NCBI GenBank assembly: GCA_030059675.1
Contig: JANVYQ010000005.1
Location: 1-64,000 of the forward strand
Direction: 5' to 3'
Length of the DNA: 64,000 nt
From: Candidatus Pelearchaeum maunauluense
GTDB lineage: Archaea > Thermoproteota > Nitrososphaeria_A > Caldarchaeales > Caldarchaeaceae
Shown: positions 1 to 64,000 of the stretch, piece after piece
How positions within the stretch are numbered: position 1 is the first letter of the stretch
How the letters are laid out: the number at the start of each line of letters is the position of its first letter
Notes under the pieces: generated by a model
Seen by the model: only the letters and a program-made list of their open reading frames with translations
Told to the model about the DNA's origin: nothing
The model's database searches: none
Translations under genes and position numbers: made by a program

Positions 1-340
1 CCTACCACCAATAAAAGTGGAAAACATAGAAACATCATACTCCAAGCCTACAGGCGAGTTTAGGGTATTTCAGATAATAACGGGAGACCTAGCGCAGGAG
101 ATGGTGGAAGGCTTCTCAACAGGGGCTGCATACTTCGAGGTCATGTTCCAGAAACAAGACCAGCTTCTAGCCAAGCAGGACCAGATGCTCTCAAAACAGG
201 ATGAGATGCTCACTAAGCAGGACGGGACGCTCAACGAGATTCGCGGCATTCGCCAGGACTTGCGCAGCTTGCTTGATGAGCGGCTCGCGCGTATTGAGCG
301 GGATATTGCCGAGATTAAGGCCCGTATTGGGCTTTCTTAG
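1..340 (+). CDS. 5'-truncated protein, probably an acylphosphatase-like domain with a C-terminal heptad-repeat coiled coil
   Basis: Frame is open from the window edge (LPPIKVENIETSYSKPTGEFRVFQI resembles an acylphosphatase C-terminus); KQD..ML heptads follow. Confidence 0.55.
   Translation, partial: LPPIKVENIETSYSKPTGEFRVFQIITGDLAQEMVEGFSTGAAYFEVMFQKQDQLLAKQDQMLSKQDEMLTKQDGTLNEIRGIRQDLRSLLDERLARIERDIAEIKARIGLS
152..235 (+). repeat. Four imperfect 21-nt tandem repeats encoding KQD(Q/E/G)xLx heptads
   Basis: aaacaagaccagcttctagcc / aagcaggaccagatgctctca / aaacaggatgagatgctcact / aagcaggacgggacgctcaac. Confidence 0.8.
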
Positions 341-381
341 CCTAAGGTTAATAGCCATCGTTTCTAGCTGGTTGTTGGGAT

Positions 382-1539
382 ATGCCCACCAACCTTCCAG
401 CAGAAGCTCAGAAGAAGCTGGCCGAGTACCAAGCCGCGCGGAGGGTTGAGGACAAGATACGGGTGCTTGAAGAGGCTCTCTCGCTAATACCAGACCATAA
501 GGGAACTGAGAAGATGCGCCGCCAGCTTAAGAGTACGCTGGCCAAGCTGCGGCGCGAGTTGGAGGAGCAGCGGAGCGCTAGGGTGACTAGGCAGGAGACG
601 TTCTACGTTAGGGAGGAGGGTGCGGCGCAGGTTGCTTTGCTTGGTGTTGCTAATTGCGGGAAGTCAAGCCTCTTGGCGGCTCTTACCAACGCTAAGCCGC
701 AGATAGCGCCCTACCAGCTCGCGACGACGAAGCCGACGCCTGGCATGATGCTGTATGAGGGTGTTGAGATACAGCTTGTCGAGCTTCCAGCTATACTGAC
801 GGAGGAGCTTGAAGAAACGGCATTCACAAGCAGGAGTATAGCGCTTGCAAGAAATTCCGACCTCATAGCGATAATGCTGGATGGATCTCGCGAGCCGTTA
901 ACGCAGTTTAACATGATAGTTGATTTGTTGGAGAGTTCTGGAATATCGTTGAAGAGGAAGAAGGCTGAGATAGTTATTGAGAAGAAGGATAGTGGTGGGA
1001 TAAGGCTGGTCGTCTTGGGGAACTTCAATGGAACGCAGCAGGAGGTTAAGGGGCTCCTTCAAGGGATGGGAATTAGGCACGCGGTTGTGAAGATTTACGG
1101 CGACGCTGACCTTGATGATGTTGAGGAGCAGGTTCTCCGCGAGGCTGTGTATAAGAAGAGCATCGTAGTATTGGGGAAGGCGGACTTGGCGTCGGATAGC
1201 TATGCGAAGAGGTTAAGAGAGCGTCTGGAGGAGTTCCAGCTCCCGCTTGTGGTGTTTTCCGCGCTCAATGGAGCTGGGTGTGAAGAGTTTAAGCAAGAAG
1301 TCTTCAGGTCTCTTGACATAATACGAGTCTATACGCAGAAGGACGGTGTTCCGAGCCAGAAGCCGATTATAGTCCCGCGCGGGACTACGATAATAGAGCT
1401 CGCCGAGACGATACACCGCGACTTTGCGCGCAACTTAAGGTATGCCCGCGTATGGGGTAGGTCTGTGAAGATTCAAGGCCAGCAGGTAGGCCCTAACCAC
1501 AGGCTGGAGGATAACGACCTAGTGGAGCTTTATGTATAG
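382..1539 (+). CDS. OBG/DRG-family GTP-binding protein with C-terminal TGS domain
   Basis: MPTNLP start, HKGTEK, G1 GVANCGKSS, TGS tail YARVWGRSVKIQGQQVG. Confidence 0.9.
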   Translation: MPTNLPAEAQKKLAEYQAARRVEDKIRVLEEALSLIPDHKGTEKMRRQLKSTLAKLRRELEEQRSARVTRQETFYVREEGAAQVALLGVANCGKSSLLAALTNAKPQIAPYQLATTKPTPGMMLYEGVEIQLVELPAILTEELEETAFTSRSIALARNSDLIAIMLDGSREPLTQFNMIVDLLESSGISLKRKKAEIVIEKKDSGGIRLVVLGNFNGTQQEVKGLLQGMGIRHAVVKIYGDADLDDVEEQVLREAVYKKSIVVLGKADLASDSYAKRLRERLEEFQLPLVVFSALNGAGCEEFKQEVFRSLDIIRVYTQKDGVPSQKPIIVPRGTTIIELAETIHRDFARNLRYARVWGRSVKIQGQQVGPNHRLEDNDLVELYV

Positions 1540-2825
1540 GGCTCTTTAGCCGCTTTACCCAGTCTTATCTTCATCGTAACTAGCCTTTCGCCGCTGAAGA
1601 GCCATGCCGCCACGCCTAGGATGAGGATGACGAATAGAGCCATCGCCGCGAGTGATGTTGCTACGAGGGCTAAATCTCCAGAAAGCGCGGCGCGGAGTGC
1701 CTGGAGCATATGGGTAAACGGATCCGCCATCAGCGCTAGCTGAGCTGTGGGAGGCAGCGTCTCCAGGTCTGTGAAGAGGAGTATGAGGAATGGAAAGAAT
1801 ATCAAAGGACCTGTGAAGAGTCCTGAGAGCTGCTGTCCGCCTCTCACGTCTCCCGCGAGTGTTCCAGCCAATATTCCCAGTCCGAGGGTTAATAGTAGGG
1901 CGAGTAGGAGTATGGCGCCTATTATGAGAACTGTGGATGGTGTTATGTTTATCAAACCCACTATGCTGGGTGCTTGCGCGTCCATAGCTGCGCCTGCCTC
2001 AATATTCATGAACGTCCCCAAGTATATGCTGAAGCCTATCGTGAAGGCTGCGGCGCCTATGGCTGCTATTATTACGGAGCCGACAAGCTTTGATGCAAGA
2101 ATCTTCATCCTAGACATGGGGAGCGTGAGAAGTATCTCAAGCGTCTTGGCCTCTTTTTCCAGCCCCACACTCGTCGCAGCTACCGTTCCAGCGGTTATGG
2201 TAACTAGCAAAACCACCATAGGAACCCCGAACATTATGCTGAAGAATACCTGGCTCAGAAGCTCTGGCGAGCCCTCAAAGATAGAGCCCCTGATTACTAT
2301 CGTGCTGCGGGCTTCCAGCGGGGTCCTCAAAAACTCATAATTAATGCCCTGCTTCTGCGCCAGCTCTTTACCCAGGGTCTCGCCAACCAGGTTTAGAAGC
2401 CTGTTTAGCGTGGATGTCTGGCGTAGCCTGCTTATTGATATTTCATCTGTCTCGGCGTATAGCTTAACCTCCCCCTTCTTCCCAGCAGCTATTGCCTCGC
2501 TAAATCCCCTAGGAACTAGGAGAGCGGTATCAGCTTCGTACTGGCTCATTAGCGATAGAGGCTCGCCGACCGCGTTGATAATCCTAAGCCGCAGCCCATA
2601 ACTTGTGAGAAGCTCCTGTAGAAGCTTGGAGAACTCTCCGCCATCTTCATCTATGTATAGTATGGACATCTCCTGCATGGTCTGCGTGGCGGCTGACATG
2701 CCAATGTTTGCCGAGAAGCTAAGCATGGGAAACAATAAGAGGGGCATGACGATTATTCCTATCAGAATTGTCCGCTCCATCAAAAGTTCCTTCAGCTCTT
2801 TATAGACGAGCGCGGCGAAGCTCAT
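1530..2825 (-). CDS. ABC-2 type exporter permease (NatB-like)
   Basis: N-terminal TM helix, large loop, EKEAKTLEILLTLP motif, multiple TM helices. Confidence 0.85.
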   Translation of the reverse strand: MSFAALVYKELKELLMERTILIGIIVMPLLLFPMLSFSANIGMSAATQTMQEMSILYIDEDGGEFSKLLQELLTSYGLRLRIINAVGEPLSLMSQYEADTALLVPRGFSEAIAAGKKGEVKLYAETDEISISRLRQTSTLNRLLNLVGETLGKELAQKQGINYEFLRTPLEARSTIVIRGSIFEGSPELLSQVFFSIMFGVPMVVLLVTITAGTVAATSVGLEKEAKTLEILLTLPMSRMKILASKLVGSVIIAAIGAAAFTIGFSIYLGTFMNIEAGAAMDAQAPSIVGLINITPSTVLIIGAILLLALLLTLGLGILAGTLAGDVRGGQQLSGLFTGPLIFFPFLILLFTDLETLPPTAQLALMADPFTHMLQALRAALSGDLALVATSLAAMALFVILILGVAAWLFSGERLVTMKIRLGKAAKEPYT

Positions 2826-3547
2826 GCGTCCTCCCTTATCTTTAGGAAGAGCTCCTCAAGATTCTGGACATTATGCCGCTTAAGCAGGTCTTCGGGGTTG
2901 CCCTCTGCTATTATGGTGCCTCTATGTATGAAAGCTACACGCGAGCATAGATACGCTACCTCAAGCATGTTGTGGCTTGATATGAGGAATGTTATTCCAC
3001 GTTTCTCCGCGTAGTGTTTGATTATGTCTCTCACATAGACGGCATGCTCAACGTCAAGCCCTGATGTAGGCTCGTCTAGAATAGCCAGCCTAGGCCGGGT
3101 CATGAGGGCGCGTGCTATAAGTATGCGGCGGCGCATACCCTTACTATACGCTCCCATCCTCATGCTTATGCTATCGCCCAGCCCGCTTATCGCTACAGCT
3201 TCATCAACCATAGCGCTATCACCGCCGTATATCCTGGCGGTAAGCTTGAGAAAGTCTAAGCCAGACAGGTTCTTGTATACGCCAGCCTCCTCTGGGAGGT
3301 ATGAGATTAAGCGCCTAACCTCGCTGGCTTCTCTCACAACGTCGCGGCCGAATATACGCGCCTCGCCGCCGCTGGGCTTTATTATCGTGGCCAAAATCCT
3401 GAAACACGTGGTCTTACCAGCGCCGTTGGGGCCGATAAGCCCGAAGACCTCGCCAGGCCGTACTGCGAAGCTTAAGCCCCTCAAAACCTGCCTACTACCA
3501 AAGTAGCGCGTAAGATTAGCTACTTCAACAGCTTTCCCGTTTGTCAT
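2822..3547 (-). CDS. ABC exporter ATP-binding subunit
   Basis: Walker A GPNGAGKTT, signature YSKGM, Walker B ILDEPTSGLD, H-loop SSH. Confidence 0.92.
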   Translation of the reverse strand: MTNGKAVEVANLTRYFGSRQVLRGLSFAVRPGEVFGLIGPNGAGKTTCFRILATIIKPSGGEARIFGRDVVREASEVRRLISYLPEEAGVYKNLSGLDFLKLTARIYGGDSAMVDEAVAISGLGDSISMRMGAYSKGMRRRILIARALMTRPRLAILDEPTSGLDVEHAVYVRDIIKHYAEKRGITFLISSHNMLEVAYLCSRVAFIHRGTIIAEGNPEDLLKRHNVQNLEELFLKIREDA

Positions 3548-3621
3548 GGATTAAAGCACCAGTCCTCCGGGCTCCACATGGATAGGCGAGGACGGCAATA
3601 TAAGCCTCAAAATCCATATTA

Positions 3622-3963
3622 TCACCAGTCGGAAATCTCTATCCAGTATTTTGAGGCGTCGCTTATAACAACGCTGCTATTCTTCTTCTCCTCAAGCTCT
3701 TCAGGGGTTAGTGGTATAGCCTCTATCGCTGGAGATATGCGCAGACTCCACGCTGCGCGGTAGACATGTTCAAGCCTATCCATGAAGCGCATACCCTTAA
3801 AATCAGGAGATACGATAACCAAATCAACATCACTCACGTATAGCCAGCTACCCTTGGCATAGCTGCCGAAGAGATAAGCCTTCTCTATCCTGAACCTCCT
3901 AGACAGCTCCCTAAGTAGCTGTTTTGCGGCGCTAACCGCCCTCTCTGGAACCTCTCTCCGCAT
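3622..3963 (-). CDS. Minimal nucleotidyltransferase (MNT), antitoxin of a HEPN-MNT pair
   Basis: LFGSYAKG...SDVDL motif; overlaps the HEPN gene. Confidence 0.88.
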   Translation of the reverse strand: MRREVPERAVSAAKQLLRELSRRFRIEKAYLFGSYAKGSWLYVSDVDLVIVSPDFKGMRFMDRLEHVYRAAWSLRISPAIEAIPLTPEELEEKKNSSVVISDASKYWIEISDW

Positions 3964-4336
3964 ACTCCATAATCCTCCTAGCTAGTGATAATGCTCTCTC
4001 TGCTTCTATCCTATCCACCGACTCGCTGGGAAGACCATTCGCCGCATCTGGATAACGGGTAACCGTGTAATACTTGTTCAGTATAAACAGCTCCTCCTCA
4101 ATATCTGAGGGAAGCCTGAATCCTGATTCTTTTAGGAGCTGGTATAGCTCGGTAACTGTGTTTATGTGGGGTGGGTTTTCACGCCTAACAACAAAGAATA
4201 GAGCCTTCAGTATCTTTTCTACTGCTTGTTGGGCGAAGAAGGCAGCGCGGAAATACCTACCCCTATTATACGCCTCCTCACAATCCAGCAAATCCTCTCT
4301 GGCCGACTCAAGCCAGAGGTCTGCCTCTCTCCGCAT
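3932..4336 (-). CDS. HEPN domain protein (HEPN-MNT module)
   Basis: W...A.EDL, FFAQQAVEKILKA, YYTVTRYPD motifs. Confidence 0.88.
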   Translation of the reverse strand: MRREADLWLESAREDLLDCEEAYNRGRYFRAAFFAQQAVEKILKALFFVVRRENPPHINTVTELYQLLKESGFRLPSDIEEELFILNKYYTVTRYPDAANGLPSESVDRIEAERALSLARRIMEYAERGSREGG

Positions 4337-4435
4337 CTCCTATTATACGATGCCCCCTTGTCTGGTTATTAATGCTCGCCAGAGCCGAGGCTAACTATAT
4401 TACAACCCGCGTGTAGCGTGTGGGGGAGGGCGGCG

Positions 4436-4732
4436 TTGCAGGTCATAGCTATTGGGAGCAAGACCTTCGTCGCTGGTTTTAGGCTGGCGGGGGCGCGGGG
4501 TATAGAGGTATCAACACCGCAGGAGGCCTTGCAACACATAAACAAGCTAGTCCAAGACCCTGAGGTGGGCTTAATCATAGTCTCCGAAGACCTCTCTGAG
4601 CAGTTTAGGCAACAGCTTAACGAGATCAGGGCTAAGAAGCCTGTTCCACTGATTTACGAGCTCCCACCACCGATAGCGAAGCCCAAGAGGATAGACTACC
4701 GAGCCATGCTCCGCGAGGTTCTCGGCGTCTAG
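4436..4732 (+). CDS. atpF: A/V-type ATP synthase subunit F
   Basis: VIAIG...VAGFRLAGARG, GLII, PLIYELP; TTG start at 4436 after a GGAGG-like SD (ORF track starts at 4418). Confidence 0.85.
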   Translation: MQVIAIGSKTFVAGFRLAGARGIEVSTPQEALQHINKLVQDPEVGLIIVSEDLSEQFRQQLNEIRAKKPVPLIYELPPPIAKPKRIDYRAMLREVLGV

Positions 4733-4774
4733 TATAAATGAGAGCTGTTAAAGCGTGTTAGGGAGGCGTCTGGG

Positions 4775-5374
4775 TTGTCGTCCTCTGCTCTTGAGAGGGT
4801 TGTCCGCGAGGTTGTCCAGGAAGCTCTTGCGGAGTTCAAACAGGGGCTGGAAGAAGCTGGGCGTCAGGCGCTTAAGATAGTTGAGGGCGTAGAGGAGGAA
4901 ACCCTACGCGAGGCCGAAGCCATGCTTGAGGCTGGGAAACGAGGCCGCGACACGCTGAGGCAGAGAATCCTAAGCCTAGCCGAGATAAACGCCCGCAATA
5001 AATCAATAGCCGTTCTTGAGGAGGCTGTTAATAACGTGTTGGAGAAGGCGCGGGAGAGGATAATGCAGCTAGACGAGAGGGAGCTGGAGGATGCTCTCAG
5101 GTTTCTACTGCGGGAGGCTGTAGACGCAATAGGTGCCGAGCGCGTGATTGTTGAGACGAACAGCGCTGGGCTTAGGGTTATTGAGAAGGTCGCCAGAGAG
5201 ATTGAAGCAGAGAAGAAGGTCTCGCTCTCAATAAGTAGGACACCAATAGAAGCGGTGGGAGTAAAGGCGCGGAGCGAGAAGGGAGACATAATCTATGACA
5301 ACACGATAGACGCGAGGCTTGAGCGCATGAGGCCACTACTCAGGAAAGAGGTTGCAAAACTCTTCACAAGCTAG
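4775..5374 (+). CDS. atpE: A/V-type ATP synthase subunit E
   Basis: Long charged helix; C-terminal GV...S.KG.IIYDNTIDARLE; follows subunit F. Confidence 0.82.
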   Translation: MSSSALERVVREVVQEALAEFKQGLEEAGRQALKIVEGVEEETLREAEAMLEAGKRGRDTLRQRILSLAEINARNKSIAVLEEAVNNVLEKARERIMQLDERELEDALRFLLREAVDAIGAERVIVETNSAGLRVIEKVAREIEAEKKVSLSISRTPIEAVGVKARSEKGDIIYDNTIDARLERMRPLLRKEVAKLFTS

Positions 5375-5483
5375 GCAAATATTTCCAACATACAAATTTG
5401 GTAGTTAAGGAAAATCTTGGTTTTCAGAGCTGGGCTTGATGAAATTTATATTAAATTATTAGGGTATTAACAGTTAGCGCGCC

Positions 5484-6335
5484 TTGACTACAATCCTCTT
5501 AACCAACGATGATGGTGTTAGGAGGCTTGGTTTATGGGCTCTTCACGACGCTATTGAGGAGCTGGGTGATGTTGTCGTCGTAGCCCCTGAGTCGGCGATG
5601 AGCGCTACTGGCATGAGCCTCACATTCCACAAGGCTCTTAGGATAAAGAAGGTCGTGATAGACGGGCGCGGTGCTTTCGCGGTCTCTGGAACACCAGCAG
5701 ACTGCGTATCGCTGGGGATACATAAAATCCTAGCGGGGAAGCGTCCTGATTTGGTAGTCTCAGGGATAAACGAGGGAGACAACACAACAGCCCAAGCAAT
5801 ATACGCCAGCGGCACGGTAGCAGCGGCAATACACGCGGCTATACTAAAGATACCCGCGGCAGCGTTCTCCCTAACGCTACCTGAGAACGAGAAAACAACA
5901 CGCGAGGAGCTTAGGTATAGGATGAGAGAGGCGGCGCATCTATGTAAAGAGATTATCGCCTGGATTCTTGACGAGGGACTGCCAGAAGGGGCTGATTATC
6001 TAAATGTTAATTTTCCATACACAGTTACACGTGATACTCCTGTTAAGATAACTCGGTTAGGCAGTTTCCGTTATGAGGATTATGTTATTGAGCGCCGCGA
6101 CCCGCGGGGCAGGCCTTACTACTGGCAGTGGGGAAAGCAGAGGCCGTTGGAGGGCTTCCAGCCAGGCACAGATGCTTACACGGTCTTCGTGGAGAAGCAG
6201 GTATCGGTGTCGCCTCTCAGGGTTGACGCATCAGCCGACGTAGATACCGAATCCTTCAGCCCCTTACTGCGGCGTATAAGGGGAGAAAAGACTAGCCACC
6301 AGACAAGAAAATCCGCTGGATACGATATTCCCTAA
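5484..6335 (+). CDS. surE: 5'/3'-nucleotidase SurE
   Basis: ILLTNDDG, GTPADCV, VVSGINEG, SGTV. Confidence 0.95.
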   Translation: MTTILLTNDDGVRRLGLWALHDAIEELGDVVVVAPESAMSATGMSLTFHKALRIKKVVIDGRGAFAVSGTPADCVSLGIHKILAGKRPDLVVSGINEGDNTTAQAIYASGTVAAAIHAAILKIPAAAFSLTLPENEKTTREELRYRMREAAHLCKEIIAWILDEGLPEGADYLNVNFPYTVTRDTPVKITRLGSFRYEDYVIERRDPRGRPYYWQWGKQRPLEGFQPGTDAYTVFVEKQVSVSPLRVDASADVDTESFSPLLRRIRGEKTSHQTRKSAGYDIP

Positions 6336-6455
6336 GTCATTTTTCGCCAAATAGCTAAACTTTTAATCGGGTTTCTGCTGCTTCATCAACAGTTTGGTGG
6401 CTCGCTGTGCCGCTCACACGCTGCTCAAAATCCCAGCACTATAACACCTCGGTAG

Positions 6456-6986
6456 ATGCGGGTGTTCAAGATTATGGGTCTAGGGCTTAAGGAGAGGATT
6501 GAATTGATGAGACAGGGAATAATCCACCGTTACATAATTCCGAGCCTTGAGATGCGGGGCTTCATAGTCGCTGACTGGAAACGCCCAATCTCCCTTGAGG
6601 ACATGATACTCCGAGACGAGGGATGGATACCGCAATACACTCCCTACACAACTTGGGAGACATACAAACGCGACGCCCCACTCTACCTCTACTTCAACAC
6701 CTTCTATGGAGATGTTTATGAGAGGGCATACCGCCACTGCTTCGTTGAATACATCATAAACCTACACAACTACCCACTACCGCCAAAGCTATTGGGGATA
6801 TTCACACGCCTAAACGTGGAGAACGGCTACTACTGGAAACACCGCGTAGCGATAGACCTCACATACCCAGAAAACGCTGTAACCGAGATAGACAGCAAAT
6901 ACGATGAACTAACCCTCCTCCTCTCGCGTGAGGGTATAGCAGAAGCTGGTGAGTCCGAAAGCGAAGAGAATGAGGAGGAGAAATAG
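6456..6986 (+). CDS. Hypothetical protein (Tyr/Trp-rich, acidic tail)
   Basis: 176-aa ORF filling the gap, with normal-looking composition; no motif recognised. Confidence 0.65.
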   Translation: MRVFKIMGLGLKERIELMRQGIIHRYIIPSLEMRGFIVADWKRPISLEDMILRDEGWIPQYTPYTTWETYKRDAPLYLYFNTFYGDVYERAYRHCFVEYIINLHNYPLPPKLLGIFTRLNVENGYYWKHRVAIDLTYPENAVTEIDSKYDELTLLLSREGIAEAGESESEENEEEK

Positions 6987-6988
6987 TT

Positions 6989-7420
6989 CTAGGAGCCGCG
7001 TAGCTGTCTTAAAATCATAATAGTATTCGTGTCGCGTATTCCCTCTATATTCCTTATAGCCTCTATACATTTGTTCAACTCCTGCATGCTGGGGACGGAG
7101 ATTAGAGCAACAGCGTCATACTCGCCTGTTATCTCATAGACCGTCTCCACGCCAGCTATCTTTGTGAGGGCATCTGCAACCTTTGGTGTGGGGACTGAGG
7201 GGTCTACCGAGAGGAATGTAAAGGCTCTTACATGGTGGCCGCGCTCAACCTCTATTGTAAACGCCTTGATGACACCGCGCTCTATTAGGCTCTTCACGCG
7301 CCGCCTAATGGCGCCCTCAGATAGGTTGAGCTGACTGCCTATCTCAGTAAAGCTCTTCCTAGAATCCTTCTTAAGTATCTCAAGAATAGCATGGTCTAAC
7401 TCGTCAAGCTCCGCAGACAT
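6989..7420 (-). CDS. Lrp/AsnC family transcriptional regulator (LysM-like)
   Basis: LDELDHAIL..L.KDSR, LSEGAIRRRVK HTH, EITGEYD RAM domain; divergent from argG. Confidence 0.9.
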   Translation of the reverse strand: MSAELDELDHAILEILKKDSRKSFTEIGSQLNLSEGAIRRRVKSLIERGVIKAFTIEVERGHHVRAFTFLSVDPSVPTPKVADALTKIAGVETVYEITGEYDAVALISVPSMQELNKCIEAIRNIEGIRDTNTIMILRQLRGS

Positions 7421-7563
7421 TCACACCAAACTAGCTATCACTACCTTATTTTCATTTTCAATCTATAACCTCCAGCCATCCATGGGGAGGCTCAAGAAAC
7501 CCTTATAAGAACACTCAAGAAGTTCAACTAGCGATAACATAACTCAAGGAGGTTAAGAATCTT

Positions 7564-8745
7564 TTGAAGGTAGCCCTCGCATACAGTGGTGGGCTTGACA
7601 CAACCGTAGCTATTAGGTGGCTTCAAGAAAAGTATGGCGCGGAGGTCTATACCGTTACCGTTGATGTAGGCCAGGAGGAGGACTTTAAGGAGATTGAGGA
7701 GAAGGCTTACAAGAGCGGGGCTGTCAAACACTACCACATAGACGCGCGCCATAAATTTGCTGAGGAATATGTGGCTAGGGCTATCAAAGCAAACGCCCTC
7801 TATGAAGGCGAATATCCACTTTCGTCGGCGCTCAGCAGGCCCCTGATAGCGGAGGAGGTGGCAAAGATAGCTCTCCGGGAAGGCTGCGATGCTGTCGCGC
7901 ATGGCTGCACAGGAAAAGGAAACGACCAGCTTCGTTTTGACGCGACCTTCGCGGCCACAGCACCAGACCTAAAGATTCTAGCGCCAGTTAGGGAGTGGAA
8001 CATGAATAGGGAGGATGAGATAGAGTATGCGCTGAAGAACGGGCTACCGATAAACCCGCGTAAGAGCAGGTTTAGCATAGACGAGAACCTTTGGGGCAGG
8101 TCAATAGAGGCTGCTGAGCTGGAAGACCCCTGGACAGAGCCCCCCAACGAGGCGTTCAAGCTGGTAAAGCCACTTGAGGAAACACCCAACACGCCCGAAG
8201 AGCTTGTGATAGGATTCACAAGGGGGATACCCACATCGCTAAACGGCGAGAACGCCACAATGCTTGAAATCATAGGAAAACTCAACAAGATAGGAGGCCA
8301 ACACGGCTATGGCGTAATAGACCACATAGAAGATAGGGTGATAGGGCTGAAATCCCGCGAGGTATACGAAGCCCCAGCAGCCCTAATACTCATAAAAACA
8401 CACATGGACTTAGAGAAGATGGTACTGGGAAGAAGATACCTATCATTCAAACAACATATAGACAAGACCTGGGCAGAGATGATATACGGCGGACTATGGG
8501 CAGATCCACTCCGAAAAGCACTTGACGCATTCATAGACGAATCTCAGAAAAACATAACAGGAGAAGTAAGAATAAAGCTCTACAAAGGAACCATGCGCAT
8601 AACGGGAAGAAGAGCAGAGAGAGCAGCATACGCGAAGGAGATAATCACATACTCGCGTGAAAGCCTATTTGACCAAAAAGCGGGAGAAGGATTCTCAAAA
8701 CTCTGGAGCCTAGAAACAAGACTAACAACACTCAGCGAAAAATAG
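7564..8745 (+). CDS. argG: Argininosuccinate synthase
   Basis: LAYSGGLDT, AHGCTGKGNDQ.RF, SIDENLWGRSIE, GLKSREVYEAP. Confidence 0.97.
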   Translation: MKVALAYSGGLDTTVAIRWLQEKYGAEVYTVTVDVGQEEDFKEIEEKAYKSGAVKHYHIDARHKFAEEYVARAIKANALYEGEYPLSSALSRPLIAEEVAKIALREGCDAVAHGCTGKGNDQLRFDATFAATAPDLKILAPVREWNMNREDEIEYALKNGLPINPRKSRFSIDENLWGRSIEAAELEDPWTEPPNEAFKLVKPLEETPNTPEELVIGFTRGIPTSLNGENATMLEIIGKLNKIGGQHGYGVIDHIEDRVIGLKSREVYEAPAALILIKTHMDLEKMVLGRRYLSFKQHIDKTWAEMIYGGLWADPLRKALDAFIDESQKNITGEVRIKLYKGTMRITGRRAERAAYAKEIITYSRESLFDQKAGEGFSKLWSLETRLTTLSEK

Positions 8746-8793
8746 GCTTTATGCCTTACATTACTTGAGGTTAAGCGCTAGGACATATGCTGG

Positions 8794-9348
8794 TTATCTT
8801 AACCTCATGATTGCTAAGCCTATTCTACTAATCTTAAAGCCACACTGCTTATAGAATCTAAGTCCAGCCAAGTTTTCTAAACCTACAATCAGTCTCAAGG
8901 TCTTACATCCCTTTCTCTTGGCTATTTCTCTCGCAAATCTCACAAGTCTTGTACCAACTTTATAACCCCGAAAGTTTTTCAACACAAAAATATCTTCAAC
9001 CCATGCAGAAGGGCCGCCATTAAATAGCCTATAATAGATTGTCAAATGCAGAAAACCTATAATCTTTTCACCAAGCTCAGCAACTATGATAAAATTATTA
9101 GAATACGCCGCTGTTTTCCACTCTTTAATATTTTTACGAATCTCATGTAAATCAAGCTCATCTGGAAGCCAAATTTCTGGCTCAGTTTCAATAGCCTCAC
9201 GACGAAATTCAAAGAGCTTTTGCCTATCTTTGACTCCTGCCACACGGATTTTGGCCCGTCTTATTGCCTTAGCTGGTTTGGAATCCTGAGGCGGACGCCT
9301 AGTACGTACAAAACGTTCATCTTCCTCATCCCATACATACCAAACCAT
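8794..9348 (-). CDS. GNAT family N-acetyltransferase
   Basis: VEDIFV...FRGYKVGTRL acetyl-CoA motif, N..GLRFYKQCGF; AT-rich DNA. Confidence 0.85.
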   Translation of the reverse strand: MVWYVWDEEDERFVRTRRPPQDSKPAKAIRRAKIRVAGVKDRQKLFEFRREAIETEPEIWLPDELDLHEIRKNIKEWKTAAYSNNFIIVAELGEKIIGFLHLTIYYRLFNGGPSAWVEDIFVLKNFRGYKVGTRLVRFAREIAKRKGCKTLRLIVGLENLAGLRFYKQCGFKISRIGLAIMRLR

Positions 9349-9453
9349 CCTGACTTTAATTTACAAATTAAACAAGTATAAAATCGTCTATTCTAGGAGA
9401 GTGTTTAAAGAATTAGCTATAATCCATACAATCCTTCCCAGATATGCGGCAGG

Positions 9454-9616
9454 TGGTGCGGGGGGTGGGATTTGAACCCACGAACCCCTTCTGCCCAGGC
9501 ATACTCTTCGGGACAGGAGCTTACCGATGCCGGGCCTGCGCATTCTCAGTCCTGCGCCGATAGCCGTTGCCCAGCAATGCTTGCTGGGCGCATTGACCAG
9601 GCTTGGCGACCCCCGC
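9454..9616 (-). tRNA. tRNA-Leu(GAG), CCA encoded, with three BHB introns (9560-9592, 9521-9544, 9491-9508)
   Basis: Removing 33+24+18 nt gives an 88-nt class II tRNA: GCGGGGG TC GCC AAGCCTGGTCAAC GGC G CAGGA CT GAG GC TCCTG TCCCGAAGGGGTTC GTGGG TTCAAAT CCCAC CCCCCGC ACCA; each junction forms a bulge-helix-bulge. Confidence 0.88.
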
Positions 9617-9676
9617 GCCCTACAAGTGATTCTGGTGTCTGGGATATTTTATCTTTAGTCATCCCCTCATGATAAA

Positions 9677-9751
9677 AGCCCCGGGCGGGATTCGAACCCG
9701 CGCTCTCCAGCTTACCAAGCTGGCGCTTTAACCAGCCTAAGCTACCGGGGC
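9677..9751 (-). tRNA. tRNA-Thr(GGT), intronless, CCA not encoded
   Basis: GCCCCGG TA GCTT AGGCTGGTTA AAGC G CCAGC TT GGT AA GCTGG AGAGC GCGGG TTCGAAT CCCGC CCGGGGC T cloverleaf. Confidence 0.95.
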
Positions 9752-9880
9752 TGTGCTGTCGGTGGTTGTTGTAGCCTTCTTATATGGATTAGGCAGTTTG
9801 CATGCGGGTGTGCTGGACTTTGCTTAGGTTTTTAGTCAGCAATCAGCGGTGTGGTTAATTGTTTTTGTCGTATTTTCTTG

Positions 9881-9892
9881 AAGGTTTATATG
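9881..9892 (+). promoter_or_regulatory. BRE/TATA box of the liv-type operon (probably leaderless transcript)
   Basis: aaggTTTATAtg, 32 nt before the ATG at 9917; similar spacing at leuC, trpB2 and the thiolase-like gene. Confidence 0.55.
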
Positions 9893-9916
9893 TTTTAGAA
9901 CTTGTGCAACCGCTGG

Positions 9917-10639
9917 ATGCGCGCGGCTCCACTGCTTTCGGTAGAGAATGTGGTGAAGACATTCGGCGGCGTGAGAGCGCTGGATGGATGTAGCCTAACA
10001 ATCGAGAAGGGTGTATGTACTGGGATAATAGGGCCTAACGGCTCTGGGAAGACTACGCTGCTAAACGTTATAAATGGATTCCATAAGCCGGACAGCGGCA
10101 GGGTGTATCTCAACGGTAGGAGGATAGATAAGCTCCCACCAAGCACTATATGTAGGCTTGGGGTAGGCCGTGTCTTTCAGGTTACGAAGCTCTTTAACGG
10201 TATGACTGTTCTTGAGAATGTTATGGTGGAGGCTGTTTGGATGAAGAAGGATTTGGACGCGGTTAGGGAGAGGGCTCTGGAGTTGTTGAGGGATTTTGGG
10301 ATACCTCTTAGTCTGAAGGATGAGCTTGCTGGGAGGCTCTCTGGAGGCCAGCAGAAGTTGGTAGACCTAGCCCGCGCTCTCGTTGCTGACCCTGAGATAT
10401 TGTTGCTTGATGAGCCCCTGGCAGGTGTTCATGCGGCGATAAAGGAGAAGATTATGAAGATTGTTAATGAGCTGGTGCGCGGGGGGAAGACCTTGGTATT
10501 CGTTAGTCATGATATTCCCTCAATAATGAAGGTGGCTCAAGATGTTGTGTTTATGAGCGCGGGTAAAGTTCTCGTGAGGGGTAGGCCTGATGAGATTAGG
10601 TCGCATGAGGAGGTCATAACAGCTTATCTGGGTGTGTAG
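9917..10639 (+). CDS. livG: Branched-chain amino acid (HAAT) ABC importer ATPase, LivG-like
   Basis: FGGVRAL, GPNGSGKTT, LSGGQ, LLDEP. Confidence 0.88.
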   Translation: MRAAPLLSVENVVKTFGGVRALDGCSLTIEKGVCTGIIGPNGSGKTTLLNVINGFHKPDSGRVYLNGRRIDKLPPSTICRLGVGRVFQVTKLFNGMTVLENVMVEAVWMKKDLDAVRERALELLRDFGIPLSLKDELAGRLSGGQQKLVDLARALVADPEILLLDEPLAGVHAAIKEKIMKIVNELVRGGKTLVFVSHDIPSIMKVAQDVVFMSAGKVLVRGRPDEIRSHEEVITAYLGV

Positions 10640-10642
10640 CTC

Positions 10643-11395
10643 ATGTTGCTGGATGTTCGGGACATCTATGTGGAGTATCAGCGGGATATTGAGATTTTGA
10701 GGGGAGTGAGCATATCAGTCAGAGAGGGCTATGTATCCTCGGTAATAGGGCCTAACGGTGCTGGTAAATCAACTCTGCTGAAAACCGTAATGGGCATACT
10801 CAAGCCGAAACGTGGTTCTATAATCTTTGAGGGTAAGAAGATAGAGGGAAAGCAGCCGAATGAGCTCGTCAAGATGGGTCTAACATATGTTCCTCAAAGA
10901 CGAAGTATATTCCCCCAGCTTACGGTTAAGGAGAATCTTGAGATGGGTGCATGGACTCTGCGTAAGAATGAGGGTGAGGTCAGGAGGAGAATGCGTGAGG
11001 TCTTGGAGCTCTTTCCGTCTCTTTCCGAGAAGATAAACGAGAAGGCGGGGCTGCTCAGCGGCGGCCAGGCAAGGATGCTGGAAATAGCCCGCGCCCTAAT
11101 GACAAGCCCCAAGCTACTACTCCTAGACGAGCCTAGCTTCGGACTCTCGCCACTAATGACAAACAAGGTATACGAAACCATAACAGACCTCAAGAAGACT
11201 GGAATAACTATACTGCTTGTTGACCAGAACCTTGGTAAGTGTATGGCGTTGTCTGACTATGTGTATGTCATAGAGCTTGGCAGTGTTCGTGGGGGTGGTA
11301 AGCGTGATGAGATGCCTGCGGATGTTAAGGAGATTATACGCCGCTGGCTGGAGGCTGAAGAAGGCAGGGAAGTTGAGAGTTTAAGCGCTGACTAA
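10643..11395 (+). CDS. livF: HAAT ABC importer ATPase, LivF-like
   Basis: GPNGAGKST, LTVKENLEMGA, LSGGQ, LLDEPSFGLSP. Confidence 0.9.
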   Translation: MLLDVRDIYVEYQRDIEILRGVSISVREGYVSSVIGPNGAGKSTLLKTVMGILKPKRGSIIFEGKKIEGKQPNELVKMGLTYVPQRRSIFPQLTVKENLEMGAWTLRKNEGEVRRRMREVLELFPSLSEKINEKAGLLSGGQARMLEIARALMTSPKLLLLDEPSFGLSPLMTNKVYETITDLKKTGITILLVDQNLGKCMALSDYVYVIELGSVRGGGKRDEMPADVKEIIRRWLEAEEGREVESLSAD

Positions 11396-11418
11396 CATCT
11401 TGAGAGGTGCTGGGTTGA

Positions 11419-12327
11419 ATGGTATTAGAACAGTTCTCCCTCCTTGCTAAAAACTGGCTCTTCATACAAGTCCTGGTCGGCGGTCTACTGCTCGGCGGCG
11501 TATACGCGCTGGTCGCGGCAGGGTTTACCATGATATTCGGCGTGCTCAAGATACTGAACATAGCGCATGGAGAATTCGTGGTTCTCGGCTCATATGTGGC
11601 GTATTGGGTCTTCATACTCCTCGGCATAGACCCTATTTTGGCAATAGCCGTAACACTGCCAGCAGCCGCTCTCTATGGCTTCGCAACCTACTTCCTAGCA
11701 ATTGAGAGCGTATCAAGGAAGGGGATAGAACCAACGATAGTGGCGAGCTTCGGCGTCTTACTAATCCTACAATCCTCGATGCTGGCAGCATTCACAGGAG
11801 ACCCCCGAAGCATAGTAACAGAATTCACTGGCGAGAGCTTGGTTTTCGGGCCAGTTATAATGCCCTTAACCAAGGTGTTGGCATTTACGCTGGCTGTGGC
11901 AGCATTACTTGTTTTGAGTCTCTTTCTTAATAAGACGCAGATAGGAAAGGCGCTCAGGGCGGTCTCTCAAGATGCTGAAGCCAGTATGCTTATGGGGATA
12001 CCAGCGCGGGCTCTTCAGCGGCTGGGGTTTGTGATAGGCGCCATGCTTGCTGGGCTTACTGGGAACGTGATAGCCATGGTATCTAGCTTCACCCCCACAC
12101 TTGGGCCAGAGTTTCTCCTAAAGTCATTCGTCATACTAGCCATAGTCGGCATAGGAAATGTACGGGAGGTCGTTATAGGCGGGCTCTTACTCGGAACGGT
12201 GGAGGCCTTCGGCTCCTTCTTCCTAGGCGCGGGGATGAGGAACGTGGTAGCATACGGCCTGCTCATAATACTGCTACTAATCAAGCCCAGCGGGCTTTTC
12301 AGCAAGGCTGAACAGAGGGAGGTTTGA
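11419..12327 (+). CDS. livH: HAAT ABC importer permease, LivH-like
   Basis: G.YALVAAGFTMIFGV..ILNIAHGEF, GKALRAVSQD. Confidence 0.9.
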   Translation: MVLEQFSLLAKNWLFIQVLVGGLLLGGVYALVAAGFTMIFGVLKILNIAHGEFVVLGSYVAYWVFILLGIDPILAIAVTLPAAALYGFATYFLAIESVSRKGIEPTIVASFGVLLILQSSMLAAFTGDPRSIVTEFTGESLVFGPVIMPLTKVLAFTLAVAALLVLSLFLNKTQIGKALRAVSQDAEASMLMGIPARALQRLGFVIGAMLAGLTGNVIAMVSSFTPTLGPEFLLKSFVILAIVGIGNVREVVIGGLLLGTVEAFGSFFLGAGMRNVVAYGLLIILLLIKPSGLFSKAEQREV

Positions 12328-13241
12328 TGGCCAGCCTAAAGCCACTACCGATAATAGCTATAGCTATTCTAGCTCTAGTACCCCTAGCCCCTGTTGACGA
12401 CTTCCTAAAGAGCATGGTCTTTCTCTTCATGATTTACCTAGCATCCGCCTATGGGTGGAATATTATCGGTGGTTTTGCTGGCCAGATAAACCTGGGCCAT
12501 GCAGCGTTCTTCGGGATGGGAGCATACGTTATGGGCCAGTCTCTACTAGCTGGTCTTCATCCCTATGTTGCGGTGGCTGTAGGCGGCCTCGCCGGGCTGG
12601 GAACGGCGCTTATCATGAGCCCCCTCCTAAGACTACGCGGGGACTACTTCGCCATAGGCACGCTAGGCTTCACCGAAGCCCTCAAGATAGCACTAGTCAA
12701 CATACATGCATACGGCTACTCCTTCCCACCAGACCCAACCCTAACATTCACCGCAAACTACTACTATGCATTAGCAATATTCGTGGCAGTAGCTTTTCTA
12801 AACTACCTTATACTCACGTCCAAGCTTAGATTCGCATTCATATCTATACGCGAGAATGAGACCTTAGCTTCAGCCAGCGGAATTGGAATCTTCAAGTATA
12901 AGGTTCTGGCTCTCTGCTTAAGCGGTGTGATGGTTGGATTAATAGGCGGGATATACAGCTACAACCTACTATACGTACAGCCTGAGCATGTCTTCGGGAT
13001 GGAATGGACACTAATCCCACTCTTCATCGTACTAATAGGCGGACGCGGCACTATAATAGGCCCGATATTCGGGCTGATGATCTATCTAGGAACATACTAT
13101 GCGCTGGGATTCTTACTTCCTGAGATAAGCCTTCTACTATTCGGATTGATGGTGGTGCTGGTGATGAAATTTATGCCACAAGGACTGATTGAGCAGGTCT
13201 TCTATGGGAGGCTTAACATGAGACGCAGGCTAATAATCTAA
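12327..13241 (+). CDS. livM: HAAT ABC importer permease, LivM-like
   Basis: WNIIGGFAGQINLGHAAFFG, RLRGDYFAIGTL, IGGRGT..GP; TGATG overlap with livH. Confidence 0.9.
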   Translation: MASLKPLPIIAIAILALVPLAPVDDFLKSMVFLFMIYLASAYGWNIIGGFAGQINLGHAAFFGMGAYVMGQSLLAGLHPYVAVAVGGLAGLGTALIMSPLLRLRGDYFAIGTLGFTEALKIALVNIHAYGYSFPPDPTLTFTANYYYALAIFVAVAFLNYLILTSKLRFAFISIRENETLASASGIGIFKYKVLALCLSGVMVGLIGGIYSYNLLYVQPEHVFGMEWTLIPLFIVLIGGRGTIIGPIFGLMIYLGTYYALGFLLPEISLLLFGLMVVLVMKFMPQGLIEQVFYGRLNMRRRLII

Positions 13242-13283
13242 AAAATAAAATAGATTAGTTTTTAGTTTGAGAAAGCTGGTTGT
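13241..13283. terminator. A/T-tract intergenic region between convergent genes, probable bidirectional oligo-T terminator
   Basis: aaaaataaaa...gtttttagttt between the livM and SBP stop codons. Confidence 0.4.
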
Positions 13284-14726
13284 TTATCGCTCTTCCCAGG
13301 ATGGGAATGGATATACGAAGTCTGTTGTAGCCAGCTCGCGTGGCCAGACAATCTCCAACCTACCGTTCCGCCACTGCTGTATTAGCATGAGCTTAGCGCT
13401 ATCTTTCATCTTACCGCCCTTCTCAAAGGCTATACGGCCCATAACAGTCTCAAACTCACCGTTCTGTATGGCGTCTCTTATCTTCTCCTTGTCCAGCTCG
13501 CCAGCCATCTCAATAGCCTTAAAGAGTATTTGCGCAGAGGCGTAGTGGATACCGAGCAGAGTGGGCTCTCTACCTGTTTCAGTCTTATACTTGTCCACTA
13601 CATCCTTGCCCCGTGTGTATGGGAGGCCACCTTCATACGGTAGGTCTTTGTTCCAGATGAAGCTCGCCGTAACGTATTCTGCGTCTTCCTTAAGGTTGGC
13701 GCCAAACGGGCCTGTGGCTGTCCCTCTCGTGAATGCCCAGAGCTTGGGTGAGAACTTAAGCTCCTTGCTCACCTTAATCATGTTGATGGCATCTGGAGGC
13801 GATGGTATAGAGCCCACCACATCAGGGTTAAGCGCCTTAGTCTTGCTCACCAACGTGGTAAAGTCGGCCCCTGGCGTGTACTTCTCGCGGAGAACAACCT
13901 CATAACCAAACTGCTTCGCGTATGCCTCAAACCAGTTAGCGTTGTCAGCTCCCAAGTCTGAGGCCTCTTCCCATATCGCTATAGTCTTAGGCCTCTGGTC
14001 AGCGGGCAGGCTGTTCATGAACTCGAAGTATATCAGAACCTCGTCGCGCGCTAGGTGGAAGTTTGAGAACGCGTAGTTATATTTTGGTGGAATCCAAATC
14101 TTCTCTGTAGTCCCTAGGATGCCGACCATCGGCACTTTATACTTCTCCAACACAGGAGCTATTGCTAGGGCGAAGTGGCTTCCAGTCTGGCCGAGGAGTG
14201 CATCAACCTTATCACCAGTAATGAGCTTCTCAATATTGGTAACGTATGTTGTCACGTCGCTATTGTCGTTGTATATTACCAGCTTTACGGGTAGCTTGGT
14301 GTTGTATTTCTTGAGGAAGATTCCTCCCTCGCCGTTTATCCTCTTAACAGCCTCCTCCACCGCCCACTTCTGCTCTGACGCAAACCCGCTATATCCGCCA
14401 GCCAAGGCCAGGGATATTCCTATGAGTATCTCAGGCCGAGGCGGTGACTCGGCTACACCACCAACCGTAACAGTCTTCTCAACGGTCTCCGTAGCTGTTA
14501 CCGTAGTGGCTCCCCCAACAGTTACGGTTCTCTCTAGCGTCTTCTCTTGGGTTACCGTGGTTATCCCGCCTGGCGCTGCCTGTGTCCCTGCCAGATACCC
14601 GCCAGCCGCGCCCACCGCTATCCCAACAACACCCACAGCTATTGTTCCAATCCTACTTACGGCCGCGCGTCTAGATATCGTGTTGTCTTTCTGCTCTCTA
14701 TCCTTATGATATTCTTCTTCGTTCAT
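13284..14726 (-). CDS. HAAT substrate-binding protein (LivK-like) with Tat-like signal/anchor and Thr/Val-rich linker
   Basis: ISRRAAV plus hydrophobic helix, TVTVGG repeats, IGISLALAGG..., INGEGG; start chosen at MNEEE (ORF track starts at 14798). Confidence 0.88.
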   Translation of the reverse strand: MNEEEYHKDREQKDNTISRRAAVSRIGTIAVGVVGIAVGAAGGYLAGTQAAPGGITTVTQEKTLERTVTVGGATTVTATETVEKTVTVGGVAESPPRPEILIGISLALAGGYSGFASEQKWAVEEAVKRINGEGGIFLKKYNTKLPVKLVIYNDNSDVTTYVTNIEKLITGDKVDALLGQTGSHFALAIAPVLEKYKVPMVGILGTTEKIWIPPKYNYAFSNFHLARDEVLIYFEFMNSLPADQRPKTIAIWEEASDLGADNANWFEAYAKQFGYEVVLREKYTPGADFTTLVSKTKALNPDVVGSIPSPPDAINMIKVSKELKFSPKLWAFTRGTATGPFGANLKEDAEYVTASFIWNKDLPYEGGLPYTRGKDVVDKYKTETGREPTLLGIHYASAQILFKAIEMAGELDKEKIRDAIQNGEFETVMGRIAFEKGGKMKDSAKLMLIQQWRNGRLEIVWPRELATTDFVYPFPSWEER

Positions 14727-14798
14727 AAGGCGTCGTAGCCTGACCTTCACTCGCTTATATCTTTTACCAAGTTTAAGATGCTTAACCACGCATGTCAA

Positions 14799-15875
14799 TT
14801 ACTTCTTCCTTTTCCTTTCGGGTCTTGTCCATACACCCATCTCAAACATCTTCTCAATCTGCTTCTCGATGACCTTCTCGCGATACTCTGCGTGTTTATA
14901 CGGCTTCTGCTCCAGCCAGAGATTCTTCGGGTATATGGGCCGTTCATAGATTAGCTGGATGATCTCGGTTCTAAGGTCTTTCATCCAGTTGGCCCAGGGA
15001 GACCTTGACCTAAAGTCCCTAAGGGCGTCTATGTCTATTACTGCGGCGCAGTATGATGAGCCAGCGCCGTACTCGTGTTTTCCTATAACCCTTCCCTTGT
15101 AATCAACTATCATGGACTTCCCGCCAAAGGTGTCTACTGGGACTGGTGAGTCTACTGTTAGGTAGTATGTTCCCGTGTTGGGTGCGATGATGTAGATGTT
15201 GTTGTCTAGGGCGCGTGCTCTGTTCTGCACCTCCCAGAACTCGTTCTGCGTGTGTGGATGGGGGTAGCTGGGCCTATACACGACCTCTGCGCCATTCATG
15301 GCTAGGCCCCGTATGTATTCTGGGTAGGAGCCCTCGTTAGCCAGCGCGCATCCAAGCTTGCCTATCTCGGTATCAACAACTGGGAAGAAAGCTTGCAGGT
15401 TCCTTCCATGAATCTTAACCCACTCATCAAAGATGTCGTGTGGGCATACCGAGTGCTCAACAGGGAAGAGGGGGGAGTTCTTGTAATGACGTAGGATTAT
15501 CTTGCCGCGCGGGTCTATTATGAAAGCGTTGTTGAAGAACCTGTTGGGGAATCTCTCGTCTCGCGCCTTCGCCTGGGCTATGACATAACAGCCGTACTGC
15601 TTGGCTATCTCTCCCAGCAGGTCTGTCTCTTCACCAGGTATGTCTATGGCGATTGTGTTAGCATACTCCTCGTGGTCCATATCAAATACTTCGTCTGTGA
15701 AGCCTTGGAGAGAGCCTTCGGGTATTGCTATTAGCTTCACGGGTAGGTCTAGGCTGCTGAGCCATGTGGCGGCTGCTACGAGCTCCCTAATGTGCTCTAT
15801 GTTCTTCTTAATCTCCTCGCGTTTCCTAACACCCCACACTGTTGGAGAGAGACCAACAGCCATGTAAGGCTCCAT
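14799..15875 (-). CDS. Carbon-nitrogen hydrolase (nitrilase superfamily) with Ala at the nucleophile position
   Basis: IPEG (Glu), HYK (Lys), GKLGCALANEGSYPE where ICYD..FPE is expected; RARALDN. Confidence 0.85.
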   Translation of the reverse strand: MEPYMAVGLSPTVWGVRKREEIKKNIEHIRELVAAATWLSSLDLPVKLIAIPEGSLQGFTDEVFDMDHEEYANTIAIDIPGEETDLLGEIAKQYGCYVIAQAKARDERFPNRFFNNAFIIDPRGKIILRHYKNSPLFPVEHSVCPHDIFDEWVKIHGRNLQAFFPVVDTEIGKLGCALANEGSYPEYIRGLAMNGAEVVYRPSYPHPHTQNEFWEVQNRARALDNNIYIIAPNTGTYYLTVDSPVPVDTFGGKSMIVDYKGRVIGKHEYGAGSSYCAAVIDIDALRDFRSRSPWANWMKDLRTEIIQLIYERPIYPKNLWLEQKPYKHAEYREKVIEKQIEKMFEMGVWTRPERKRKK

Positions 15876-15962
15876 ATCAGCTCAGCACACATCGCTAGAG
15901 AAGTGATATAAGCTTTCGGCAAAGACGTTTAGATTAATCTGATAGCTATTAGGGGTTGTTAT

Positions 15963-17120
15963 ATGCACCTCACGTTAGGTGAGCATCATAAGAAGCTTCT
16001 TGAAGATGCTTCTAGACTGTCTGAGAGCTTCGGCTTGGACTATTGGCGTGAAGTATATGATGCGCATCGTTTTCCTGAGGAATATTGGTCTAGACTCTCT
16101 GCTTTGCGTTTTCCTGGAGTTATTCTAGACCATGGTTATGATGGGCTTGGGCTTGGTCTGGTGGAGCTTGTGCTGATAACTGAGAGGCTTGCCGCTGGAG
16201 GCGCTGGCCTAGGCTTATACGCCATGTTAAGCAACAACCTAGCAGGGCTTGTTATACAGCAGCATGGCAGCAATAGCGCGAAGGCTCTATTACCCCGCGT
16301 GGTTCGTGGTGAGCTACTGATAGGCTTGGCATTTACCGAAGAGGAGGCAGGCTCTGACGCGTTTGCGATAAAGACTACGGCAATAGAGAGGGGTGGGGGA
16401 TATGTTTTGCAAGGTGAGAAGATGTTTGTCAATAATGTGGGGAGGGCGACCCACTACTTGGTTATGGCTAGGACATCCCAGCCCGCTGGAGGAAGGCGGA
16501 GTCATGGTTTAACGCTCTTCCTAGTTGATTCAAATTCCAGCGGCATAAGCTACGCGCATCTAGGCAAGATGGGGCTAGACTATCTCAACACTGGAAGAAT
16601 GACCTTGGACAACGTCTATGTCGGTAGAGAGAGGGTTGTGGGTAATGTTGATGAGGGTTGGAAGGCTATAGTGAATGCTCTTAACGCTGACCGTATTGCT
16701 TACGCGGCGCTCGCGATAGGCGCTGGTAGACTAGCGCTCAATATTGCTGTGGATTATGCTAAGCGGCGTAGGGTCTTCGGCCGCGAGATAGGCGGCTACC
16801 AGGCCATACAATTCCCCCTAGCAGCATCCTACGCCGAGCTAGAAGCTGCATGGCTTCTTACGCTTAATGCTGCTATCAAATTTGATAGGGGAGAGAGCTG
16901 TGATGTTGATGCCTGCTTATGCAAATACCTGGCAACCGAGGCGGCGTTTAGGGCTGTGGAGCGCTCTATGCAGACCCTCGGCGGCCATGGATACCTAAAA
17001 GACTATCACGTGGAGCGGCTCTTTAGAGATGTGCTTCTCCTGAAGTCTAGCCCAATTACCCAAGAGCTGGCTTTGGCGTATGTGGCTCAGCGAGGCCTAG
17101 GCCTACCCCGTTCTTTCTAA
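15963..17120 (+). CDS. Acyl-CoA dehydrogenase family protein
   Basis: [42 protein letters not shown]. Confidence 0.92.
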   Translation: MHLTLGEHHKKLLEDASRLSESFGLDYWREVYDAHRFPEEYWSRLSALRFPGVILDHGYDGLGLGLVELVLITERLAAGGAGLGLYAMLSNNLAGLVIQQHGSNSAKALLPRVVRGELLIGLAFTEEEAGSDAFAIKTTAIERGGGYVLQGEKMFVNNVGRATHYLVMARTSQPAGGRRSHGLTLFLVDSNSSGISYAHLGKMGLDYLNTGRMTLDNVYVGRERVVGNVDEGWKAIVNALNADRIAYAALAIGAGRLALNIAVDYAKRRRVFGREIGGYQAIQFPLAASYAELEAAWLLTLNAAIKFDRGESCDVDACLCKYLATEAAFRAVERSMQTLGGHGYLKDYHVERLFRDVLLLKSSPITQELALAYVAQRGLGLPRSF

Positions 17121-18091
17121 AACTCAACCTCAACACCCACCCCACGCTCGCGAGCAATCCTATAAGCTTCCGAAGCTGTAAAAAGGTCTATGGCGGCAAA
17201 TCCAACAGATTTGAAGAGGGTAATCTCATCTCCGCTCTCTCTTATGCTCTTACCTCCCCTAACAACGGCGCTCAGCTCCATTATGTCTGATGTGCTTATT
17301 ATACCGTTGTTTATCGCATGTATTATGTCGCCAGCCTCTCTTATGACAAACTCCCTTAAGTCTGCCACAATTTTTGAGGCTCTCTTTATCGTCTCCTCAT
17401 CAAGCTCCCGCCTATTGGGCAAGACGCCTATGCTATTCACATGAGCTCCCCTGGAAATCCACTCTCCTGAGAGTACGGGCTTCTCAGAGTTCGTGGCTGT
17501 GATAACTATATCGCGCCCTTCAACAGCCTCCCTAGGCGAGTCGTGTGGCGTTGCCCTGATTCCCAGCTCACGCGAAGCACGCTCACAAAAGCGTTCGCGG
17601 TTAGCCTTGGTCGGGCTGAATACATGTACCTCCTCAATACCGCGCACAGCAAGCATGGCTTCTAGCTGGGCCCATGCTTGTATACCGCTCCCAATCAACC
17701 CCACGCTTGTGCTGTCTTCGCGCGCCATGTAGCGGGTTGCTACGCCGCTCATAGCGCCTGTTCTGGCTTCGGTTATATACACGGAGTCCATCAGAGCCAG
17801 CGGCAAGCCCCGCTCCAAGTCAAACAAAACAAGCATTCCGAAAGCCTTGGGGAGATTATACTTGGGATTGGCTAGATACTCGTTAATTATCTTAACAGTA
17901 ACTTTTGATTGCGCTGTTGAGTATGCTGGCATGAATAGCCATACAGCGCGTCTATCAGGCATTTGGACTACAACACGCTGGGGGGTTGTGTATTCGCTGG
18001 GGCTGAATGAGCGGAAGAAAGCCTCGGTAATCTCCACTACATTCTTCATGGGTAGGAGCTGTGCTAACGTTGTGCGGGAGAGAAGGAGCAT
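17117..18091 (-). CDS. Ornithine cyclodeaminase / mu-crystallin / archaeal alanine dehydrogenase family
   Basis: FMPAY, ITEARTGA, IGSGIQA, TLFKSVG. Confidence 0.9.
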   Translation of the reverse strand: MLLLSRTTLAQLLPMKNVVEITEAFFRSFSPSEYTTPQRVVVQMPDRRAVWLFMPAYSTAQSKVTVKIINEYLANPKYNLPKAFGMLVLFDLERGLPLALMDSVYITEARTGAMSGVATRYMAREDSTSVGLIGSGIQAWAQLEAMLAVRGIEEVHVFSPTKANRERFCERASRELGIRATPHDSPREAVEGRDIVITATNSEKPVLSGEWISRGAHVNSIGVLPNRRELDEETIKRASKIVADLREFVIREAGDIIHAINNGIISTSDIMELSAVVRGGKSIRESGDEITLFKSVGFAAIDLFTASEAYRIARERGVGVEVEF

Positions 18092-18098
18092 GGGCTAA

Positions 18099-19430
18099 TC
18101 ACGCTCTATTGTCTATTATGCGCTTGGCCTTGCCAACCTCCTGGCGCGGCAGCGTCATAGGGTCAACAACCTCCACCTCTGGCTCCACCATCAGTATTTC
18201 ATGCAGCTCGCGGCGGAGTATCTGGGCCAGCCTGGCTTTCTCATCCCCGCCTACCTTATCCCTGGCCTCAACAACTATCTTCAGCTGGTCAAGCCCCTTC
18301 ACGCGGCTGACATGTATCTGATACTCCATCCCCAGCTCAGGATGCTTAAGTAGAGTGGTCTCAACCATACTAGGCCATATAGCCACTCCACGAACCTTAA
18401 TCATATCATCAATCCTCATCTTTATGGGCGCTATCCTAACATGCGTCCTCCCACAGTCGCATGATGTGCTGTCGTATATTCTTGAGAGGTCGCGCGAGCG
18501 GTACCTAATGAGAGGCGCCGCCTCTTTTGTGAGCGACGTAAATACCAGCTCCCCCTCCTCCTCAGGTTCTAGCTGCTCCCCAGTCTGGGGGTCTATAACT
18601 TCTACTATGAAATGGTCCTCCCAGACATGTAGCCCATCGTGTATTCTACAATCGTTTGCCACGCCTGGGCCGCATAGCTCGGTGAATCCATAGATGTCGT
18701 AGACATCCATGTCCCATACTTCTGAGATTCGGCGCTTCATCTCTTCCGTCCATGTCTCCGAGCCGAATACTCCTTTACGCACCCTAGTATCCTTGGCTGG
18801 GTCTATACCCATCTCCAGCGCGGTCTCGGTTAGTCTAAGCATATACGAGACGACGGCGCATACCATGGTGGTTCCGAAGTCCTGCATGAATTGTATCTGC
18901 CGCCTGCTGAAGCCAGCTCCAGAAGGGACTATAAGCGCCCCAACCTTACGCGCGCCGTGGTAGAATCCAAAACCACCCGTGAACATCCCGAAGCTTGGGG
19001 TTATCTGAAAGACATCCTCGCGCGAGAGTCCAGACATGACGAGAGACCTAGCTGAGACATCAGCCCATACCTCCAGGTCGTTCTCCGTGTATAGCCCAAG
19101 CGTGGGCGCTCCAGTAGTCCCAGATGTTGCGTGCATCTCCACCACCTCGCTCAGCGGAACGGCCAGCATACCAAATGGATAATGGTCGCGGAGGGTCTGC
19201 TTGGTGGTGAAGGGGAGACGCGCTATATCATCCAAGCTACGAATATCCTCTGGCTTAACCCCAAGCCTATCCATCTCCCGCCTATAGTATGCTACATTAT
19301 TATACACACGCGAGACTGTCTGACGTAGCCTTTTCAACTGAATCTCCGCTATATCCCTACGACTCATTCTCTCGGCTGTAGGATTGAAGTATCGCTCCAT
19401 ACCTGTCAAAACACCGCGCAAGCTAGACAA
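18099..19430 (-). CDS. paaK: Phenylacetate-CoA ligase family (aryl-CoA ligase)
   Basis: LPFTTK..LRDHYPFG, HATSGTTG, DIYGFTELCGPGV, PLIRYR, R.DDMIKVRGV. Confidence 0.88.
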   Translation of the reverse strand: MSSLRGVLTGMERYFNPTAERMSRRDIAEIQLKRLRQTVSRVYNNVAYYRREMDRLGVKPEDIRSLDDIARLPFTTKQTLRDHYPFGMLAVPLSEVVEMHATSGTTGAPTLGLYTENDLEVWADVSARSLVMSGLSREDVFQITPSFGMFTGGFGFYHGARKVGALIVPSGAGFSRRQIQFMQDFGTTMVCAVVSYMLRLTETALEMGIDPAKDTRVRKGVFGSETWTEEMKRRISEVWDMDVYDIYGFTELCGPGVANDCRIHDGLHVWEDHFIVEVIDPQTGEQLEPEEEGELVFTSLTKEAAPLIRYRSRDLSRIYDSTSCDCGRTHVRIAPIKMRIDDMIKVRGVAIWPSMVETTLLKHPELGMEYQIHVSRVKGLDQLKIVVEARDKVGGDEKARLAQILRRELHEILMVEPEVEVVDPMTLPRQEVGKAKRIIDNRA

Positions 19431-19494
19431 TAATTAGCTTTTATTCATGATTTTGCTCATGGTGTTTTGATATACGAAATATGTTAGGCTTGTT

Positions 19495-20556
19495 CTAGCT
19501 ATCTTGACTTCTACGCATTTCCTCCAACTCCTCCTGCAAATGCCAGGGAAGGCTAGAGTAGATATCTTCAAAGATTACTTCAGGCGATAACTGTGGAGCG
19601 GCCTCAGCGTCCTCGGTTGCACGCCTCAACTCATCCCTAAACTCCTCAACAAACTTCAACTCTTCCTCACTACTCCATAGGCCGGCTTTCTCAAGATAAC
19701 GCCTCAGCCTCATAATCGGGTCCCGTCTCCTCCAACGCTCAACCTCCTCATCACTCCTATACCTCTTAGGGTCGTCAGCAGTAGTATGAGGCCCCAAACG
19801 ATATGTTATGGCCTCTATCAGCGTCGGCCCCTCAAAGCGGCGTGCACGCTCGGCTGCTCTACGCGTTGCCAAATAGACGGCTATAACATCATTACCATCA
19901 ACCTGTACAGACTCCATCCCATAGGCTCTGCCCTTAACCGCTATGTTCTCCGAGGCCGTTTGGAGGTTTATCGGAACCGAGATGGCCCATTGGTTGTTTT
20001 GGCAGAAGAATACTGTCGGTGTTTTGAATAAGGCTGCGAAGTTGGCTGCTTCGTGGAAGTCTCCTTTTGATGTCGCGCCGTCGCCGAAATAGACGAGAGC
20101 GACTGTCGGCTCGTTGCGTAGTTTGCAAGCTAGCGAGAAGCCTACTGCTACGGGTATCATGAGCGATACTGCGCCTACTGGAACCACTATCCTACGTTGC
20201 GCGTTTCCATACAGCGTTATCTCATGCCCCTTTAGAACATCCCTGCTATTGGCCAACATCCTATCCATAAGCTCCAGTAATGGAACCTTCCGCGCTATGA
20301 AGACGGGAAACTCGCGATAGGTTGGGAAGATTATATCCCGTTCATCCAGCGCGTATGCGCTTCCAACCATAGCCGCCTCCTGCCCCTCGCTTGGCGGGTA
20401 TCGCGAAGCCCTACCCATAGGATGTATCTTCAGCATCCACTCATCAAACAGCCGAGAAGCCAGCATATCCTTAAACATGCTTAACAGAAGCTTATCCGTA
20501 ACTTCTTCTGGGAGCGGTTTTGATAGACTTCCATCGTCGTTTAGCAGGGATAGCAT
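19495..20556 (-). CDS. pdhA: 2-oxoacid dehydrogenase E1 alpha subunit (TPP-dependent)
   Basis: GQEA, YFGDGATSKGDFHEA.N, QNNQWAIS, TYRLGPHTTADDP..YR. Confidence 0.9.
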   Translation of the reverse strand: MLSLLNDDGSLSKPLPEEVTDKLLLSMFKDMLASRLFDEWMLKIHPMGRASRYPPSEGQEAAMVGSAYALDERDIIFPTYREFPVFIARKVPLLELMDRMLANSRDVLKGHEITLYGNAQRRIVVPVGAVSLMIPVAVGFSLACKLRNEPTVALVYFGDGATSKGDFHEAANFAALFKTPTVFFCQNNQWAISVPINLQTASENIAVKGRAYGMESVQVDGNDVIAVYLATRRAAERARRFEGPTLIEAITYRLGPHTTADDPKRYRSDEEVERWRRRDPIMRLRRYLEKAGLWSSEEELKFVEEFRDELRRATEDAEAAPQLSPEVIFEDIYSSLPWHLQEELEEMRRSQDS

Positions 20557-20580
20557 GAAAATCTCCTCCCTTCTAGATTA

Positions 20581-21801
20581 TCACCGCGCCTTGGCCGCTC
20601 TAAGCTCCTTAAGAATAGCCACGAGCTCCTGCTCCGAGATTGGGCCTTTACGCTCTATTGAGAGCTCCTTCACCTTATCAGCTAGAGGCTGTAGTTCTTC
20701 TTGTGAGCATTCCAAGCCAAGCTGTTTTAGCTTCCACTCTATTGAGTGTCTGCCGCTCTTCTTGCCCAGCAGTACGTCATGTTTGTTTCCTACTAACTCT
20801 GGGAGGTATGCCTCGGAGCCTAGGTGATATTTCATCCAGCCTGCTACGGATATCCCAGACTCGCGTGTGAATACTCTATCCCCTACCACGGGCTTGTTAG
20901 GCGGCATCTTGAATCCAGTAAGCCGCTCCACCAGCTTGGATAGCTGGACTAGCTTCGGGTAGTTGAGTCCAACTCTTACTTTATAGAGGAGTTCAAGGGT
21001 TAGGCTAACCTCCTCCAACGCGGCATTCCCAGCCCGCTCACCAATCCCATTAACGGATACATGGACAACCTCGGCACCAGCGCTCAGGCCAGCGACACTA
21101 CACGCAGTCCCAAGACCAAAATCATTATGGCAGTGAACCTCAATAGGGACTTCAACGGATTTCCTTATCTCCCTTACTAGGTATCTGAAGCCTTCAGGAG
21201 TTGCGCAGCCGAAGGTATCAACCACCGCTATTGCATCAGCCTTCGCTTCGCGTACGACTGTCTGGTAGAGGTTTTTTAGGAAATTTAAGTCTGCGCGCGT
21301 TCCATCAACACCGAAGAAGACCGTGTATAGGCCGTGTTGTTTGGCGTACTCCACGCCTGATACTGCTTTCTCCACTACAGATTCTCCGCTCCAACCGAAC
21401 TGCATAAGCTTGGGCACACCTACGGGTCCTTCCACGATTATTCCAGAGACTTCAGCCTCCACCGCCGCGTCTATATCCTCCTTAACCAGACGCGCGAACG
21501 CGAAGACCTTGGCCTTAAGCCCTTCACGGGCTATTGCCTTAACTGCGTTAAAGTCATCCTTGGAGACTACTGGCATCCCAGCTTCTATGCGGTGGACGCC
21601 CACAGCGTCCAGCTCGCGCGCTATAGCTAGCTTCTCCTCGCTCCTCAGCACGACGCCTGGCGTCTGCTCACCATCACGGAGCGTAACATCGTGTATATAG
21701 ACTTGTTTGGGAAAGCTTAGGCTGCTTCTCGCTTCTTCGCTAAAGTTGTAGGGGCTTACCCACCATTTATCGCCTCTCCAGGGTGCGTCGCTACCCTCCA
21801 T
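20581..21801 (-). CDS. DRE-TIM metallolyase, LeuA/homocitrate-synthase-like, without regulatory domain
   Basis: DVTLRDGEQTPG, HCHNDFGLG, NGIGERAGNA, LGKKSGR. Confidence 0.85.
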   Translation of the reverse strand: MEGSDAPWRGDKWWVSPYNFSEEARSSLSFPKQVYIHDVTLRDGEQTPGVVLRSEEKLAIARELDAVGVHRIEAGMPVVSKDDFNAVKAIAREGLKAKVFAFARLVKEDIDAAVEAEVSGIIVEGPVGVPKLMQFGWSGESVVEKAVSGVEYAKQHGLYTVFFGVDGTRADLNFLKNLYQTVVREAKADAIAVVDTFGCATPEGFRYLVREIRKSVEVPIEVHCHNDFGLGTACSVAGLSAGAEVVHVSVNGIGERAGNAALEEVSLTLELLYKVRVGLNYPKLVQLSKLVERLTGFKMPPNKPVVGDRVFTRESGISVAGWMKYHLGSEAYLPELVGNKHDVLLGKKSGRHSIEWKLKQLGLECSQEELQPLADKVKELSIERKGPISEQELVAILKELRAAKAR

Positions 21802-21803
21802 GA

Positions 21804-22787
21804 CTAGGCACTCTCCGCCACAACTTGATTACGCATTACCCCCAGCCTCTCCACCTCGGATTCCACGGTGTCGCCTGGCTTAAGATAATACCGCTCAGGA
21901 TTCTCTCTAAAAGCAGCAACACCCGAAATAGTCCCAGTCGTTATTATGTCTCCAGGCTCAAGCATAACCCACGAGTAGTGCTCTATAATCTCTGGTATTG
22001 AGACAGATAGCCTGCTCGTACTTCCTGACTGACGCACCTCACCATTAACCCTTAGCTCCATCTTGAGATTATGCGGGTCTGGTATGTCGTCCTTAAGCGT
22101 AAGCCAAGGCCCCATAGGCGCGAAAGTGTCTAGATTCTTTCCGAAGTTTAGAAGACCATTCTTCATCTCCTCACGCTGAATATCGCGCGCCGTGATGTCG
22201 TTAAACACCATATAGCCTGCGATGTAATCGTAGGCTTTATCGCGTGAGATATATTTCCCGCGCCGTCCAATAACTATGGCGACCTCAAGCTCGTAATCAA
22301 GCTCCTTCACAAACTTGGGATATACTATCGGGTCGTAAGGCCCTACAATAGCTGAGGTACTCTTTAGGAACGAAATCCACTGCGGTATGGGGAATTCCCA
22401 GCCAGATTTCTCTGCCTCATGTGCATGTTCTCTAAAGTTTCCTGCTGTGTGTATTATCTTTCCAGGCCTGGGTATGGGTGCTTTAAGCTTGACATCACGT
22501 ATGTTAAAGAGTATAGCCTGGCCTTCAGGGCCGTTAATATCTCCGCTGATTATTGCCTTCGTCTTCTCTTTCACGTTTTTAAGCGCTTCAAGAGCTCTCT
22601 CCCCGCGTCGTAGGAATTTCAATGCGTCGCTTGGGAGGAGTGCGTCTGCTAGGACTTCTACATCCTCCTCTCCCTGCTCTAGAAGAAGTGCCTGATATGC
22701 TAGGTTTGCGTCTATCACATACTCGTCCTCCACCAATCCAAGCCTAGGCTTCCTAAGCAAGGGATGTATGAACGTGGCGATTCTCAA
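21804..22787 (-). CDS. Fumarylacetoacetate hydrolase (FAH) family protein
   Basis: PGKII..AGNFREH, FLK, DYELE, NDITARD.Q, GKNLDTFAPMGP, PGDII.TGT. Confidence 0.92.
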   Translation of the reverse strand: MRIATFIHPLLRKPRLGLVEDEYVIDANLAYQALLLEQGEEDVEVLADALLPSDALKFLRRGERALEALKNVKEKTKAIISGDINGPEGQAILFNIRDVKLKAPIPRPGKIIHTAGNFREHAHEAEKSGWEFPIPQWISFLKSTSAIVGPYDPIVYPKFVKELDYELEVAIVIGRRGKYISRDKAYDYIAGYMVFNDITARDIQREEMKNGLLNFGKNLDTFAPMGPWLTLKDDIPDPHNLKMELRVNGEVRQSGSTSRLSVSIPEIIEHYSWVMLEPGDIITTGTISGVAAFRENPERYYLKPGDTVESEVERLGVMRNQVVAESA

Positions 22788-22881
22788 CCAACAATCCCCA
22801 GCGCAATCCCTACTCCACGTAGTTATTTACGTTTAGCAGCCTCAACCACGCTTAAATACGCCGATCAGCAACCACATAACC

Positions 22882-23685
22882 ATGAGCGAGCAACTAATTG
22901 AACATGTGCTCGCAGCCCGTGTATACGACCTAGGCCAGCCATACTTTAACGGAATGCCCGTACATCCAGAAGACCCGCCTTTCAACATGGTCATATACCG
23001 ATACCACGATTACACCAAGCAAATCTTTGAAAAAATTGCTCCAGGGTTCTCTGATTCTATGGAGCTGGTGATAACGAGTATGCATTCTGGGACGCATATT
23101 GACGCTCGCTGTCATATGGCTAGGAATGGCGAGCTACACGAGGGTGTTAAGGCTTCTGAGATAGCTTTCCACAGCGGCTATAAGAAGTATGGCACGGAGG
23201 AGATTCCAATCTACGTTAAGCGGGCTGTCCTCTTTGATGTCCCCGCGTATAAGGGGTTGGATATACTCCCAGCTCGCTATGGGATAACAGCTAAAGACCT
23301 TGAGGAGACGTTGAAGTGGGAGGGCGTTGAGCTAAAGCCTGGAGACGTGGCGCTAATTAGAACAGGATATTCTAGATACTTCACAACGGATAAGGAGAAG
23401 TATCTACATGACTTCGCTGGAATAACCGAAGAGAGCGCAAGATGGCTTGTTCAGAAGAAAATCTCACTACTGGGGATAGATAACCTTGCCATGGCAGTTC
23501 CTAAGCCGTTTGAGACGCATCTAATCTTCTTGGTTGACGCTGGAATCCATGTTATGAAGAGTCTTTATCTTGAGGAGCTAGCCCGCGACAAGCAGTATGT
23601 CTCGCTAATCATAGTTGCGCCTCTCAAGATTCGCGGAGCCACAGGCTCGCTAATTAGACCAATAGCTATAGCAGCCCAGAGATAG
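22882..23685 (+). CDS. Cyclase family metal hydrolase (kynurenine formamidase/isatin hydrolase-like)
   Basis: HSGTHIDA..H, GDVALIRTG, LGID, PLKIRGATGS..RPIA. Confidence 0.9.
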   Translation: MSEQLIEHVLAARVYDLGQPYFNGMPVHPEDPPFNMVIYRYHDYTKQIFEKIAPGFSDSMELVITSMHSGTHIDARCHMARNGELHEGVKASEIAFHSGYKKYGTEEIPIYVKRAVLFDVPAYKGLDILPARYGITAKDLEETLKWEGVELKPGDVALIRTGYSRYFTTDKEKYLHDFAGITEESARWLVQKKISLLGIDNLAMAVPKPFETHLIFLVDAGIHVMKSLYLEELARDKQYVSLIIVAPLKIRGATGSLIRPIAIAAQR

Positions 23686-23742
23686 CACGAAATAAACACA
23701 ATTTTAAAATATTTTTAATCATCATTACTTGAGAGTAAGAGC

Positions 23743-24162
23743 TTGAGCGATGAAATCATGCGTAAAAAAATTGTAGAGTTGGAAAACTCTTTGAGAATAG
23801 TAAGTGAAACAACTTCACTCTCTGTTAATGACTTTATGAGTGATATACGTAATATATACTCGCTGCGTATGGCAATTATAGAGTTTGTGGAAGCTGCTGC
23901 TAGCGTAGGCTTGGAACTGCTTAGGAGAAGGCTGAAAGTTTATGATATTGATGGTTATCCTCAGATATTTAGGAAGCTTGTTGAGCAGGGATTATTATCG
24001 GAGAATGTGGGAAGCGCTATGGTTAGCCTAGCCAAGCTTAGAAATCTCATAGTCCATAGATATTGGGAGGTTGATGACTTACGTATTTATCATGAGGCGC
24101 GTAAGAACGGATTAGAGAAGGCTAGGCGCTTCATAGAGGAGGTGAGGAACCTATACCCATAG
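23743..24162 (+). CDS. HepT-like (DUF86) HEPN RNase toxin
   Basis: RNLIVHRY (Rx4HxY) motif. Confidence 0.88.
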   Translation: MSDEIMRKKIVELENSLRIVSETTSLSVNDFMSDIRNIYSLRMAIIEFVEAAASVGLELLRRRLKVYDIDGYPQIFRKLVEQGLLSENVGSAMVSLAKLRNLIVHRYWEVDDLRIYHEARKNGLEKARRFIEEVRNLYP

Positions 24163-24566
24163 AGGTTGAATTACGCGAGAGGTTTACTTTCCACAGCCTA
24201 ACGCCTAGTCAGAAGCGGCTCATAATTGATAAGCTACGCGAGACTCTCGCTACTCGTGAGGAAATTCTACTCGCCATACTGCACGGCTCATTCCTAAAGG
24301 AGTATCCTTTTAGAGATGTGGATGTGGCCCTATACGTTAAAGATGTGTTAGACATGCTTGACTACAAACTAATGCTTGATGAAGAGCTGAGCAATAACCT
24401 AGGATATAGGGTTGATGTGCAGATTCTAAACCACGCGCCGCATTATTTCGTGTTAAACGTTTTCCGTAATGGCGTTATTTTGTTAGAGAAGGTTAATGGG
24501 TTATTTGCGTCTCTCTACTTGAGGGCGCTGGACGAACAGATGTTAGGCTGTATGTTGAAGTCTTGA
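24153..24566 (+). CDS. MNT nucleotidyltransferase antitoxin, probable ATA start
   Basis: Frame is open from the stop at 24123; ILLAILHGSFLKEYPFRDVDVA motif lies upstream of the first standard start (24318); SD GGAGGTGA at 24138-24145. Confidence 0.8.
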   Translation: MPIEVELRERFTFHSLTPSQKRLIIDKLRETLATREEILLAILHGSFLKEYPFRDVDVALYVKDVLDMLDYKLMLDEELSNNLGYRVDVQILNHAPHYFVLNVFRNGVILLEKVNGLFASLYLRALDEQMLGCMLKS

Positions 24567-24634
24567 AGTCTTCCTGGCCAACTATGTTTAACCTTATAGC
24601 TTGTTGTTTCTAGGTTGTCTCTGAGGTTTGGAGT

Positions 24635-25477
24635 ATGAGTTGGGGAAGGCTTGCTGGAGAGCCTACTGTTGAGGGGGAGATTGAAAGGCCTAAGAGAGAG
24701 GTTAAGCCAGGAGAGCGTTTCCGCGGCCAGATAGCGATGGTTACAGGTGCTGGGCGAGGTTTTGGTAAGCTCATCGCGCTAGCCCTGGCGCGTGAGGGCG
24801 CCGACGTAATAGTCCATTATAATAAATCGCGCGAGCAGGCCGAGCAGACGGCAGAAGAGATACGTAGCATGGGCAGGAGAGCCACGACAGTCAAGGCAGA
24901 CATAACAAAATGGAGCGAGGTTAAGGCTGCTGTGGATAAGGTATGGAAGGAGTTCGGCCCTATAGATGTGCTGATAAACAACGCGGGGGACGTGGCTTGG
25001 GGCCAGATGTCGTGGAGAGAGATTACCGAAGAGAGGATTGATGAAGTTCTTGCCGTTGATATAAAGGGCACGTTATTCATGATACATGAGGTTGGGAGCA
25101 GGATGCTTGAGCGGAAGTCAGGCGTTATAGTGAATGTATGCTCTAACGTGATTGTTACTGGAAGCCCCCGCGCGCCCCAGTATGCGGCGTCAAAGTACGG
25201 TGTTCTGGGCTTAACGAAGTCTTATGCGCTTGCCTTCGCTCCCTGGGTTCGCGTCAACGCGGCTGCTCCAGGGTATATGGATACAGAATCACTGAGAGCA
25301 AGGCCTGACTGGACGCCTGAGAGGAGAAAATGGGTGGTTGACCACACACCCTTGAGGAGAATAGGAAAACCTGAAGACATAGTGCCTGTCATACTCTTCC
25401 TAGCGTCAGATGACTCTATCCACATGACGGGAAACGTGGTAATCTGCGATGGAGGCTTCAGCATGCCAGGAGCCTAA
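24635..25477 (+). CDS. Short-chain dehydrogenase/reductase (SDR)
   Basis: TGAGRGFG, NNAG, YAASK, DGG. Confidence 0.93.
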   Translation: MSWGRLAGEPTVEGEIERPKREVKPGERFRGQIAMVTGAGRGFGKLIALALAREGADVIVHYNKSREQAEQTAEEIRSMGRRATTVKADITKWSEVKAAVDKVWKEFGPIDVLINNAGDVAWGQMSWREITEERIDEVLAVDIKGTLFMIHEVGSRMLERKSGVIVNVCSNVIVTGSPRAPQYAASKYGVLGLTKSYALAFAPWVRVNAAAPGYMDTESLRARPDWTPERRKWVVDHTPLRRIGKPEDIVPVILFLASDDSIHMTGNVVICDGGFSMPGA

Positions 25478-25493
25478 AAAATTATTTTATTTT

Positions 25494-26282
25494 TTATCTT
25501 CCCTTAAATTCAGGTTTCCTCTTCTCCAGGAACGCCTTTATTCCTTCTGCCCTGTCTTCAGTCAGCCATGTATAGTAGTGTATCTCTTTCTCAAACTCCA
25601 GGCCAGCCGATAGGTGTGTCTCTTGGCTGGCGTTTATGGCTCGTTTTATGAGCGCCACTATTACTGGGCTTTTTGTCTTGATCTCCTCTGCCAGCTTAAT
25701 AACTTCCTCACGAAGCTTGTCAGGCTCCACCACCGTATTTACCAGCCCCAGCCTCTCTGCTTCCTGGGCGTTTATCATCCTGCCTGTGAACATCAGCTCC
25801 TTGGCCTTCCTCAGGCCTATGTAGCGGGGTAGTCTCTGTGTCGCTCCTCCTCCTGGGACTAGCCCGACACGAACTTCGGTCTGGCCGAAGACCGCGCGTG
25901 ATGTTGCTATCACTAGGTCGCATCCCTGTATTATTTCACAGCCCCCGCCTAAGCAGTAGCCATCAACGGCCGCGATTACTACTTTCGTCATGTCTTGCAC
26001 GTATTGGGCTATGAGCTGTGTTCCCACCTCGCGGTGGTATTGTCTAATCCCCAGACCTGTTAGGCTGTATAGCTCATTCAGGTCTGCACCTGCGCAGAAG
26101 TTTCCCCCCGCGCCTTCAAGAACAACCACCCGCACCTGCTCATCATGTTCAGCTAGGCGTAGAGCCTCCAAAAGCTCCTTACGCATCTGGGTATTGAGCG
26201 CATTCCGCTTATCAGGTCTATTCAACGTTATCCAAGCCACCGAATCCTCAACAACATACTTTACAGACTCACCGAGAGGCAT
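25494..26282 (-). CDS. Enoyl-CoA hydratase/isomerase
   Basis: LNRPDKRNAL, FCAGAD, GYCLGGGCE, QTEVRVG..PGGGATQRL. Confidence 0.93.
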   Translation of the reverse strand: MPLGESVKYVVEDSVAWITLNRPDKRNALNTQMRKELLEALRLAEHDEQVRVVVLEGAGGNFCAGADLNELYSLTGLGIRQYHREVGTQLIAQYVQDMTKVVIAAVDGYCLGGGCEIIQGCDLVIATSRAVFGQTEVRVGLVPGGGATQRLPRYIGLRKAKELMFTGRMINAQEAERLGLVNTVVEPDKLREEVIKLAEEIKTKSPVIVALIKRAINASQETHLSAGLEFEKEIHYYTWLTEDRAEGIKAFLEKRKPEFKGR

Positions 26283-26423
26283 GGCCTAACGCGTAACCAC
26301 CTGCTAAAAAGCATAGCCAACCTGATGCGCATTAGCTTCGTATATCAGCGCAGAGTTACGACACTTAAATAACTGCTCGTAATGTTGGTATCTGTGATTA
26401 GCTGGTATGTGTGGTGCTGAGAC

Positions 26424-27722
26424 ATGGTTGTAGAACAGCTCCAAGATATACTCAAGCGGGTTGACGCTGAGAAGACTGTGAAACGCACTATGGAGCTGGC
26501 TAATATTGAAAGCCCCACGGGTAGTGAGGGAGAGGTTGCGCAGCTCTATAAGGCGATGATGGAAGAGGTAGGCATGAGGGTAACCCTACAGGAAGTTGAG
26601 CCCAACCGCTATAATGCTGTGGGAGTTCTACGCGGTAAAGGCGGCGGGGCATCACTCATGTTTAACGGACATCTAGACACCTCCTTCTCACCACGCGACG
26701 ACCCAGAGGTTCTCAAAGCAATCTCACCAGTTTACCGCTTTGAGCCCCCATGGTCTTACCGCGAGGGGGACTGGATATATGGTATGGGCGTCTTTAACAT
26801 GAAAGGCGCTTTAGCCGCCTACGTATCAGCCGTTGAGGCTATACAGGAAGCTGGAGCAGAGCTTAAGGGAGATATAATGATAGCTGGAGTTGTGGGGGAG
26901 ATTGAGAAAACCCAAGTTGACCAGTACCGTGGAGCCCAGTATCGTGGTTATGGTTATGGAACAGCATACCTGGTTACGCATGGGGGGATAACCGACTACG
27001 CTATTATCGGCGAGCCTACTGGGCTTAGGCTTATGCTGGCACACTTCGGCTCGGTCTGGGCTAAAATATCTCTGAAGGGTAAGATGGTGCATACAGCCCA
27101 TGCCGCTGGGACGCAGAACCTAATCCTACAGATGACGCGGATATTGAATGCGCTTGAGTCTTGGATACCCGACTACCAGCAACGCTACCAATACCAGTCG
27201 GTTAAGCCTATTGTGAATATAGGGGCTATAGAGGGGGGCTGGCCTTGGAGATGCTCCAGAACACCATGGTTCTGCAATCTATACTTGGACATAAGATACC
27301 CGCCGAGGCGTAGTGCCGTGGATGTAAAGGAGGAGTTGGAAAGTGTCTTGGCGCGTGTGGAGAAGGAGACGGGAATTAAGGCTGACTTGGAGATTTATGT
27401 AAGCGACGCCTGGGCTGAGGTCTCCGAAGACGAGTATGTGGTTAAAGCTCTTGATAAAGCCCACGAGCAGGTCTTCAACCAGCAGTTGGAGCGGGTGGTC
27501 TTCTCATGGTCGTCAGACGCCAACGTACTCACGAGAAACGGCGTCGTCGCAGTCAATTATGGCCCATCAGGCGGGCCGGGAAAAGAGACGCGCGGCACGC
27601 TTTACATACCAAACCTAATAGGATGCACGAAGGTCTACGCTGCTGCTGCTGTAGATATATGTAATCAAGAACGCAAGAAGGTTAGGAGCAAGAGCTTTAC
27701 TATAACGTATGGAGGAGGTTAG
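26424..27722 (+). CDS. M20 (ArgE/DapE-like) amidohydrolase with atypical metal ligands
   Basis: SPTGSE, NGHLDT, GVFNMKG, VVGEIE, IGEPT, dimerisation domain. Confidence 0.85.
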   Translation: MVVEQLQDILKRVDAEKTVKRTMELANIESPTGSEGEVAQLYKAMMEEVGMRVTLQEVEPNRYNAVGVLRGKGGGASLMFNGHLDTSFSPRDDPEVLKAISPVYRFEPPWSYREGDWIYGMGVFNMKGALAAYVSAVEAIQEAGAELKGDIMIAGVVGEIEKTQVDQYRGAQYRGYGYGTAYLVTHGGITDYAIIGEPTGLRLMLAHFGSVWAKISLKGKMVHTAHAAGTQNLILQMTRILNALESWIPDYQQRYQYQSVKPIVNIGAIEGGWPWRCSRTPWFCNLYLDIRYPPRRSAVDVKEELESVLARVEKETGIKADLEIYVSDAWAEVSEDEYVVKALDKAHEQVFNQQLERVVFSWSSDANVLTRNGVVAVNYGPSGGPGKETRGTLYIPNLIGCTKVYAAAAVDICNQERKKVRSKSFTITYGGG

Positions 27723-27726
27723 GGGG

Positions 27727-30057
27727 ATGGTGCAGAAGTATATTGGCGTTCCTATTAAGAGGCGTGAAGACCCAACTCTCCTAACTGGGCGAGGAATGTA
27801 TGTTGATGACATAAAGCTAAGCAACATGGCTTATGTTGGGTTTGTGCGCTCACCATACGGCCATGCGCGTATAAGGGGTATAGATATCTCCGAGGCGCGG
27901 CGCCACCCAGACTTCATATATGCCATGCTACCTGATGAAGCGGTCTACCTACCATCTTGGATGAAGTATCCAGGATTGAGGGATGTGCCTAGATACTCGC
28001 TCGCGCGGGGCAAGGCTAGGTTTGTTGGCGAGCCTGTCGTCGCCGTGGTAGCTCGGAACAGGTATAGTCTTAACGACATCATAGACTCGATTTACGTGGA
28101 GTATGAGCCTCTTCCACCCGTCGTGGATGCGGAGAAGGCTCTGAAACCAGATGCTCCTCTCCTCTATGAGGAGTGGGGAGACAATATAGTTATGCATAGC
28201 ACGTTCAGGGCAGGTGATGTAGAAGCGGCCTTCGCGTCTGCCAGCCTGGTTATACGCGAGCGGATGGCAAACCAGCGCTATGCTCCCACACCCATAGAGG
28301 GCCGCGCAGTCTTAGCACACATGGACCCCACACGCGGCGAATTAACCATCTGGGACTCAACACAGTTTCCGCATGTCTTACAGACATACCTATCGCAGGC
28401 CCTTAACTATCCTGAGCATAAGATTAGGGTTATAGCTCCCAACGTTGGCGGTGGCTTTGGCCCCAAGTCAAGCGTCTGGCCAGAGGAGGTGGCGACGGTC
28501 CAGCTGGCCATAAAGCTGGGCATTCCAGTGAAGTGGATTGAGACGCGCCGCGAGCACATGCAGGTATGCGGCCACGAGAGGCAGCAAGTCCATTACGTTG
28601 AAGCAGCGTTCAGCAGCGATGGAAAGCTCCTGGCGATACGTGATAAGGTCATAGCAGACATGGGGGTTTATGGGACTTTCTGGACAGAGACACAGCCCGT
28701 AATGGTTACTATGGCAGCCATACCAGGGCCGTACAAGTTCCACAACTACGAGTATGAGATATATTGTGTGGTGACGAATAAGGCTCCATACTCGCCCCAT
28801 CGCGGCTTCGGCAGGCCAGTCGCGGCGTTTGTCATGGAGCGTATAATGGATATCGCTGCGCGTAGGCTTGGCCTAGACCCCGCTGAGATTAGGCGGAGAA
28901 ACCTAATACCCGCCGAGGAGATGCCGTATAGGAACGTTCATGGCATAGTCTATGACAGCGGGAACTATCCCGAGGCGCTTGAGCGTGCTCTCAGGTTTGC
29001 TGAGTACGAGAAGTGGAGGAAGGTTCAGGAGGAGGAGAGGAAGCGCGGTAGGCTAATCGGAATAGGCTTGGCTATGTACGTTGAATACACAGCCCCAAGC
29101 AGTGAGAGGCTGGCTAAGGGTCTGGGCTGGCAGGTGGGGGGATACGACTCAGCCAGGATAAGAATAGAGCCGCAGGGGAAGGTTATAGTTCTCACAGGCA
29201 CAGCAAGCCAGGGCCAGGGGCACGAAACAGTATATGCGCAGATAGCTGCCGACGCTCTGGGTGTGAATATAGATGACGTAATAGTCTTTGAGGGTGATAG
29301 TAAAAACTGTCCTTACGGCTTTGGGGCGTGGGCTAGTAGGAACACAGTAACCGTGGGCGGTGCTATCATAAAAGCCGCGGAGAAGATGAAGGAGAAGCTA
29401 CGCCAGATAGCTGCGCATATGCTTGAAGCATCACCTTCAGACATAGAGATTGAGGACAGCAAGCTATACGTGCGCGGCTCGCCAGACAGGTATGTAACCC
29501 TGGCTGACGTGGCAAACGCGGCAATACGCGAGCCGACCAAAATGCCGCCCGGCATGGAGCCAGGATTAGAGGTAACAGCTCATTACGAGCCAACCGCATT
29601 TACAACATGCAGCTACGCCGTCCATATACCCATTATAGAGGTCGATGCCGAGACGGGAAGCATAAAGATACTGAAGTACTACATCTTTGACGACAGTGGC
29701 GTTGTCGTAAACCCGATGACCGTCCATGGCCAGATACATGGCGCGTTGGCTCATGGTATTGGAGGGGCCATCTATGAGGAGCTGAACTACGACGAGTCTG
29801 GACAGCTACTTAACTCTACGTTCATGGACTACCTGATACCCAGCGCTCTGGAGATGATTAACGTAGATGTGGAGCATAGTGAGACACCTTCACCCAATCC
29901 AGGCGGCTTTAAGGGCATGGGCGAGGGAGGCTCCATAGGCGCTCCAGCAGCCCTAGCAAACGCAGTAGAGGACGCGCTGGCTCACTTAGGAGTGCAGATA
30001 AGAGAAACACCACTAAAGCCTGAATACATCTGGAGAAAAATAAAACAACGCCAATAA
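27727..30057 (+). CDS. Xanthine dehydrogenase family molybdopterin large subunit (CoxL/CutA-like)
   Basis: RREDP.LLTG.G.YVDD, VGGGFGPK, SPHRGFG, SQGQGHET, GQIHG, KGMGEG. Confidence 0.93.
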   Translation: MVQKYIGVPIKRREDPTLLTGRGMYVDDIKLSNMAYVGFVRSPYGHARIRGIDISEARRHPDFIYAMLPDEAVYLPSWMKYPGLRDVPRYSLARGKARFVGEPVVAVVARNRYSLNDIIDSIYVEYEPLPPVVDAEKALKPDAPLLYEEWGDNIVMHSTFRAGDVEAAFASASLVIRERMANQRYAPTPIEGRAVLAHMDPTRGELTIWDSTQFPHVLQTYLSQALNYPEHKIRVIAPNVGGGFGPKSSVWPEEVATVQLAIKLGIPVKWIETRREHMQVCGHERQQVHYVEAAFSSDGKLLAIRDKVIADMGVYGTFWTETQPVMVTMAAIPGPYKFHNYEYEIYCVVTNKAPYSPHRGFGRPVAAFVMERIMDIAARRLGLDPAEIRRRNLIPAEEMPYRNVHGIVYDSGNYPEALERALRFAEYEKWRKVQEEERKRGRLIGIGLAMYVEYTAPSSERLAKGLGWQVGGYDSARIRIEPQGKVIVLTGTASQGQGHETVYAQIAADALGVNIDDVIVFEGDSKNCPYGFGAWASRNTVTVGGAIIKAAEKMKEKLRQIAAHMLEASPSDIEIEDSKLYVRGSPDRYVTLADVANAAIREPTKMPPGMEPGLEVTAHYEPTAFTTCSYAVHIPIIEVDAETGSIKILKYYIFDDSGVVVNPMTVHGQIHGALAHGIGGAIYEELNYDESGQLLNSTFMDYLIPSALEMINVDVEHSETPSPNPGGFKGMGEGGSIGAPAALANAVEDALAHLGVQIRETPLKPEYIWRKIKQRQ

Positions 30058-30099
30058 ACAACACATAGTTATATTTCGGTAGCCAGGTGCAAGCGCAGG

Positions 30100-32370
30100 A
30101 TGCTGGAGCAAAAGCTAGTAGAGAGATACTCAACTATAGGCAAGCCTATCCCCAAGATTGATGGCTTCGAGAAAGTCACAGGATATGCGCGTTATGTTGA
30201 TGATATAAAGTTGCCGAATATGCTTTATGGTAAGATTCTGAGAAGTAGGTATCCTCACGCGCGTATAAAGAGGATAGACACATCAAGGGCGGAGGCTCTT
30301 CCTGGAGTTGCTGCTGTAATCACTGCCAAGGACACGCCTATGCGTAGGATGGGGATTCTAAAAGACCAGCTCCCGCTTAAGTATGGTAAGGTACGCTCAG
30401 TTAGGGACGAGGTAGCTGCGGTAGCTGCTGTGGATGAAGAAACAGCACTAGAGGCGCTCGACCTGATAGAGGTGGAGTACGAGGAGCTGGAGCCAGTCTT
30501 TGACCCTGAAGAGGCCATGAAGCCAGATGCTCCACTAGTCCATGAAGAGCTGGGAACCAACGTGGTCAATCTTAATTTCAGATTCTCAACCGATGATGAG
30601 GAGCTGGAGAGGATCTTCAGAGAAGCTCCCGCGGTTGTTGAAGGTGAGTATCGCGTCCATTATGTTAATGCCTCCCCCCTAGGTACTATAGGTGTTGTCG
30701 CTCATTACGACGAGAGGGGGCACTTAACAATATACACAAACACGCAAGCACCTTTTCTCTACAAGAGAGACCTAGCAGAGATAACTGGCGTTGACCCTGC
30801 TAAGATTCATGTTATACAGCCTGAGATAGGCGGTGCTTTTGGGCGTGGGATGGACTTGCATCCCACCGATGCTATAGCTGTCTTCTTGTCTATAAAGACG
30901 CGAAAACCTGTGAAGATAGTTTTCTCTAGGAGAGAGGAGCTGGAGTACGCTCCTCCGCGTCAGCCTGCGATAATTAGAATGCGTACAGCCGCCGACAGGA
31001 CTGGTCGCCTCCTCGCCCGCGACGCCAAGCTCATACTCGACGCTGGCGCATATGTGTCGTGGGGACCCTTTGACGCCCGCGTGATGATGGCAACCACAAC
31101 GGGGCTTTACCAGCTCACCCACGCAAGGTTTGACGCCACGGTAGTCTATACAAATAACCCATACTGCGGCACGCAACGCGGCGCTGGAAACCCACAGATA
31201 ACATTCGCCATAGAGCAACAAATGGATGAGCTGGCTGAAGAGCTGGGGATGGACCCAGTGGAGTTTAGAATCATAAATGCCAACAAGCCCAACACAGTAA
31301 CGCCACAAGGCATGATTATAACGTCATGCGGTATGGAGGAATGCATAAGACGGGCAGCCCAGGCCATAGGCTGGCGCGGCCGCGGCTCGGCAGGCCTTGG
31401 AAAAGGCATAGGTCTAGCCTGCTACTTCCACGTCGGGGGAGGAGCACGCGTATATCGCTCAGACGGGTGTGGAACCATAGTACAGGTTGACGACTTCGGC
31501 CGCGTAACGGTAATCACAGGCTCAACAGATATTGGAACAGGCTCCGACACCGCGATAGCGCAGATAGTTGCTGAGGAGCTGGGTGTGCCAGTATCGCGTG
31601 TCTCGGTTGTGAATGATGATACAGCTATAAGGCCGTGGGATGTGGGGACTCATGCAAGTAGAGCAACATTCGTCGCGGGCAACTCTGCGCTCCTCGCAGC
31701 ACGAGAAGCCAAGAGACAAATACTGGAGACTGCTTCCCAGCTTTTCGGCACGCCGATAGACGAGCTTGACATAAGAGATGGTTATGTCTATTCACGCTCA
31801 GACCCGAGTAAGAAGATGGAGTATGATAAGGTGATTAGGCGCGGCCATCTACGTGAGGGAGGCAGGGTTATACTTGCCTCAGCTTTCTACGACCCTCCCA
31901 ACCAGATGCAGGATGAGCGCTGGATGGGGAATATCTCAGCTGCCTACACGTTTGGTGCTCAGGCGGTCTTGCTGGAGGTTGATGAAGAGACAGGAACGAT
32001 ACGCGTTTTGAAGGTTGTATCAGCACACGATGCTGGTCGCATATTAAATCCACTAGGAGCTGAGGGCCAGGTTCATGGAGGCGTTGTCATGGGTCTAGGA
32101 TACACGCTAAGCGAGGAGCTTGTTCTAGATAGGGGTAGAGTGGTCAACGCAACCCTCATGGACTACCTGCTCTTCACAAGCCACGAAGCACCAGAGATAG
32201 TTCCCATCTTTGTTGAGACGGAAGACCCACAGGGCCCCTATGGGGCGAAGGGGCTGGGCGAGACAGGCTGCATACCAACACCAGCTGCGGTGGCCAACGC
32301 GATATATGACGCGACGGGAAAGCGTCTTAGAGAACTGCCTATAAAGCCTTGGAACATTCTCCGTAAGTAA
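30100..32370 (+). CDS. Xanthine dehydrogenase family molybdopterin large subunit (XdhA/HcrA-like)
   Basis: KVTG.A.YVDD, IGGAFG, QRGAGNPQ, THASRAT, GPYGAKGLGE. Confidence 0.93.
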   Translation: MLEQKLVERYSTIGKPIPKIDGFEKVTGYARYVDDIKLPNMLYGKILRSRYPHARIKRIDTSRAEALPGVAAVITAKDTPMRRMGILKDQLPLKYGKVRSVRDEVAAVAAVDEETALEALDLIEVEYEELEPVFDPEEAMKPDAPLVHEELGTNVVNLNFRFSTDDEELERIFREAPAVVEGEYRVHYVNASPLGTIGVVAHYDERGHLTIYTNTQAPFLYKRDLAEITGVDPAKIHVIQPEIGGAFGRGMDLHPTDAIAVFLSIKTRKPVKIVFSRREELEYAPPRQPAIIRMRTAADRTGRLLARDAKLILDAGAYVSWGPFDARVMMATTTGLYQLTHARFDATVVYTNNPYCGTQRGAGNPQITFAIEQQMDELAEELGMDPVEFRIINANKPNTVTPQGMIITSCGMEECIRRAAQAIGWRGRGSAGLGKGIGLACYFHVGGGARVYRSDGCGTIVQVDDFGRVTVITGSTDIGTGSDTAIAQIVAEELGVPVSRVSVVNDDTAIRPWDVGTHASRATFVAGNSALLAAREAKRQILETASQLFGTPIDELDIRDGYVYSRSDPSKKMEYDKVIRRGHLREGGRVILASAFYDPPNQMQDERWMGNISAAYTFGAQAVLLEVDEETGTIRVLKVVSAHDAGRILNPLGAEGQVHGGVVMGLGYTLSEELVLDRGRVVNATLMDYLLFTSHEAPEIVPIFVETEDPQGPYGAKGLGETGCIPTPAAVANAIYDATGKRLRELPIKPWNILRK

Positions 32371-32399
32371 ATAAAATATTTTGGGGGATGAGAGATTCT

Positions 32400-33800
32400 T
32401 TATGAGAGGAACTGCTTAGCCACCTCAGGCACCCACGGTAATTCTTTTTGCAGTTTTTCGAGTGATTTCTTGATTTCTTCTTCTGGGTAGTGCCATGGCT
32501 GTAGTCTTCCCGCTAGGTATTCTTCGTATGCCGTTAGGTCGAAGTGTCCATGTCCGCATAGGTTGAATAGTATCACCTTCTTCTCGCCTGTCTCCTTACA
32601 CCGCCGCGCCTCATCAATAACATATTTGATTGTATGTGATGGCTCTGGGCCTGGTAGGAATCCCTCAGTCCTGGCGAAGAGTACCGCCGCGTCAAACACA
32701 GATACCTGGTCATATGCTCTGGGCTCTATCTTACCCTCCTTCAGGAGGAGGCATAGGGTAGGCGCGTCTCCATGATACCTGAGCCCGCCAGCATGTATTG
32801 GTGGTGGCACGAAGTCTGAGCCCAGTGTATGCATGGGCAGTAGTGGGGTCATCTTAGCCGTGTCGCCGAAGTCGTAGGTGTAGATGCCCTTCGTCATGGT
32901 AGGACACGCGGTAGGCTCTGTAGCTACGAACTTCACATCTTTTGGCGCTTTCTTAGCAACTACATCATAGTAGAAGGGCCAGAATAGCCCTGAGAAGCTA
33001 CTCCCACCTCCTACACATCCAGCAACAACATCTGGATACTCATCAACCATCTCAAGCTGTTTCTTAGCCTCAAGCCCCTGGACGGTCTGGTGCATGAGAA
33101 CATGATTAAGCACGCTCCCTAGGCTGTAGCGCGTGTTATCATGCGTAACCGTATCCTCAAGGGCTTCGCTTATCGCTATCCCCAGGCTGCCTGGGTGGTT
33201 GGGGTCTTTCTGAAGCAGGCTCCTCCCAAAGTTTGTTTTATCGCTTGGGCTTGGGACGACCTCCGCGCCCCACGCGTGCATGAGTATCCTCCTAGCTGGC
33301 TTCTGGTTGTAGCTTATGCGCACCATATAGACGGAGCATTTTATCCCGAATAGGTTGCAGGCGAATGACAACGCGCTACCCCACTGGCCAGCGCCTGTCT
33401 CTGTTGTTAGACGCTCAATCCCCTGCTTAGCGTTATAGTATGCCTGCGCAACAGCTGTGTTAGGCTTGTGAGAACCAGGTGGGGATACGCCCTCCCACTT
33501 ATAGTATATACGCGCAGGCGTGTTGAGAGCCTTCTCTAGGCGCTCAGCCCTTATCAGTGGTGTTGGCCTCCAAATCCTATACACATCCCTAACTTCGTTA
33601 GGTATTGGTATCCACCTATCAGGGCTCAGCTCCTGCTTAATCAGCTCCTTAGCGAATATCCTCTCAAGCTTAGCAGGGTCTACAGGCTGTTTTGTTGATG
33701 GGTCTATTGGTGGTGCGAGAGGCTTAGGTAGGTCTGGCAGAATATTATACCATTCTTTCGGAATATCGTTTTCGTCTAGCGTAATTATTTTTCCTGGCAT
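32400..33800 (-). CDS. trpB2: Tryptophan synthase beta-2 (TrpB2, stand-alone)
   Basis: [51 protein letters not shown]; start at MPGK. Confidence 0.95.
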
Positions 33801-33898
33801 GCAGAAAAACACGCCGAGTATAGGCCTTATAAACTTTTTGGAAAACGCCGTGAAAGGCTCATGAATAACGTAAGTTTTCTTCATAACTTGAATGGGGT

Positions 33899-35068
33899 AT
33901 GAACTTTAGTGAGGATGAGGATGTCCAACTCCTTAGGAGAACTATTGCTGAGTTTATGAAAGGATTTCCAGCTGAGTACTGGAGACGGCATGACTCTCTC
34001 CGCGAGTTCCCCCGCGATTTCTGGGATGCTGCCGCCAGAAACGGCTTGCTGGGCATCACGATACCTGAAGAATATGGCGGCGCTGGCCTCGGCATGTACG
34101 CTGCCGCTGTGGCGATGAACGAGGTAGCCCGTAATGGTGGAGGCCTAGCCGCTGGAGACCTACTAATGAGAACCCTGGTATTCGGGGGGCTTCTAATAAA
34201 CAAACACGCATCGCGGGAAGCTAAGGAGAAATACTTACCAAAGTTGGCTGAAGGTAAGATAATCTGCGCCTTCGCCCACACCGAGCCAAACGCTGGTGTG
34301 AATACATTTGATATTCAGACCAAAGCCGTTAAGAAAGATGGGGGCTTTGTAGTAAATGGTCAGAAGATATGGATAACCCTGGCACATATGGCTGACCTTA
34401 TTATAGGTGTTGTGCGCACAACACCTAAGGATAAGGTACAGAGGAAATCTCATGGAATTAGCCTGCTCTTGATAGATGCTAAGCAGCCAGGGGTTAAGAC
34501 CTCGCGAATTCCAGGCATGGCGCTCAGAGCCCTTCCCAGCAATCAGGTCTATTTTGAGGATGTCTGGGTTCCTGAGGAGAATGTGGTGGGCGAGGTGGAT
34601 AGGGGCTGGGAGACGCTTACTGTGTTGCTGAATGCTGAGCGTATATCCACTGCTTCCATCTCGCTGGGATGCGGTGAGTACGCTCTACAGAGAGCGGTTG
34701 AATACGCGTCTAACAGGCTTGTCTTCGGCCGCCCGATAGGGAGCAACCAAGCTATACAGTTTCCCCTGGCTGAGGCTAAGGCTGAGCTTGAGGTGGCTAA
34801 GCTGATGACCCTTAAGGCTGCATGGCTCCATGACCAAGGGCTAGATTGCGCCGTTGAGGCTAACATCGCCGCTCTCCAAGCAGCACGGGCAGCGTTCAAG
34901 GCCGCCGACAGGGCAGTACAGACATTCGGCGGCATGGGATTCGCAGAAGAAAACGACATAGAACGCGTATTCAGGGATGTTAGACTTTTCAGAACAGCCC
35001 CAGTCCCAGAGGAGATGGTCCTCAACTTCATAGCCACGCGCGCCCTCGGGCTTCCACGCTCATTCTAA
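33899..35068 (+). CDS. Acyl-CoA dehydrogenase family protein
   Basis: [45 protein letters not shown]. Confidence 0.93.
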
Positions 35069-35108
35069 GCCCTACAAACCTCTATTAATCGCGAAAAGAG
35101 AGTAGAGC

Positions 35109-37517
35109 ATGGTGCGTTTCTTGTCCTCAGCTTCGCAGTGGATTGGAAAGCCTCTAAAGACCAAGGAGGGGATACGGCACGTCCGCGGGCTTGGGAGGTT
35201 CGTTGAGGATATAATCCTGCCTAAGATGGCTTATGCGGCTCTTGTGAGAAGCCCATACGCTCACGCAAGGATAAAATCCATAGATATATCGCGTGCGGTC
35301 AAGGCGCCTGGAGTAATAGCCGTAATAACGGGTAGGGATATAGCGAGCATAACCCAGCCGTTCCCCCAGCTCACCACACCGCCAGCTTCAAATGTGAAGG
35401 ACTATAGCATGGCGGTCAATAAGGTCAGATACGTAGGAGAGCCGGTAGCTGCGGTAGTAGCCGAGTCGCGCTACGCCGCCGCTGACGCGGCGGAGCTGGT
35501 GGACGTGGAGTATGAGCTACTGCCCGTCGTAGTTGACCCAGAGGAGGCGCTTAAGGAGGATGCCCCAATACTGCATGAGGAGGCTGGCACAAACATAGCT
35601 GCCGTCGTTGATTATGATTATGGCGACTATGACGAGGCTGAGGCCTCAGCTGACAGGATAATAAGAGCAAACCTCCGTTATCATAGGTTTAGCTCAACGC
35701 CGCTGGAGCCCTTCGCAGTGCTGGCAGATTATAACAAGACGGAAGACTCCTACACGATTTACTGCAATAACCAGATGCCGATGTTCCTAATTCCCTCCAT
35801 ACTGAGAGCGCTTAATACAGGACTTGACAAGATACGCATAATAACGCAGGATATAGGCGGTGGTTTTGGTGTTAAGATTCTCAGCTACCCGTACATGGTT
35901 CTGGCTGCTGCCCTCTCCAAGCTTGTTGGCAGGCCTGTCAAGTGGGTTGAGACACGCCGCGAGCATATGATGGCCAGCTCGCATGGCGCTGACCGCCTCT
36001 TCAGGGTTGAGGCAGCGATAAAGAACGATGGAACACTACTAGGCCTGAAAACCGAGACCATAGACGATATAGGAGCATACGCCAGGCACGAGCCAGCGGG
36101 ATTAACTGTTTGGGCTCAAGTGGCCTCAGGATGCTGCCGCTTCAAACACCTACGCCAAAGGATGTATGCTGTATTCACCAACAAATGCCCAGCAGGCCCT
36201 AACAGGGGATTCGCGCGTGCGCCTCACCAATACATGATTGAACGAGTCTTAGATATGATTGCGCGTGAGGTGGGTAGGGACCCTGTTGAGGTGAGGTTAA
36301 TCAACTATGTTAAGCGTGAGGAGCAGCCATATACTACGCTTAATGGATGTGTGTATGATGACGGCGACTACATAGGTGCTGTACAGCGTGTTATGGAGCT
36401 ACTAGACTATTGGGGCTGGCGCAGGAGGCAGGAGGAGCTGCGTAAAGAGGGGAGACTAATTGGCATCGGGATAGCTACGACCCTAGACTCTGGAACTGCT
36501 AACTTCGGGCAGGTGAGGATGCTAAACCCAAGGCTGCCCAACGTTGGGACAAGCGAGGCGGCCTCGGTGCAGATGACAGGCGACGGCCGTGTAGTGGTGA
36601 AGCTAGGCTCCGTCCCCCAGGGCCAGTCGCATGAGACGGTTTCAGCGCAGATAGTTGCGGATGTCCTAGGAATGAACCCAGACCACGTTACTGTCGCTAT
36701 AGGCTTTGACTCCGAGTCCCATCCCTACACATTCCATTCAGGAACCTACGCCAGTAGGTTTGCCGGGACTGGGATGGTGGCTGTCTACGAAGCGGCTATG
36801 AAGCTCAGGGAGAAGATAAAGAAGATAGCAGCCCACCTATTGGAGGCGCGTGAGGAGGATATAGAGCTGGCTAATGAGCAAGCATTCGTGAAAGACGCTC
36901 CTGAGAGGAGCGTATCGTTTAGGAGGATAGCCCGCACAGCCTATGCGAACCCATACGAGCTCCCAGAGGGCATGGAGGCAGGCTTGTATAGCTTGAGCGT
37001 CTTCAGCCCACCCTTCAAACCACCCGACGAGAAGAAGGTTGGAAACCTAACTCTCACCTACTCATACCAGACGCATGGCATCGTGGTTGAGATTGACCCC
37101 GAAACAGGGAAGCCAAAGATACTTGATTATGTTATCGTAGACGACTGTGGGCGTGTGATTAATCCGCTGGTAGTTGATGGGCAGATACATGGAGCAGCTC
37201 TTCACGGGCTTGCTGCTGTTCTCTATGAGTCGTTTGACTATGATAGCACAGGCCAGCTTCTCACATCAACCTTCATGGACTATCTAGCCCCAACAGCGTT
37301 TGACACACCCAGCTTCAAAACCGAAAGAATATCTATACCATCTCCATTCACACCGCTGGGTGCTAAGGGAGTTGGCGAAGGATGCGGAACGCCCATACCA
37401 GCGCTAATTAACGCAATAGAAGACGCCCTCTCACCCTATAATGTACGCCTAACGAACTCCCATATAAAACCAGAAGAAATCTATTGGATAATCCGAAAAT
37501 TCAAACACCACACCTAA
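35109..37517 (+). CDS. Xanthine dehydrogenase family molybdopterin large subunit (heteroaromatic hydroxylase-like clade)
   Basis: IGGGFGVK, GPNRGFA, PQGQSHET, SGTYASRFA, GAKGVGEG. Confidence 0.92.
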   Translation: MVRFLSSASQWIGKPLKTKEGIRHVRGLGRFVEDIILPKMAYAALVRSPYAHARIKSIDISRAVKAPGVIAVITGRDIASITQPFPQLTTPPASNVKDYSMAVNKVRYVGEPVAAVVAESRYAAADAAELVDVEYELLPVVVDPEEALKEDAPILHEEAGTNIAAVVDYDYGDYDEAEASADRIIRANLRYHRFSSTPLEPFAVLADYNKTEDSYTIYCNNQMPMFLIPSILRALNTGLDKIRIITQDIGGGFGVKILSYPYMVLAAALSKLVGRPVKWVETRREHMMASSHGADRLFRVEAAIKNDGTLLGLKTETIDDIGAYARHEPAGLTVWAQVASGCCRFKHLRQRMYAVFTNKCPAGPNRGFARAPHQYMIERVLDMIAREVGRDPVEVRLINYVKREEQPYTTLNGCVYDDGDYIGAVQRVMELLDYWGWRRRQEELRKEGRLIGIGIATTLDSGTANFGQVRMLNPRLPNVGTSEAASVQMTGDGRVVVKLGSVPQGQSHETVSAQIVADVLGMNPDHVTVAIGFDSESHPYTFHSGTYASRFAGTGMVAVYEAAMKLREKIKKIAAHLLEAREEDIELANEQAFVKDAPERSVSFRRIARTAYANPYELPEGMEAGLYSLSVFSPPFKPPDEKKVGNLTLTYSYQTHGIVVEIDPETGKPKILDYVIVDDCGRVINPLVVDGQIHGAALHGLAAVLYESFDYDSTGQLLTSTFMDYLAPTAFDTPSFKTERISIPSPFTPLGAKGVGEGCGTPIPALINAIEDALSPYNVRLTNSHIKPEEIYWIIRKFKHHT

Positions 37518-37597
37518 TTAATTATGACTACTTGATTTGAAGGAACTTAGCTGTTGTTTTAAGGTTTATTATATAATCAACGCGGTATAAAATTTGT

Positions 37598-38794
37598 ATG
37601 AGCGGTTTTAGAGGTATTGCGGCAATATCTGGATATGCGGAAACCCCATTCAGTAGGGCGCGTGTTGATAAAGGGGAGCCGCGTCTAACCGCTGAGGAAT
37701 ACTATGCTTGGGCTCTTGAGCTTCTTCTAAAACAGACGGGGCTTGAGAAGAAGGACCTTACAGGCCAGGGTGTTGGGATTATAGGCTCGGAGTGGCCGCA
37801 TAGTGAGATATGGTCTGCGGAGGCTATTCAAAACCTGGGCTTAGAGCCTAAGCTCCTAGTGCGCGCAGACCACGGCGGCGCTAACGCCGCTGCGTTGCTG
37901 GTTCAGGGTGTCTTAGCAATACAAGCAGGCTACGTGGAGCATTTCCTCATGCTGGGCGCCGACACACCTCTCTCAATAACGGGCCCAGCATCAAGAACAT
38001 GGCGCTATGATGAGAACTATCTCAAGCCATTTGGAACTATGGGGCCTAACAGCTTGATAGCCATGGCTATGCGCCGCTACATGAATGACTATGGTGCAAA
38101 ACCTGAGCATTTCGGGACTGTTTCAGTAGTGCAGAGAAAACACGCGACGCTTAATCCCAACGCGTATCTAAAGACTCCGCTCACCATGGAGGACTATCTC
38201 AACTCCCGTCTAATCTCAGACCCCCTCAGGCTCTTGGATATATGCATATGGGTTAATGGTGGGTTTGCTATACTCCTCTCCTCAGCCAGCGCCGCGAAGA
38301 GAATTACCGACAAGCCCGTGAGTATTCTGGGATTCGGAGAGTGGCATAACCCAAACGCTGGCCAGCCTATGCATGATATAACCACGACAGGCGTTAAGAT
38401 TGCAGCGGAGCAGGCGTATAAGATGTCTGGAATCACCCCGCGTGATGTATCTCTCTTCCAGCCCTACGACGACTATACCGTGGCTGTCCTAATGCAGATA
38501 GAGGATGCTGGGTTCTGCAAGAAGGGCGAGGCGGGTAGATTCCTAGAGGAGAACGACATAAGCTACCAAGGCCAGCTCCCCGTAAACACTGGCGGAGGCC
38601 AGCTCTCGGCAGGCCAGGCAGGAATGGCGGGAGGTTTTCTCCATTTCGTAGAAGCTGCCAGACAGCTAAGAGGCGAAGCAGGCCAGAGACAGGTTAAGGA
38701 TGCCCGAATAGGATTGGTTACGAGCCTCGGCTGCGTCGGTTTTGAAGGTCATTTCATAAATAACTACGCGGTCGTTCTTGGAGGTGAGGTGTAG
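37598..38794 (+). CDS. Thiolase-fold protein (SCP2/Ltp2-like) lacking the catalytic Cys
   Basis: NPNA, SRLISDPL.LLD, QPYDDY, GFCKKGE, NTGGGQLS, EAARQLRGEAG.RQV. Confidence 0.88.
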   Translation: MSGFRGIAAISGYAETPFSRARVDKGEPRLTAEEYYAWALELLLKQTGLEKKDLTGQGVGIIGSEWPHSEIWSAEAIQNLGLEPKLLVRADHGGANAAALLVQGVLAIQAGYVEHFLMLGADTPLSITGPASRTWRYDENYLKPFGTMGPNSLIAMAMRRYMNDYGAKPEHFGTVSVVQRKHATLNPNAYLKTPLTMEDYLNSRLISDPLRLLDICIWVNGGFAILLSSASAAKRITDKPVSILGFGEWHNPNAGQPMHDITTTGVKIAAEQAYKMSGITPRDVSLFQPYDDYTVAVLMQIEDAGFCKKGEAGRFLEENDISYQGQLPVNTGGGQLSAGQAGMAGGFLHFVEAARQLRGEAGQRQVKDARIGLVTSLGCVGFEGHFINNYAVVLGGEV

Positions 38795-39211
38795 ATGAGC
38801 AGCTATCCGAAGCCTCTTCCAGAGGTTACGCCGCTCACCAAGCCGTTCTGGGAAGCCAGCAAGAGAGGCGAGCTGCTCTTACAGCGCTGCAAAAACTGCT
38901 CCACATACATCTGGTATCCCCGCCACATATGCATAAACTGCGGCTCACGCGAGCTTGAGTGGGTTAAGGCATCAGGCAAGGGAAAGGTCTATTCATACAC
39001 CATAGTCAGACAGGTTATAGGAAACTCCCCAGAATTCTCAAAAGAAATACCATTCGTCGTAGCTGAGATAGAGCTAGACGAAGGCGCGCGAATATGCAGC
39101 AACATAGTAGGCGTTAAGCCTGAGGACGTAAGCATAGGAATGCCTGTTGAGGTCTTCTTTGAGGAATGCACACCAGAGATATCCCTGCCGAAATTCAAGC
39201 CAGCAAGGTAG
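38795..39211 (+). CDS. DUF35 Zn-ribbon/OB-fold partner protein
   Basis: PFW, QRCKNC...YPR.ICINC, SGKGKVYSYT. Confidence 0.92.
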   Translation: MSSYPKPLPEVTPLTKPFWEASKRGELLLQRCKNCSTYIWYPRHICINCGSRELEWVKASGKGKVYSYTIVRQVIGNSPEFSKEIPFVVAEIELDEGARICSNIVGVKPEDVSIGMPVEVFFEECTPEISLPKFKPAR

Positions 39212-39265
39212 CTGGCCTATGAGTGGGGAATCTATATTAAGACAGCTAATGGAGTTATTCTACGC

Positions 39266-40063
39266 ATGAGCCAATACAAGCATCTTTTATATGAGAAGGT
39301 TGAAGATGCCAAAACCGCCATAATCACCTTCAACAGGCCTGAAGCGCGCAACGCCATGAATGTGGCTATGCTCACAGAGTTTTACGACGCTCTCAAAGCA
39401 TCGGCGGAAGACCCTAATGTGTGGTGTATAATAGTAACGGGGGCGGGGGATAAGGCTTTCTGCTCAGGGGGCGATGCCAAGGAGTTCCTAGCTAATGTAG
39501 AGGCTGGGAAGATATCTGAGATAGAGCGCTTCAACAGATTCAACCTTGATGTTTGGCGTTTCATGGAGAAGATGCGGAAGCCGATAATAGCGGCGGTAAA
39601 TGGGTTCTGCAATATAGAGACAATACAGGCGGTTGACTTGGTGGTAGCCAGCCAGAACGCAAAATTCGGCCTTCCAGAGGTATCAATAGGCGTGAGTCCT
39701 GGGGCGGGTATAACTGTACGGATGCCCCGTTTCCTCAGCAAATACTGGGCTAAGTATCTGCTCTTCACTGGAGAATGGATAACGGCTGAGGAGGCGTATA
39801 GGCTAGGCTTCGTGAATAAAGTCGTGCCCCATGAGAAGCTTATGGAGGAAGCCCTAAACCTAGCTAGGAAGATAGTCAAGAACGCCCCACTCGCGGTAGG
39901 CGCTACCAAGGCCTGCGTAAACCTCGGCGGCGAGATGCCGATAGACGAGGGAATGGAGTACCAGCTTAAGGAGTCAATCTTAATGTTCCACACCAAAGAC
40001 CTGAAAGAAGGAATAAAAGCTCGCTTCTACGAAAAACGAGAACCAGTATTCAAAGGCGAATAA
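39266..40063 (+). CDS. Enoyl-CoA hydratase/crotonase family protein, atypical oxyanion loop
   Basis: FNRPEARNAM, FCSGGD, KPIIAAVNGFCNIE, LPEVSIG.SPGAG. Confidence 0.88.
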   Translation: MSQYKHLLYEKVEDAKTAIITFNRPEARNAMNVAMLTEFYDALKASAEDPNVWCIIVTGAGDKAFCSGGDAKEFLANVEAGKISEIERFNRFNLDVWRFMEKMRKPIIAAVNGFCNIETIQAVDLVVASQNAKFGLPEVSIGVSPGAGITVRMPRFLSKYWAKYLLFTGEWITAEEAYRLGFVNKVVPHEKLMEEALNLARKIVKNAPLAVGATKACVNLGGEMPIDEGMEYQLKESILMFHTKDLKEGIKARFYEKREPVFKGE

Positions 40064-40086
40064 ACCCCCTCAACTTCTTCTTATTT

Positions 40087-40683
40087 TTAGTAATCACCAT
40101 CACGCGCGTACGGATAGCTCCAAAGGGAGACTTGCAAAACCACCGACTTAAACCATGCATTATACATCTTCTCAACATCCTCCTGGCTATGCCCTTTCTT
40201 TGCTAGGAATGGTTTGATTGTGGCTGTTATCGGGGTATATGAACGCAATAAGATAGCGTAGCGGTATATGCTCCACACTCTCTACTCCATCGGTTCTATT
40301 CTTCCCAGACCTTTGATGCCACCGCCCAATCTCAACCTGGTAATCAAGCCAGTTCTGGTCATATTTTCTGAAGCAGGTATCAAGTATCCACTGGCAAATC
40401 TCCTCCTAACAGCCTCTAGATAGCCCTGTATAGGTTCCCCACTTCTCCTGTCGGTGAAGTAGTATACCAGATGGGGGTTTGAGCCAACCCAGCCGTACCA
40501 TAAGTCCAGTATCTCGTCAATCTGGTCCTTCAACACCTCGCCAGCCAAGCGGAGATAATGCTCATCCCCTCCACTGAACATGACGGTTTTCTTAAGTAGC
40601 TCCAACTCCTCAAGCGTTATAGGAGCTCTCATGACTTGCGGAGAACCAAATAAATAGCCAGGTATCTTATCCGTTCTGCTCAT
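40087..40683 (-). pseudogene. Protoglobin with two frameshifts (about 40393 and 40233)
   Basis: IPGY.FG, LELLKKTV.F, WYGWVGS.PHL, then QWILDTC..YDQ.WLDYQ.EIG..H in a shifted frame, then YPITATIKPFLA...AWFKSVVLQV.LWSYPY. Confidence 0.85.
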
Positions 40684-40785
40684 ATGAACAACGCTGTACA
40701 TGTTGTATATTAGCGGTGTAGTGAGAAATGGGTTAGGTTGTTACGAATAGCTTAAAAGGGGGCCCGTCAAGATTAGAAACCCAGT

Positions 40786-42228
40786 ATGGGTAAGACGATA
40801 TTCGAGAAAATCTGGGACGCCCACGCCCTAGCCGAAAGAGAAGACGGTCAAACGTTATTATTTGTTGACCGCCATATTACGCATGAGGTTACTTCTCCTG
40901 TTGCTTTTGATGGGCTTAGGGCTGCTGGGCGTAGGGTGAGGAGGCCTGATTTGACGTTTGCGGTTATGGACCATAATGTCCCTACTGGTGATAGGGCTTT
41001 GCCTGTTGGTGATGAGCTTTCTACCGCTCAGATGCGGGCTCTAGCTAGGAATGCGAGCGAGTTTGGAATCATGTTGTTTGATTACTATAGCCCCTGGCAG
41101 GGTATTGTGCATATTATTGGGCCTGAGCTTGGTTTAACTCTACCTGGGATAACGCTTGTCTGTGGTGATAGCCATACGGCTACGCATGGTGCTTTTGGGG
41201 CTCTGGCGCTGGGCATAGGGACTAGTGAGGGTGAGCATGTTCTCGCTACCCAGACGCTCTGGCTGAAGAAACCGAAGCAGATGGAGATCAAGCTACAGGG
41301 CAGGCTCCCTGAAAGGGTTTCAGCTAAGGATATTATACTGTGGATAATTAGGAACATGGGGACAGGCGGGGCTATAGGGCATGCGGTGGAATACACTGGC
41401 GAGGTTGTCAAGAATCTATCTGTAGAGGAGAGGATGACCTTATGCAATATGGCGATAGAAGGCGGAGCCAGGACAGCGATAATAGCACCCGATGATAAGG
41501 TGTTCAGCTACCTAAAGGATAGGCCCTTCGCACCCGGTGGTGAAGAGTGGGAGGAGGCTGTAAAATACTGGAGCACCCTAAGAACGGATAACGACGCGAA
41601 GTATGATAAATCCGTAACATTTGACGTAAGTAAGCTGGAGCCCCAGGTAACTTGGGGAACAAACCCTGCGATGACGATAAGCATAACAGAGTCAATACCT
41701 TCACCTGAAGATTTTGAAGATAAAACAACTAAAAATACTGTACAAAGAGCTTTAGAATACATGGGATTGAAGCCGGGTACACCAATTACCGATGTTAAGG
41801 TTGATGTAGTCTTCATAGGCTCATGCACCAATGCGCGTTTGTCTGATTTGATAGACGCTGCTAGGGTTGTTAAAGGTAGGAAGGTCGCCCAGGGTGTTAA
41901 GGCGCTTGTAGTCCCGGGGTCTCAGCTCACAAAGAGAAAAGCAGAACGTATGGGTTTGCATCGTATATTCATCGAAGCTGGGTTTGAGTGGCGGAACGCG
42001 GGTTGTAGCATGTGCATAGCCATGGCGCCGGGGGAAAAGGTTGACTCCGGTAAGAGATGCGCCTCAACATCCAACAGAAACTTCGAGAACCGCCAAGGCC
42101 CTGGAGCTAGGACGCATTTAGTAAGTCCCATGATGGCCGCGGCTGCAGCCGTTGAGGGACGGTTTGTAGATATACGGGAGATGGATATAGCCAGCGTAGA
42201 CGAGCTAGAGCTAACCCCGTTGTTATAA
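40786..42228 (+). CDS. leuC: 3-isopropylmalate dehydratase large subunit
   Basis: HEVTSP.AF, DHNVPT, CGDSHTATHGAFG, IGSCTNAR, GCSMCIAM, STSNRNFE.RQG. Confidence 0.96.
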   Translation: MGKTIFEKIWDAHALAEREDGQTLLFVDRHITHEVTSPVAFDGLRAAGRRVRRPDLTFAVMDHNVPTGDRALPVGDELSTAQMRALARNASEFGIMLFDYYSPWQGIVHIIGPELGLTLPGITLVCGDSHTATHGAFGALALGIGTSEGEHVLATQTLWLKKPKQMEIKLQGRLPERVSAKDIILWIIRNMGTGGAIGHAVEYTGEVVKNLSVEERMTLCNMAIEGGARTAIIAPDDKVFSYLKDRPFAPGGEEWEEAVKYWSTLRTDNDAKYDKSVTFDVSKLEPQVTWGTNPAMTISITESIPSPEDFEDKTTKNTVQRALEYMGLKPGTPITDVKVDVVFIGSCTNARLSDLIDAARVVKGRKVAQGVKALVVPGSQLTKRKAERMGLHRIFIEAGFEWRNAGCSMCIAMAPGEKVDSGKRCASTSNRNFENRQGPGARTHLVSPMMAAAAAVEGRFVDIREMDIASVDELELTPLL

Positions 42229-42372
42229 ACCTTATCACATTCATGATTCGCAGAGACGTTTAGACGCGGAGTTGGTGAAATACCCCTCATCTACCTAGCT
42301 GAGGAGATAGGGGTGGCTCTAAAACGCTCTGGTTACTCTCCATATTTATTACCTCCTCCTCGTGACAGTTCT

Positions 42373-42820
42373 CTAACCACCGGATCCGTGTGCCTCGCAT
42401 ATTTTCTTCAGCGTTAGATGGGCGTTTAAGAGGGATTTCATGACGCGGCGTTTGATTATGACTTTATCTAGAAGGGTTCCCAGCATGCCGTATCGCGGGG
42501 TGTAGCTCACTTGTTCTGTTGAGATTGTCTCTAGGTCGTTTAGCTTAACTAACCTATGCTCGTATTGCATACGCTTAAATATACTATCCGGTTCCGGATT
42601 TTCACCAGCAATTAACTCGTTTTCCACATAATCTATTACCTTGACGCGTGTCCATTTCTTAGAACCTCTCCGCTTATACGAGTATATCACACCGGCATAT
42701 AGCCTGTTTTTCATCAGCTATAAACTCATACTCCGGGAAAAATCTATGCCATTCGCTTATGTCTGAGATTTTCTTGAAGACATCCTCTACGCTAGCTTTT
42801 ATAACAACCTCCACCTTCAC
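42373..42820 (-). pseudogene. SRPBCC/START-domain protein, frameshifted at an A5 run (about 42707-42711)
   Basis: VEVVIKASVEDVF..ISD..W..FFP N-terminus joins NRLYAG... to ...LKKICE when one A is removed. Confidence 0.7.
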
Positions 42821-42966
42821 GCAGCTTGAGAATCCAGCTCGGGGAGCACAGTATCTACTGTTATGTGTTCGCTGAATCAAGGTTAGTTAGTGTTAGTAAT
42901 TATTTACTGTGATGAAAATTACTAGCTAACTTGGAGGAAGACTTAAAATAGCGTTATGGTGAGGGG

Positions 42967-43194
42967 ATGGATAGCGTGCGTAAGGATGATTTCCTTAGTA
43001 GCATAAAGATGGATAGGGAGTTTTCCTATTACTCGTTAAAGCGGCTGGCCGGCTCTGAGGGTGTTGAGGTTGAACATACACCATATAGCATTAGAGTACT
43101 CCTAGAGAATTTGCCGAGGAATGTTGATGATTACGTTGTTGAGATGGAGTTGCTGGATGTGTATGAACCAGAGCTCAATATTACAAAACGATAG
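42967..43194 (+). pseudogene. N-terminal stub of aconitate hydratase (AcnA)
   Basis: YYSLKRL...PYSIRVLLENL.RN matches the AcnA N-terminus; truncated after about 60 aa. Confidence 0.7.
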
Positions 43195-43263
43195 AACTCC
43201 ATTTGGCCAAGCCTCATCTAAAGTATATCTTCATATTTTACGTCTTGTGTTATTTATTTCGTA

Positions 43264-43959
43264 ATGGCCTACTTGATGTTCCTAACCTTAGCTATAAGGC
43301 CTGCATGTTATTGTTGGGTTTCTAGGATTTCCCAGCTTTATGACAGGGTTTATGTGAAGGTTCTGAAGGTGGAGAAGCTGCATTCTGATGGTTCTGCGCA
43401 GCAGCTCTTTGAGGTTGTTGCACCTAGCGCTGGTGAGCGTGTTGCTGATGGCATGATGCGTGATGAAGAGCTTCACGACGTTAAGCTTCTCTTCTCGCGG
43501 GGAGGCCGCGTCTTCGGCCTAGCTAGGGTATCATGCCCGTTCAAATGCGGTCTAGCGGACACTGAGCCATGTTTTCTCACAAAAGTAACCTCAGGCGGGC
43601 AGGGCTGGGTATACTGGTATATGATTGGCCGTGATGACGAATGTAGGGATGTTATGAATAGGCTCAGCGATAAGGGTGTGGAGTTTAGGGTTCTTGAGAT
43701 GCGTAAGCTTGAGGGTGAGCGCAGCCTCACGGGTAAGCAGGAGCTTATTGTTAAGGCTGCTTTAGACCTGGGGTATTTTGACTATCCGAAGAGGATAAGC
43801 GTCAGGAAGTTGGCCGATATGTTCGGCGTAACACCAGCCACGGTAACCGAGACTTTACGTAAGGGCGTTAAAAAGATACTGACGGAATACTTCAACTCAA
43901 TAGGCGAGATAAAGCTCAGAGGAGAGTATGAGAGGCTGCTGGATACCCTAACATGTTAG
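43264..43959 (+). CDS. Bacterio-opsin activator-type (HTH_10) transcriptional regulator; start uncertain (possibly GTG 43354)
   Basis: LTGKQE.I...A..LGYFDYPKRI....LA..FGVTPATV.E.LRKG. Confidence 0.85.
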   Translation: MAYLMFLTLAIRPACYCWVSRISQLYDRVYVKVLKVEKLHSDGSAQQLFEVVAPSAGERVADGMMRDEELHDVKLLFSRGGRVFGLARVSCPFKCGLADTEPCFLTKVTSGGQGWVYWYMIGRDDECRDVMNRLSDKGVEFRVLEMRKLEGERSLTGKQELIVKAALDLGYFDYPKRISVRKLADMFGVTPATVTETLRKGVKKILTEYFNSIGEIKLRGEYERLLDTLTC

Positions 43960-44006
43960 GAATTAGTAATTTATCACATCACCTTAAAGACTCTGAACGA
44001 TGACCC

Positions 44007-44543
44007 TTGGATGCAGTTGAAGAGTTAAAACGGGAGCACAGCGTTATAGAGGGTGTTCTGGCATCACTTGAGAGGAAGCTTGAAGAGTTTAAGGCATCTG
44101 GCAGGATTGAGCCCGCGTATATTAGGGGGCTTGTCAAGTTCTGCCAGACATTCATAGACAAATGTCACCATGGAAAGGAGGAGCGCTGCCTATTCCCATG
44201 TTTTGAGCGGCTCGGCATACGGCGCGAAGGCGGGCCTATAGGCGTTATGCTGCAGGAGCATGAGATGGGGCGTATGCTTGTTAGACGTATCTCGGATATG
44301 TTGGAGCTTTATGAGCAGGGCGCTGCTGAGCTTGATGATATACTTGACACATGCCAGATGTATGTGGAGCTGCTTAAGCAGCACATCTACAAGGAGAATA
44401 ATATCCTCTTCCCCATGGGCGGCGGCCTGATGGGCTCGGAAGACCATAGGAGCAGCATGGCTTGCTATGAGGAACGAGAACATGAGCTAGGACACGATAC
44501 GCATCAAAAAATGCTGGAACTGGCCAAAAAACTTTCCGAATAA
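44007..44543 (+). CDS. Hemerythrin-like (HHE) di-iron protein
   Basis: EH..I, HHGKEE.CLFP, GPIGVML.EHE.GR, HIYKENNILFP. Confidence 0.9.
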   Translation: MDAVEELKREHSVIEGVLASLERKLEEFKASGRIEPAYIRGLVKFCQTFIDKCHHGKEERCLFPCFERLGIRREGGPIGVMLQEHEMGRMLVRRISDMLELYEQGAAELDDILDTCQMYVELLKQHIYKENNILFPMGGGLMGSEDHRSSMACYEEREHELGHDTHQKMLELAKKLSE

Positions 44544-44724
44544 ACATCAACAATTATTTTATCCCTAAAAATAGTGTCTATGATTCCCTAGAATTAGAGA
44601 ATCATCTAACTTGCAATATCGGCTATTTAAGGGCTCATAAACAGCCGATAGAGGGCTGAACATATCAGCCGTTGTAGGAATTAGCATAATAGCTAATATC
44701 TTCCTTATACCGGGTTCGTACGCT

Positions 44725-45351
44725 ATGCCTGAGCCTGTGAAGAAGATTGTTGGTAAGGCCGTGCCGTTGGACGCTGATGATGTGGATACCGATGCGATAA
44801 TCCCAGCCCAGTTCCTAAAGGTTATTGAGCGACGCGGACTTGGTAAGTATCTCTTCTATCGCTGGCGCTATGATGAACAAGGCCGCATAACAGGTGAGTT
44901 CGTACTTGACAAGCCCGAATATGAGGGAGCAACCATACTAATAGCTGGGAGAAACTTCGGCATAGGCTCATCACGCGAGAACGCGGTATGGGCTTTACTG
45001 GACTTCGGAATTAAATGCGTCATAGCGTCATCATTTGGCGACATATTCTACAACAACTCTGCGAGGAACGGATTAGTATGTGTCAGGCTTCCAGAAGATG
45101 TTGTTAGGCAGCTACGCGAGCGAGCTAGAGGGGGAAACATTACTCTAACTGTTGATGTGGAGAATCAGAAGATAACGTATCGTGGTGGGGAGATTGGCTT
45201 TGAGATTGAGCCGCATATAAAGGAGCGTTTGGTGAAGGGGCTTGACGATATAGCGATAACATTAAGCATGTATGAGGAGAGGATTAGGGAGTATGAGGAG
45301 AAGATGCCCAGCTTCCTAAAGCCCAAGCCGCGGGGCTTCTTCGCTGAATAG
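44725..45351 (+). CDS. leuD: 3-isopropylmalate dehydratase small subunit
   Basis: DVDTDAIIPAQFL, NFGIGSSRENA.WAL, SFGDIFYNN, GLDDI. Confidence 0.95.
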   Translation: MPEPVKKIVGKAVPLDADDVDTDAIIPAQFLKVIERRGLGKYLFYRWRYDEQGRITGEFVLDKPEYEGATILIAGRNFGIGSSRENAVWALLDFGIKCVIASSFGDIFYNNSARNGLVCVRLPEDVVRQLRERARGGNITLTVDVENQKITYRGGEIGFEIEPHIKERLVKGLDDIAITLSMYEERIREYEEKMPSFLKPKPRGFFAE

Positions 45352-45360
45352 CTCCCATCT

Positions 45361-46200
45361 TTATAGTCCAAGCAGACGCTCAGCATTCTTCCTCAGTATC
45401 TTTTCACGACTCTCTTGCCTCAGCTTTAACTGCCTAAACTCATCAAGCCACCTACGCGGCGAGAGCATAGGATAGTCGGTACCAAAAAGCATCTTATCAC
45501 TCAGTAGGGTATCAGCATACTTGATAACTATCTCAGGTATGTATTTGGGCGCCCATGCGGAGAGGTCTATGAAAACATTAGCCTTATGCAAGGCTATCGC
45601 TAGGGCTTCCTCATGCCAAGGCCAGCCGAAATGCGCCATGACTATCTTAAGTCGCGGAAAGTCTGCCGCTACCTTGTCTAGGTAGATGGGCCTTCCATAA
45701 TCCAGCTTAATCCCATACCCACCATCCATGCCAGCGCCCACACCTGTTATCCCAGTATGGAAGAGAACGGGTATACCGAGGTCTTCGCAGGCCTCGTATA
45801 GCGGGTATGCGCGTTCATCATCAGGATAGAAACACTGTATCTGCGGATGGAGTTTAAGCCCGCGCAGTCCTAGGTCCTTTACAGCCCGCTCAATCTCACG
45901 CACAGCACCACGCGGCGAAAGTGGGTCAACTGTAGCGAAGGAAATTATACGCTCAGGATTCATCTCCTGCAATTTGGCGAAGGCGTCGTTGGTATCTCCT
46001 GGCTCTCCAGTGACTTTGGAGGCGTCTATAGGTAGTAGGACTAGCTTCTCCACACCCGTCTCGGAGTAGTCGCGGAGCATGTCTTCCAGAGTTCGTTCAA
46101 CAACTTTAGCCCTGAAGTACTTCTCCAGATGCTCCTTTAACGGCTTGAACGTGCCGACAAACCCTGGGCCTGGGAAGTGAGCGTGTATGTCTATGGCCAT
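45361..46200 (-). CDS. Amidohydrolase_2 family protein (CouO-like aryl-beta-ketoacyl-CoA hydrolase)
   Basis: IDIHAH, GLKLHP..Q, FHTG.TGVGAG..GG.GIKL, AHFGWPW, DLSAWAPKY, FGTDYP. Confidence 0.85.
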   Translation of the reverse strand: MAIDIHAHFPGPGFVGTFKPLKEHLEKYFRAKVVERTLEDMLRDYSETGVEKLVLLPIDASKVTGEPGDTNDAFAKLQEMNPERIISFATVDPLSPRGAVREIERAVKDLGLRGLKLHPQIQCFYPDDERAYPLYEACEDLGIPVLFHTGITGVGAGMDGGYGIKLDYGRPIYLDKVAADFPRLKIVMAHFGWPWHEEALAIALHKANVFIDLSAWAPKYIPEIVIKYADTLLSDKMLFGTDYPMLSPRRWLDEFRQLKLRQESREKILRKNAERLLGL

Positions 46201-46212
46201 GGCCTACTCCTA

Positions 46213-47190
46213 CTATATGTTGGCCATCTTCCTAATCTTCTCACCAACCTTCTCAAGCTCGTGGCTAGTTATCTCGCCCATCTTCTGCCGTAGTATCTCA
46301 TACGCCCTCGGATTGCCTGTCCAAGTCTCTACGAACACTCCCTCCTTTATCCTCTGTAAGGCCTTCTCCATATTCTCGCGTACATGCTCGTCTATTATCT
46401 GAGGACCGACGGTCAAACCGCCATACTTAGCAGTATCGGAGACCGCGCTGAGCATTTTAGTCAAGCCACCAGTGTATATCAGGTCCACGATGAGCTTCAT
46501 CTCGTTGCAGACCTCAAAGTAGGCCAGCTCTGGTGGGTAGCCGTTCTTAACCAGGACCTCAAAGCCCTTCTTGATTAGCTCCATTACCCCGCCTACTAGT
46601 ACCGCCTGCTCTCCGAAGAGGTCTGTCTCTGTCTCGTCTTTGAAGGTAGTCTCTATAACGCCAGCGCGTGCGCAGCCTAGCGCCTTGGCCATCGCGAGGA
46701 CTGTTTCCATCGCTCTCCCACTAGGGTTTTGCGCTACCGCAACTAGTGCTGGCGTCCCTTTCCCCTCAAGGTAAAGCTCGCGCATACGTGGGCCAGGGGC
46801 TTTAGGAGCGACCAGAACAACATCAACGTCCTGTGGCGGGACTATCTGGCGAAAGTGAATATTATAGCCATGCGAGAAGCCAAGCGTCTTTCCAGCCTTC
46901 AGATGCTTCTTAATCTGCTTCGCATAAACCTCTGGCTGATGCGTGTCTGGTATGAGCATGTGTATTATATCCGCCCTCTCAGCAGCTTCCTCAACCGTTA
47001 GAGGCTTAAAACCATCCTCCTCAGCCTTCTTCCAAGAAGCACCACCAGGCCTCAGGCCAACAACAACCTCAACACCCGAATCCCGCATATTAAGCGCCTG
47101 CGCCCTCCCCTGACTTCCATAGCCTATGACAGCAACCACGCGCCCCTCAAGAGGCTTGAGAGACACATCCTGCTCATAGTAAACCTTCAT
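46213..47190 (-). CDS. ilvC: Ketol-acid reductoisomerase
   Basis: [46 protein letters not shown]. Confidence 0.97.
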
Positions 47191-47459
47191 AGCCCCTCTC
47201 TCGCGTCTCATAGGATATATTTAAAGGCCCTCACCACCCACATCCAGTATAAATCACCAGAATTAATGCGGCATAGTCTCCCTAAGCTCAGCCCACGACA
47301 TAACCTCACCTGATCTTAATACACGAAAAACAAGTATAGCTATTATGAAGTTCTGTGCAAAAGGAAGTAAACTTATCCATCGCGTTATTTTAGAAAATAT
47401 ACCCTCAAATGGCAATTCTCCCCAAACAACAATAGGTGTAGAGATGTTGTATTTCTACT

Positions 47460-48542
47460 TTATCGCGTATATGCTGGCATTATCTCGTCTGCAAAGAATT
47501 GGAGAACTTCATAATCTATTCCAATAGGCATGACTATAAAGTGTCTAACTCCCGCTTCAGCTTCCATCCGTATTCTCCTGCTAACTTCGTCAGGCTTGCC
47601 TATAATGTAGCGCTGTACGACCTCGTCATAGGTTCGTTTAGACAGTTTCCTTAAACGCTCACGCGCGTCAAACTCGCTACCACTACGGCCTATGACAAAG
47701 ACAAAATTTTGATGTGCTATCATGAAATTCTTCAGACTCTTTCCATATTCGGGCAAGAGTGAATCCAGCATCTTAACATATTTCCTAATATCTGAGGGAT
47801 TTGTATCTGTTCTGGCTATCCAGCCATCCCCAAGCCTAGCGACACGCCTAAACACCCTTTCATCAACTATATCACGTGGCACGGCTTTTTCGAAATGAAT
47901 CCCATTTCCACCCCCAGCTATCAGTATTGGTGGACATGGCTGTTGTATTGGACGCGGCTCCAAGTAGAAGTCCTCAAGTCTCCAGAACTCTCCTGAATGA
48001 TTTACCCGCTTCTCAGTGAGAAGCCTGCGCAAAAGTAGTGTAGCTTCTTCAAATCTTCTAACTCTATCTTTATCGCTTACGTTTGAGGCAGCCAACTCTG
48101 CTTTATTCCATCCCTGACCAACCCCTACAATAAGTCTTCCTCCAGAAAGTCTGTCAAGACTAGCCACCTGCTTAGCGAACACCACGGGATTACGATACGT
48201 TATATTGATGACAGCAGTGCCTATACGAGCATTTTTAAGAAATGGAGTTATAGCCGCAAGCGTAGTCATAGGCTCGTACCAAGATGTATTATATGCCGGG
48301 GGCGCCACTCCCATAAGTCTATCCACATGCCAAAAATGAGAAAAGCCTAGCTGCTCAGCAAATGTAACGAAATCACGAAGCTCCTGTAGAGAAATGTAAC
48401 TATCTCCAAAACCACCACCGCAAAAGGTCGGTAAACTAACTCCAAAAGACAAAATATAATCTTGCTCTAATCTCCTATTATGCAAGGGTCTCATGTGATT
48501 TTCCGTGACCATGCTTAATTTATGGTTAAAGGCATACATCAA
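47460..48542 (-). CDS. Luciferase-like (LLM class) flavin/F420-dependent oxidoreductase; start uncertain
   Basis: AEQLGF...W..D, EP.TTLAA, RIGTAV, AKQVASLDRLSGGRL.VGVG.GW, P.P.Q.P.PPILIAG, RVARLGDGW. Confidence 0.88.
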   Translation of the reverse strand: MMYAFNHKLSMVTENHMRPLHNRRLEQDYILSFGVSLPTFCGGGFGDSYISLQELRDFVTFAEQLGFSHFWHVDRLMGVAPPAYNTSWYEPMTTLAAITPFLKNARIGTAVINITYRNPVVFAKQVASLDRLSGGRLIVGVGQGWNKAELAASNVSDKDRVRRFEEATLLLRRLLTEKRVNHSGEFWRLEDFYLEPRPIQQPCPPILIAGGGNGIHFEKAVPRDIVDERVFRRVARLGDGWIARTDTNPSDIRKYVKMLDSLLPEYGKSLKNFMIAHQNFVFVIGRSGSEFDARERLRKLSKRTYDEVVQRYIIGKPDEVSRRIRMEAEAGVRHFIVMPIGIDYEVLQFFADEIMPAYTR

Positions 48543-48864
48543 TGCAAATCTATATAAAGATGCATATCTATTAGCTAAATGAAGTTACTATTGCATAATA
48601 ATGTATATTTTTGATCACATATAATTAAATAGTGTTTATGTGAGATAAGTCTTTTGGACAATGTTCGAATTAAAAACTAATTTTCTAATTTAAAAAGGCG
48701 AGAACTTCTAAAGACTATCTCAGCTGGTGCTGCATATATTACATCGTAGGTAAAAATGCGGGTGGCACTGACATCGAAGTAGCGGAATATGAAAAGAAGA
48801 TAGATGAATTTCGTAGCAGTTCAATTGAAAAAGAGCTTGTTAAACCAATTGGGGTGGCATTAAG

Positions 48865-50173
48865 ATGGGCAATAGATATTTGGGTTGGATAGTGTTCCTA
48901 ATAATCGTGACAGCAGCGACTAGTTATGGATGGTATGTTAGAGCTGTTGAAAATCTGAAAGTTACCGTGATGTCGCCTTCAATGACAAGCTGGGGTATGT
49001 GGATAGCTTTTTACATTTTCTTTGTAGGTCCTAGCGCAGGAGCATCTTTAGTTTCTTCTTTAGTATATGGCTTTAATATGAAACAGCTTGAAGATGTCGG
49101 GAGATATGCATTGATAATCGCTATACTCTCATTGGTTGGTGTATTCCTCAGCGTCTTACCTGATTTGGGTAGAATGGAGAGATTTTACAGACTATATACA
49201 GAACCTAACTTTAGATCATGGATGGCAATAGAAGCATGGATGTATTTGATATATAATCACATTATTTGCTGAACTTTACTTAGCATCGCGACAAGATATA
49301 ATTCAATTGAAAGCTACAACTAAAGGAATTAAAGGTGCACTTTATAGGATATTGTCTGCAGGAGCAAAAGAAGCATCTCTAGAGAGACATGCAAAAGATA
49401 TGAAGATAGTTCGTGTTCTCGCAATAGTTGGCATTCCTGTAGCAGCTATAGGTGTGCATGGTGGAACTGGAGCTATATTTGGTGTTGTAGGAAGCCGTCC
49501 TCTCTGGTACGGACCTTACACACCGATATATTTTGTCCCATCAGCTATGCTGAGTGGGGCAGCATTCTTACTAGCAATCTATATAATAACCAATAAATTA
49601 ATGGGAAGAGAGAAACTAAAAGAAACTATTAATATGCTCAAAAACGTAGTACTACTCCTACTCTTCTTAGAATGGTTCTTTATCTTCTGGGAAGCGATAG
49701 TATCATTATGGCCAACCTCACCTATTGAGGATATAGAAACTGCTTCAAGACTCTTATTCGGACCTTACTGGTATGTCTTTTGGGTAATAGAATTCCTAAT
49801 AGGATTCATAGTCCCGGCTGGGATTCTACTGGGCAGACGCGCCTCCAGAATTCCTGTATTAATGGTTATTGCAGGACTTTTGATAGTAATCGGGATAATT
49901 GGAATAAGATTTAACATAGTATTGCCTACACTTTCAGAAGCACCACTACCACATTTGCCAGCTGAATGGAATATAAAACAAATGCCTTGGAAACAAATCC
50001 CAGCATATCCAGGAACTGTCTTTGGATGGATACCCAACTATGGTGGAGGAGTTCCCTACTTCCCTTCTATATGGGAGATATTAGTACAGGCCTCCATAAT
50101 TACATTCTTGATATTATTGTATAGTTTGGCGGTTAAATTTGTCCCTCTTCAGGAGGTGGTGAGAAATGAATAA
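48865..50173 (+). pseudogene. NrfD/PsrC-type membrane anchor, frameshifted at about 49250
   Basis: WG.WIAFYIFF.G.SAG, DLGRMER, NFRSWM; frame restored by IYIITLFAELY; HGGTGAIFG, RPLWYG, SAMLSG, RFNIV. Confidence 0.82.
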
Positions 50174-53100
50174 GATAGATAGAAGAGAATTTGTAAAACT
50201 CGGTGCGGTGCTTGGAGCTTGTGCAATAGTGGGTACCCAAATAGCTTCAGCGCTGAACAAATTTGAAGAAATTAGTTTAGGTGCAATAGATAAAGAGCGT
50301 TATGGTGCTAATCCATTAGCCAAACCAGAATCAATAATATACTCAGTCTGTCTTCAATGCCATACTGCTTATCCAATAAAAAGTAAGACATTAGATGGAG
50401 TGTTAGTTAAGATAGAGGGAAACCCTTACTCGCCACAGAATTTACTGCCGCATTTACGATACGATACTTCACCAGAGCAAGCAGCCAAGATAGATGGTGT
50501 AATATGTCCCAAAGGACACGCTGGGATCGAGACATTATACGATCCGTATAGAATAAGAAGAGCATTGAAACGAGCTGGGCCACGCGGATCTAATAAATGG
50601 AAGGTGATAACATTTGAGCAAGCAATACAGGAGATTGTTGAAGGTGGGTATCTGTTCAAAGATATACCTGGTGAAGAAGATAGATATGTCCCTGGCTCGA
50701 AAGAATTATGGATATGGGGTTTAATACGTGAGAAAGGAGGAGATCCTTCAACAATCTCCGCGGGAATTAACGCCGATATAAAGGCCATAAATTCAACACC
50801 ATTGAACGAAAGAAAGAATGTCATCGACGAATTTAAGAGAAAATGGTCCTCAAGATTCGGAGAATTAGGTCTAAAGCTTGAGGGCATCTTCATAGATCCT
50901 GACCATCCAGACTTGGGTACAAAAGCTAACCAGCTTGTCTTCATGCCGGGCAGAATAGAGCATGGTCGGAAAGAATTCTCAAAGCGTTGGCTAATAGATT
51001 CATTTGGCTCGGTTAACTGGTATGAACATACTACGATATGCGAGCAGAGTCATCATATAGCCTATAAAATGATCTCGGGAAGGATCATATGAAACCCGAT
51101 ATAATCAAGAGTGAATTTATAATATTCTTTGGAACTGGAGGCTTTGAGGCGAACTTTGGACTAACAAATATGGCTGGAAAGATACTTCATCGCTTACATC
51201 TAGATCTTTTAAATTTGCGGTAGTAGATCCAAGACATTCAAAAACTGCCGCTAAAGCATGGAAATGGATTCCGATAAGACCTGGTACTGACGACGCGTTT
51301 GCACTTGGCATGATAAAATGGATTATTGAAAATAAACGATACGATCAAAAGTATCTGGAGAATGCTAACATGGCAGCAGCCAAGGAACTAGGTGAGCCAT
51401 CATTTACGAATGCTACGTATCTTGTTGGAGTAGATAACGGCAAGCTTCTGAGAGCCTCGGAAGTAGGGGTAGGTAGGGAAAATGGGTATGTAATAGTTGG
51501 GAAAGAAACTGGAGACCTTTTAGCTGTAGATCCAAATGATAAAGAGAATCTACTTCGTGGAGAGCTTCTTGCGTCTAGGAAATTAAAGCTTGTTACTGGA
51601 GAAACAATTGAAGTTAAAACAGGATTCCAACTACTTTCTGAAAGCGCGAACAGTAAATCATTAGAAGGATGGGCTGATATATGCGGCATTTCATCATCAG
51701 ACATCATATCACTTGCAGATGAGTTTACAAGGCATGGAAAACGAGCGATTGCAGAACTATATAGAGGTCCCGTCCAGCATACAAATGGATATTATAACGC
51801 ACAGGCTATAATAACGCTTAACCTATTGATTGGAAACATAGGCTGGAAGGGTGGGCTATCAAAAGGAGGTGGACATTGGCATGAAATGGGCGATAAACGT
51901 GATGGACCGTTTAACTTAAAGAAGCTTCATCTTGGCAAGATTAAGGCAGTAGGCGTTAAGCTGACCCGTGAGGGAAGTAAGTTCCAAGATTCTACTCTTG
52001 CATTAACTGAGAAGAAGCCGAAAAGACCATGGTATCCATTTACAAGTAACGTGTATCAAGAGATATTACCCGCAGCGGAGGCGGGCTACCCATATCCGAT
52101 AAAGGTTCTCTTTCTACATAAAGGAACACCAGTTTACTCAATACCAGGGAGCAACACACAACTTAAAATAATAAAAACCTAGAGAAAATTCCACTATTCA
52201 TCGCATGTGATATAGTAATTGGAGAGACATCCATGTACGCGGATTATATCTTCCCCGACTTATCTATATGGGAACGTTGGGGAACATCGCATATAACTCC
52301 GGATTTACAGACAAAAGCTAGTAAAGTTAGACAGCCAACAGTAAGCCCGCTTGTTGAGATAGTTAAAGTATTCGGTGAGGAGATGCCGATAAGCATGGAA
52401 ACTGTTATGCTCGCCATTGCTGAAAAATGCGACTACCTGGATATGGTGATGATGGATTTGGAGAGGGAATGCCATTCAAGAGAATGGAAGAATTTTATCT
52501 TAAGATGGTAGCAAACATAGCCGCTGGTGATAAAGTAGGTGAAGAAGTACCCCACGCAATGACAACGAGCTTGAAATCTTCAGAAAAGCCAGAAAACATC
52601 TACATCCGGGCATATATAATGAGGATAAATGGCACAGAGCTGTTATAGACGCTGAAGGAGTAGATTGGTGGAGAAAAGTAGTTTACATACTCAATAGAGG
52701 TGGGAGATTTGAAGACTATGAAAATGCATACAATGGAGAATATTTGAAACATAGATTTTCAGGTATGCTGAATTTATATGTAGAAAAGGTAGGTTCTTAC
52801 TATGATACATTTAGAGGAGAAAGGTTCAAAGGTATTCTATCGTACGAGCCTCCTACCGATTCTGCAGGAAACTTAATAGATGATAGTGATTATCCGTTAC
52901 ATCTAACAACTTATAAAGAAGTTACCGGAGGTCAGTCAAGAACACAGCCTAATTATTGGTTATTATCGGTAATGCCGTCAAATTATTTGATGATGAACGA
53001 AGAGACTGCACGTGAATTAGGATTACATAAAGGTGATAAGATAAAAATAGTATCGAAAAAATCCTGATGGTAGATGGTTAATAGGTTATGCAAACACGCC

Positions 53101-53380
53101 TGAAGGAGGAGAGTTTTTCGTTGAAGGAATAGTTAATCCTGTAAAAGGCATGACCAAGAACTTTATTGCTGTCTCATGGCACTTTGGACATTATGCTTAT
53201 GGTTCAAATGATGTGGAGATTGATGTTGTCGCCATTAAAGGTGATAAGCGTAGAGGGTTAGGATTATGTCCGAACGCTGTCCTACGCGTATACCCGGTTC
53301 TAAAGAATGTCTGTCTCACAGACCCTATAGGTGGAAGTGCTTCATTTTACGACACGAAAGTAAAAATAGTAAAAATTTAA
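50166..53380 (+). pseudogene. Tat-exported DMSO-reductase-family Mo/W-bisPGD catalytic subunit (TtrA-like), six frameshifts and a lost Fe-S Cys
   Basis: DRREFVK Tat; CLQCHTAY (third Cys to Tyr); GNPYSP, CPKG, YDPYRI...KRAGPRG; HTTICE; VVDPR.SKTA; PIRPGTD; ETSMYADYIFPD; LTTYK; DPIGGSASFYDTKV. Confidence 0.87.
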
Positions 53381-53531
53381 TGATTAATCTATTTTTGTTT
53401 TATCCACTTTATAGAGAATATATTTTTATTCTCAAATCTGGGTAATTGTAGTAAAATGACAATACTGCTTAATAATTGTAATTATAAAAAATTGATTGCC
53501 TTACAGACAAATGAATTAATTACGCATATCA

Positions 53532-53774
53532 TTATTGGATTCGCAGGAGCCAGGCTTGGTGGAAGAATGGATAGTTGAGCAGTTTCTTGGTGAGCCACTC
53601 AGCTTTTTGTTGTGTGCCTATTAACGTGAGTATTGCTGAGAGCCTTGCGCCGCTGTCTGTGCTTGCTATGGTAGCGCCCTCAAGCGAGAGTTGCCCCTGC
53701 TTGACCAGTAGCATCATCTTCGCTATCGCGTCAGGATTGTTGCTAAGCTGTACGTATATGAGAAACCTTGTCAT
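53532..53774 (-). CDS. ilvN: ACT-domain acetolactate synthase small subunit
   Basis: 80-aa ACT-like protein (NNPDAIAK...), overlapping the ilvB 3' end. Confidence 0.7.
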   Translation of the reverse strand: MTRFLIYVQLSNNPDAIAKMMLLVKQGQLSLEGATIASTDSGARLSAILTLIGTQQKAEWLTKKLLNYPFFHQAWLLRIQ

Positions 53775-55473
53775 GCAGCTCCAACCCCGGTGGTAGTTTA
53801 ACCTCTGAGAGCCATTTGCCAGGTGGAACCATCGGAAAGACCATCTCCTCGCGGCCTATGGGGACGTCTATCGTTATGGCGGTGTTGCTGCGCACAGCTC
53901 TCTTGACGACGGTAGTCAGTTCCTCGTAGGAGTCAACCCTCACGGCTTCGACGCCGAAGGCTTCTGAGAGCTTTACTAGGTCTGTTTTGTCTGTGTAATC
54001 AACGTCCTTGAAGCGCTTCTGGTAGAACATATCCTGCCACTGCCTAACCATCCCCAGGGTTCTGTTGTCAAAGATTATCGTTATGATTGGTAGGTTGTAG
54101 TCGGCAATACATGCTAGTGTTTGGCATGTCATTAGGAAACTTCCGTCTCCATCTAGATTTACGACAGTTCTGTCTGGCGCTGCTGCTTTGGCTCCAAATG
54201 CCGCTGGTAGGCCGAAGCCCATGGTTCCGAGGCCGCAGCTACTAATGAAGCTGCTGGGAGTTCTAGACTTCCAGAAGAGTTGCGTCCACATCTGATGCTG
54301 CCCAACACCTGTGGTTACTATCGTGTCTGGTGGGAGTATGTTGTTGAGTAGTGAGATTACTTTCCACGAAGTCATTCGTGAGTTTCCTTCTTGGCTCATC
54401 ATGAATTCATCATAGGCCTCGCCTACCTCTTTAAACCGCCTTATGAGCGGGCTCTCTGGCCTTTTAGCCATAATATGCTTGATATAGTCTATCAGTTCGC
54501 GTAGTACTAGCTTCGCGTCTCCGTTGAGTGAGATTGTTGGTTTTACGTTCTTTCCTATTTCGCTGGAGTCTATGTCTATGTGGATTATCTTGCGGCCTCG
54601 CTCAAAGTCCTGTGCTGGTCCTATTGCTCTGTCTGAGAGTCTGGTTCCTACGCAGATTACTAGGTCTGACTCCATTATGGCTAGGTCTGCCTCTAAGCGG
54701 CCGTGCATTCCGACTACTCCTAAGACGAGTGGATGCGTCTCTGGGACTGATGATTTCCCAGGCGTTGTTGTTACTATTGGAGCGCCTATGAACTCGGCTA
54801 GCTCCAGAACCTCTTGTGTGGCGCCGCTGAAGAGGACTCCCCCGCCCGATAATATTACGGGTTTCTCCGCCTGGCTTATCGCCTTGGCTGCCTCCATTAT
54901 GCTATGCACGTCAGGCTCGCGTGGCCGTTGGTTGAAGAGCGGCTCAGGCATCACGTCCACATCGTCTTCCTCAATCTCTTCCTGCATAACGTCGCGGGGT
55001 ATGTCTAGCAGCGTAGGCCCAGGCCTGCCTGTCATGGCGACAGTGTAAGCGTTAACGAACTCCTGAACAAGGCGTCGCGAGTCTTTGACTGTCACGGCGT
55101 ATTTTATGTGGGGCAGGGTTAAGCCCACTATATCCGCCTCTTGGAAGGCGTCGGTTCCCATAAACGCCCTGACAACCTGCCCTGTTATGGCTAGAACTGG
55201 TATGCTGTCCATAGAGGCATCCACAAGCCCTGTTATGAGGTTCGTCGCCCCTGGGCCTGATGTCCCACTACATATTCCTGGCCTGTTCTTTATCCGTGCA
55301 TATCCCTCAGCCGCGTGAGCTGCTTGCTGCTCGTGGCGCATTAGGTAGCTGTTTATGTCAGCATCATAGAGAGCGTCGTAGAAGGGCATGTTAGCCCCTC
55401 CTGGTATGCCGAAGATTGTATCCACGCCCTTTCGTCGCATCTGCTTGATCAGTAGATCAACGCTCCTAGCCAT
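53743..55473 (-). CDS. ilvB: Acetolactate synthase large subunit
   Basis: FGIPGGA, RHEQ.A.HAAEGYAR, TSGPGATN, GTDAFQE, GVGQHQMW, GLGTMGFGLP, GDGSF.M, GMVRQWQ. Confidence 0.96.
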   Translation of the reverse strand: MARSVDLLIKQMRRKGVDTIFGIPGGANMPFYDALYDADINSYLMRHEQQAAHAAEGYARIKNRPGICSGTSGPGATNLITGLVDASMDSIPVLAITGQVVRAFMGTDAFQEADIVGLTLPHIKYAVTVKDSRRLVQEFVNAYTVAMTGRPGPTLLDIPRDVMQEEIEEDDVDVMPEPLFNQRPREPDVHSIMEAAKAISQAEKPVILSGGGVLFSGATQEVLELAEFIGAPIVTTTPGKSSVPETHPLVLGVVGMHGRLEADLAIMESDLVICVGTRLSDRAIGPAQDFERGRKIIHIDIDSSEIGKNVKPTISLNGDAKLVLRELIDYIKHIMAKRPESPLIRRFKEVGEAYDEFMMSQEGNSRMTSWKVISLLNNILPPDTIVTTGVGQHQMWTQLFWKSRTPSSFISSCGLGTMGFGLPAAFGAKAAAPDRTVVNLDGDGSFLMTCQTLACIADYNLPIITIIFDNRTLGMVRQWQDMFYQKRFKDVDYTDKTDLVKLSEAFGVEAVRVDSYEELTTVVKRAVRSNTAITIDVPIGREEMVFPMVPPGKWLSEVKLPPGLELHDKVSHIRTA

Positions 55474-57019
55474 CCCTATGACCACTCTCCACCCTCATGT
55501 AGTTACTCTGGGAAAGCAACAACTGGTGAACCGCGCTCGCGACAGCGCTAGTAATAGCGGCTGCTGGGTCTTTATCCAAGCCGCGTCCAACGGTTTCCGT
55601 ATCCTTAATCCTTAGAATTACCTCAGCCTCCGCTGGGTGTCTCTCATCAAACATGCCTGAGAGAACTTTGTAATCAACCAACTGTACGTCGGCTATGCTT
55701 TCTACTGCTTTTAGCGCCGCCCTTAGGCTTGCCGTCACTGGGTTTGAGCCTGCGCCGCGGCCTGCGACTATCTCATGAGCTACTATAAGCTCGCAGGCTG
55801 CGTCGTATTCTCCATCCACCTTGCTTATGCTCAGCCTCCTAATGCTGGAGCGTTCTAGTGTCTGTTTTCCATAGACCTGCGTGGCTATTGAGAGCACGTC
55901 CTCCTCAGAGACCCTGCCTCCAGAGTCGCCTATCTCCTTGATTCGCGCGAGTATCTTGCGTAGCTTCTCCCGCTCTACCGTGAAGCCATACTCCTTGAGC
56001 AGGGCTTCTACGCCATGAGCTCCCGAATGCTTTCCAAATACTATCCTACGCCGCCTGCCGAAGGATTCTGGCATTACGGGCTCGTAGGTATGCGGGCTTC
56101 CGAGTATCCCATGAACGTGTATCCCGCTCTCGTGGGAGAAGGCATTATCCCCTACTATCGCCTTGTTCTTGGGGACTATGATGCCTGTGAGCTTCTCGAC
56201 GAGGCGGGATGTCTTGTATAGGTTTTCCAACCTGATATTCGTCTTCACGCCATAGAGGAAGTTGAGCGCAGAGACTATCTCCTCTAGGCTAGCGTTGCCA
56301 GCGCGCTCACCTATGCCGTTGATTGTGGCATGTATTATCTCGGCGCCAGCCTCCACGCCCGCGAGCGAGTTAGCTACAGCCAGGCCGAAATCATCATGAC
56401 AGTGGACGCTTACTGGGACCTTCACGTTCTCCTTAGTGAGCCTAACTAGGTAGCGCATAGCGTAGGGGAGCGCTGTTCCAACCGTGTCAGGAATGTCTAT
56501 ACTATCGGCACCTGCTTTTTCAACCTCCCTAAAGACACGCATCAGGAAAGAAGGCTCTGTCCGCGTGGCGTCTTCAGCGGAGAAATGGACAGTAACCCCA
56601 TGCTCCTTGGCGTACTCCACCATGCTCCGCGCCTTCTCCAGCGCCTCTTCACGGGTAAGCCGTAGCTTATGTTTCAAATGAATGTCTGAGGTCGCTATGA
56701 AGACATGTATCCAATCCACGTCAGCGTTTAGCGCTGCGTCTATGTCCATCTTCTCCGCACGCGCAAGAGCGCATATCTTGGCCTTCAGCTTCATGTTGGC
56801 GATGGTCTTGACAGCCTCCGCCTCGCCCTTAGAGACCAACGGAAAACCAGCCTCAATAATATCAACACCCAACTCATCAAGAGCCTCAGCAACCCTAATC
56901 TTGTCTTCAGGCTTCAACGCAGCGCCAGGCGTCTGCTCACCATCACGCAGCGTAGTGTCGAAGATATACACCCTCTCAGGAAGAAGATACTCTCTCTGGA
57001 GAAGATTCTTCCAGGCCAT
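55466..57019 (-). CDS. leuA: 2-isopropylmalate synthase (LeuA/CimA family) with C-terminal regulatory domain
   Basis: DTTLRDGEQTPG, FIATSDIH, HCHDDFGLA, GERAGNA, FSHESGIH; SD GAGGTGA before ATG 57019 (in-frame ATG also at 57112). Confidence 0.9.
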   Translation of the reverse strand: MAWKNLLQREYLLPERVYIFDTTLRDGEQTPGAALKPEDKIRVAEALDELGVDIIEAGFPLVSKGEAEAVKTIANMKLKAKICALARAEKMDIDAALNADVDWIHVFIATSDIHLKHKLRLTREEALEKARSMVEYAKEHGVTVHFSAEDATRTEPSFLMRVFREVEKAGADSIDIPDTVGTALPYAMRYLVRLTKENVKVPVSVHCHDDFGLAVANSLAGVEAGAEIIHATINGIGERAGNASLEEIVSALNFLYGVKTNIRLENLYKTSRLVEKLTGIIVPKNKAIVGDNAFSHESGIHVHGILGSPHTYEPVMPESFGRRRRIVFGKHSGAHGVEALLKEYGFTVEREKLRKILARIKEIGDSGGRVSEEDVLSIATQVYGKQTLERSSIRRLSISKVDGEYDAACELIVAHEIVAGRGAGSNPVTASLRAALKAVESIADVQLVDYKVLSGMFDERHPAEAEVILRIKDTETVGRGLDKDPAAAITSAVASAVHQLLLSQSNYMRVESGHRDG

Positions 57020-57112
57020 AAAATCACCTCTAGAGAATAATGAGTTTGAGGAGGAGACGGCCCTGAAGAAGGCTACTAGCATTTTCCAAATCGCGGCGAG
57101 CCGTTGGGCCAT

Positions 57113-57142
57113 TTACCGAGCGCGGTGAAGCAATAATCCCAC
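57113..57142 (-). CDS. Putative leucine leader peptide uORF (M)GLLLHRAR
   Basis: GTG GGA TTA TTG CTT CAC CGC GCT CGG TAA, in the about 130-nt leader of leuA downstream of a TATA box. Confidence 0.5.
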   Translation of the reverse strand: MGLLLHRAR

Positions 57143-57174
57143 CCTCAGACTTGTAATCCCTAACGCTGTACAGA

Positions 57175-57186
57175 GCTATATAAGCA
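57175..57186 (-). promoter_or_regulatory. TATA box of the leuA-ilvB-ilvN leader transcript
   Basis: CTTATATAG on the minus strand, just after the pccB stop codon. Confidence 0.55.
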
Positions 57187-57198
57187 TTGACGAGTTCT

Positions 57199-58749
57199 TC
57201 ATAGAGGGATGTTGCCGTGCTTCTTTGCTGGTCTGAATTCTTCTTTGTCGCGTAGCATGTCTAGGGCTTTTATGAGCTTGATGCGCGTCTCAGATGGTTC
57301 TATGACCTCATCTACCAAGCCCCGCTCGGCAGCCACATAGGGGTTGGCGAACTTTCTGCGATACTCCGCGGCCAGCTCACGCCGCTTGGCCTCTGGGTCT
57401 TGCGCAGAAGCTACCTCTTTCCTGAAGATTATGTTGATAGCTCCTTCGGGGCCCATAACCGCTATCTCGGCGGTTGGCCAGGCTAGGTTTATGTCTGCTC
57501 GCGAGTATTTGGAGCCCATGGCGCAGTAGGCGCCTCCATAGGCTTTACGTATGTTGACCGTTATCTTCGGGACTGTTGCTTCGCAGTATGCGTAGAGGAG
57601 CTTGCTTCCGTGCCTGATTATCCCGCCGTGCTCCTGCTCTATTCCTGGCATGTATCCTGGGACATCTACAAATGTGATTATTGGTATGTTGAAGCAGTCG
57701 CAGAATCTTATGAAGCGCGCGGCCTTATCGCTGGAGTTTATGTCCAGCACACCCGCCATGTGGAGCGGCTGGTTGGCCACAACTCCAACAGTATTCCCAT
57801 CAAGCCTACCAAAGCCCACAATAATGTTTTGCGCCCAGCCCGCGTGAACCTCCATAAAATCACCATCATCCAAGACCTCTAGGATTATCTGCTTCATGTC
57901 ATATGGCTTATACGGGTCTTCTGGAACTATGCTTTCTATTCCATCAAGCCTCCTGTCTGGCCTATCCTGCGGCTCCACGCGCGGAGGTAGCTCGCTGTTG
58001 TTGGACGGCAGGTAGGAGAGGAGGCGTCTAATCATCATTAGGCACTCCTCATCATCGGCCGCGGTGAAGTGCGCTACGCCGCTAATTTCAGCATGAACAT
58101 GAGCGCCTCCCAGCTCCTCAAACGACACCTCCTGCCCCAACGCTGCTTTCACCACATCAGGGCCTGTAACGAACATCGTGGCGGTTTTCTCCACCATGAA
58201 GATGAAGTCCGTCATGGCTGGGCTGTATACCGCACCGCCAGCGCATGGGCCCATTATGGCTGAAATCTGTGGAATTACGCCTGAGGCTAGTGTGTTTCTG
58301 AAGAATATCTCGCTATACGCGGCGAGGCTTGCTATCCCCTCCTGTATCCTCGCTCCTCCAGAGTCGTTTAGCCCTATGACGGGAGCGCCTGTCTTTAGGG
58401 CTAGGTCCATTATCTTACAGACCTTCTTCCCGAAGACCTCGCCTAGCGAGCCGCCCATCACCGTGAAGTCATGCGAGAAGACGAATACCGTTCTCCCATC
58501 TATCTTACCATATCCCGTAACTACTCCATCGCCGAGGTAGCGTCTCTCGGCCATGCCGAACTCAGTAGCCCTATGGACTGCGAACTTGTCAATCTCAACG
58601 AAGCTACCAGGGTCTAGGAGTATGTCCAGCCTTTCGCGGGCTGTGAGCTTCCCCTTAGCGTGCTGCTCCTCAATCTTCTTCACTCCTCCTCCAAGCTCCG
58701 CTTCGCGATTCATCTTGCGGAGACGTTCCAGCAGGTCTTCATGGAGCAT
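57199..58749 (-). CDS. Acyl-CoA carboxylase carboxyltransferase (PccB/MmdA-like)
   Basis: QHAKGKLTARER, GDGVVTGYG, DSGGARIQEG, GPCAGGAVY, RKAYGGAY, KKHGNIPL. Confidence 0.95.
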   Translation of the reverse strand: MLHEDLLERLRKMNREAELGGGVKKIEEQHAKGKLTARERLDILLDPGSFVEIDKFAVHRATEFGMAERRYLGDGVVTGYGKIDGRTVFVFSHDFTVMGGSLGEVFGKKVCKIMDLALKTGAPVIGLNDSGGARIQEGIASLAAYSEIFFRNTLASGVIPQISAIMGPCAGGAVYSPAMTDFIFMVEKTATMFVTGPDVVKAALGQEVSFEELGGAHVHAEISGVAHFTAADDEECLMMIRRLLSYLPSNNSELPPRVEPQDRPDRRLDGIESIVPEDPYKPYDMKQIILEVLDDGDFMEVHAGWAQNIIVGFGRLDGNTVGVVANQPLHMAGVLDINSSDKAARFIRFCDCFNIPIITFVDVPGYMPGIEQEHGGIIRHGSKLLYAYCEATVPKITVNIRKAYGGAYCAMGSKYSRADINLAWPTAEIAVMGPEGAINIIFRKEVASAQDPEAKRRELAAEYRRKFANPYVAAERGLVDEVIEPSETRIKLIKALDMLRDKEEFRPAKKHGNIPL

Positions 58750-58819
58750 GACGGCCAACATACAGCAGTCATAGCAGCTTTTAATGCTTTAATGCGTGTA
58801 GCATGTTGTTTATGCTGGG

Positions 58820-59566
58820 TTGTCTGCGACCATAGGCTCTAGGGTTATGGTTCTTGATTCCGTTGATTCCACGATGGACGAGGCTCGGCGTATGGGGTTG
58901 AACGAAGAGGGCGCCGTGATAGTCGCGCGCAAGCAGTCAAATGCGCGCGGTCGTCTTGGAAGAACGTGGCACTCACCCGTTGGAGGGCTCTGGTTTACGA
59001 TAGTAGTTATCCCGAAGCAGAGCGCCACGACGTCGCCTCTTCTCAGTCTAGCCGCATCGCTTGCCGTGGCGCGTGGAATAACCGCAGCCACGGGTCTGCC
59101 AGCAGCTATCAGATGGCCCAACGACGTTTATATTCATGGTGGGAAGGTGGCTGGGGTACTCACAGAGCTAGAAGTCGTGGGCGACGTGATAACACGCGCA
59201 TTTGTGGGAGTGGGGGTTAATGCTAATTTTGAACTAGACGAGCTCCCAGAGGAGATACGCAGCAAGACCACCACAATACTCCGCGAGCTCGGCCGTGGAG
59301 TAAGCCTAGATGAGCTACTGGCAAAAATACTCAAGGAGTTCAACAGCATTTATGAAACATACAAAACAGGATGGCATGACGAGATTCTCCGCGAGGTGAA
59401 GGAGAATATGGAGCTATTGGGCAGCCCTGTGGTGGTTACGCTCACTAATGGCACGTTGATAGGAGTGTTAGAGGATATAGACGAGTTGGGCAGGATAATA
59501 CTTCGCTTAGACCAAGACAGGATACAACTATCCCCAGGGGATGTGGAGCGTATAGCTCCCGCGTAG
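58820..59566 (+). CDS. birA: Biotin-protein ligase (no HTH)
   Basis: DSTMD, Q..ARGRLGR.W.SP.GGL, RWPND, KVAGVL.E, GVGVN. Confidence 0.92.
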   Translation: MSATIGSRVMVLDSVDSTMDEARRMGLNEEGAVIVARKQSNARGRLGRTWHSPVGGLWFTIVVIPKQSATTSPLLSLAASLAVARGITAATGLPAAIRWPNDVYIHGGKVAGVLTELEVVGDVITRAFVGVGVNANFELDELPEEIRSKTTTILRELGRGVSLDELLAKILKEFNSIYETYKTGWHDEILREVKENMELLGSPVVVTLTNGTLIGVLEDIDELGRIILRLDQDRIQLSPGDVERIAPA

Positions 59567-59619
59567 CACTGTCTTGAAAATTATATTAGCATCTGCTGGT
59601 GGTTTGTGGTGAGCTGGAT

Positions 59620-60336
59620 ATGGAGCGTCTGCCAGTGAATATACGCGCAAAGCCTGGTGATGTGGCTGAGGTGGCGATAACCGCTGGAGACCCAGCGCGC
59701 GTTGAGCAGCTTGCTTCAATGCTGCAGGACGTAAAGCTGGTGAATAAGAATCGCGGCTTACTGGTCTATACTGGCAAGTATCGTGGTAAGGGTGTTACTG
59801 TCGCCATGCACGGGATAGGCGGCCCCTCCTCCGCGATAGTGTTTGAGGAGCTGCACATGCTTGGGGCTAAGACAATAGTACGCTTGGGCTCATGCGGCGC
59901 TATGGTGAAGGAACTGGATATAGGTGATGTCGTTATAGCTACGGGCGCAGCATGTACGGGGGGTTCTCTCAAGATGTATATTCCAGACGGGATACTGCCA
60001 GCGGTTCCTGATATAGAGCTTACTCACAAGCTTATTGAGAAGTGCAGGTCTGAGAAGCTTAAGCATCTTGCGTGTGTTGTATTTAGCTCCGACGCCTTCT
60101 ATGCTGAAGACCCCAAGTTTGTGGAGAAATGGACCAGTAGGGGTGTGAAGGCTGTTGAGATGGAGTGCGCTACGTTGTTCTCCCTAGGTCTTCTAAGAGG
60201 CTTTAGGACAGCCTCTCTCTTGGTGGTGAGTGATAGCTTGGTTAAGCCTGAGCAGATGGAGATGGTTACTGCTGAGGTTTTGAAGCCCTACGTGGATAAG
60301 GCCGCGCGCGTCGTGCTTGACGTGCTTACTGAGTAG
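59620..60336 (+). CDS. Purine nucleoside / MTA phosphorylase (DeoD-like)
   Basis: GDPARV, RGL..YTG.Y, HGIGGPS, RLGSCG, SSDAFY, VEMECA. Confidence 0.92.
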   Translation: MERLPVNIRAKPGDVAEVAITAGDPARVEQLASMLQDVKLVNKNRGLLVYTGKYRGKGVTVAMHGIGGPSSAIVFEELHMLGAKTIVRLGSCGAMVKELDIGDVVIATGAACTGGSLKMYIPDGILPAVPDIELTHKLIEKCRSEKLKHLACVVFSSDAFYAEDPKFVEKWTSRGVKAVEMECATLFSLGLLRGFRTASLLVVSDSLVKPEQMEMVTAEVLKPYVDKAARVVLDVLTE

Positions 60337-62003
60337 CCCTCTACACCATATACACGCTCAGCTATCTCGCGGCTTATCAAACCATACTGCAAGTCTCGTA
60401 GAACTCGCTCCCTACTCCTTCTACGCGGCTCGCCATACCCACCGCCGCCCGCGGTTCTTATGATTAGCCTATCCCCTGGGCTTAGACGCGTCCTTGCCTT
60501 GGAGCTTAGGCGTATCACCTCGCCACTTCCCCGCTGGACAAGATATTCCGAGGGCTTCGCCCCAGTTCCTCCCCAAAGCCCCCAGGGAGCTATCCTACTC
60601 CTCTCACCAACTATCGTCACGTCTATCTCAGCGAGGGCTGTGAAGCTCCTCTCTATCCCGCAACCACCACGAAACTCCCCATGCCCCATGCTATCAGGCC
60701 TCAAAGAGTATGTGTTGAAGATTACTGGGTAGTAGAGCTCTATCACCTCTATAGGAGTGTTTAGGGTGTTTGTCATGTTTACGTGGATTCCATCTACTCC
60801 ATCTTTTCCGAGTCTTCCGCCGTAGCCGCCTCCTATCGTCTCGTAGAACGCCCAGCGCTCACCAGTTCGCGGATGGACGCCGCCCATCATTAGGTTAGTC
60901 ATAGAGCCATGCGCCGCCGCAGGTATCCTGTCTGGCACCGCATGAGAGAGCGCGCGGTATATCGCATCAACAATCCTCTGCGAGGTCTCCACATTACCAG
61001 CAGACACCGCAGCAGGCCAGCATGCATTAAGCATACATCCCTCAGGAGCATAAACCCTCACAGTCCTGTAGAAGCCGTCATTAACCTCAACATGATGCGA
61101 CAATATGCTCCTAACAGCAAACATGGACGCAGCAACCGTTACGCCATAAACGGTATTTACTGGGCCTTTTACCTGCTTCTCGGTGCCGCTGAAGTCCATC
61201 TCTATCCGCTTCGGCGATATGCTCACTTTCACGGCTATCCGCGCTGGTCTCTCTTCTCGCGCGCTTATTGTCTCTAGGTAGTCCTCTCCTACGTATTCTC
61301 CTTCTGGCATGCGTTCATACTCCAGCCTCACCGCCTTCTCGGTCTGGTCTAGTATCTCGCTACATGCTTCAAGGAAGGTCTTTGCGCCGTACCTGTTTAT
61401 TATCTCAGCTATGTTTCTAGCTCCCAGCGTGTTGGCCGCAAGCTGGGCGTGTAGGTCGCCAAGCGTTATGCTTGGCATCCTGACGTTCCGCGTAATCATC
61501 TCAAGCACTTCCCTGCTTGTTTTTCCGCGCCTGACGAGCTTCGTCGGAGGTATTACTATCCCCTCCTGATGAATCTCGTCGGCATCAGCGCTTATGCTCG
61601 CTGGAGAAGCTCCACCCACATCGGAGTGATGCGCCTTATTCGCTGCATACGCCACCAGCTCACCGCGATGAAAGACAGGCTGGATGAGCGTAATGTCGTT
61701 AAGATGAGTCCCAGAGATGTACGGGTCGTTTACTATGACTACATCACCTTCCTCAAGCTCCACCTCCTCCCTCTCTAGGTATTGTAGTGTGTTCCTGAGA
61801 CCTACTGGAAGTGAGCCGAGGTGTACTGGTATGTGCTCCGCCTGTCCGATGGTTCTTCCATAGGAGTCTAGCACGGCGCAGCTATGGTCAGCGCGCTCCC
61901 GTATGTTGGGCGAATATGCTGAGCGGCGTAAAGCTACGCCCATCTCCTCAGCAGTGTAGATGAGACTACGCTTTATCAGCTCAACAGTAGCCTTGTCTGG
62001 CAC
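60288..62003 (-). CDS. Hydantoinase B / 5-oxoprolinase beta subunit family
   Basis: AEEMG..L.RSAYSPNIRERAD.SC, HIPVHLG, NDPY..GTHLND, HHSDVGG, NTPIE, GGGGYG. Confidence 0.92.
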   Translation of the reverse strand: MPDKATVELIKRSLIYTAEEMGVALRRSAYSPNIRERADHSCAVLDSYGRTIGQAEHIPVHLGSLPVGLRNTLQYLEREEVELEEGDVVIVNDPYISGTHLNDITLIQPVFHRGELVAYAANKAHHSDVGGASPASISADADEIHQEGIVIPPTKLVRRGKTSREVLEMITRNVRMPSITLGDLHAQLAANTLGARNIAEIINRYGAKTFLEACSEILDQTEKAVRLEYERMPEGEYVGEDYLETISAREERPARIAVKVSISPKRIEMDFSGTEKQVKGPVNTVYGVTVAASMFAVRSILSHHVEVNDGFYRTVRVYAPEGCMLNACWPAAVSAGNVETSQRIVDAIYRALSHAVPDRIPAAAHGSMTNLMMGGVHPRTGERWAFYETIGGGYGGRLGKDGVDGIHVNMTNTLNTPIEVIELYYPVIFNTYSLRPDSMGHGEFRGGCGIERSFTALAEIDVTIVGERSRIAPWGLWGGTGAKPSEYLVQRGSGEVIRLSSKARTRLSPGDRLIIRTAGGGGYGEPRRRSRERVLRDLQYGLISREIAERVYGVEGYSVSTSSTTRAALST

Positions 62004-62050
62004 TGCCTATCCAACCGTCCTTACAAAGCCCAGCTCTTATATTCATTCCT

Positions 62051-62593
62051 CTACAAATGCTCAGGTAGTGAGAAGAAGGCTACTGCCTGTAATATAGCTG
62101 CTACGACTATTATTATGAAGCCCACCACGATTATCATAAGTGCTACTCCTATGAGGTATATGAGAGCGGCTCTGCTGAACATGCTTATGTTTAGAGCCTT
62201 GGCTATAGCATCGTAGCTCTTACGCAGGTATATCGCCGAGAAGAGCAGCAAAGCCCACGCTACAGCTATTACTATCAGAGTAGCAAGAGCTAGCTGCATC
62301 ATCCCCATAGCCGGCGTTGACATTAATGAGCCCCTCATGGTAGCTAATGTGAAGAAACTACCAACGGCGAATACCGCTATTGATAACGAGCCAACCACTA
62401 CGAGGATTACTGCTATGAGCATGTTCCTGAATATTGTTTCATCATTCACGGCATCAGCTATATCCTTCACCGCCACGAGTACTAGAATCAATCCTATGAG
62501 CATTAGGAGCGGCCCTACTATAGGGGCTATGGAGAGAACCATGAGTATAGAGCCTACGCCTCCTAGGGCTTTGGCTTGGCTTAACGAGCTCAC
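62051..62593 (-). CDS. DUF996 family membrane protein
   Basis: AK.LGGVGSIL, IGLILVLVA, IF.N.L, F..AA..Y.IG, VAFFSLP. Confidence 0.8.
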   Translation of the reverse strand: MSSLSQAKALGGVGSILMVLSIAPIVGPLLMLIGLILVLVAVKDIADAVNDETIFRNMLIAVILVVVGSLSIAVFAVGSFFTLATMRGSLMSTPAMGMMQLALATLIVIAVAWALLLFSAIYLRKSYDAIAKALNISMFSRAALIYLIGVALMIIVVGFIIIVVAAILQAVAFFSLPEHL

Positions 62594-62636
62594 AGCTACG
62601 GAGTATGTAGAGTCATATATAAAATGTGGGTTAGAT

Positions 62637-63138
62637 TTAGATGGCGCTCTTCAGCGTGTCAACGAGCTTGGCGAGCTCTTCAGAGACTCTCTTGACGGTC
62701 TCCGAGAGTCTGCTACTTCTCTGCTTCTCTTCTTCCAGCTGCTTTTTTTAGCCGATTCACTTCTTCCTCCAGCGCTGCTGTGTCAAGGGACTTCGTAGGT
62801 GCTGGAAACACGTCTGGGAGCGTTATATTCACGCCCTCCCTAGCAAACTTCTCATACGTCTCCCTAACTATCTGCCCAGCCTTTGTCTTACCCTGCAAGT
62901 GGTTTCTAATTGTTGCCTCACTCCTCCCTATCTCATCTGCTATCTGGCTCACGGATAGCTTGGCCTTCTCCCTAGCCAGCGCAGCAGCGACAGCAAGACT
63001 ATCAACCCAGGTCAATCGTTCCTCTGGATTACGCAGCTCCTCTATAACATCTGGCCTGAGTATGCTGCCTATAAGCAGGGCAGACTCAAGCTTATGTATC
63101 TGCTCTCTACCAACGGGTGAGAGAGGTACTTCGCTCAC
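62637..63138 (-). CDS. KaiC-associated HTH regulatory protein; C-terminal coiled coil split by a +1 frameshift at an A7 run (62743-62749)
   Basis: [39 protein letters not shown]; removing one A extends the frame to [36 protein letters not shown]. Confidence 0.75.
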
Positions 63139-63881
63139 GGCTCTTCACCCGCCACAACTCTAACAGTCTCACCCGCCTTAATAACTATGCCCTTATCAGT
63201 AATCTCAAACGGATGTCTATGCATGGAATGTGATGTTCCACGCATTTTCCATACGATTATGCTCCGCGTCAGCTCGCCTTTAACCTCGTCTAGGTCAAGC
63301 CTAACTATGCCGTCAGCTGCGTGTTCCACGCCTGGGCCTCCGAAGCCGCGCTCGGTGACGCTCACTTGGGAGATTAGGAGCGATGTGCAGCCCATGCCTG
63401 AGAGTATCTTCTTAAGCTGGAGAACCATGCTGCGCGCGAGGGCTGGCTTCGTGATGTATAGAGTTGTAACCGAATCAACCACGGCGCGAACCGCCTTCAC
63501 GCCGTGTATAGCTTCGCGAAGCACATCTATCAGGAGCTGGAAATCGTCTGGTGAGCGTACAACGTAGCGCTCGCGGCGTGCTGCCTCTCCTATGCCTGCT
63601 GTGAAAGCATCAACAATAGCAAGCTTGCCCTCATTCTCAAAACGTGTAGTGTCCCAGCCGAATTGAGCCATGGACATCCTAACTTGGACTGGATGCTCTT
63701 CAAGCACTACAAGAACTCCAGACTCCCCCTTAAGGAGACCATTATAGAGATATTGCTGGCCGAAGATTGACTTTCCAGTCCCAGGGCCTCCTGAGAGTAG
63801 AACCACATTCCTCTTGGGAATCCCTCCCCGTAAAATCTCGTCAAAGCCTGGGATTCCCGTAGATATTCTATTCAGAGTCAT
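63135..63881 (-). CDS. Single-domain KaiC/RecA-superfamily ATPase
   Basis: [52 protein letters not shown]. Confidence 0.93.
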
Positions 63882-64000
63882 GTAAAACATAATGTAGCAT
63901 TAGGTCTTAAACATTTTACTCCACTCTCCTCACAATAAGCGTTTAGTTCCCTCTGGCTATGTGTATGTTTAGATATTTGTCAATCTCGGCTCTCCATCCA

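Follow-up and report, generated by a model that had tools for sequence, protein, structure and literature searches.

A conserved gene core of Mo-hydroxylases and amide/amine hydrolases within a mosaic interval of Candidatus Pelearchaeum maunauluense

Does a 30-kb run of genes in the uncultured hot-spring archaeon Candidatus Pelearchaeum maunauluense (Caldarchaeales) encode a single degradation pathway? We analysed a stretch of 64,000 nucleotides (the window) in which a sequence-only reading had proposed one undescribed cluster for O2-independent breakdown of a heterocycle, with a hint of indole- or tryptophan-related substrates. ORF, Pfam and NCBIfam analysis placed 25 proteins at 9902–40063, including every family that reading had named (Table 1). 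Within the importer operon the first two intergenic gaps measure 3 and 23 nt, and at the third junction the genes overlap by 4 nt; their best NCBIfam models were LivG/F/H/M and urea Urt, all scoring below cut-off. The CN-hydrolase gene abuts that of the substrate-binding protein (14799/14798). Both tRNA genes said to border the run were recovered, the second in ARAGORN's intron mode only. A HepT toxin-like gene, absent from the earlier list, lies inside the interval and outside the catabolic set; it scored 59.1 bits against the HepT_toxin NCBIfam model (cut-off 60), and no nucleotidyltransferase partner was found upstream; an 82-aa ORF lies downstream.

Table 1 Features of the interval and its border, with module assignments
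Feature	Coordinates	Strand	Module	Basis
Second, intron-bearing tRNA (anticodon call unreliable)	~9454–9616	-		ARAGORN intron mode
tRNA-Thr(GGU)	9676–9752	-		ARAGORN default mode, Rfam
LivG, LivF, LivH, LivM (HAAT-family ABC importer operon)	9902–13241	+	A	Pfam, NCBIfam
HAAT substrate-binding protein, 504 aa	13284–14798	-	A	Pfam
CN_hydrolase, amidase-like	14799–15875	-	A	Pfam
ACAD1, acyl-CoA dehydrogenase	15963–17120	+	B1	Pfam
OCD/mu-crystallin	17117–18091	-	B1	Pfam, NCBIfam
PaaK-type aryl-acetate-CoA ligase	18099–19430	-	B1	Pfam, NCBIfam
E1-alpha, orphan	19495–20556	-	B2	Pfam
IPMS/homocitrate-synthase-like DRE-TIM enzyme (HMGL-like + HCS_D2)	20581–21801	-	B2	Pfam
FAH	21804–22787	-	B2	Pfam
Cyclase-family (PF04199) metal-dependent amidohydrolase	22882–23685	+	C	Pfam
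HepT-like RNase toxin gene	23743–24162	+		Pfam
SDR	24635–25477	+	C	Pfam
ECH1, crotonase, divergent from M20	25494–26282	-	C	Pfam
M20, NaaA-like aminohydrolase	26424–27722	+	C	Pfam, structure-sequence comparison
XDH1, Mo-hydroxylase large subunit	27709–30057	+	C	
XDH2, Mo-hydroxylase large subunit, 4-hydroxybenzoyl-CoA-reductase-like branch	30100–32370	+	C	
TrpB2-type PLP enzyme	32400–33884	-	D	NCBIfam
ACAD2, acyl-CoA dehydrogenase	33899–35068	+	D	Pfam
XDH3, CoxL-like Mo-hydroxylase large subunit	35109–37517	+	D	Pfam
SCP-x-type thiolase + DUF35 (OB/zinc-ribbon) pair	37598–39211	+	D	Pfam
ECH2, crotonase	39266–40063	+	D	Pfam

The idea of one ~30-kb cluster did not survive comparison with relatives, which are phylogenetically non-independent: the 30 kb consists of several separately inherited modules (Table 1) and forms no single conserved unit. 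In G006, a single-contig genome of the same family, orthologues lie at ~250, 538 and 1300 kb; one of the modules was not located. The modules occupy separate contigs, or far-apart sites of one contig, in G003, G002, G011 and G013. The same-genus genome G001 keeps all genes contiguous, but with two internal inversions, at module borders. Within modules, linkage is kept. An orthologous unit of CN-hydrolase, LivGFHM and the substrate-binding protein occurs in G002, G010, G011 and G012 (CN-hydrolase orthologue in 7 of 40 relatives), the ACAD1/OCD/PaaK trio is kept across Caldarchaeales loci, and FAH, IPMS-like and E1-alpha genes are adjacent in 13 such loci. SDR, M20 and XDH1 adjoin in six of the seven relatives examined, with XDH2 following M20-XDH1 in G027 and in loci L115, L124, L125 and L142. 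The ACAD2-XDH3-thiolase-DUF35-ECH2 operon is kept in G001, G002, G003, G004, G006, G013 and G027, with TrpB2 as divergent neighbour of ACAD2-XDH3, as here, in G006, G003 and G013. Modules also meet in other pairings: CN-hydrolase-Liv adjoins PaaK-OCD in G002, XDH2 adjoins FAH-E1a-ACAD1-OCD-PaaK in G004, and an OCD/ACAD1-like pair adjoins ACAD2-XDH3 in G027.

When gene neighbourhoods were followed beyond the order, a core of M20, XDH1, XDH3, FAH, IPMS-like enzyme, ECH1, SDR and cyclase proved genuinely conserved, whereas linkage of the PaaK/OCD/ACAD, E1-alpha, ACAD/thiolase/DUF35 and TrpB2 parts is confined to Caldarchaeales. In loci of Nitrososphaerales-named genomes and similar metagenome contigs, core genes form one compact cluster that includes CoxM, CoxS and CoxG. 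L131/L132 hold eight interval genes plus Fer2_2, CoxG and a FAD subunit inside ~15 kb; L127 combines cyclase, IPMS-like, ECH, M20 and XDH1 genes with a HAAT transporter; and L066, L067 and L069 carry compact XDH3-like/IPMS-like/ECH(-)/M20/XDH1 clusters, the ECH(-), M20(+) layout recurring in these three and in L127, L131 and L132. A reduced version (M20-FAH-IPMS-like-CoxLMS) is found on many high-GC contigs that look like bacteria, for example in the order CoxM, L, luciferase-like, M20, FAH, M24, IPMS-like, CoxM, CoxS in L186/L154. Among 56 metagenome loci with an M20 less than 55% identical to ours, FAH occurred in 34, the IPMS-like gene in 12 and an XDH3-like gene in 9; for the 21 loci of at least 9 kb, the counts were 19, 9 and 6. 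Cyclase homologues stand beside M20 in L127–L129 and L131–L134 (50–61%) and in L117 and L119 (78%), and a CN-hydrolase homologue (59–62%) beside FAH-M20-HMGL-like in L140/L141. FmdA/AmdA amidase and M24 enzymes occur in related clusters.

Across 160 distant loci, PaaK/OCD/ACAD1, ACAD2/thiolase/DUF35/ECH2 and E1-alpha gave no orthologue-level match beside the core, only weak, non-adjacent ones, and TrpB2 gave no match. Core links outside the order are thin for the CN-hydrolase (two loci) and the HAAT importer (one locus), and the distant archaeal loci may represent one lineage or a transfer.

The M20 protein is, by sequence, far closer to 5-nitroanthranilate aminohydrolase NaaA than to other M20 enzymes: it matched the NaaA structure 5k8m over its full length with 226.6 bits, versus at most 57 bits for other M20 structures. 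Canonical M20s carry a bridging Asp, at whose position both M20 and NaaA have Asn, and the two share a GEIE/GEID motif. At ~40% identity, however, its chemistry could differ from that of NaaA, and its substrate is therefore probably a different one. The gene overlaps XDH1 by 14 nt and is translationally coupled to it.

Among solved structures, XDH1 was nearest to the large subunit of quinoline 2-oxidoreductase (QorL, 588 bits), with CoxL and KdhL also among its neighbours; its best NCBIfam model was glyceraldehyde dehydrogenase alpha (719 bits, cut-off 790). XDH2 matched 1rm6_A with 433 bits, and XDH3 was nearest to CoxL and QorL. In a quick tree of large subunits, XDH1 grouped with the second large subunit of L131/L067 and XDH3 with those of the Nitrososphaerales-like and high-GC-contig clusters (SH-aLRT 100 for each), both clades excluding the ten other paralogues of this genome that were included; XDH2 formed a separate clade. 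This supports orthology of XDH1 and XDH3 with the cluster-borne subunits. No FeS or FAD partner subunit for XDH1–3 was found within the window; the genome has 13 large-subunit genes versus 5 small and 5 medium ones, and contig C9 carries CoxM, CoxS and CoxG as a stand-alone set, 47%, 60% and 37% identical to its homologue in L131. As first reported, no Pfam oxygenase domain occurs in the interval. Downstream, at a distance of 7 kb, there is a luciferase-like monooxygenase-family gene (47460–48542). The claim of an O2-independent route is not supported, such genes occurring in core versions on high-GC contigs and beside other XDH large-subunit paralogues of this genome.

The CN-hydrolase was weakly related (~55 bits) to aliphatic amidase/formamidase structures, and PaaK models scored ~456 bits against cut-offs of 646–700. 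The DRE-TIM enzyme belongs with the IPMS/homocitrate-synthase type and not with the lyases, as IPMS models were its best NCBIfam matches (~400 bits). It lacks the LeuA regulatory domain, and its nearest solved structure is a homocitrate synthase. FAH and SDR resemble sugar-acid enzymes, the best NCBIfam model for FAH being 2,4-didehydro-3-deoxy-L-rhamnonate hydrolase, with a solved L-2,4-diketo-3-deoxyrhamnonate hydrolase among its PDB neighbours. No E1-beta gene adjoins E1-alpha, and the genome encodes four E1-alpha versus two Transket_pyr proteins. The cyclase, nearest to an uncharacterised solved chain (5ibz), is only weakly similar to any solved, characterised enzyme, and TrpB2 lies outside the wider conserved set; the indole/tryptophan hint, which rests on these two, is not supported. 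Only the TrpB-like protein passed an NCBIfam equivalog cut-off (1 of 25; NF009057, 719 bits against 366), and none of the proteins could be matched to a known pathway at that level.

Four known systems come closest. N-heterocycle routes such as those involving Qor, KdhL, nicotinate and isonicotinate proceed by hydroxylation, then amide hydrolysis and CoA chemistry; XDH1 and XDH3 resemble their large subunits, but without equivalog-level matches or adjacent S/M subunits. To our knowledge, NaaA-like M20, FAH and IPMS-like enzymes are not part of known quinoline, nicotine, nicotinate or isonicotinate routes. Archaeal beta-oxidation sets share ACAD, crotonase and SCP-x-type thiolase/DUF35 with the operon at 33899–40063, which differs in enclosing an XDH-family large subunit; no 3-hydroxyacyl-CoA dehydrogenase was found in it. 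Aerobic CO dehydrogenase shares family and domain set, with CoxM/CoxS/CoxG homologues in the genome and in L131, but a regex search found no VAYRCSFR active-site loop in XDH1–3; PMC4681859 describes this loop as missing from Aigarchaeota CoxL homologues too. The 5-nitroanthranilate pathway of Bradyrhizobium sp. JS329, as outlined in PMC10306065, involves NaaA, ring cleavage and maleylpyruvate hydrolysis. The M20 protein of our locus matches NaaA over its full length, and at the more distant M20 loci a FAH-family gene is the neighbour met most often. Neither 5-nitrosalicylate dioxygenase nor lactonase occurs here; the locus has Mo-hydroxylases, an IPMS-like enzyme and a crotonase in their place.

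We lean, with somewhat better than even confidence, towards at least five separately inherited modules juxtaposed at genus level, with a conserved functional core among them and the mechanism proposed here. As the best reading, we infer that a (hetero)aromatic acid or amide bearing an amino group or other nitrogen would be imported and degraded mainly by hydrolytic and dehydrogenative steps. The importer would take up a (hetero)aromatic carboxylate that contains nitrogen and is probably amino-substituted, or else the corresponding amide, which the CN-hydrolase would hydrolyse. Qor/CoxL-type large subunits would then insert water-derived hydroxyl groups, with electrons leaving through CoxS/CoxM encoded elsewhere, for example by the C9 set. 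The NaaA-like M20 may remove a ring amino group hydrolytically and the cyclase-family hydrolase may open a lactam or amide, after which SDR, FAH, IPMS-like enzyme and crotonase could turn the resulting oxo-acid into pyruvate or acyl-CoA units. On this reading, the modules of CoA-ligase and beta-oxidation type would be lineage-specific additions. Of the undescribed degradation cluster first proposed, the core stands: a conserved catabolic gene set, apparently not described before, that is based on Mo-hydroxylases and amide/amine hydrolases. This set, with Mo-hydroxylases and a deaminase-like enzyme of an unusual kind at its centre, is found again in distant archaea and apparently in bacteria.

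That all ~25 genes instead serve one heterocycle, such as an indole- or tryptophan-derived compound, through Mo-dependent hydroxylation followed by activation with CoA, opening of the ring by hydrolysis and beta-oxidation is plausible chemistry, and it fits both the contiguity here and in G001 and the varying module pairings of G002, G004 and G027. We nonetheless consider it improbable. In G006 the modules are separated by hundreds of kb, and in G003, G002, G011 and G013 they are scattered; two within-genus inversions fall on module borders, a HepT toxin gene is embedded in the interval, and the cyclase is not strongly linked to isatin hydrolase or KynB. None of the 160 distant loci has orthologue-level PaaK, OCD, ACAD, thiolase/DUF35, TrpB2 or E1-alpha genes beside its core genes. 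At the other extreme, a pile-up of unrelated amino-acid and fatty-acid catabolic genes would suit separate inheritance and a paralogue-rich genome (13 XDH large subunits, many LivG/F pairs, four E1-alpha); co-localisation of M20, XDH1, XDH3, IPMS-like, FAH, ECH, SDR and cyclase orthologues in another archaeal order, and partly on many high-GC contigs, makes this distinctly doubtful.

The XDH1 glyceraldehyde-model score and the sugar-acid likeness of FAH and SDR leave some room for a different chemistry, in which XDH1 and XDH3 would be glyceraldehyde-oxidoreductase-type aldehyde oxidoreductases and SDR and FAH would act as in non-phosphorylative sugar-acid routes (4-hydroxy-2-oxo acid to 2,4-dioxo acid to pyruvate plus acid). 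DHDPS-family and PfkB kinase genes divergent from SDR-M20-XDH1 in G006 agree with it, but apart from G006 only the close relatives L004 and L118 show this adjacency, and in our genome the pair sits on contig C2. Every score is below cut-off, and the NaaA-like M20, the cyclase, the CN-hydrolase and the amidase and M24 enzymes of related clusters are left unaccounted for; we regard this reading as unlikely. Biosynthesis along the lines of LysW-type lysine/arginine synthesis, with a homocitrate-synthase-like enzyme and M20 as the deacylase, earns very little credence. It draws on the structural neighbour of the IPMS-like protein, on weak LysK/ArgE model matches of M20 and on nearby LeuC and LeuD, but M20 scored only ~50 bits with [LysW]-lysine hydrolase and with ArgE/DapE, compared with 226 bits for NaaA. 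LysW/X/Y/Z/J genes did not turn up, and the association with Mo-hydroxylases, FAH and amidases points to catabolism. LeuC (40786) and LeuD (44725) group with IlvB, IlvC and LeuA.

In Candidatus Pelearchaeum maunauluense, region 9902–40063 of the window is a mosaic and not one 30-kb unit, and a subset of its genes makes up a functional set whose linkage extends beyond the order Caldarchaeales. We searched 40 relatives with four marker proteins and fetched 34 stretches, in which tblastn then placed every cluster protein; these relatives are not independent of one another. Instead of the single cluster proposed by the sequence-only reading, orthologues lay scattered. In G006, a single-contig relative, ACAD1 (an acyl-CoA dehydrogenase), OCD-PaaK and FAH-IPMS-like-E1-alpha lie at ~250 kb, SDR-M20-XDH1 at ~538 kb, and TrpB2 and ACAD2-XDH3-thiolase-DUF35 at ~1,300 kb; no CN-hydrolase orthologue was found in this genome (E ≤ 1e-30). 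Three further relatives (G003, G011 and G013) resemble G006 for the modules fetched there, not each module having been fetched in each genome, and in G003 about 250 kb separates two modules that share a contig, with a third on another contig. In G002, a unit of CN-hydrolase-LivGFHM and the binding protein of the HAAT importer adjoins PaaK-OCD, and FAH-IPMS-like-E1-alpha, SDR-M20-XDH1 and ACAD2-XDH3-thiolase-DUF35 are spread over three other contigs. G004 has cyclase-SDR-M20, the crotonase ECH1 and, further on, XDH1 on one contig, with XDH2, FAH-E1-alpha, ACAD1 and OCD-PaaK on another. G027, from another family, has M20-XDH1-XDH2 and also ACAD2-XDH3-thiolase beside OCD/ACAD1-like genes.

SDR-M20-XDH1 was adjacent in six of seven relatives inspected for it. 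FAH-IPMS-like-E1-alpha was adjacent in 13 loci from Caldarchaeales retrieved by the genome-collection scan described below, and nine of those 13 also have ACAD1 and OCD-PaaK. Orthologues of M20, CN-hydrolase and XDH3 were present in 16, 7 and 18 of the 40 relatives, respectively. An Entner–Doudoroff link of SDR-M20-XDH1, considered because of DHDPS and PfkB neighbours, was rejected as not general (only G006 and loci L004 and L118). In the same-genus relative G001, cluster proteins are 93–99% identical and the genes sit on three contigs (C137, C141 and C23; loci L015, L016 and L017). Compared with the window, G001 shows two adjacent inversions (about 13.3–25.5 kb and 25.5–32.4 kb) that end at module borders, where no long repeats of note were found; either assembly could be wrong here.

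Within the region, every gene family named in the sequence-only reading was recovered by ORF listing, Pfam and NCBIfam, and the absence of oxygenases that it had noted held for Pfam oxygenase domains in the interval. A HepT toxin-like gene missing from its list lies between the cyclase and SDR genes (Pfam 66.8 bits; NCBIfam 59.1 against a cut-off of 60); upstream it has no MntA nucleotidyltransferase, the partner that adjoins the HepT RNase in type VII toxin–antitoxin systems, and downstream only an unannotated 82-aa ORF. A separate NTP_transf_2/HEPN pair occurs elsewhere in the window.

Features of the region and its surroundings, with the layout of 9902–40063 taken from ORF coordinates
Feature	Coordinates	Strand	Arrangement
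NTP_transf_2/HEPN pair	3622–4336		
Intron-bearing tRNA	~9454–9616	−	
tRNA-Thr	9676–9752		
LivG, LivF, LivH, LivM		+	
CN-hydrolase, then binding protein		−	abutting
ACAD1		+	
FAH, IPMS-like, E1-alpha, PaaK, OCD	IPMS-like 20581–21801; E1-alpha 19495–20556	−	gaps of 2 to 64 nt
Cyclase, HepT, then SDR	HepT 23743–24162	+	
Unannotated 82-aa ORF	24318–24566		downstream of HepT
ECH1		−	
M20, XDH1, XDH2	26424–27722; 27709–30057; 30100–32370	+	M20 and XDH1 overlap by 14 nt
TrpB2		−	
ACAD2, XDH3, thiolase, DUF35, ECH2	XDH3 35109–37517	+	
LeuC, LeuD, IlvC, IlvB, LeuA	40786–57112; LeuA 55466–57112		directly downstream of region
Luciferase-like gene	47460–48542		
Low-GC stretch	48000–54000		
Split NrfD-family gene	48865–49272; 49307–50173		within low-GC stretch

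One label had to be changed: the gene called a DRE-TIM lyase is probably of the synthase type, since it combines an HMGL-like barrel with HCS_D2 and scores ~400 bits on isopropylmalate/homocitrate synthase models (400–406 bits for the best, under cut-offs of 485–517). This IPMS-like protein lacks the LeuA_dimer domain present in the housekeeping LeuA, with which it shares 44% identity, and its nearest solved structures are homocitrate and isopropylmalate synthases. Its nearest matches in the genome-collection scan were from Candidatus Pelearchaeum (95% identity), Candidatus Caldarchaeum and 'Archaeon HR01'. Only 1 of 25 proteins, the TrpB-like enzyme, passed an NCBIfam equivalog cut-off. There were no equivalog-level matches to the furoate (Hmf), nicotinate (Nic) or indoleacetate (Iaa) pathways, not every enzyme of which NCBIfam may model. 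The HAAT ABC importer is complete by Pfam (two ATPases, two BPD_transp_2 permeases and a Peripla_BP_6 binding protein), with every Liv/Urt equivalog score under its cut-off. The solved structures closest to FAH are an unnamed member of its own family, HpaG/HpcE-type enzymes, and diketo-deoxy-rhamnonate and maleylpyruvate hydrolases; the CN-hydrolase weakly matches aliphatic amidase/formamidase structures, and the structure nearest to the cyclase is uncharacterised.

The E1-alpha gene encodes E1_dh alone, with no Transket_pyr (beta) partner alongside. The window's own genome (1.79 Mb, 21 contigs, 94% complete) holds four E1-alpha and two Transket_pyr genes, both of the latter beside other E1-alpha copies, leaving the window's E1-alpha and one on contig C17 without a beta neighbour. 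In Caldarchaeum loci (L021:10723–11583; homologues in L036–L048), a 286-aa gene overlaps the E1-alpha end by 4 nt. We rejected this gene as a hidden E1-beta: it encodes a ParB-like sequence of DGTHR type by our own reading, has no Pfam match and has a homologue on contig C11 of the window's genome. L049, a 2.7-kb contig titled 'uncultured Elusimicrobia', carries IPMS-like, E1-alpha and the 286-aa gene, the last at 99% identity to G006; it probably derives from Caldarchaeum and ended up in a bacterial MAG during binning.

A subset of the region recurs together outside Caldarchaeales: the M20, XDH1, XDH3, FAH, IPMS-like, ECH1, SDR and cyclase genes, hereafter the core. In a phylum-wide sample of 401 genomes, an M20 orthologue occurred in 18, all Caldarchaeales. 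We also scanned a genome collection with the IPMS-like protein (80 loci) and metagenomes with five aligned M20 orthologues as the query (80 loci, one of them without an M20 match passing the filter); the Nitrososphaerales-type loci are known from these collection scans only, not from the 401-genome sample. XDH3-like (53%), IPMS-like (61%), a minus-strand ECH (42%), M20 (60%) and XDH1-like (55%) genes follow one another in L066, L067 and L069, three loci whose titles name Nitrososphaerales, Thaumarchaeota or Bathyarchaeia. Oligopeptide-ABC ATPase genes flank L067, an FmdA/AmdA amidase gene is present in L067 and L069, and edge genes encode a proline-racemase-family protein (L067) and Amidohydro_2 and GNAT proteins (L069). 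A further locus, L076, has IPMS-like, ECH, SDR (65%) and FAH (55%) genes. These archaeal loci outside Caldarchaeales may represent one lineage or a transfer.

The metagenome loci were grouped by M20 identity. At 70% or more (n = 13), XDH1 was found in 11, SDR in 7 and XDH2 in 5. Of the 10 loci at 55–69%, seven had the cyclase, four ECH, three XDH1, three IPMS-like, three SDR, two XDH3-like and two FAH. The 56 loci below 55% included 34 with FAH, 12 with IPMS-like, 9 with XDH3-like and 2 with CN-hydrolase; in the 21 of these loci measuring at least 9 kb, the counts were 19 for FAH, 9 for IPMS-like and 6 for XDH3-like. L131 and L132 bring together, over ~15 kb, XDH3-like, IPMS-like, minus-strand ECH, M20, XDH1-like, Fer2_2, CoxG, FAD subunit, cyclase, SDR and FAH genes. 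The importer and CN-hydrolase were linked to the core outside the order in one locus (a HAAT transporter in L127) and two loci (L140 and L141, 59–62% identical to the window's CN-hydrolase), respectively. A recurring set occupies the high-GC contigs L186, L154, L168 and L153, which we take as bacterial from their GC of 70–72%: luciferase-like, M20, FAH, M24 (creatinase/prolidase type), IPMS-like, ketopantoate-reductase-like and second M24 genes, then CoxM, CoxS and an XDH3-like large subunit.

None of the 160 loci had orthologue-level PaaK, OCD, ACAD1, ACAD2, thiolase, DUF35, ECH2, TrpB2 or E1-alpha beside the core, the sole matches being PaaK-like (26%, L117), E1-alpha-like (42%, ~6 kb from M20, L129), thiolase-like (41%, L110) and E1-alpha (59%, L049, which otherwise matches Caldarchaeum).

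The M20 protein is a predicted member of an NaaA-like aminohydrolase subfamily. It matches 5-nitroanthranilate aminohydrolase (NaaA; 5k8m) with E = 4.6e-66 and 226.6 bits over residues 9–415 at about 40% identity, and other solved M20 enzymes (ArgE/DapE) at no more than 57 bits. To our knowledge, NaaA has so far been tied to nitroaromatic degradation alone. Canonical M20 enzymes have a dinuclear site with a bridging Asp and an adjacent Glu-Glu pair. In the printed alignment, GMGVFNMKG and GEIE of the M20 pair with GYSVVNCKG and GEID of NaaA, so that both have Asn within GxGxxNxKG at the bridging-Asp position and GEIx for Glu-Glu, departures from the canonical site that the two have in common. 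This Asn (N125) is invariant in five orthologues. NaaA strips an aromatic amino group hydrolytically, according to its PDB entry name and the available excerpts of PMC10306065 and PMC11903332. Our results also suggest that NaaA is one member of a widespread natural family.

All three Mo-hydroxylase large subunits contain Ald_Xan_dh_C, MoCoBD_1 and MoCoBD_2 domains (Pfam, E 1e-19 to 1e-87). The nearest solved structures are quinoline 2-oxidoreductase L (588 bits), CoxL and KdhL for XDH1, CoxL and Qor for XDH3, and 4-hydroxybenzoyl-CoA reductase alpha for XDH2. We placed 12 paralogues from the same genome and 10 large subunits from related loci in a tree (IQ-TREE quick search, SH-aLRT support). 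In this quick tree, XDH1 and its G006 orthologue cluster with the second large subunit of L131 and L067 (support 100), and XDH3 and its G006 orthologue with the first large subunit of L131 and L067 and those of L186 and L143 (support 100), both clusters excluding the other paralogues of the genome; XDH2 falls in a separate 4-hydroxybenzoyl-CoA-reductase-like branch. Form II CoxL proteins carry an AYRGAGR-type motif. A regex search of XDH1–3 found neither an AYxCSFR-type nor an AYRGAGR-type CO-dehydrogenase loop. They differ from aerobic CO dehydrogenase in lacking the VAYRCSFR active-site loop of form I CoxL, a motif quoted in the available excerpts of PMC4681859; those excerpts likewise report CoxL homologues without this loop in Aigarchaeota, the former name of Caldarchaeales.

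No gene for a [2Fe-2S] small or FAD medium subunit was found in the window. Genome-wide, there are 13 XDH-family large-subunit genes (one split) against five small- and five medium-subunit genes; four large-subunit genes have their own small- and medium-subunit neighbours, and nine, XDH1–3 among them, have none. A stand-alone CoxM-CoxS-CoxG set, adjoined by an AAA-type ATPase gene, is located on contig C9 (G000:C9:120969–122886, L196), which has no large-subunit gene; it resembles the set of L131 and includes the sole CoxG homologue found in the genome. We infer that the partners of XDH1–3 act in trans, and electrons would leave through CoxS/CoxM, most economically supplied by the C9 set. The large subunits, which outnumber the small ones 13:5, may draw on common electron-transfer subunits.

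Two other contigs of this genome hold comparable modules: C17 (G000:C17:92–12099, L195) with M20, luciferase-like, XDH large-subunit and CoA-transferase A/B genes and, further on, an orphan E1-alpha and LivF/G, and C16 (G000:C16:8534–15547, L197) with a HAAT permease, LivG, LivF, an XDH large subunit, Amidohydro_1 and a luciferase-like gene. Their likeness suggests a family of modules, each comprising an importer, a hydrolase and an orphan large subunit. Four sites in the genome have luciferase-like genes next to XDH large-subunit paralogues. The luciferase-like gene downstream of the region was rejected as an orthologue of the high-GC-contig copies, with only 23–27% identity.

The core is an apparently undescribed conserved catabolic gene set; the available excerpts of the literature on Aigarchaeota/Caldarchaeum aromatic catabolism, CoxL neighbourhoods and (iso)nicotinate-type degradation contained no description of the cluster. 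The core combines hydroxylases, amide/amine hydrolases and enzymes for oxo acids and acyl-CoAs. The simplest reading is that an N- or amino-containing (hetero)aromatic carboxylate or amide would be imported and then broken down stepwise, mainly by hydrolytic and dehydrogenative steps. The hydroxylases would add water-derived oxygen next to the ring nitrogen; amide or amine bonds would fall to the NaaA-like M20, cyclase and CN-hydrolase here, and to FmdA/AmdA or M24 enzymes elsewhere; and SDR, FAH, the DRE-TIM protein and crotonase would act on 2-oxo and 2,4-dioxo acids and acyl-CoAs. In our view, an oxo group installed by a Mo-hydroxylase could provide the activation that comes from the nitro group in the case of NaaA. 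Two claims of the sequence-only reading found no support. One is independence from O2, since versions of the core on high-GC contigs come with genes of the luciferase-like monooxygenase family. The other, the hint at indole or tryptophan-related compounds, had drawn on TrpB2, which has no match beside the core in the 160 loci, and on the cyclase, with its uncharacterised nearest structure.

A joint reading of all this is tentative, and we consider it rather doubtful as a whole: Caldarchaeales, the Nitrososphaerales-named loci and many high-GC contigs would share an undescribed pathway for an amino-substituted N-heteroaromatic (or similar) carboxylate, working mostly without oxygenases, in which two dedicated Qor/CoxL-type hydroxylases activate the ring, an NaaA-type M20 deaminates it through a metal-assisted aromatic substitution, and the carbon skeleton is cleared by FAH and the IPMS-like enzyme, with one CoxM-CoxS-CoxG module on C9 serving many interchangeable orphan large subunits. 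Caldarchaeales genomes are rich in 'CoxL-like' genes, to which the available excerpts of PMC4681859 and PMC10547907 either assign no function or attribute CO oxidation as a guess. XDH1 and XDH3 are now tied by orthology and linkage to a defined set of enzymes that includes the NaaA-like aminohydrolase, which yields concrete, testable substrate candidates.

At the borders of the region, the two tRNA genes of the sequence-only reading were recovered in part: default ARAGORN and Rfam both called tRNA-Thr alone, and the second, intron-bearing tRNA appeared in ARAGORN intron mode only, as tRNA-His(atg) with an 80-nt intron, a call that looks unreliable. By eye, its anticodon loop resembles Leu(GAG), with a canonical intron after it. 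Downstream, the branched-chain amino-acid biosynthesis genes are interrupted by genes for an HTH_10 regulator, hemerythrin, Amidohydro_2 and a luciferase-like protein. The low-GC stretch there (0.39–0.41 against about 0.50 elsewhere), which holds the split NrfD-family gene and ORFs without a Pfam match, may be foreign DNA.

Follow-up and report, generated by a model that had tools for sequence, protein, structure and literature searches.

The leuA-ilvB locus and its conserved leader

We analyzed the region upstream of leuA and ilvB in a 64,000-nt stretch of DNA from Candidatus Pelearchaeum maunauluense (contig JANVYQ010000005.1, hereafter the window). On the minus strand of the window, a gap of 179 nt separates a carboxyltransferase gene from leuA. 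The features of this locus are as follows.

57184-57177, minus strand: TATA-like box CTTATATA, read in the sequence, with a predicted promoter role
57150..57158, minus strand: region where transcription is predicted to start, about 22-27 nt past the TATA box according to the spacing rule
57138..57146, minus strand: SD1 of the leader reading frames, an SD-like purine block (GAGGGTGGG) recognized from the sequence and the related leaders
57129..57135, minus strand: core TATTGCT, with the overlapping candidate starts ATT at 57134-57132 (long frame) and TTG at 57133-57131 (short frame)
57113..57142, minus strand: short ORF (S frame), GTG GGA TTA TTG CTT CAC CGC GCT CGG TAA, reading (M)GLLLHRAR and stop
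57030..57134, minus strand: 34-codon long ORF (Lg frame, shifted by -1 from the short ORF), IASPRSVNGPTARRDLENASSLLQGRLLLKLIIL, stop codon TAG at 57032-57030
57033..57071, minus strand: branched-chain codon run, CTT CTT CAG GGC CGT CTC CTC CTC AAA CTC ATT ATT CTC
57024..57030, minus strand: leuA SD GAGGTGA (SD2), its first G being the last base of the long-ORF stop codon
55466..57019, minus strand: leuA (2-isopropylmalate synthase), 517 aa, matched by NCBIfam NF002085 at 587.8 bits (cut-off 517)
53743..55485, minus strand: ilvB (acetolactate synthase large subunit), matched by TIGR00118 at 635.5 bits (cut-off 538.35)

The leuA start was fixed at 57019, four nucleotides after the SD sequence, as the best matches of the relatives (with a match in 40 of 41 genomes) align from approximately residue 1. 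The strong SD named in a preliminary description of the locus is indeed followed by an ATG, which lies at 57019 and not at 57018. The description had also drawn attention to a second ATG at 57112, which indeed abuts the stop of the short ORF in frame with leuA. Since the relatives align from 57019 and this codon reads ACG in the closest relative, we rejected it as a leuA start or reinitiation codon. The ilvB gene overlaps the end of leuA by 20 nt. Of the ilvN label proposed for the downstream ORF there remains a weak match (E = 0.23) between the 80-aa product of 53774-53532 and the ACT domain of E. coli IlvH, and no Pfam or NCBIfam match was found for it.

The TATA-like box follows directly after the stop codon of the carboxyltransferase gene (57201-57199). 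Archaeal promoters obey an established rule for the spacing between the TATA box and the transcription start, which we applied to the window and to the related leaders. The 179-nt gap is probably the transcribed leader of a leuA-ilvB operon, with transcription predicted to proceed from this box. Of 59 leuA upstream regions in the order Caldarchaeales, 54 share a homologous core, which follows a TATA-like box at a distance of about 45 nt; like all counts over these leaders, this number comes from related genomes and so overstates independence. In 50 of these 54 leaders, a regular-expression scan placed the first base of a TATA-like hexamer 41-51 nt before the core. Among them, 47 leaders from 11 genera carry the sequence YATTGCT (first base T, or C in five), and the seven leaders of genus g7 carry a homologous block that reads AAGTGAGCC in every case. 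The five upstream regions lacking the core belong to the genera g6 and g15 and have a coding region directly upstream of leuA. The leader is conserved over three families, and its 7-nt core is invariant at every position while LeuA identity in the order falls to about 50%. Because the core around the start of the upstream ORF is kept this widely, the leader before leuA-ilvB is, on the sequence evidence, a real, conserved and promoter-proximal feature and not a product of chance.

The core was not found in the 200 nt preceding leuA at 68 loci outside Caldarchaeales. The window's own genome has it once, at the sole site with no more than one mismatch to the wider motif, and a regulon search of this genome yielded no second near-copy. 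A scan of 56000-58000 against Rfam, with E-values up to 10, gave no match within the leader. We found no terminator-like sites in 56800-57400, and no T run in the leader is longer than the TTTT that separates the leuA SD from the ATG. Three sub-threshold Rfam matches of the C/D snoRNA type lie inside leuA and are most likely due to chance; a scan for sigma-70 promoters returned one promoter-like site, on the wrong strand.

The core and the short reading frame

The two candidate starts of the core overlap as AUUG, so that ATT is followed by GCT in the long frame and TTG by CTT in the short frame. The GGTG of SD1 precedes them at functional spacing, on average 5.5 nt before the invariant ATT and 6.5 nt before TTG in the 36 scorable leaders. 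The same motif stands on average 6.0 nt before the leuA start in 44 leaders, and SD spacing was therefore discarded as a means of choosing between the two starts. At this position the long frame offers ATT only, and TTG opens the short frame. In the g7 leaders the AUUG position reads AGUG, by which a canonical start is kept in the short frame and AUU is destroyed. As a separate observation, when the ATT of the core was placed on the ATG of leuA, a median of 10 of 21 positions were identical, and the leuA start region ranked among the top 2% for 16 of the 54 leaders. Such similarity might be what any two SD-led start sites share, except in leaders L040 (16/21) and L043 (15/21).

The preliminary description regarded the short ORF as a leucine sensor. 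A ribosome initiating at GTG or TTG and stalling on TTA TTG CTT would remodel helices that hide the leuA SD. The elements on which this proposal was built (the TATA-like box, the ORF from GTG at 57142 to TAA at 57115-57113, the in-frame CTG at 57148 and the SD at 57030-57024) are present as described on the minus strand. Several conserved traits fit it as well. All 47 core leaders retain the pattern NTA-TTG-CTY, in which the first codon is only TTA, CTA, ATA or GTA (Leu, Ile or Val), and the changes between CTT and CTC and between TTA and CTA are synonymous. Read from the TTG or GTG of the core, the short frame is closed by a stop after 5-10 codons in all 54 leaders (six codons from TTG 57133 in the window), whereas the third frame has a stop in its first 10 codons in only about 20 of 47.

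The initiation codons, however, argue against a sensor of this kind. A GTG in frame with the Leu codons occurs in only 27 of the 47 core leaders (plus one with TTG); in 16 others GTG belongs to the long frame, and in three to the third frame. From the universal TTG, elongator tRNA would read only one Leu codon. The TTG itself is invariant in 47 of 47 leaders and is replaced by GTG in the seven g7 leaders, where the next codon is AGC and the site has no Leu run. Because it never varies synonymously and gives way to GTG, the TTG looks like a start codon, which is a better fit than a sensed Leu codon.

The structural part of the proposal was examined by folding with 37 °C parameters, applied here to an RNA from a thermophile. 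The minimum free energy (MFE) fold of 57156-57005 lies within the shuffle range (z = -0.68, with 43 of 200 shuffles folding at least as well), and the long helix suggested between CTGAGGG... and ...CTTCAG is absent from it; one arm of this helix is weakened in the closest relative (CCTTCTTCAG to CATTCTTCAG). Of the two anti-SD candidates named for leuA, TTCACC pairs locally with the SD-like GGTG of the upstream ORF instead, and CTCCTCCTC at 57056-57048 is present, this pyrimidine tract belonging to the functional part of the leader. The MFE fold does hold a 4-bp CCUC:GAGG pair between the Leu run and the leuA SD. The leuA ribosome-binding site (RBS; region -13 to +3, 27 representatives) was no harder to open than with shuffled leaders (median z = -0.33, 2/27 above 1.64, opening energy above the shuffle mean in 10/27 native leaders), which is a weak test since the shuffles keep the pyrimidine-rich composition. 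Duplex energies between the leader and SD2/AUG were not unusual either (z < -1.64 in 5/47, median -0.12). Neither of these two tests supports sequestration of the leuA SD. For the SD1 region, pairing with a downstream partner is stronger than in shuffled sequences in 13/47 leaders (z < -1.64, median -0.87), which counts in favor of the short ORF. In a separate consensus analysis, alifold drew helices between the Leu run and leuA in g5, g10 and g7. Taking these points together with an open -1 frame whose Leu/Ile/Val run it leaves unexplained, we consider the short ORF unlikely to be the sensor.

The long reading frame and its branched-chain codon run

The -1 frame had been missed in the preliminary description. 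Between the core and the position 20 nt before leuA, it is free of stops in all 54 leaders; over the same interval the short frame is open in none of the 54 and the third frame in 8. Dinucleotide shuffles of 24 representatives keep the long frame open with a probability of 0.08-0.72 (geometric mean 0.29). The long ORFs of the leader family have 24-47 codons, and in 36 of the 41 leaders outside g3 (Caldarchaeum) the stop codon stands 12-14 nt before the leuA ATG. No ATG, GTG or TTG precedes the run in 16 of 54 long ORFs. The window ORF has none at its 5' end, its first canonical in-frame start being TTG at 57089-57087.

At its C-terminal end the window ORF reads ...SLLQGRLLLKLIIL before the stop, with the run itself ending in ...LLQGRLLLKLIIL; nine of the 13 codons of the run, and seven of the last 10, encode Leu or Ile. 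Leu, Ile and Val occupy at least five of the last 10 codons in 29 of the 41 non-g3 leaders, with a mean of 5.5 in the long frame vs 2.0 and 1.7 in the other two frames. They account for 23.8% of the codons in 28 long ORFs of the window. The run is located 15-50 nt upstream of the leuA SD. In the related leaders Leu, Ile and Val are mixed in it, as in LIIVVLLLLVVL, IIVILLLVVL and ALVLLIIIIL (each followed by the stop), and its codons include GTA, GTT and ATT; it is a codon-level pattern and not just a pyrimidine tract. Codon choice is strongly biased, with CTY used for 141 of 167 Leu codons in the run vs 391 of 978 in leuA, and ATY for 43 of 45 Ile codons vs 414 of 886 in leuA. The 13 Caldarchaeum leaders have lost the run (0/13), and their long frame ends 11-19 nt inside leuA in all 13.

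Compared with its closest relative, the long frame of the window differs by a 3-nt insertion adding an Ile codon, a Leu/Ile change and four third-position changes. Across 17 close pairs there are six alignment gaps, each with a length divisible by three. In the same pairs we found no excess of third-position changes in the long frame (89, 97 and 107 at positions 1, 2 and 3; p = 0.43), and therefore the peptide sequence itself is not under selection. Variability by codon position within genera was saturated and uninformative.

An alternative to sensing is that the long ORF is a constitutive first cistron that loads ribosomes and passes them to leuA by termination and reinitiation, its tail being incidental or part of a small membrane peptide. 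The stop embedded in the leuA SD is well suited to this role, the g3 frame overlaps the leuA start as in coupled genes, and the RBS gives no sign of being sequestered. Such a cistron would, however, hardly be expected to end in exactly the amino acids of the pathway, with the run strongest next to leuA-ilvB and its codon choice so biased, or to leave its peptide unconserved. It also fits poorly with the independent Leu/Ile-rich leuA leaders that occur in Thermoplasmata-type MAGs. We therefore regard a cistron without sensing as rather unlikely.

It is quite improbable that the reading frames are by-products of a regulator-bound RNA or DNA element or of a small structured RNA switch: the core invariant across the order and the pyrimidine bias of the run, which suggests an RNA-level role, would suit such an element, and a similar one upstream of actinobacterial leuA was judged by its authors, in the part of that study considered here, to be likely a protein-binding site (PMC1262725), but a frame open in every leader, indels of 3n and the codons GTA, GTT and ATT are unexpected of non-coding sequence, the genome holds no second copy, the leader has no Rfam match, and the single-sequence fold is unremarkable.

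A putative ribosome-read sensor of branched-chain amino acids

With somewhat better than even confidence, we propose that the leader is a ribosome-read sensor of branched-chain amino acids that controls leuA-ilvB. In this model, the SD-like block would place ribosomes on the invariant AUUG, where two overlapping frames are on offer. The short ORF would start at UUG, take a Leu CUY as its second codon and terminate after 5-10 codons. The long ORF, entered by an AUU start or by a shift from UUG, would be the branched-chain leader peptide. It spans the leader, ends in the run of almost exclusively CUY and AUY codons, and would terminate on the leuA SD. When charged Leu, Ile or Val tRNAs are scarce, ribosomes would stall in the run upstream of this SD. 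The stall could alter access to the leuA RBS by holding the pyrimidine-rich run off the purine-rich SD sequences. Alternatively, it could end the occlusion of the SD by ribosomes that otherwise run through and terminate there. Expression of leuA-ilvB would rise in either case. The sign of regulation is not obvious, given that stalling on the last codons of the run would leave the ribosome covering the SD.

The agreement between the amino acids of the run and the pathway, of which leuA and ilvB were both identified from their sequences, argues for this reading, as do the independent Leu/Ile-run leaders of leuA, present at 23 of 79 loci in Thermoplasmata-type MAGs. The loss of AUU in g7, the loss of the run in g3 and the lack of a canonical start in the long frame count against it. 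Of the original suggestion of a leucine-sensing leader, the conserved leuA-ilvB leader and upstream frames rich in cognate codons have stood, and the tri-Leu frame as sensor has not.

A more speculative variant, which we think improbable, is that AUUG acts as a slippery start that switches frames with the leucine supply. Either UUG or AUU can form two of the three base pairs with the initiator tRNA. If charged Leu-tRNA is available, the CUY after UUG would be read and ribosomes would exit from the short frame after 5-10 codons. With an empty A site, a ribosome would slip back by one base, read GCU and follow the long frame to the run on the leuA RBS. Such a switch would explain why the A before UUG and the CUY after it are invariant, why the short frame always stops early while the -1 frame always stays open, and why a canonical start is missing. 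In g7 it would need to sit at CAA-CUC instead, and inspection of the short ORFs by eye revealed no conserved X XXY YYZ heptamer of the tandem-slippage type of -1 frameshifting.

Comparison with known systems

Ribosome-read leader peptides are the textbook bacterial gauge of amino acid supply. Our full-text literature searches found no published report of such an amino acid leader peptide in archaea. Together, the leuA-ilvB leader of Caldarchaeales and the Thermoplasmata-type leaders suggest several origins of such sensors in archaea. A leader without a terminator that ends on the SD of the first enzyme gene could show how sensing is achieved with the archaeal transcription and translation machinery. 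The non-canonical long frame, which overlaps the short frame at an invariant AUUG, may in turn be a test case for near-cognate initiation and frame choice in archaea.

In the enterobacterial leuL and ilvL attenuators, the ribosome gauges charged tRNA on a short upstream ORF rich in codons for the amino acids of the operon. The Caldarchaeales leader shares the enrichment in cognate codons. In contrast to these attenuators, it has no Rfam match, no terminator/antiterminator pair and no U-run, and its promoter appears to be of the archaeal TATA type. The location of the ORF end, on the RBS of the first structural gene, suggests translational control rather than termination.

The actinobacterial LEU element (Seliverstov et al. 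2005, PMC1262725), as far as its published description was available to us, resembles the Caldarchaeales leader in its location upstream of leuA, in a candidate leader ORF with a Leu run near the leuA SD, in the complementarity of this pyrimidine-rich run to purine tracts of the SD type, and in having no obvious terminator. The Caldarchaeales leader differs from it in being archaeal, with a TATA promoter and an unrelated sequence. Its run mixes Leu, Ile and Val, its ORF stops on the SD, and the base stem (Leu run with leuA SD) is unsupported. Moreover, its long ORF lacks a canonical start and shares part of its sequence with a second, short ORF.

In mycobacteria, polycysteine ORFs are described, in the portion of that report we consulted, as leaderless short ORFs that form the first cistron and are said to attenuate downstream genes by amino acid supply (bioRxiv 10.1101/834739). 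As in the Caldarchaeales leader, a short ORF of cognate codons comes first. The mycobacterial ORFs, however, are leaderless and begin with AUG or GUG at the 5' end, whereas the Caldarchaeales leader presents an SD-led start region about 20 nt into the predicted transcript, with no canonical start in the long frame.

Gene order and sequence elements upstream of leuA

The leuA gene of the window is encoded on the minus strand, after a carboxyltransferase gene and before ilvB.

Genes flanking the leuA leader in the window
58761-57199, minus strand, carboxyltransferase gene (TIGR01117-like, below the cut-off of that model)
179 nt, minus strand, intergenic gap between the carboxyltransferase gene and leuA
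57019 (start ATG), minus strand, leuA (NF002085, 587.8 bits versus a cut-off of 517)
55485-53743, minus strand, ilvB, after leuA (TIGR00118, 635.5 bits versus a cut-off of 538.35)
53774-53532, minus strand, ORF of 80 aa in the ilvN position, overlapping the ilvB end

The label ilvN used in the preliminary description is not established, because the 80-aa ORF had no match in Pfam and NCBIfam searches and resembled the ACT domain of E. coli IlvH (residues 1-65) only weakly (E = 0.23); it could represent a minimal small subunit with an ACT domain alone. The sequence elements described earlier were all recovered, including CTTATATA as a TATA-like box (57184-57177, minus strand), a short frame running from GTG 57142 to TAA 57113 and encoding VGLLLHRAR* (asterisks denote stops), the anti-SD candidate CTCCTCCTC (57056-57048), and the leuA SD GAGGTGA (57030-57024). 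A second ATG (57112-57110) is also present; it adjoins the stop of the short frame and would lengthen leuA in frame by 31 codons (548-aa ORF). We ruled it out as the leuA start, because alignments to the best leuA matches in relatives begin at around the first residue counted from 57019 (match in 40 of 41 genomes); the closest relative has ACG in its place, and homologues do not use it. Three sub-threshold Rfam matches resembling C/D-box snoRNAs within leuA (56602-56873, minus strand; 20.5, 19.9, and 10.9 bits versus gathering thresholds of 35-38) are most likely due to chance.

Conservation of the leader in Caldarchaeales

The nearest named records to the window are MAGs of Caldarchaeales (Aigarchaeota). 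From this order we collected 59 leuA upstream regions, comprising 30 loci and 29 further stretches picked from the 58 of 76 genomes having a match. The heptamer YATTGCT, whose first base is T or C and which is represented in the window by a core at 57135-57129, occurs in 47 of the 59 regions, 73-155 nt before leuA, and is preceded by an SD-like GGTG or GAGG block. Seven leaders of genus g7 have a diverged core that aligns without gaps (GGTGAGCAAAGTGAGCCAACTCGA versus GGTGAGAATATTGCTCCAAATTCA in g10), while five regions (g6, g15) lack a leader and have a coding region directly upstream of leuA. In 50 of the 54 leaders a TATA-like hexamer starts 41-51 nt ahead of the core, a spacing at which the core should sit about 20 nt inside the predicted transcript. 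In none of 68 loci from outside Caldarchaeales was the core detected in the 200 nt before leuA; it is unique within the window's own genome, and the leader has no match in Rfam.

Short frame

Counted from the core TTG (GTG in g7), the short frame closes after 5-10 codons in all 54 leaders. The core TTG is invariant (47/47), preceded by TTA, CTA, ATA, or GTA and followed by CTT or CTC. The upstream GTG that had been proposed as the start lies within the SD-like block and is not a universal start, since its frame differs among the 47 leaders: only 27 copies (and one TTG) share the short frame, 16 belong to the long frame discussed below, and three to the third frame (two g10 rows being scored by eye). 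In g7, TTG has become GTG through a T-to-G change, which keeps a canonical start in the short frame. In these g7 leaders (L019-L022, L025, L028, L047), the diverged core is located about 100-130 nt upstream of leuA, inside a hairpin, and the short frame starting at GTG encodes MSQLE*.

Long frame and its branched-chain codon run

The frame one base to the left of the short frame, overlooked in the preliminary description, is stop-free between the core and a point 20 nt short of leuA in all 54 leaders; over this stretch the short frame is open in none of them and the third frame in eight. Shuffled leaders stay open with a chance of 0.08-0.72 (geometric mean 0.29, 24 representatives), and ten independent lineages would all be open by chance at about 4e-6. 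In the window this long frame spans 57134-57030 and encodes IASPRSVNGPTARRDLENASSLLQGRLLLKLIIL*. In 36 of the 41 leaders outside g3 (Caldarchaeum), the long frame ends within the leuA SD, its stop lying 12-14 nt ahead of the ATG; in g7, the -1 frame is open to the Leu run, with the stop at -14 in six of seven leaders. In the 13 leaders of g3, the frame continues through the SD and start codon of leuA to a stop at +11 or +19.

Leu, Ile, and Val make up at least five of the last ten codons in 29 of the 41 non-g3 leaders (seven of ten in the window, versus a background of 23.8%), with a mean of 5.5 as compared with 2.0 and 1.7 for the other frames of the same stretch. Examples are LIIVVLLLLVVL* and IIVILLLVVL* in g11, ALVLLIIIIL* in g13, MLLLLL* in g14, DLLLLLL* in g7, and LRILLLW* in g5. 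The run is lost in g3 (L006-L017, L039), where a Leu/Ile run was found in 0 of 13 leaders; some g3 copies are Val-rich, e.g. SVAVVFVVFPVGGFHGVA. The pattern is at the amino-acid level, because the runs draw on ATT, ATC, GTA, GTT, and TTG besides CTY. Codon usage is nevertheless skewed, CTY accounting for 141 of 167 Leu codons in runs versus 391 of 978 in leuA, and ATY for 43 of 45 Ile codons versus 414 of 886. This skew suggests a second role of the run as a pyrimidine tract, or else sensing of particular isoacceptors.

Possible translation and start of the long frame

The lack of internal stops, the position of the terminal stop, and the codon run speak for a long frame that would be read by ribosomes. 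Sequence comparisons also count in its favour. Between the window and its closest relative, the frame differs by a 3-nt insertion (one additional Ile codon), Leu-to-Ile and Lys-to-Arg replacements, and four third-position changes. Each of the six gaps in 17 close pairs has a length divisible by three; the total length difference is bound by the ORF definition, whereas single gaps are free of that constraint. Against translation count the substitutions in the same pairs, distributed as 89, 97, and 107 over codon positions 1, 2, and 3 (p = 0.43). Genus-wide alignments likewise revealed no conserved peptide outside the run and the two initial residues. Both results are expected of a leader peptide, yet add no support.

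Only ATT is available to the long frame at an SD-compatible spacing, and 16 of 54 leaders have no ATG, GTG, or TTG in this frame before the run. The first canonical start in the window's long frame is TTG 57089-57087, with the would-be product (M)ENASSLLQGRLLLKLIIL*. SD spacing cannot separate ATT (mean 5.5 nt) from the TTG of the short frame (6.5 nt), the value for leuA being 6.0 nt. Near-cognate starts are reported as about 30% of putative alternative initiation sites in a Haloferax volcanii ribosome profiling study (PMC7261190), and by this analogy an AUU start would not be far-fetched. The ATT position is AGT in g7, a loss that argues against AUU as a universal start. If ribosomes instead slipped out of the short frame into the long one, all 54 leaders would be accommodated, but no slippery heptamer was seen by eye.

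When ATT is aligned with ATG, the leader start and the leuA start region of the same genome share 16 of 21 positions in L040 and 15 of 21 in L043, and the long frame begins with ATT GCT TGG in 13 of 47 leaders, resembling ATG GCN TGG of leuA. This resemblance hints that the core arose via duplication of the leuA start site.

RNA structure

The long helix proposed for the window leader is absent from its fold, which is no better than those of shuffles (z = -0.68). The proposed sequestration of the leuA SD also found no backing, as there was no sign of special hiding of the leuA RBS in two controls, both weak (base composition kept; 37 C parameters). Pairing of the purine block preceding the core (SD1; 57146-57138 in the window) with a downstream stretch surpassed that of shuffles in 13 of 47 leaders (median z = -0.87), the partner usually lying inside the run or just 5' of it.

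Pairing of SD1 with downstream partners
g5, GCGAAGGG/CCCTTCGC
g4, CACGAGGG/CCCTCGTG
g11, GTGGGGG/CCCCCAC
g14, GCGTGGTGGG with CCCACCATGC or CCCGCCACGC, pairing kept by both differences
Closest relative of the window, AAGTCTGAGG/CCTCAGACTT, two mismatches in the window

In g5 and g10, Alifold placed helices between the Leu run and leuA codons 3-5.

Proposed mechanism and comparison with known systems

We lean, with some reserve, towards a ribosome-read sensor of Leu, Ile, and Val that would act on leuA-ilvB expression through the position of the ribosome on the run beside the SD. Stalling would raise expression by releasing the pyrimidine run from an SD, by keeping the SD clear of ribosomes that terminate there, or in some other way.

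A different conserved, ATG-started leader ORF (e.g. MPHKSNGLLILPLGLLILA*) precedes a leuA-like gene in Thermoplasmata-type MAGs (L089-L147; 23 of 79 loci). Its distance to the aligned leuA region downstream is about 115-180 nt, and about 35 conserved nt with a T-run come after it, then an ATG. This Leu/Ile leader looks like an independent branched-chain leader peptide unrelated to the Caldarchaeales leader.

A literature search, mainly at the title and abstract level, found nothing relevant on archaeal leader-peptide attenuation. The Caldarchaeales leader lacks the terminator and the Rfam match of a classical attenuator. No homology is claimed with the actinobacterial LEU element (PMC1262725), whose defining base stem found no clear support in the Caldarchaeales leader; the two are however similar in architecture, and the LEU element is the closest described system.
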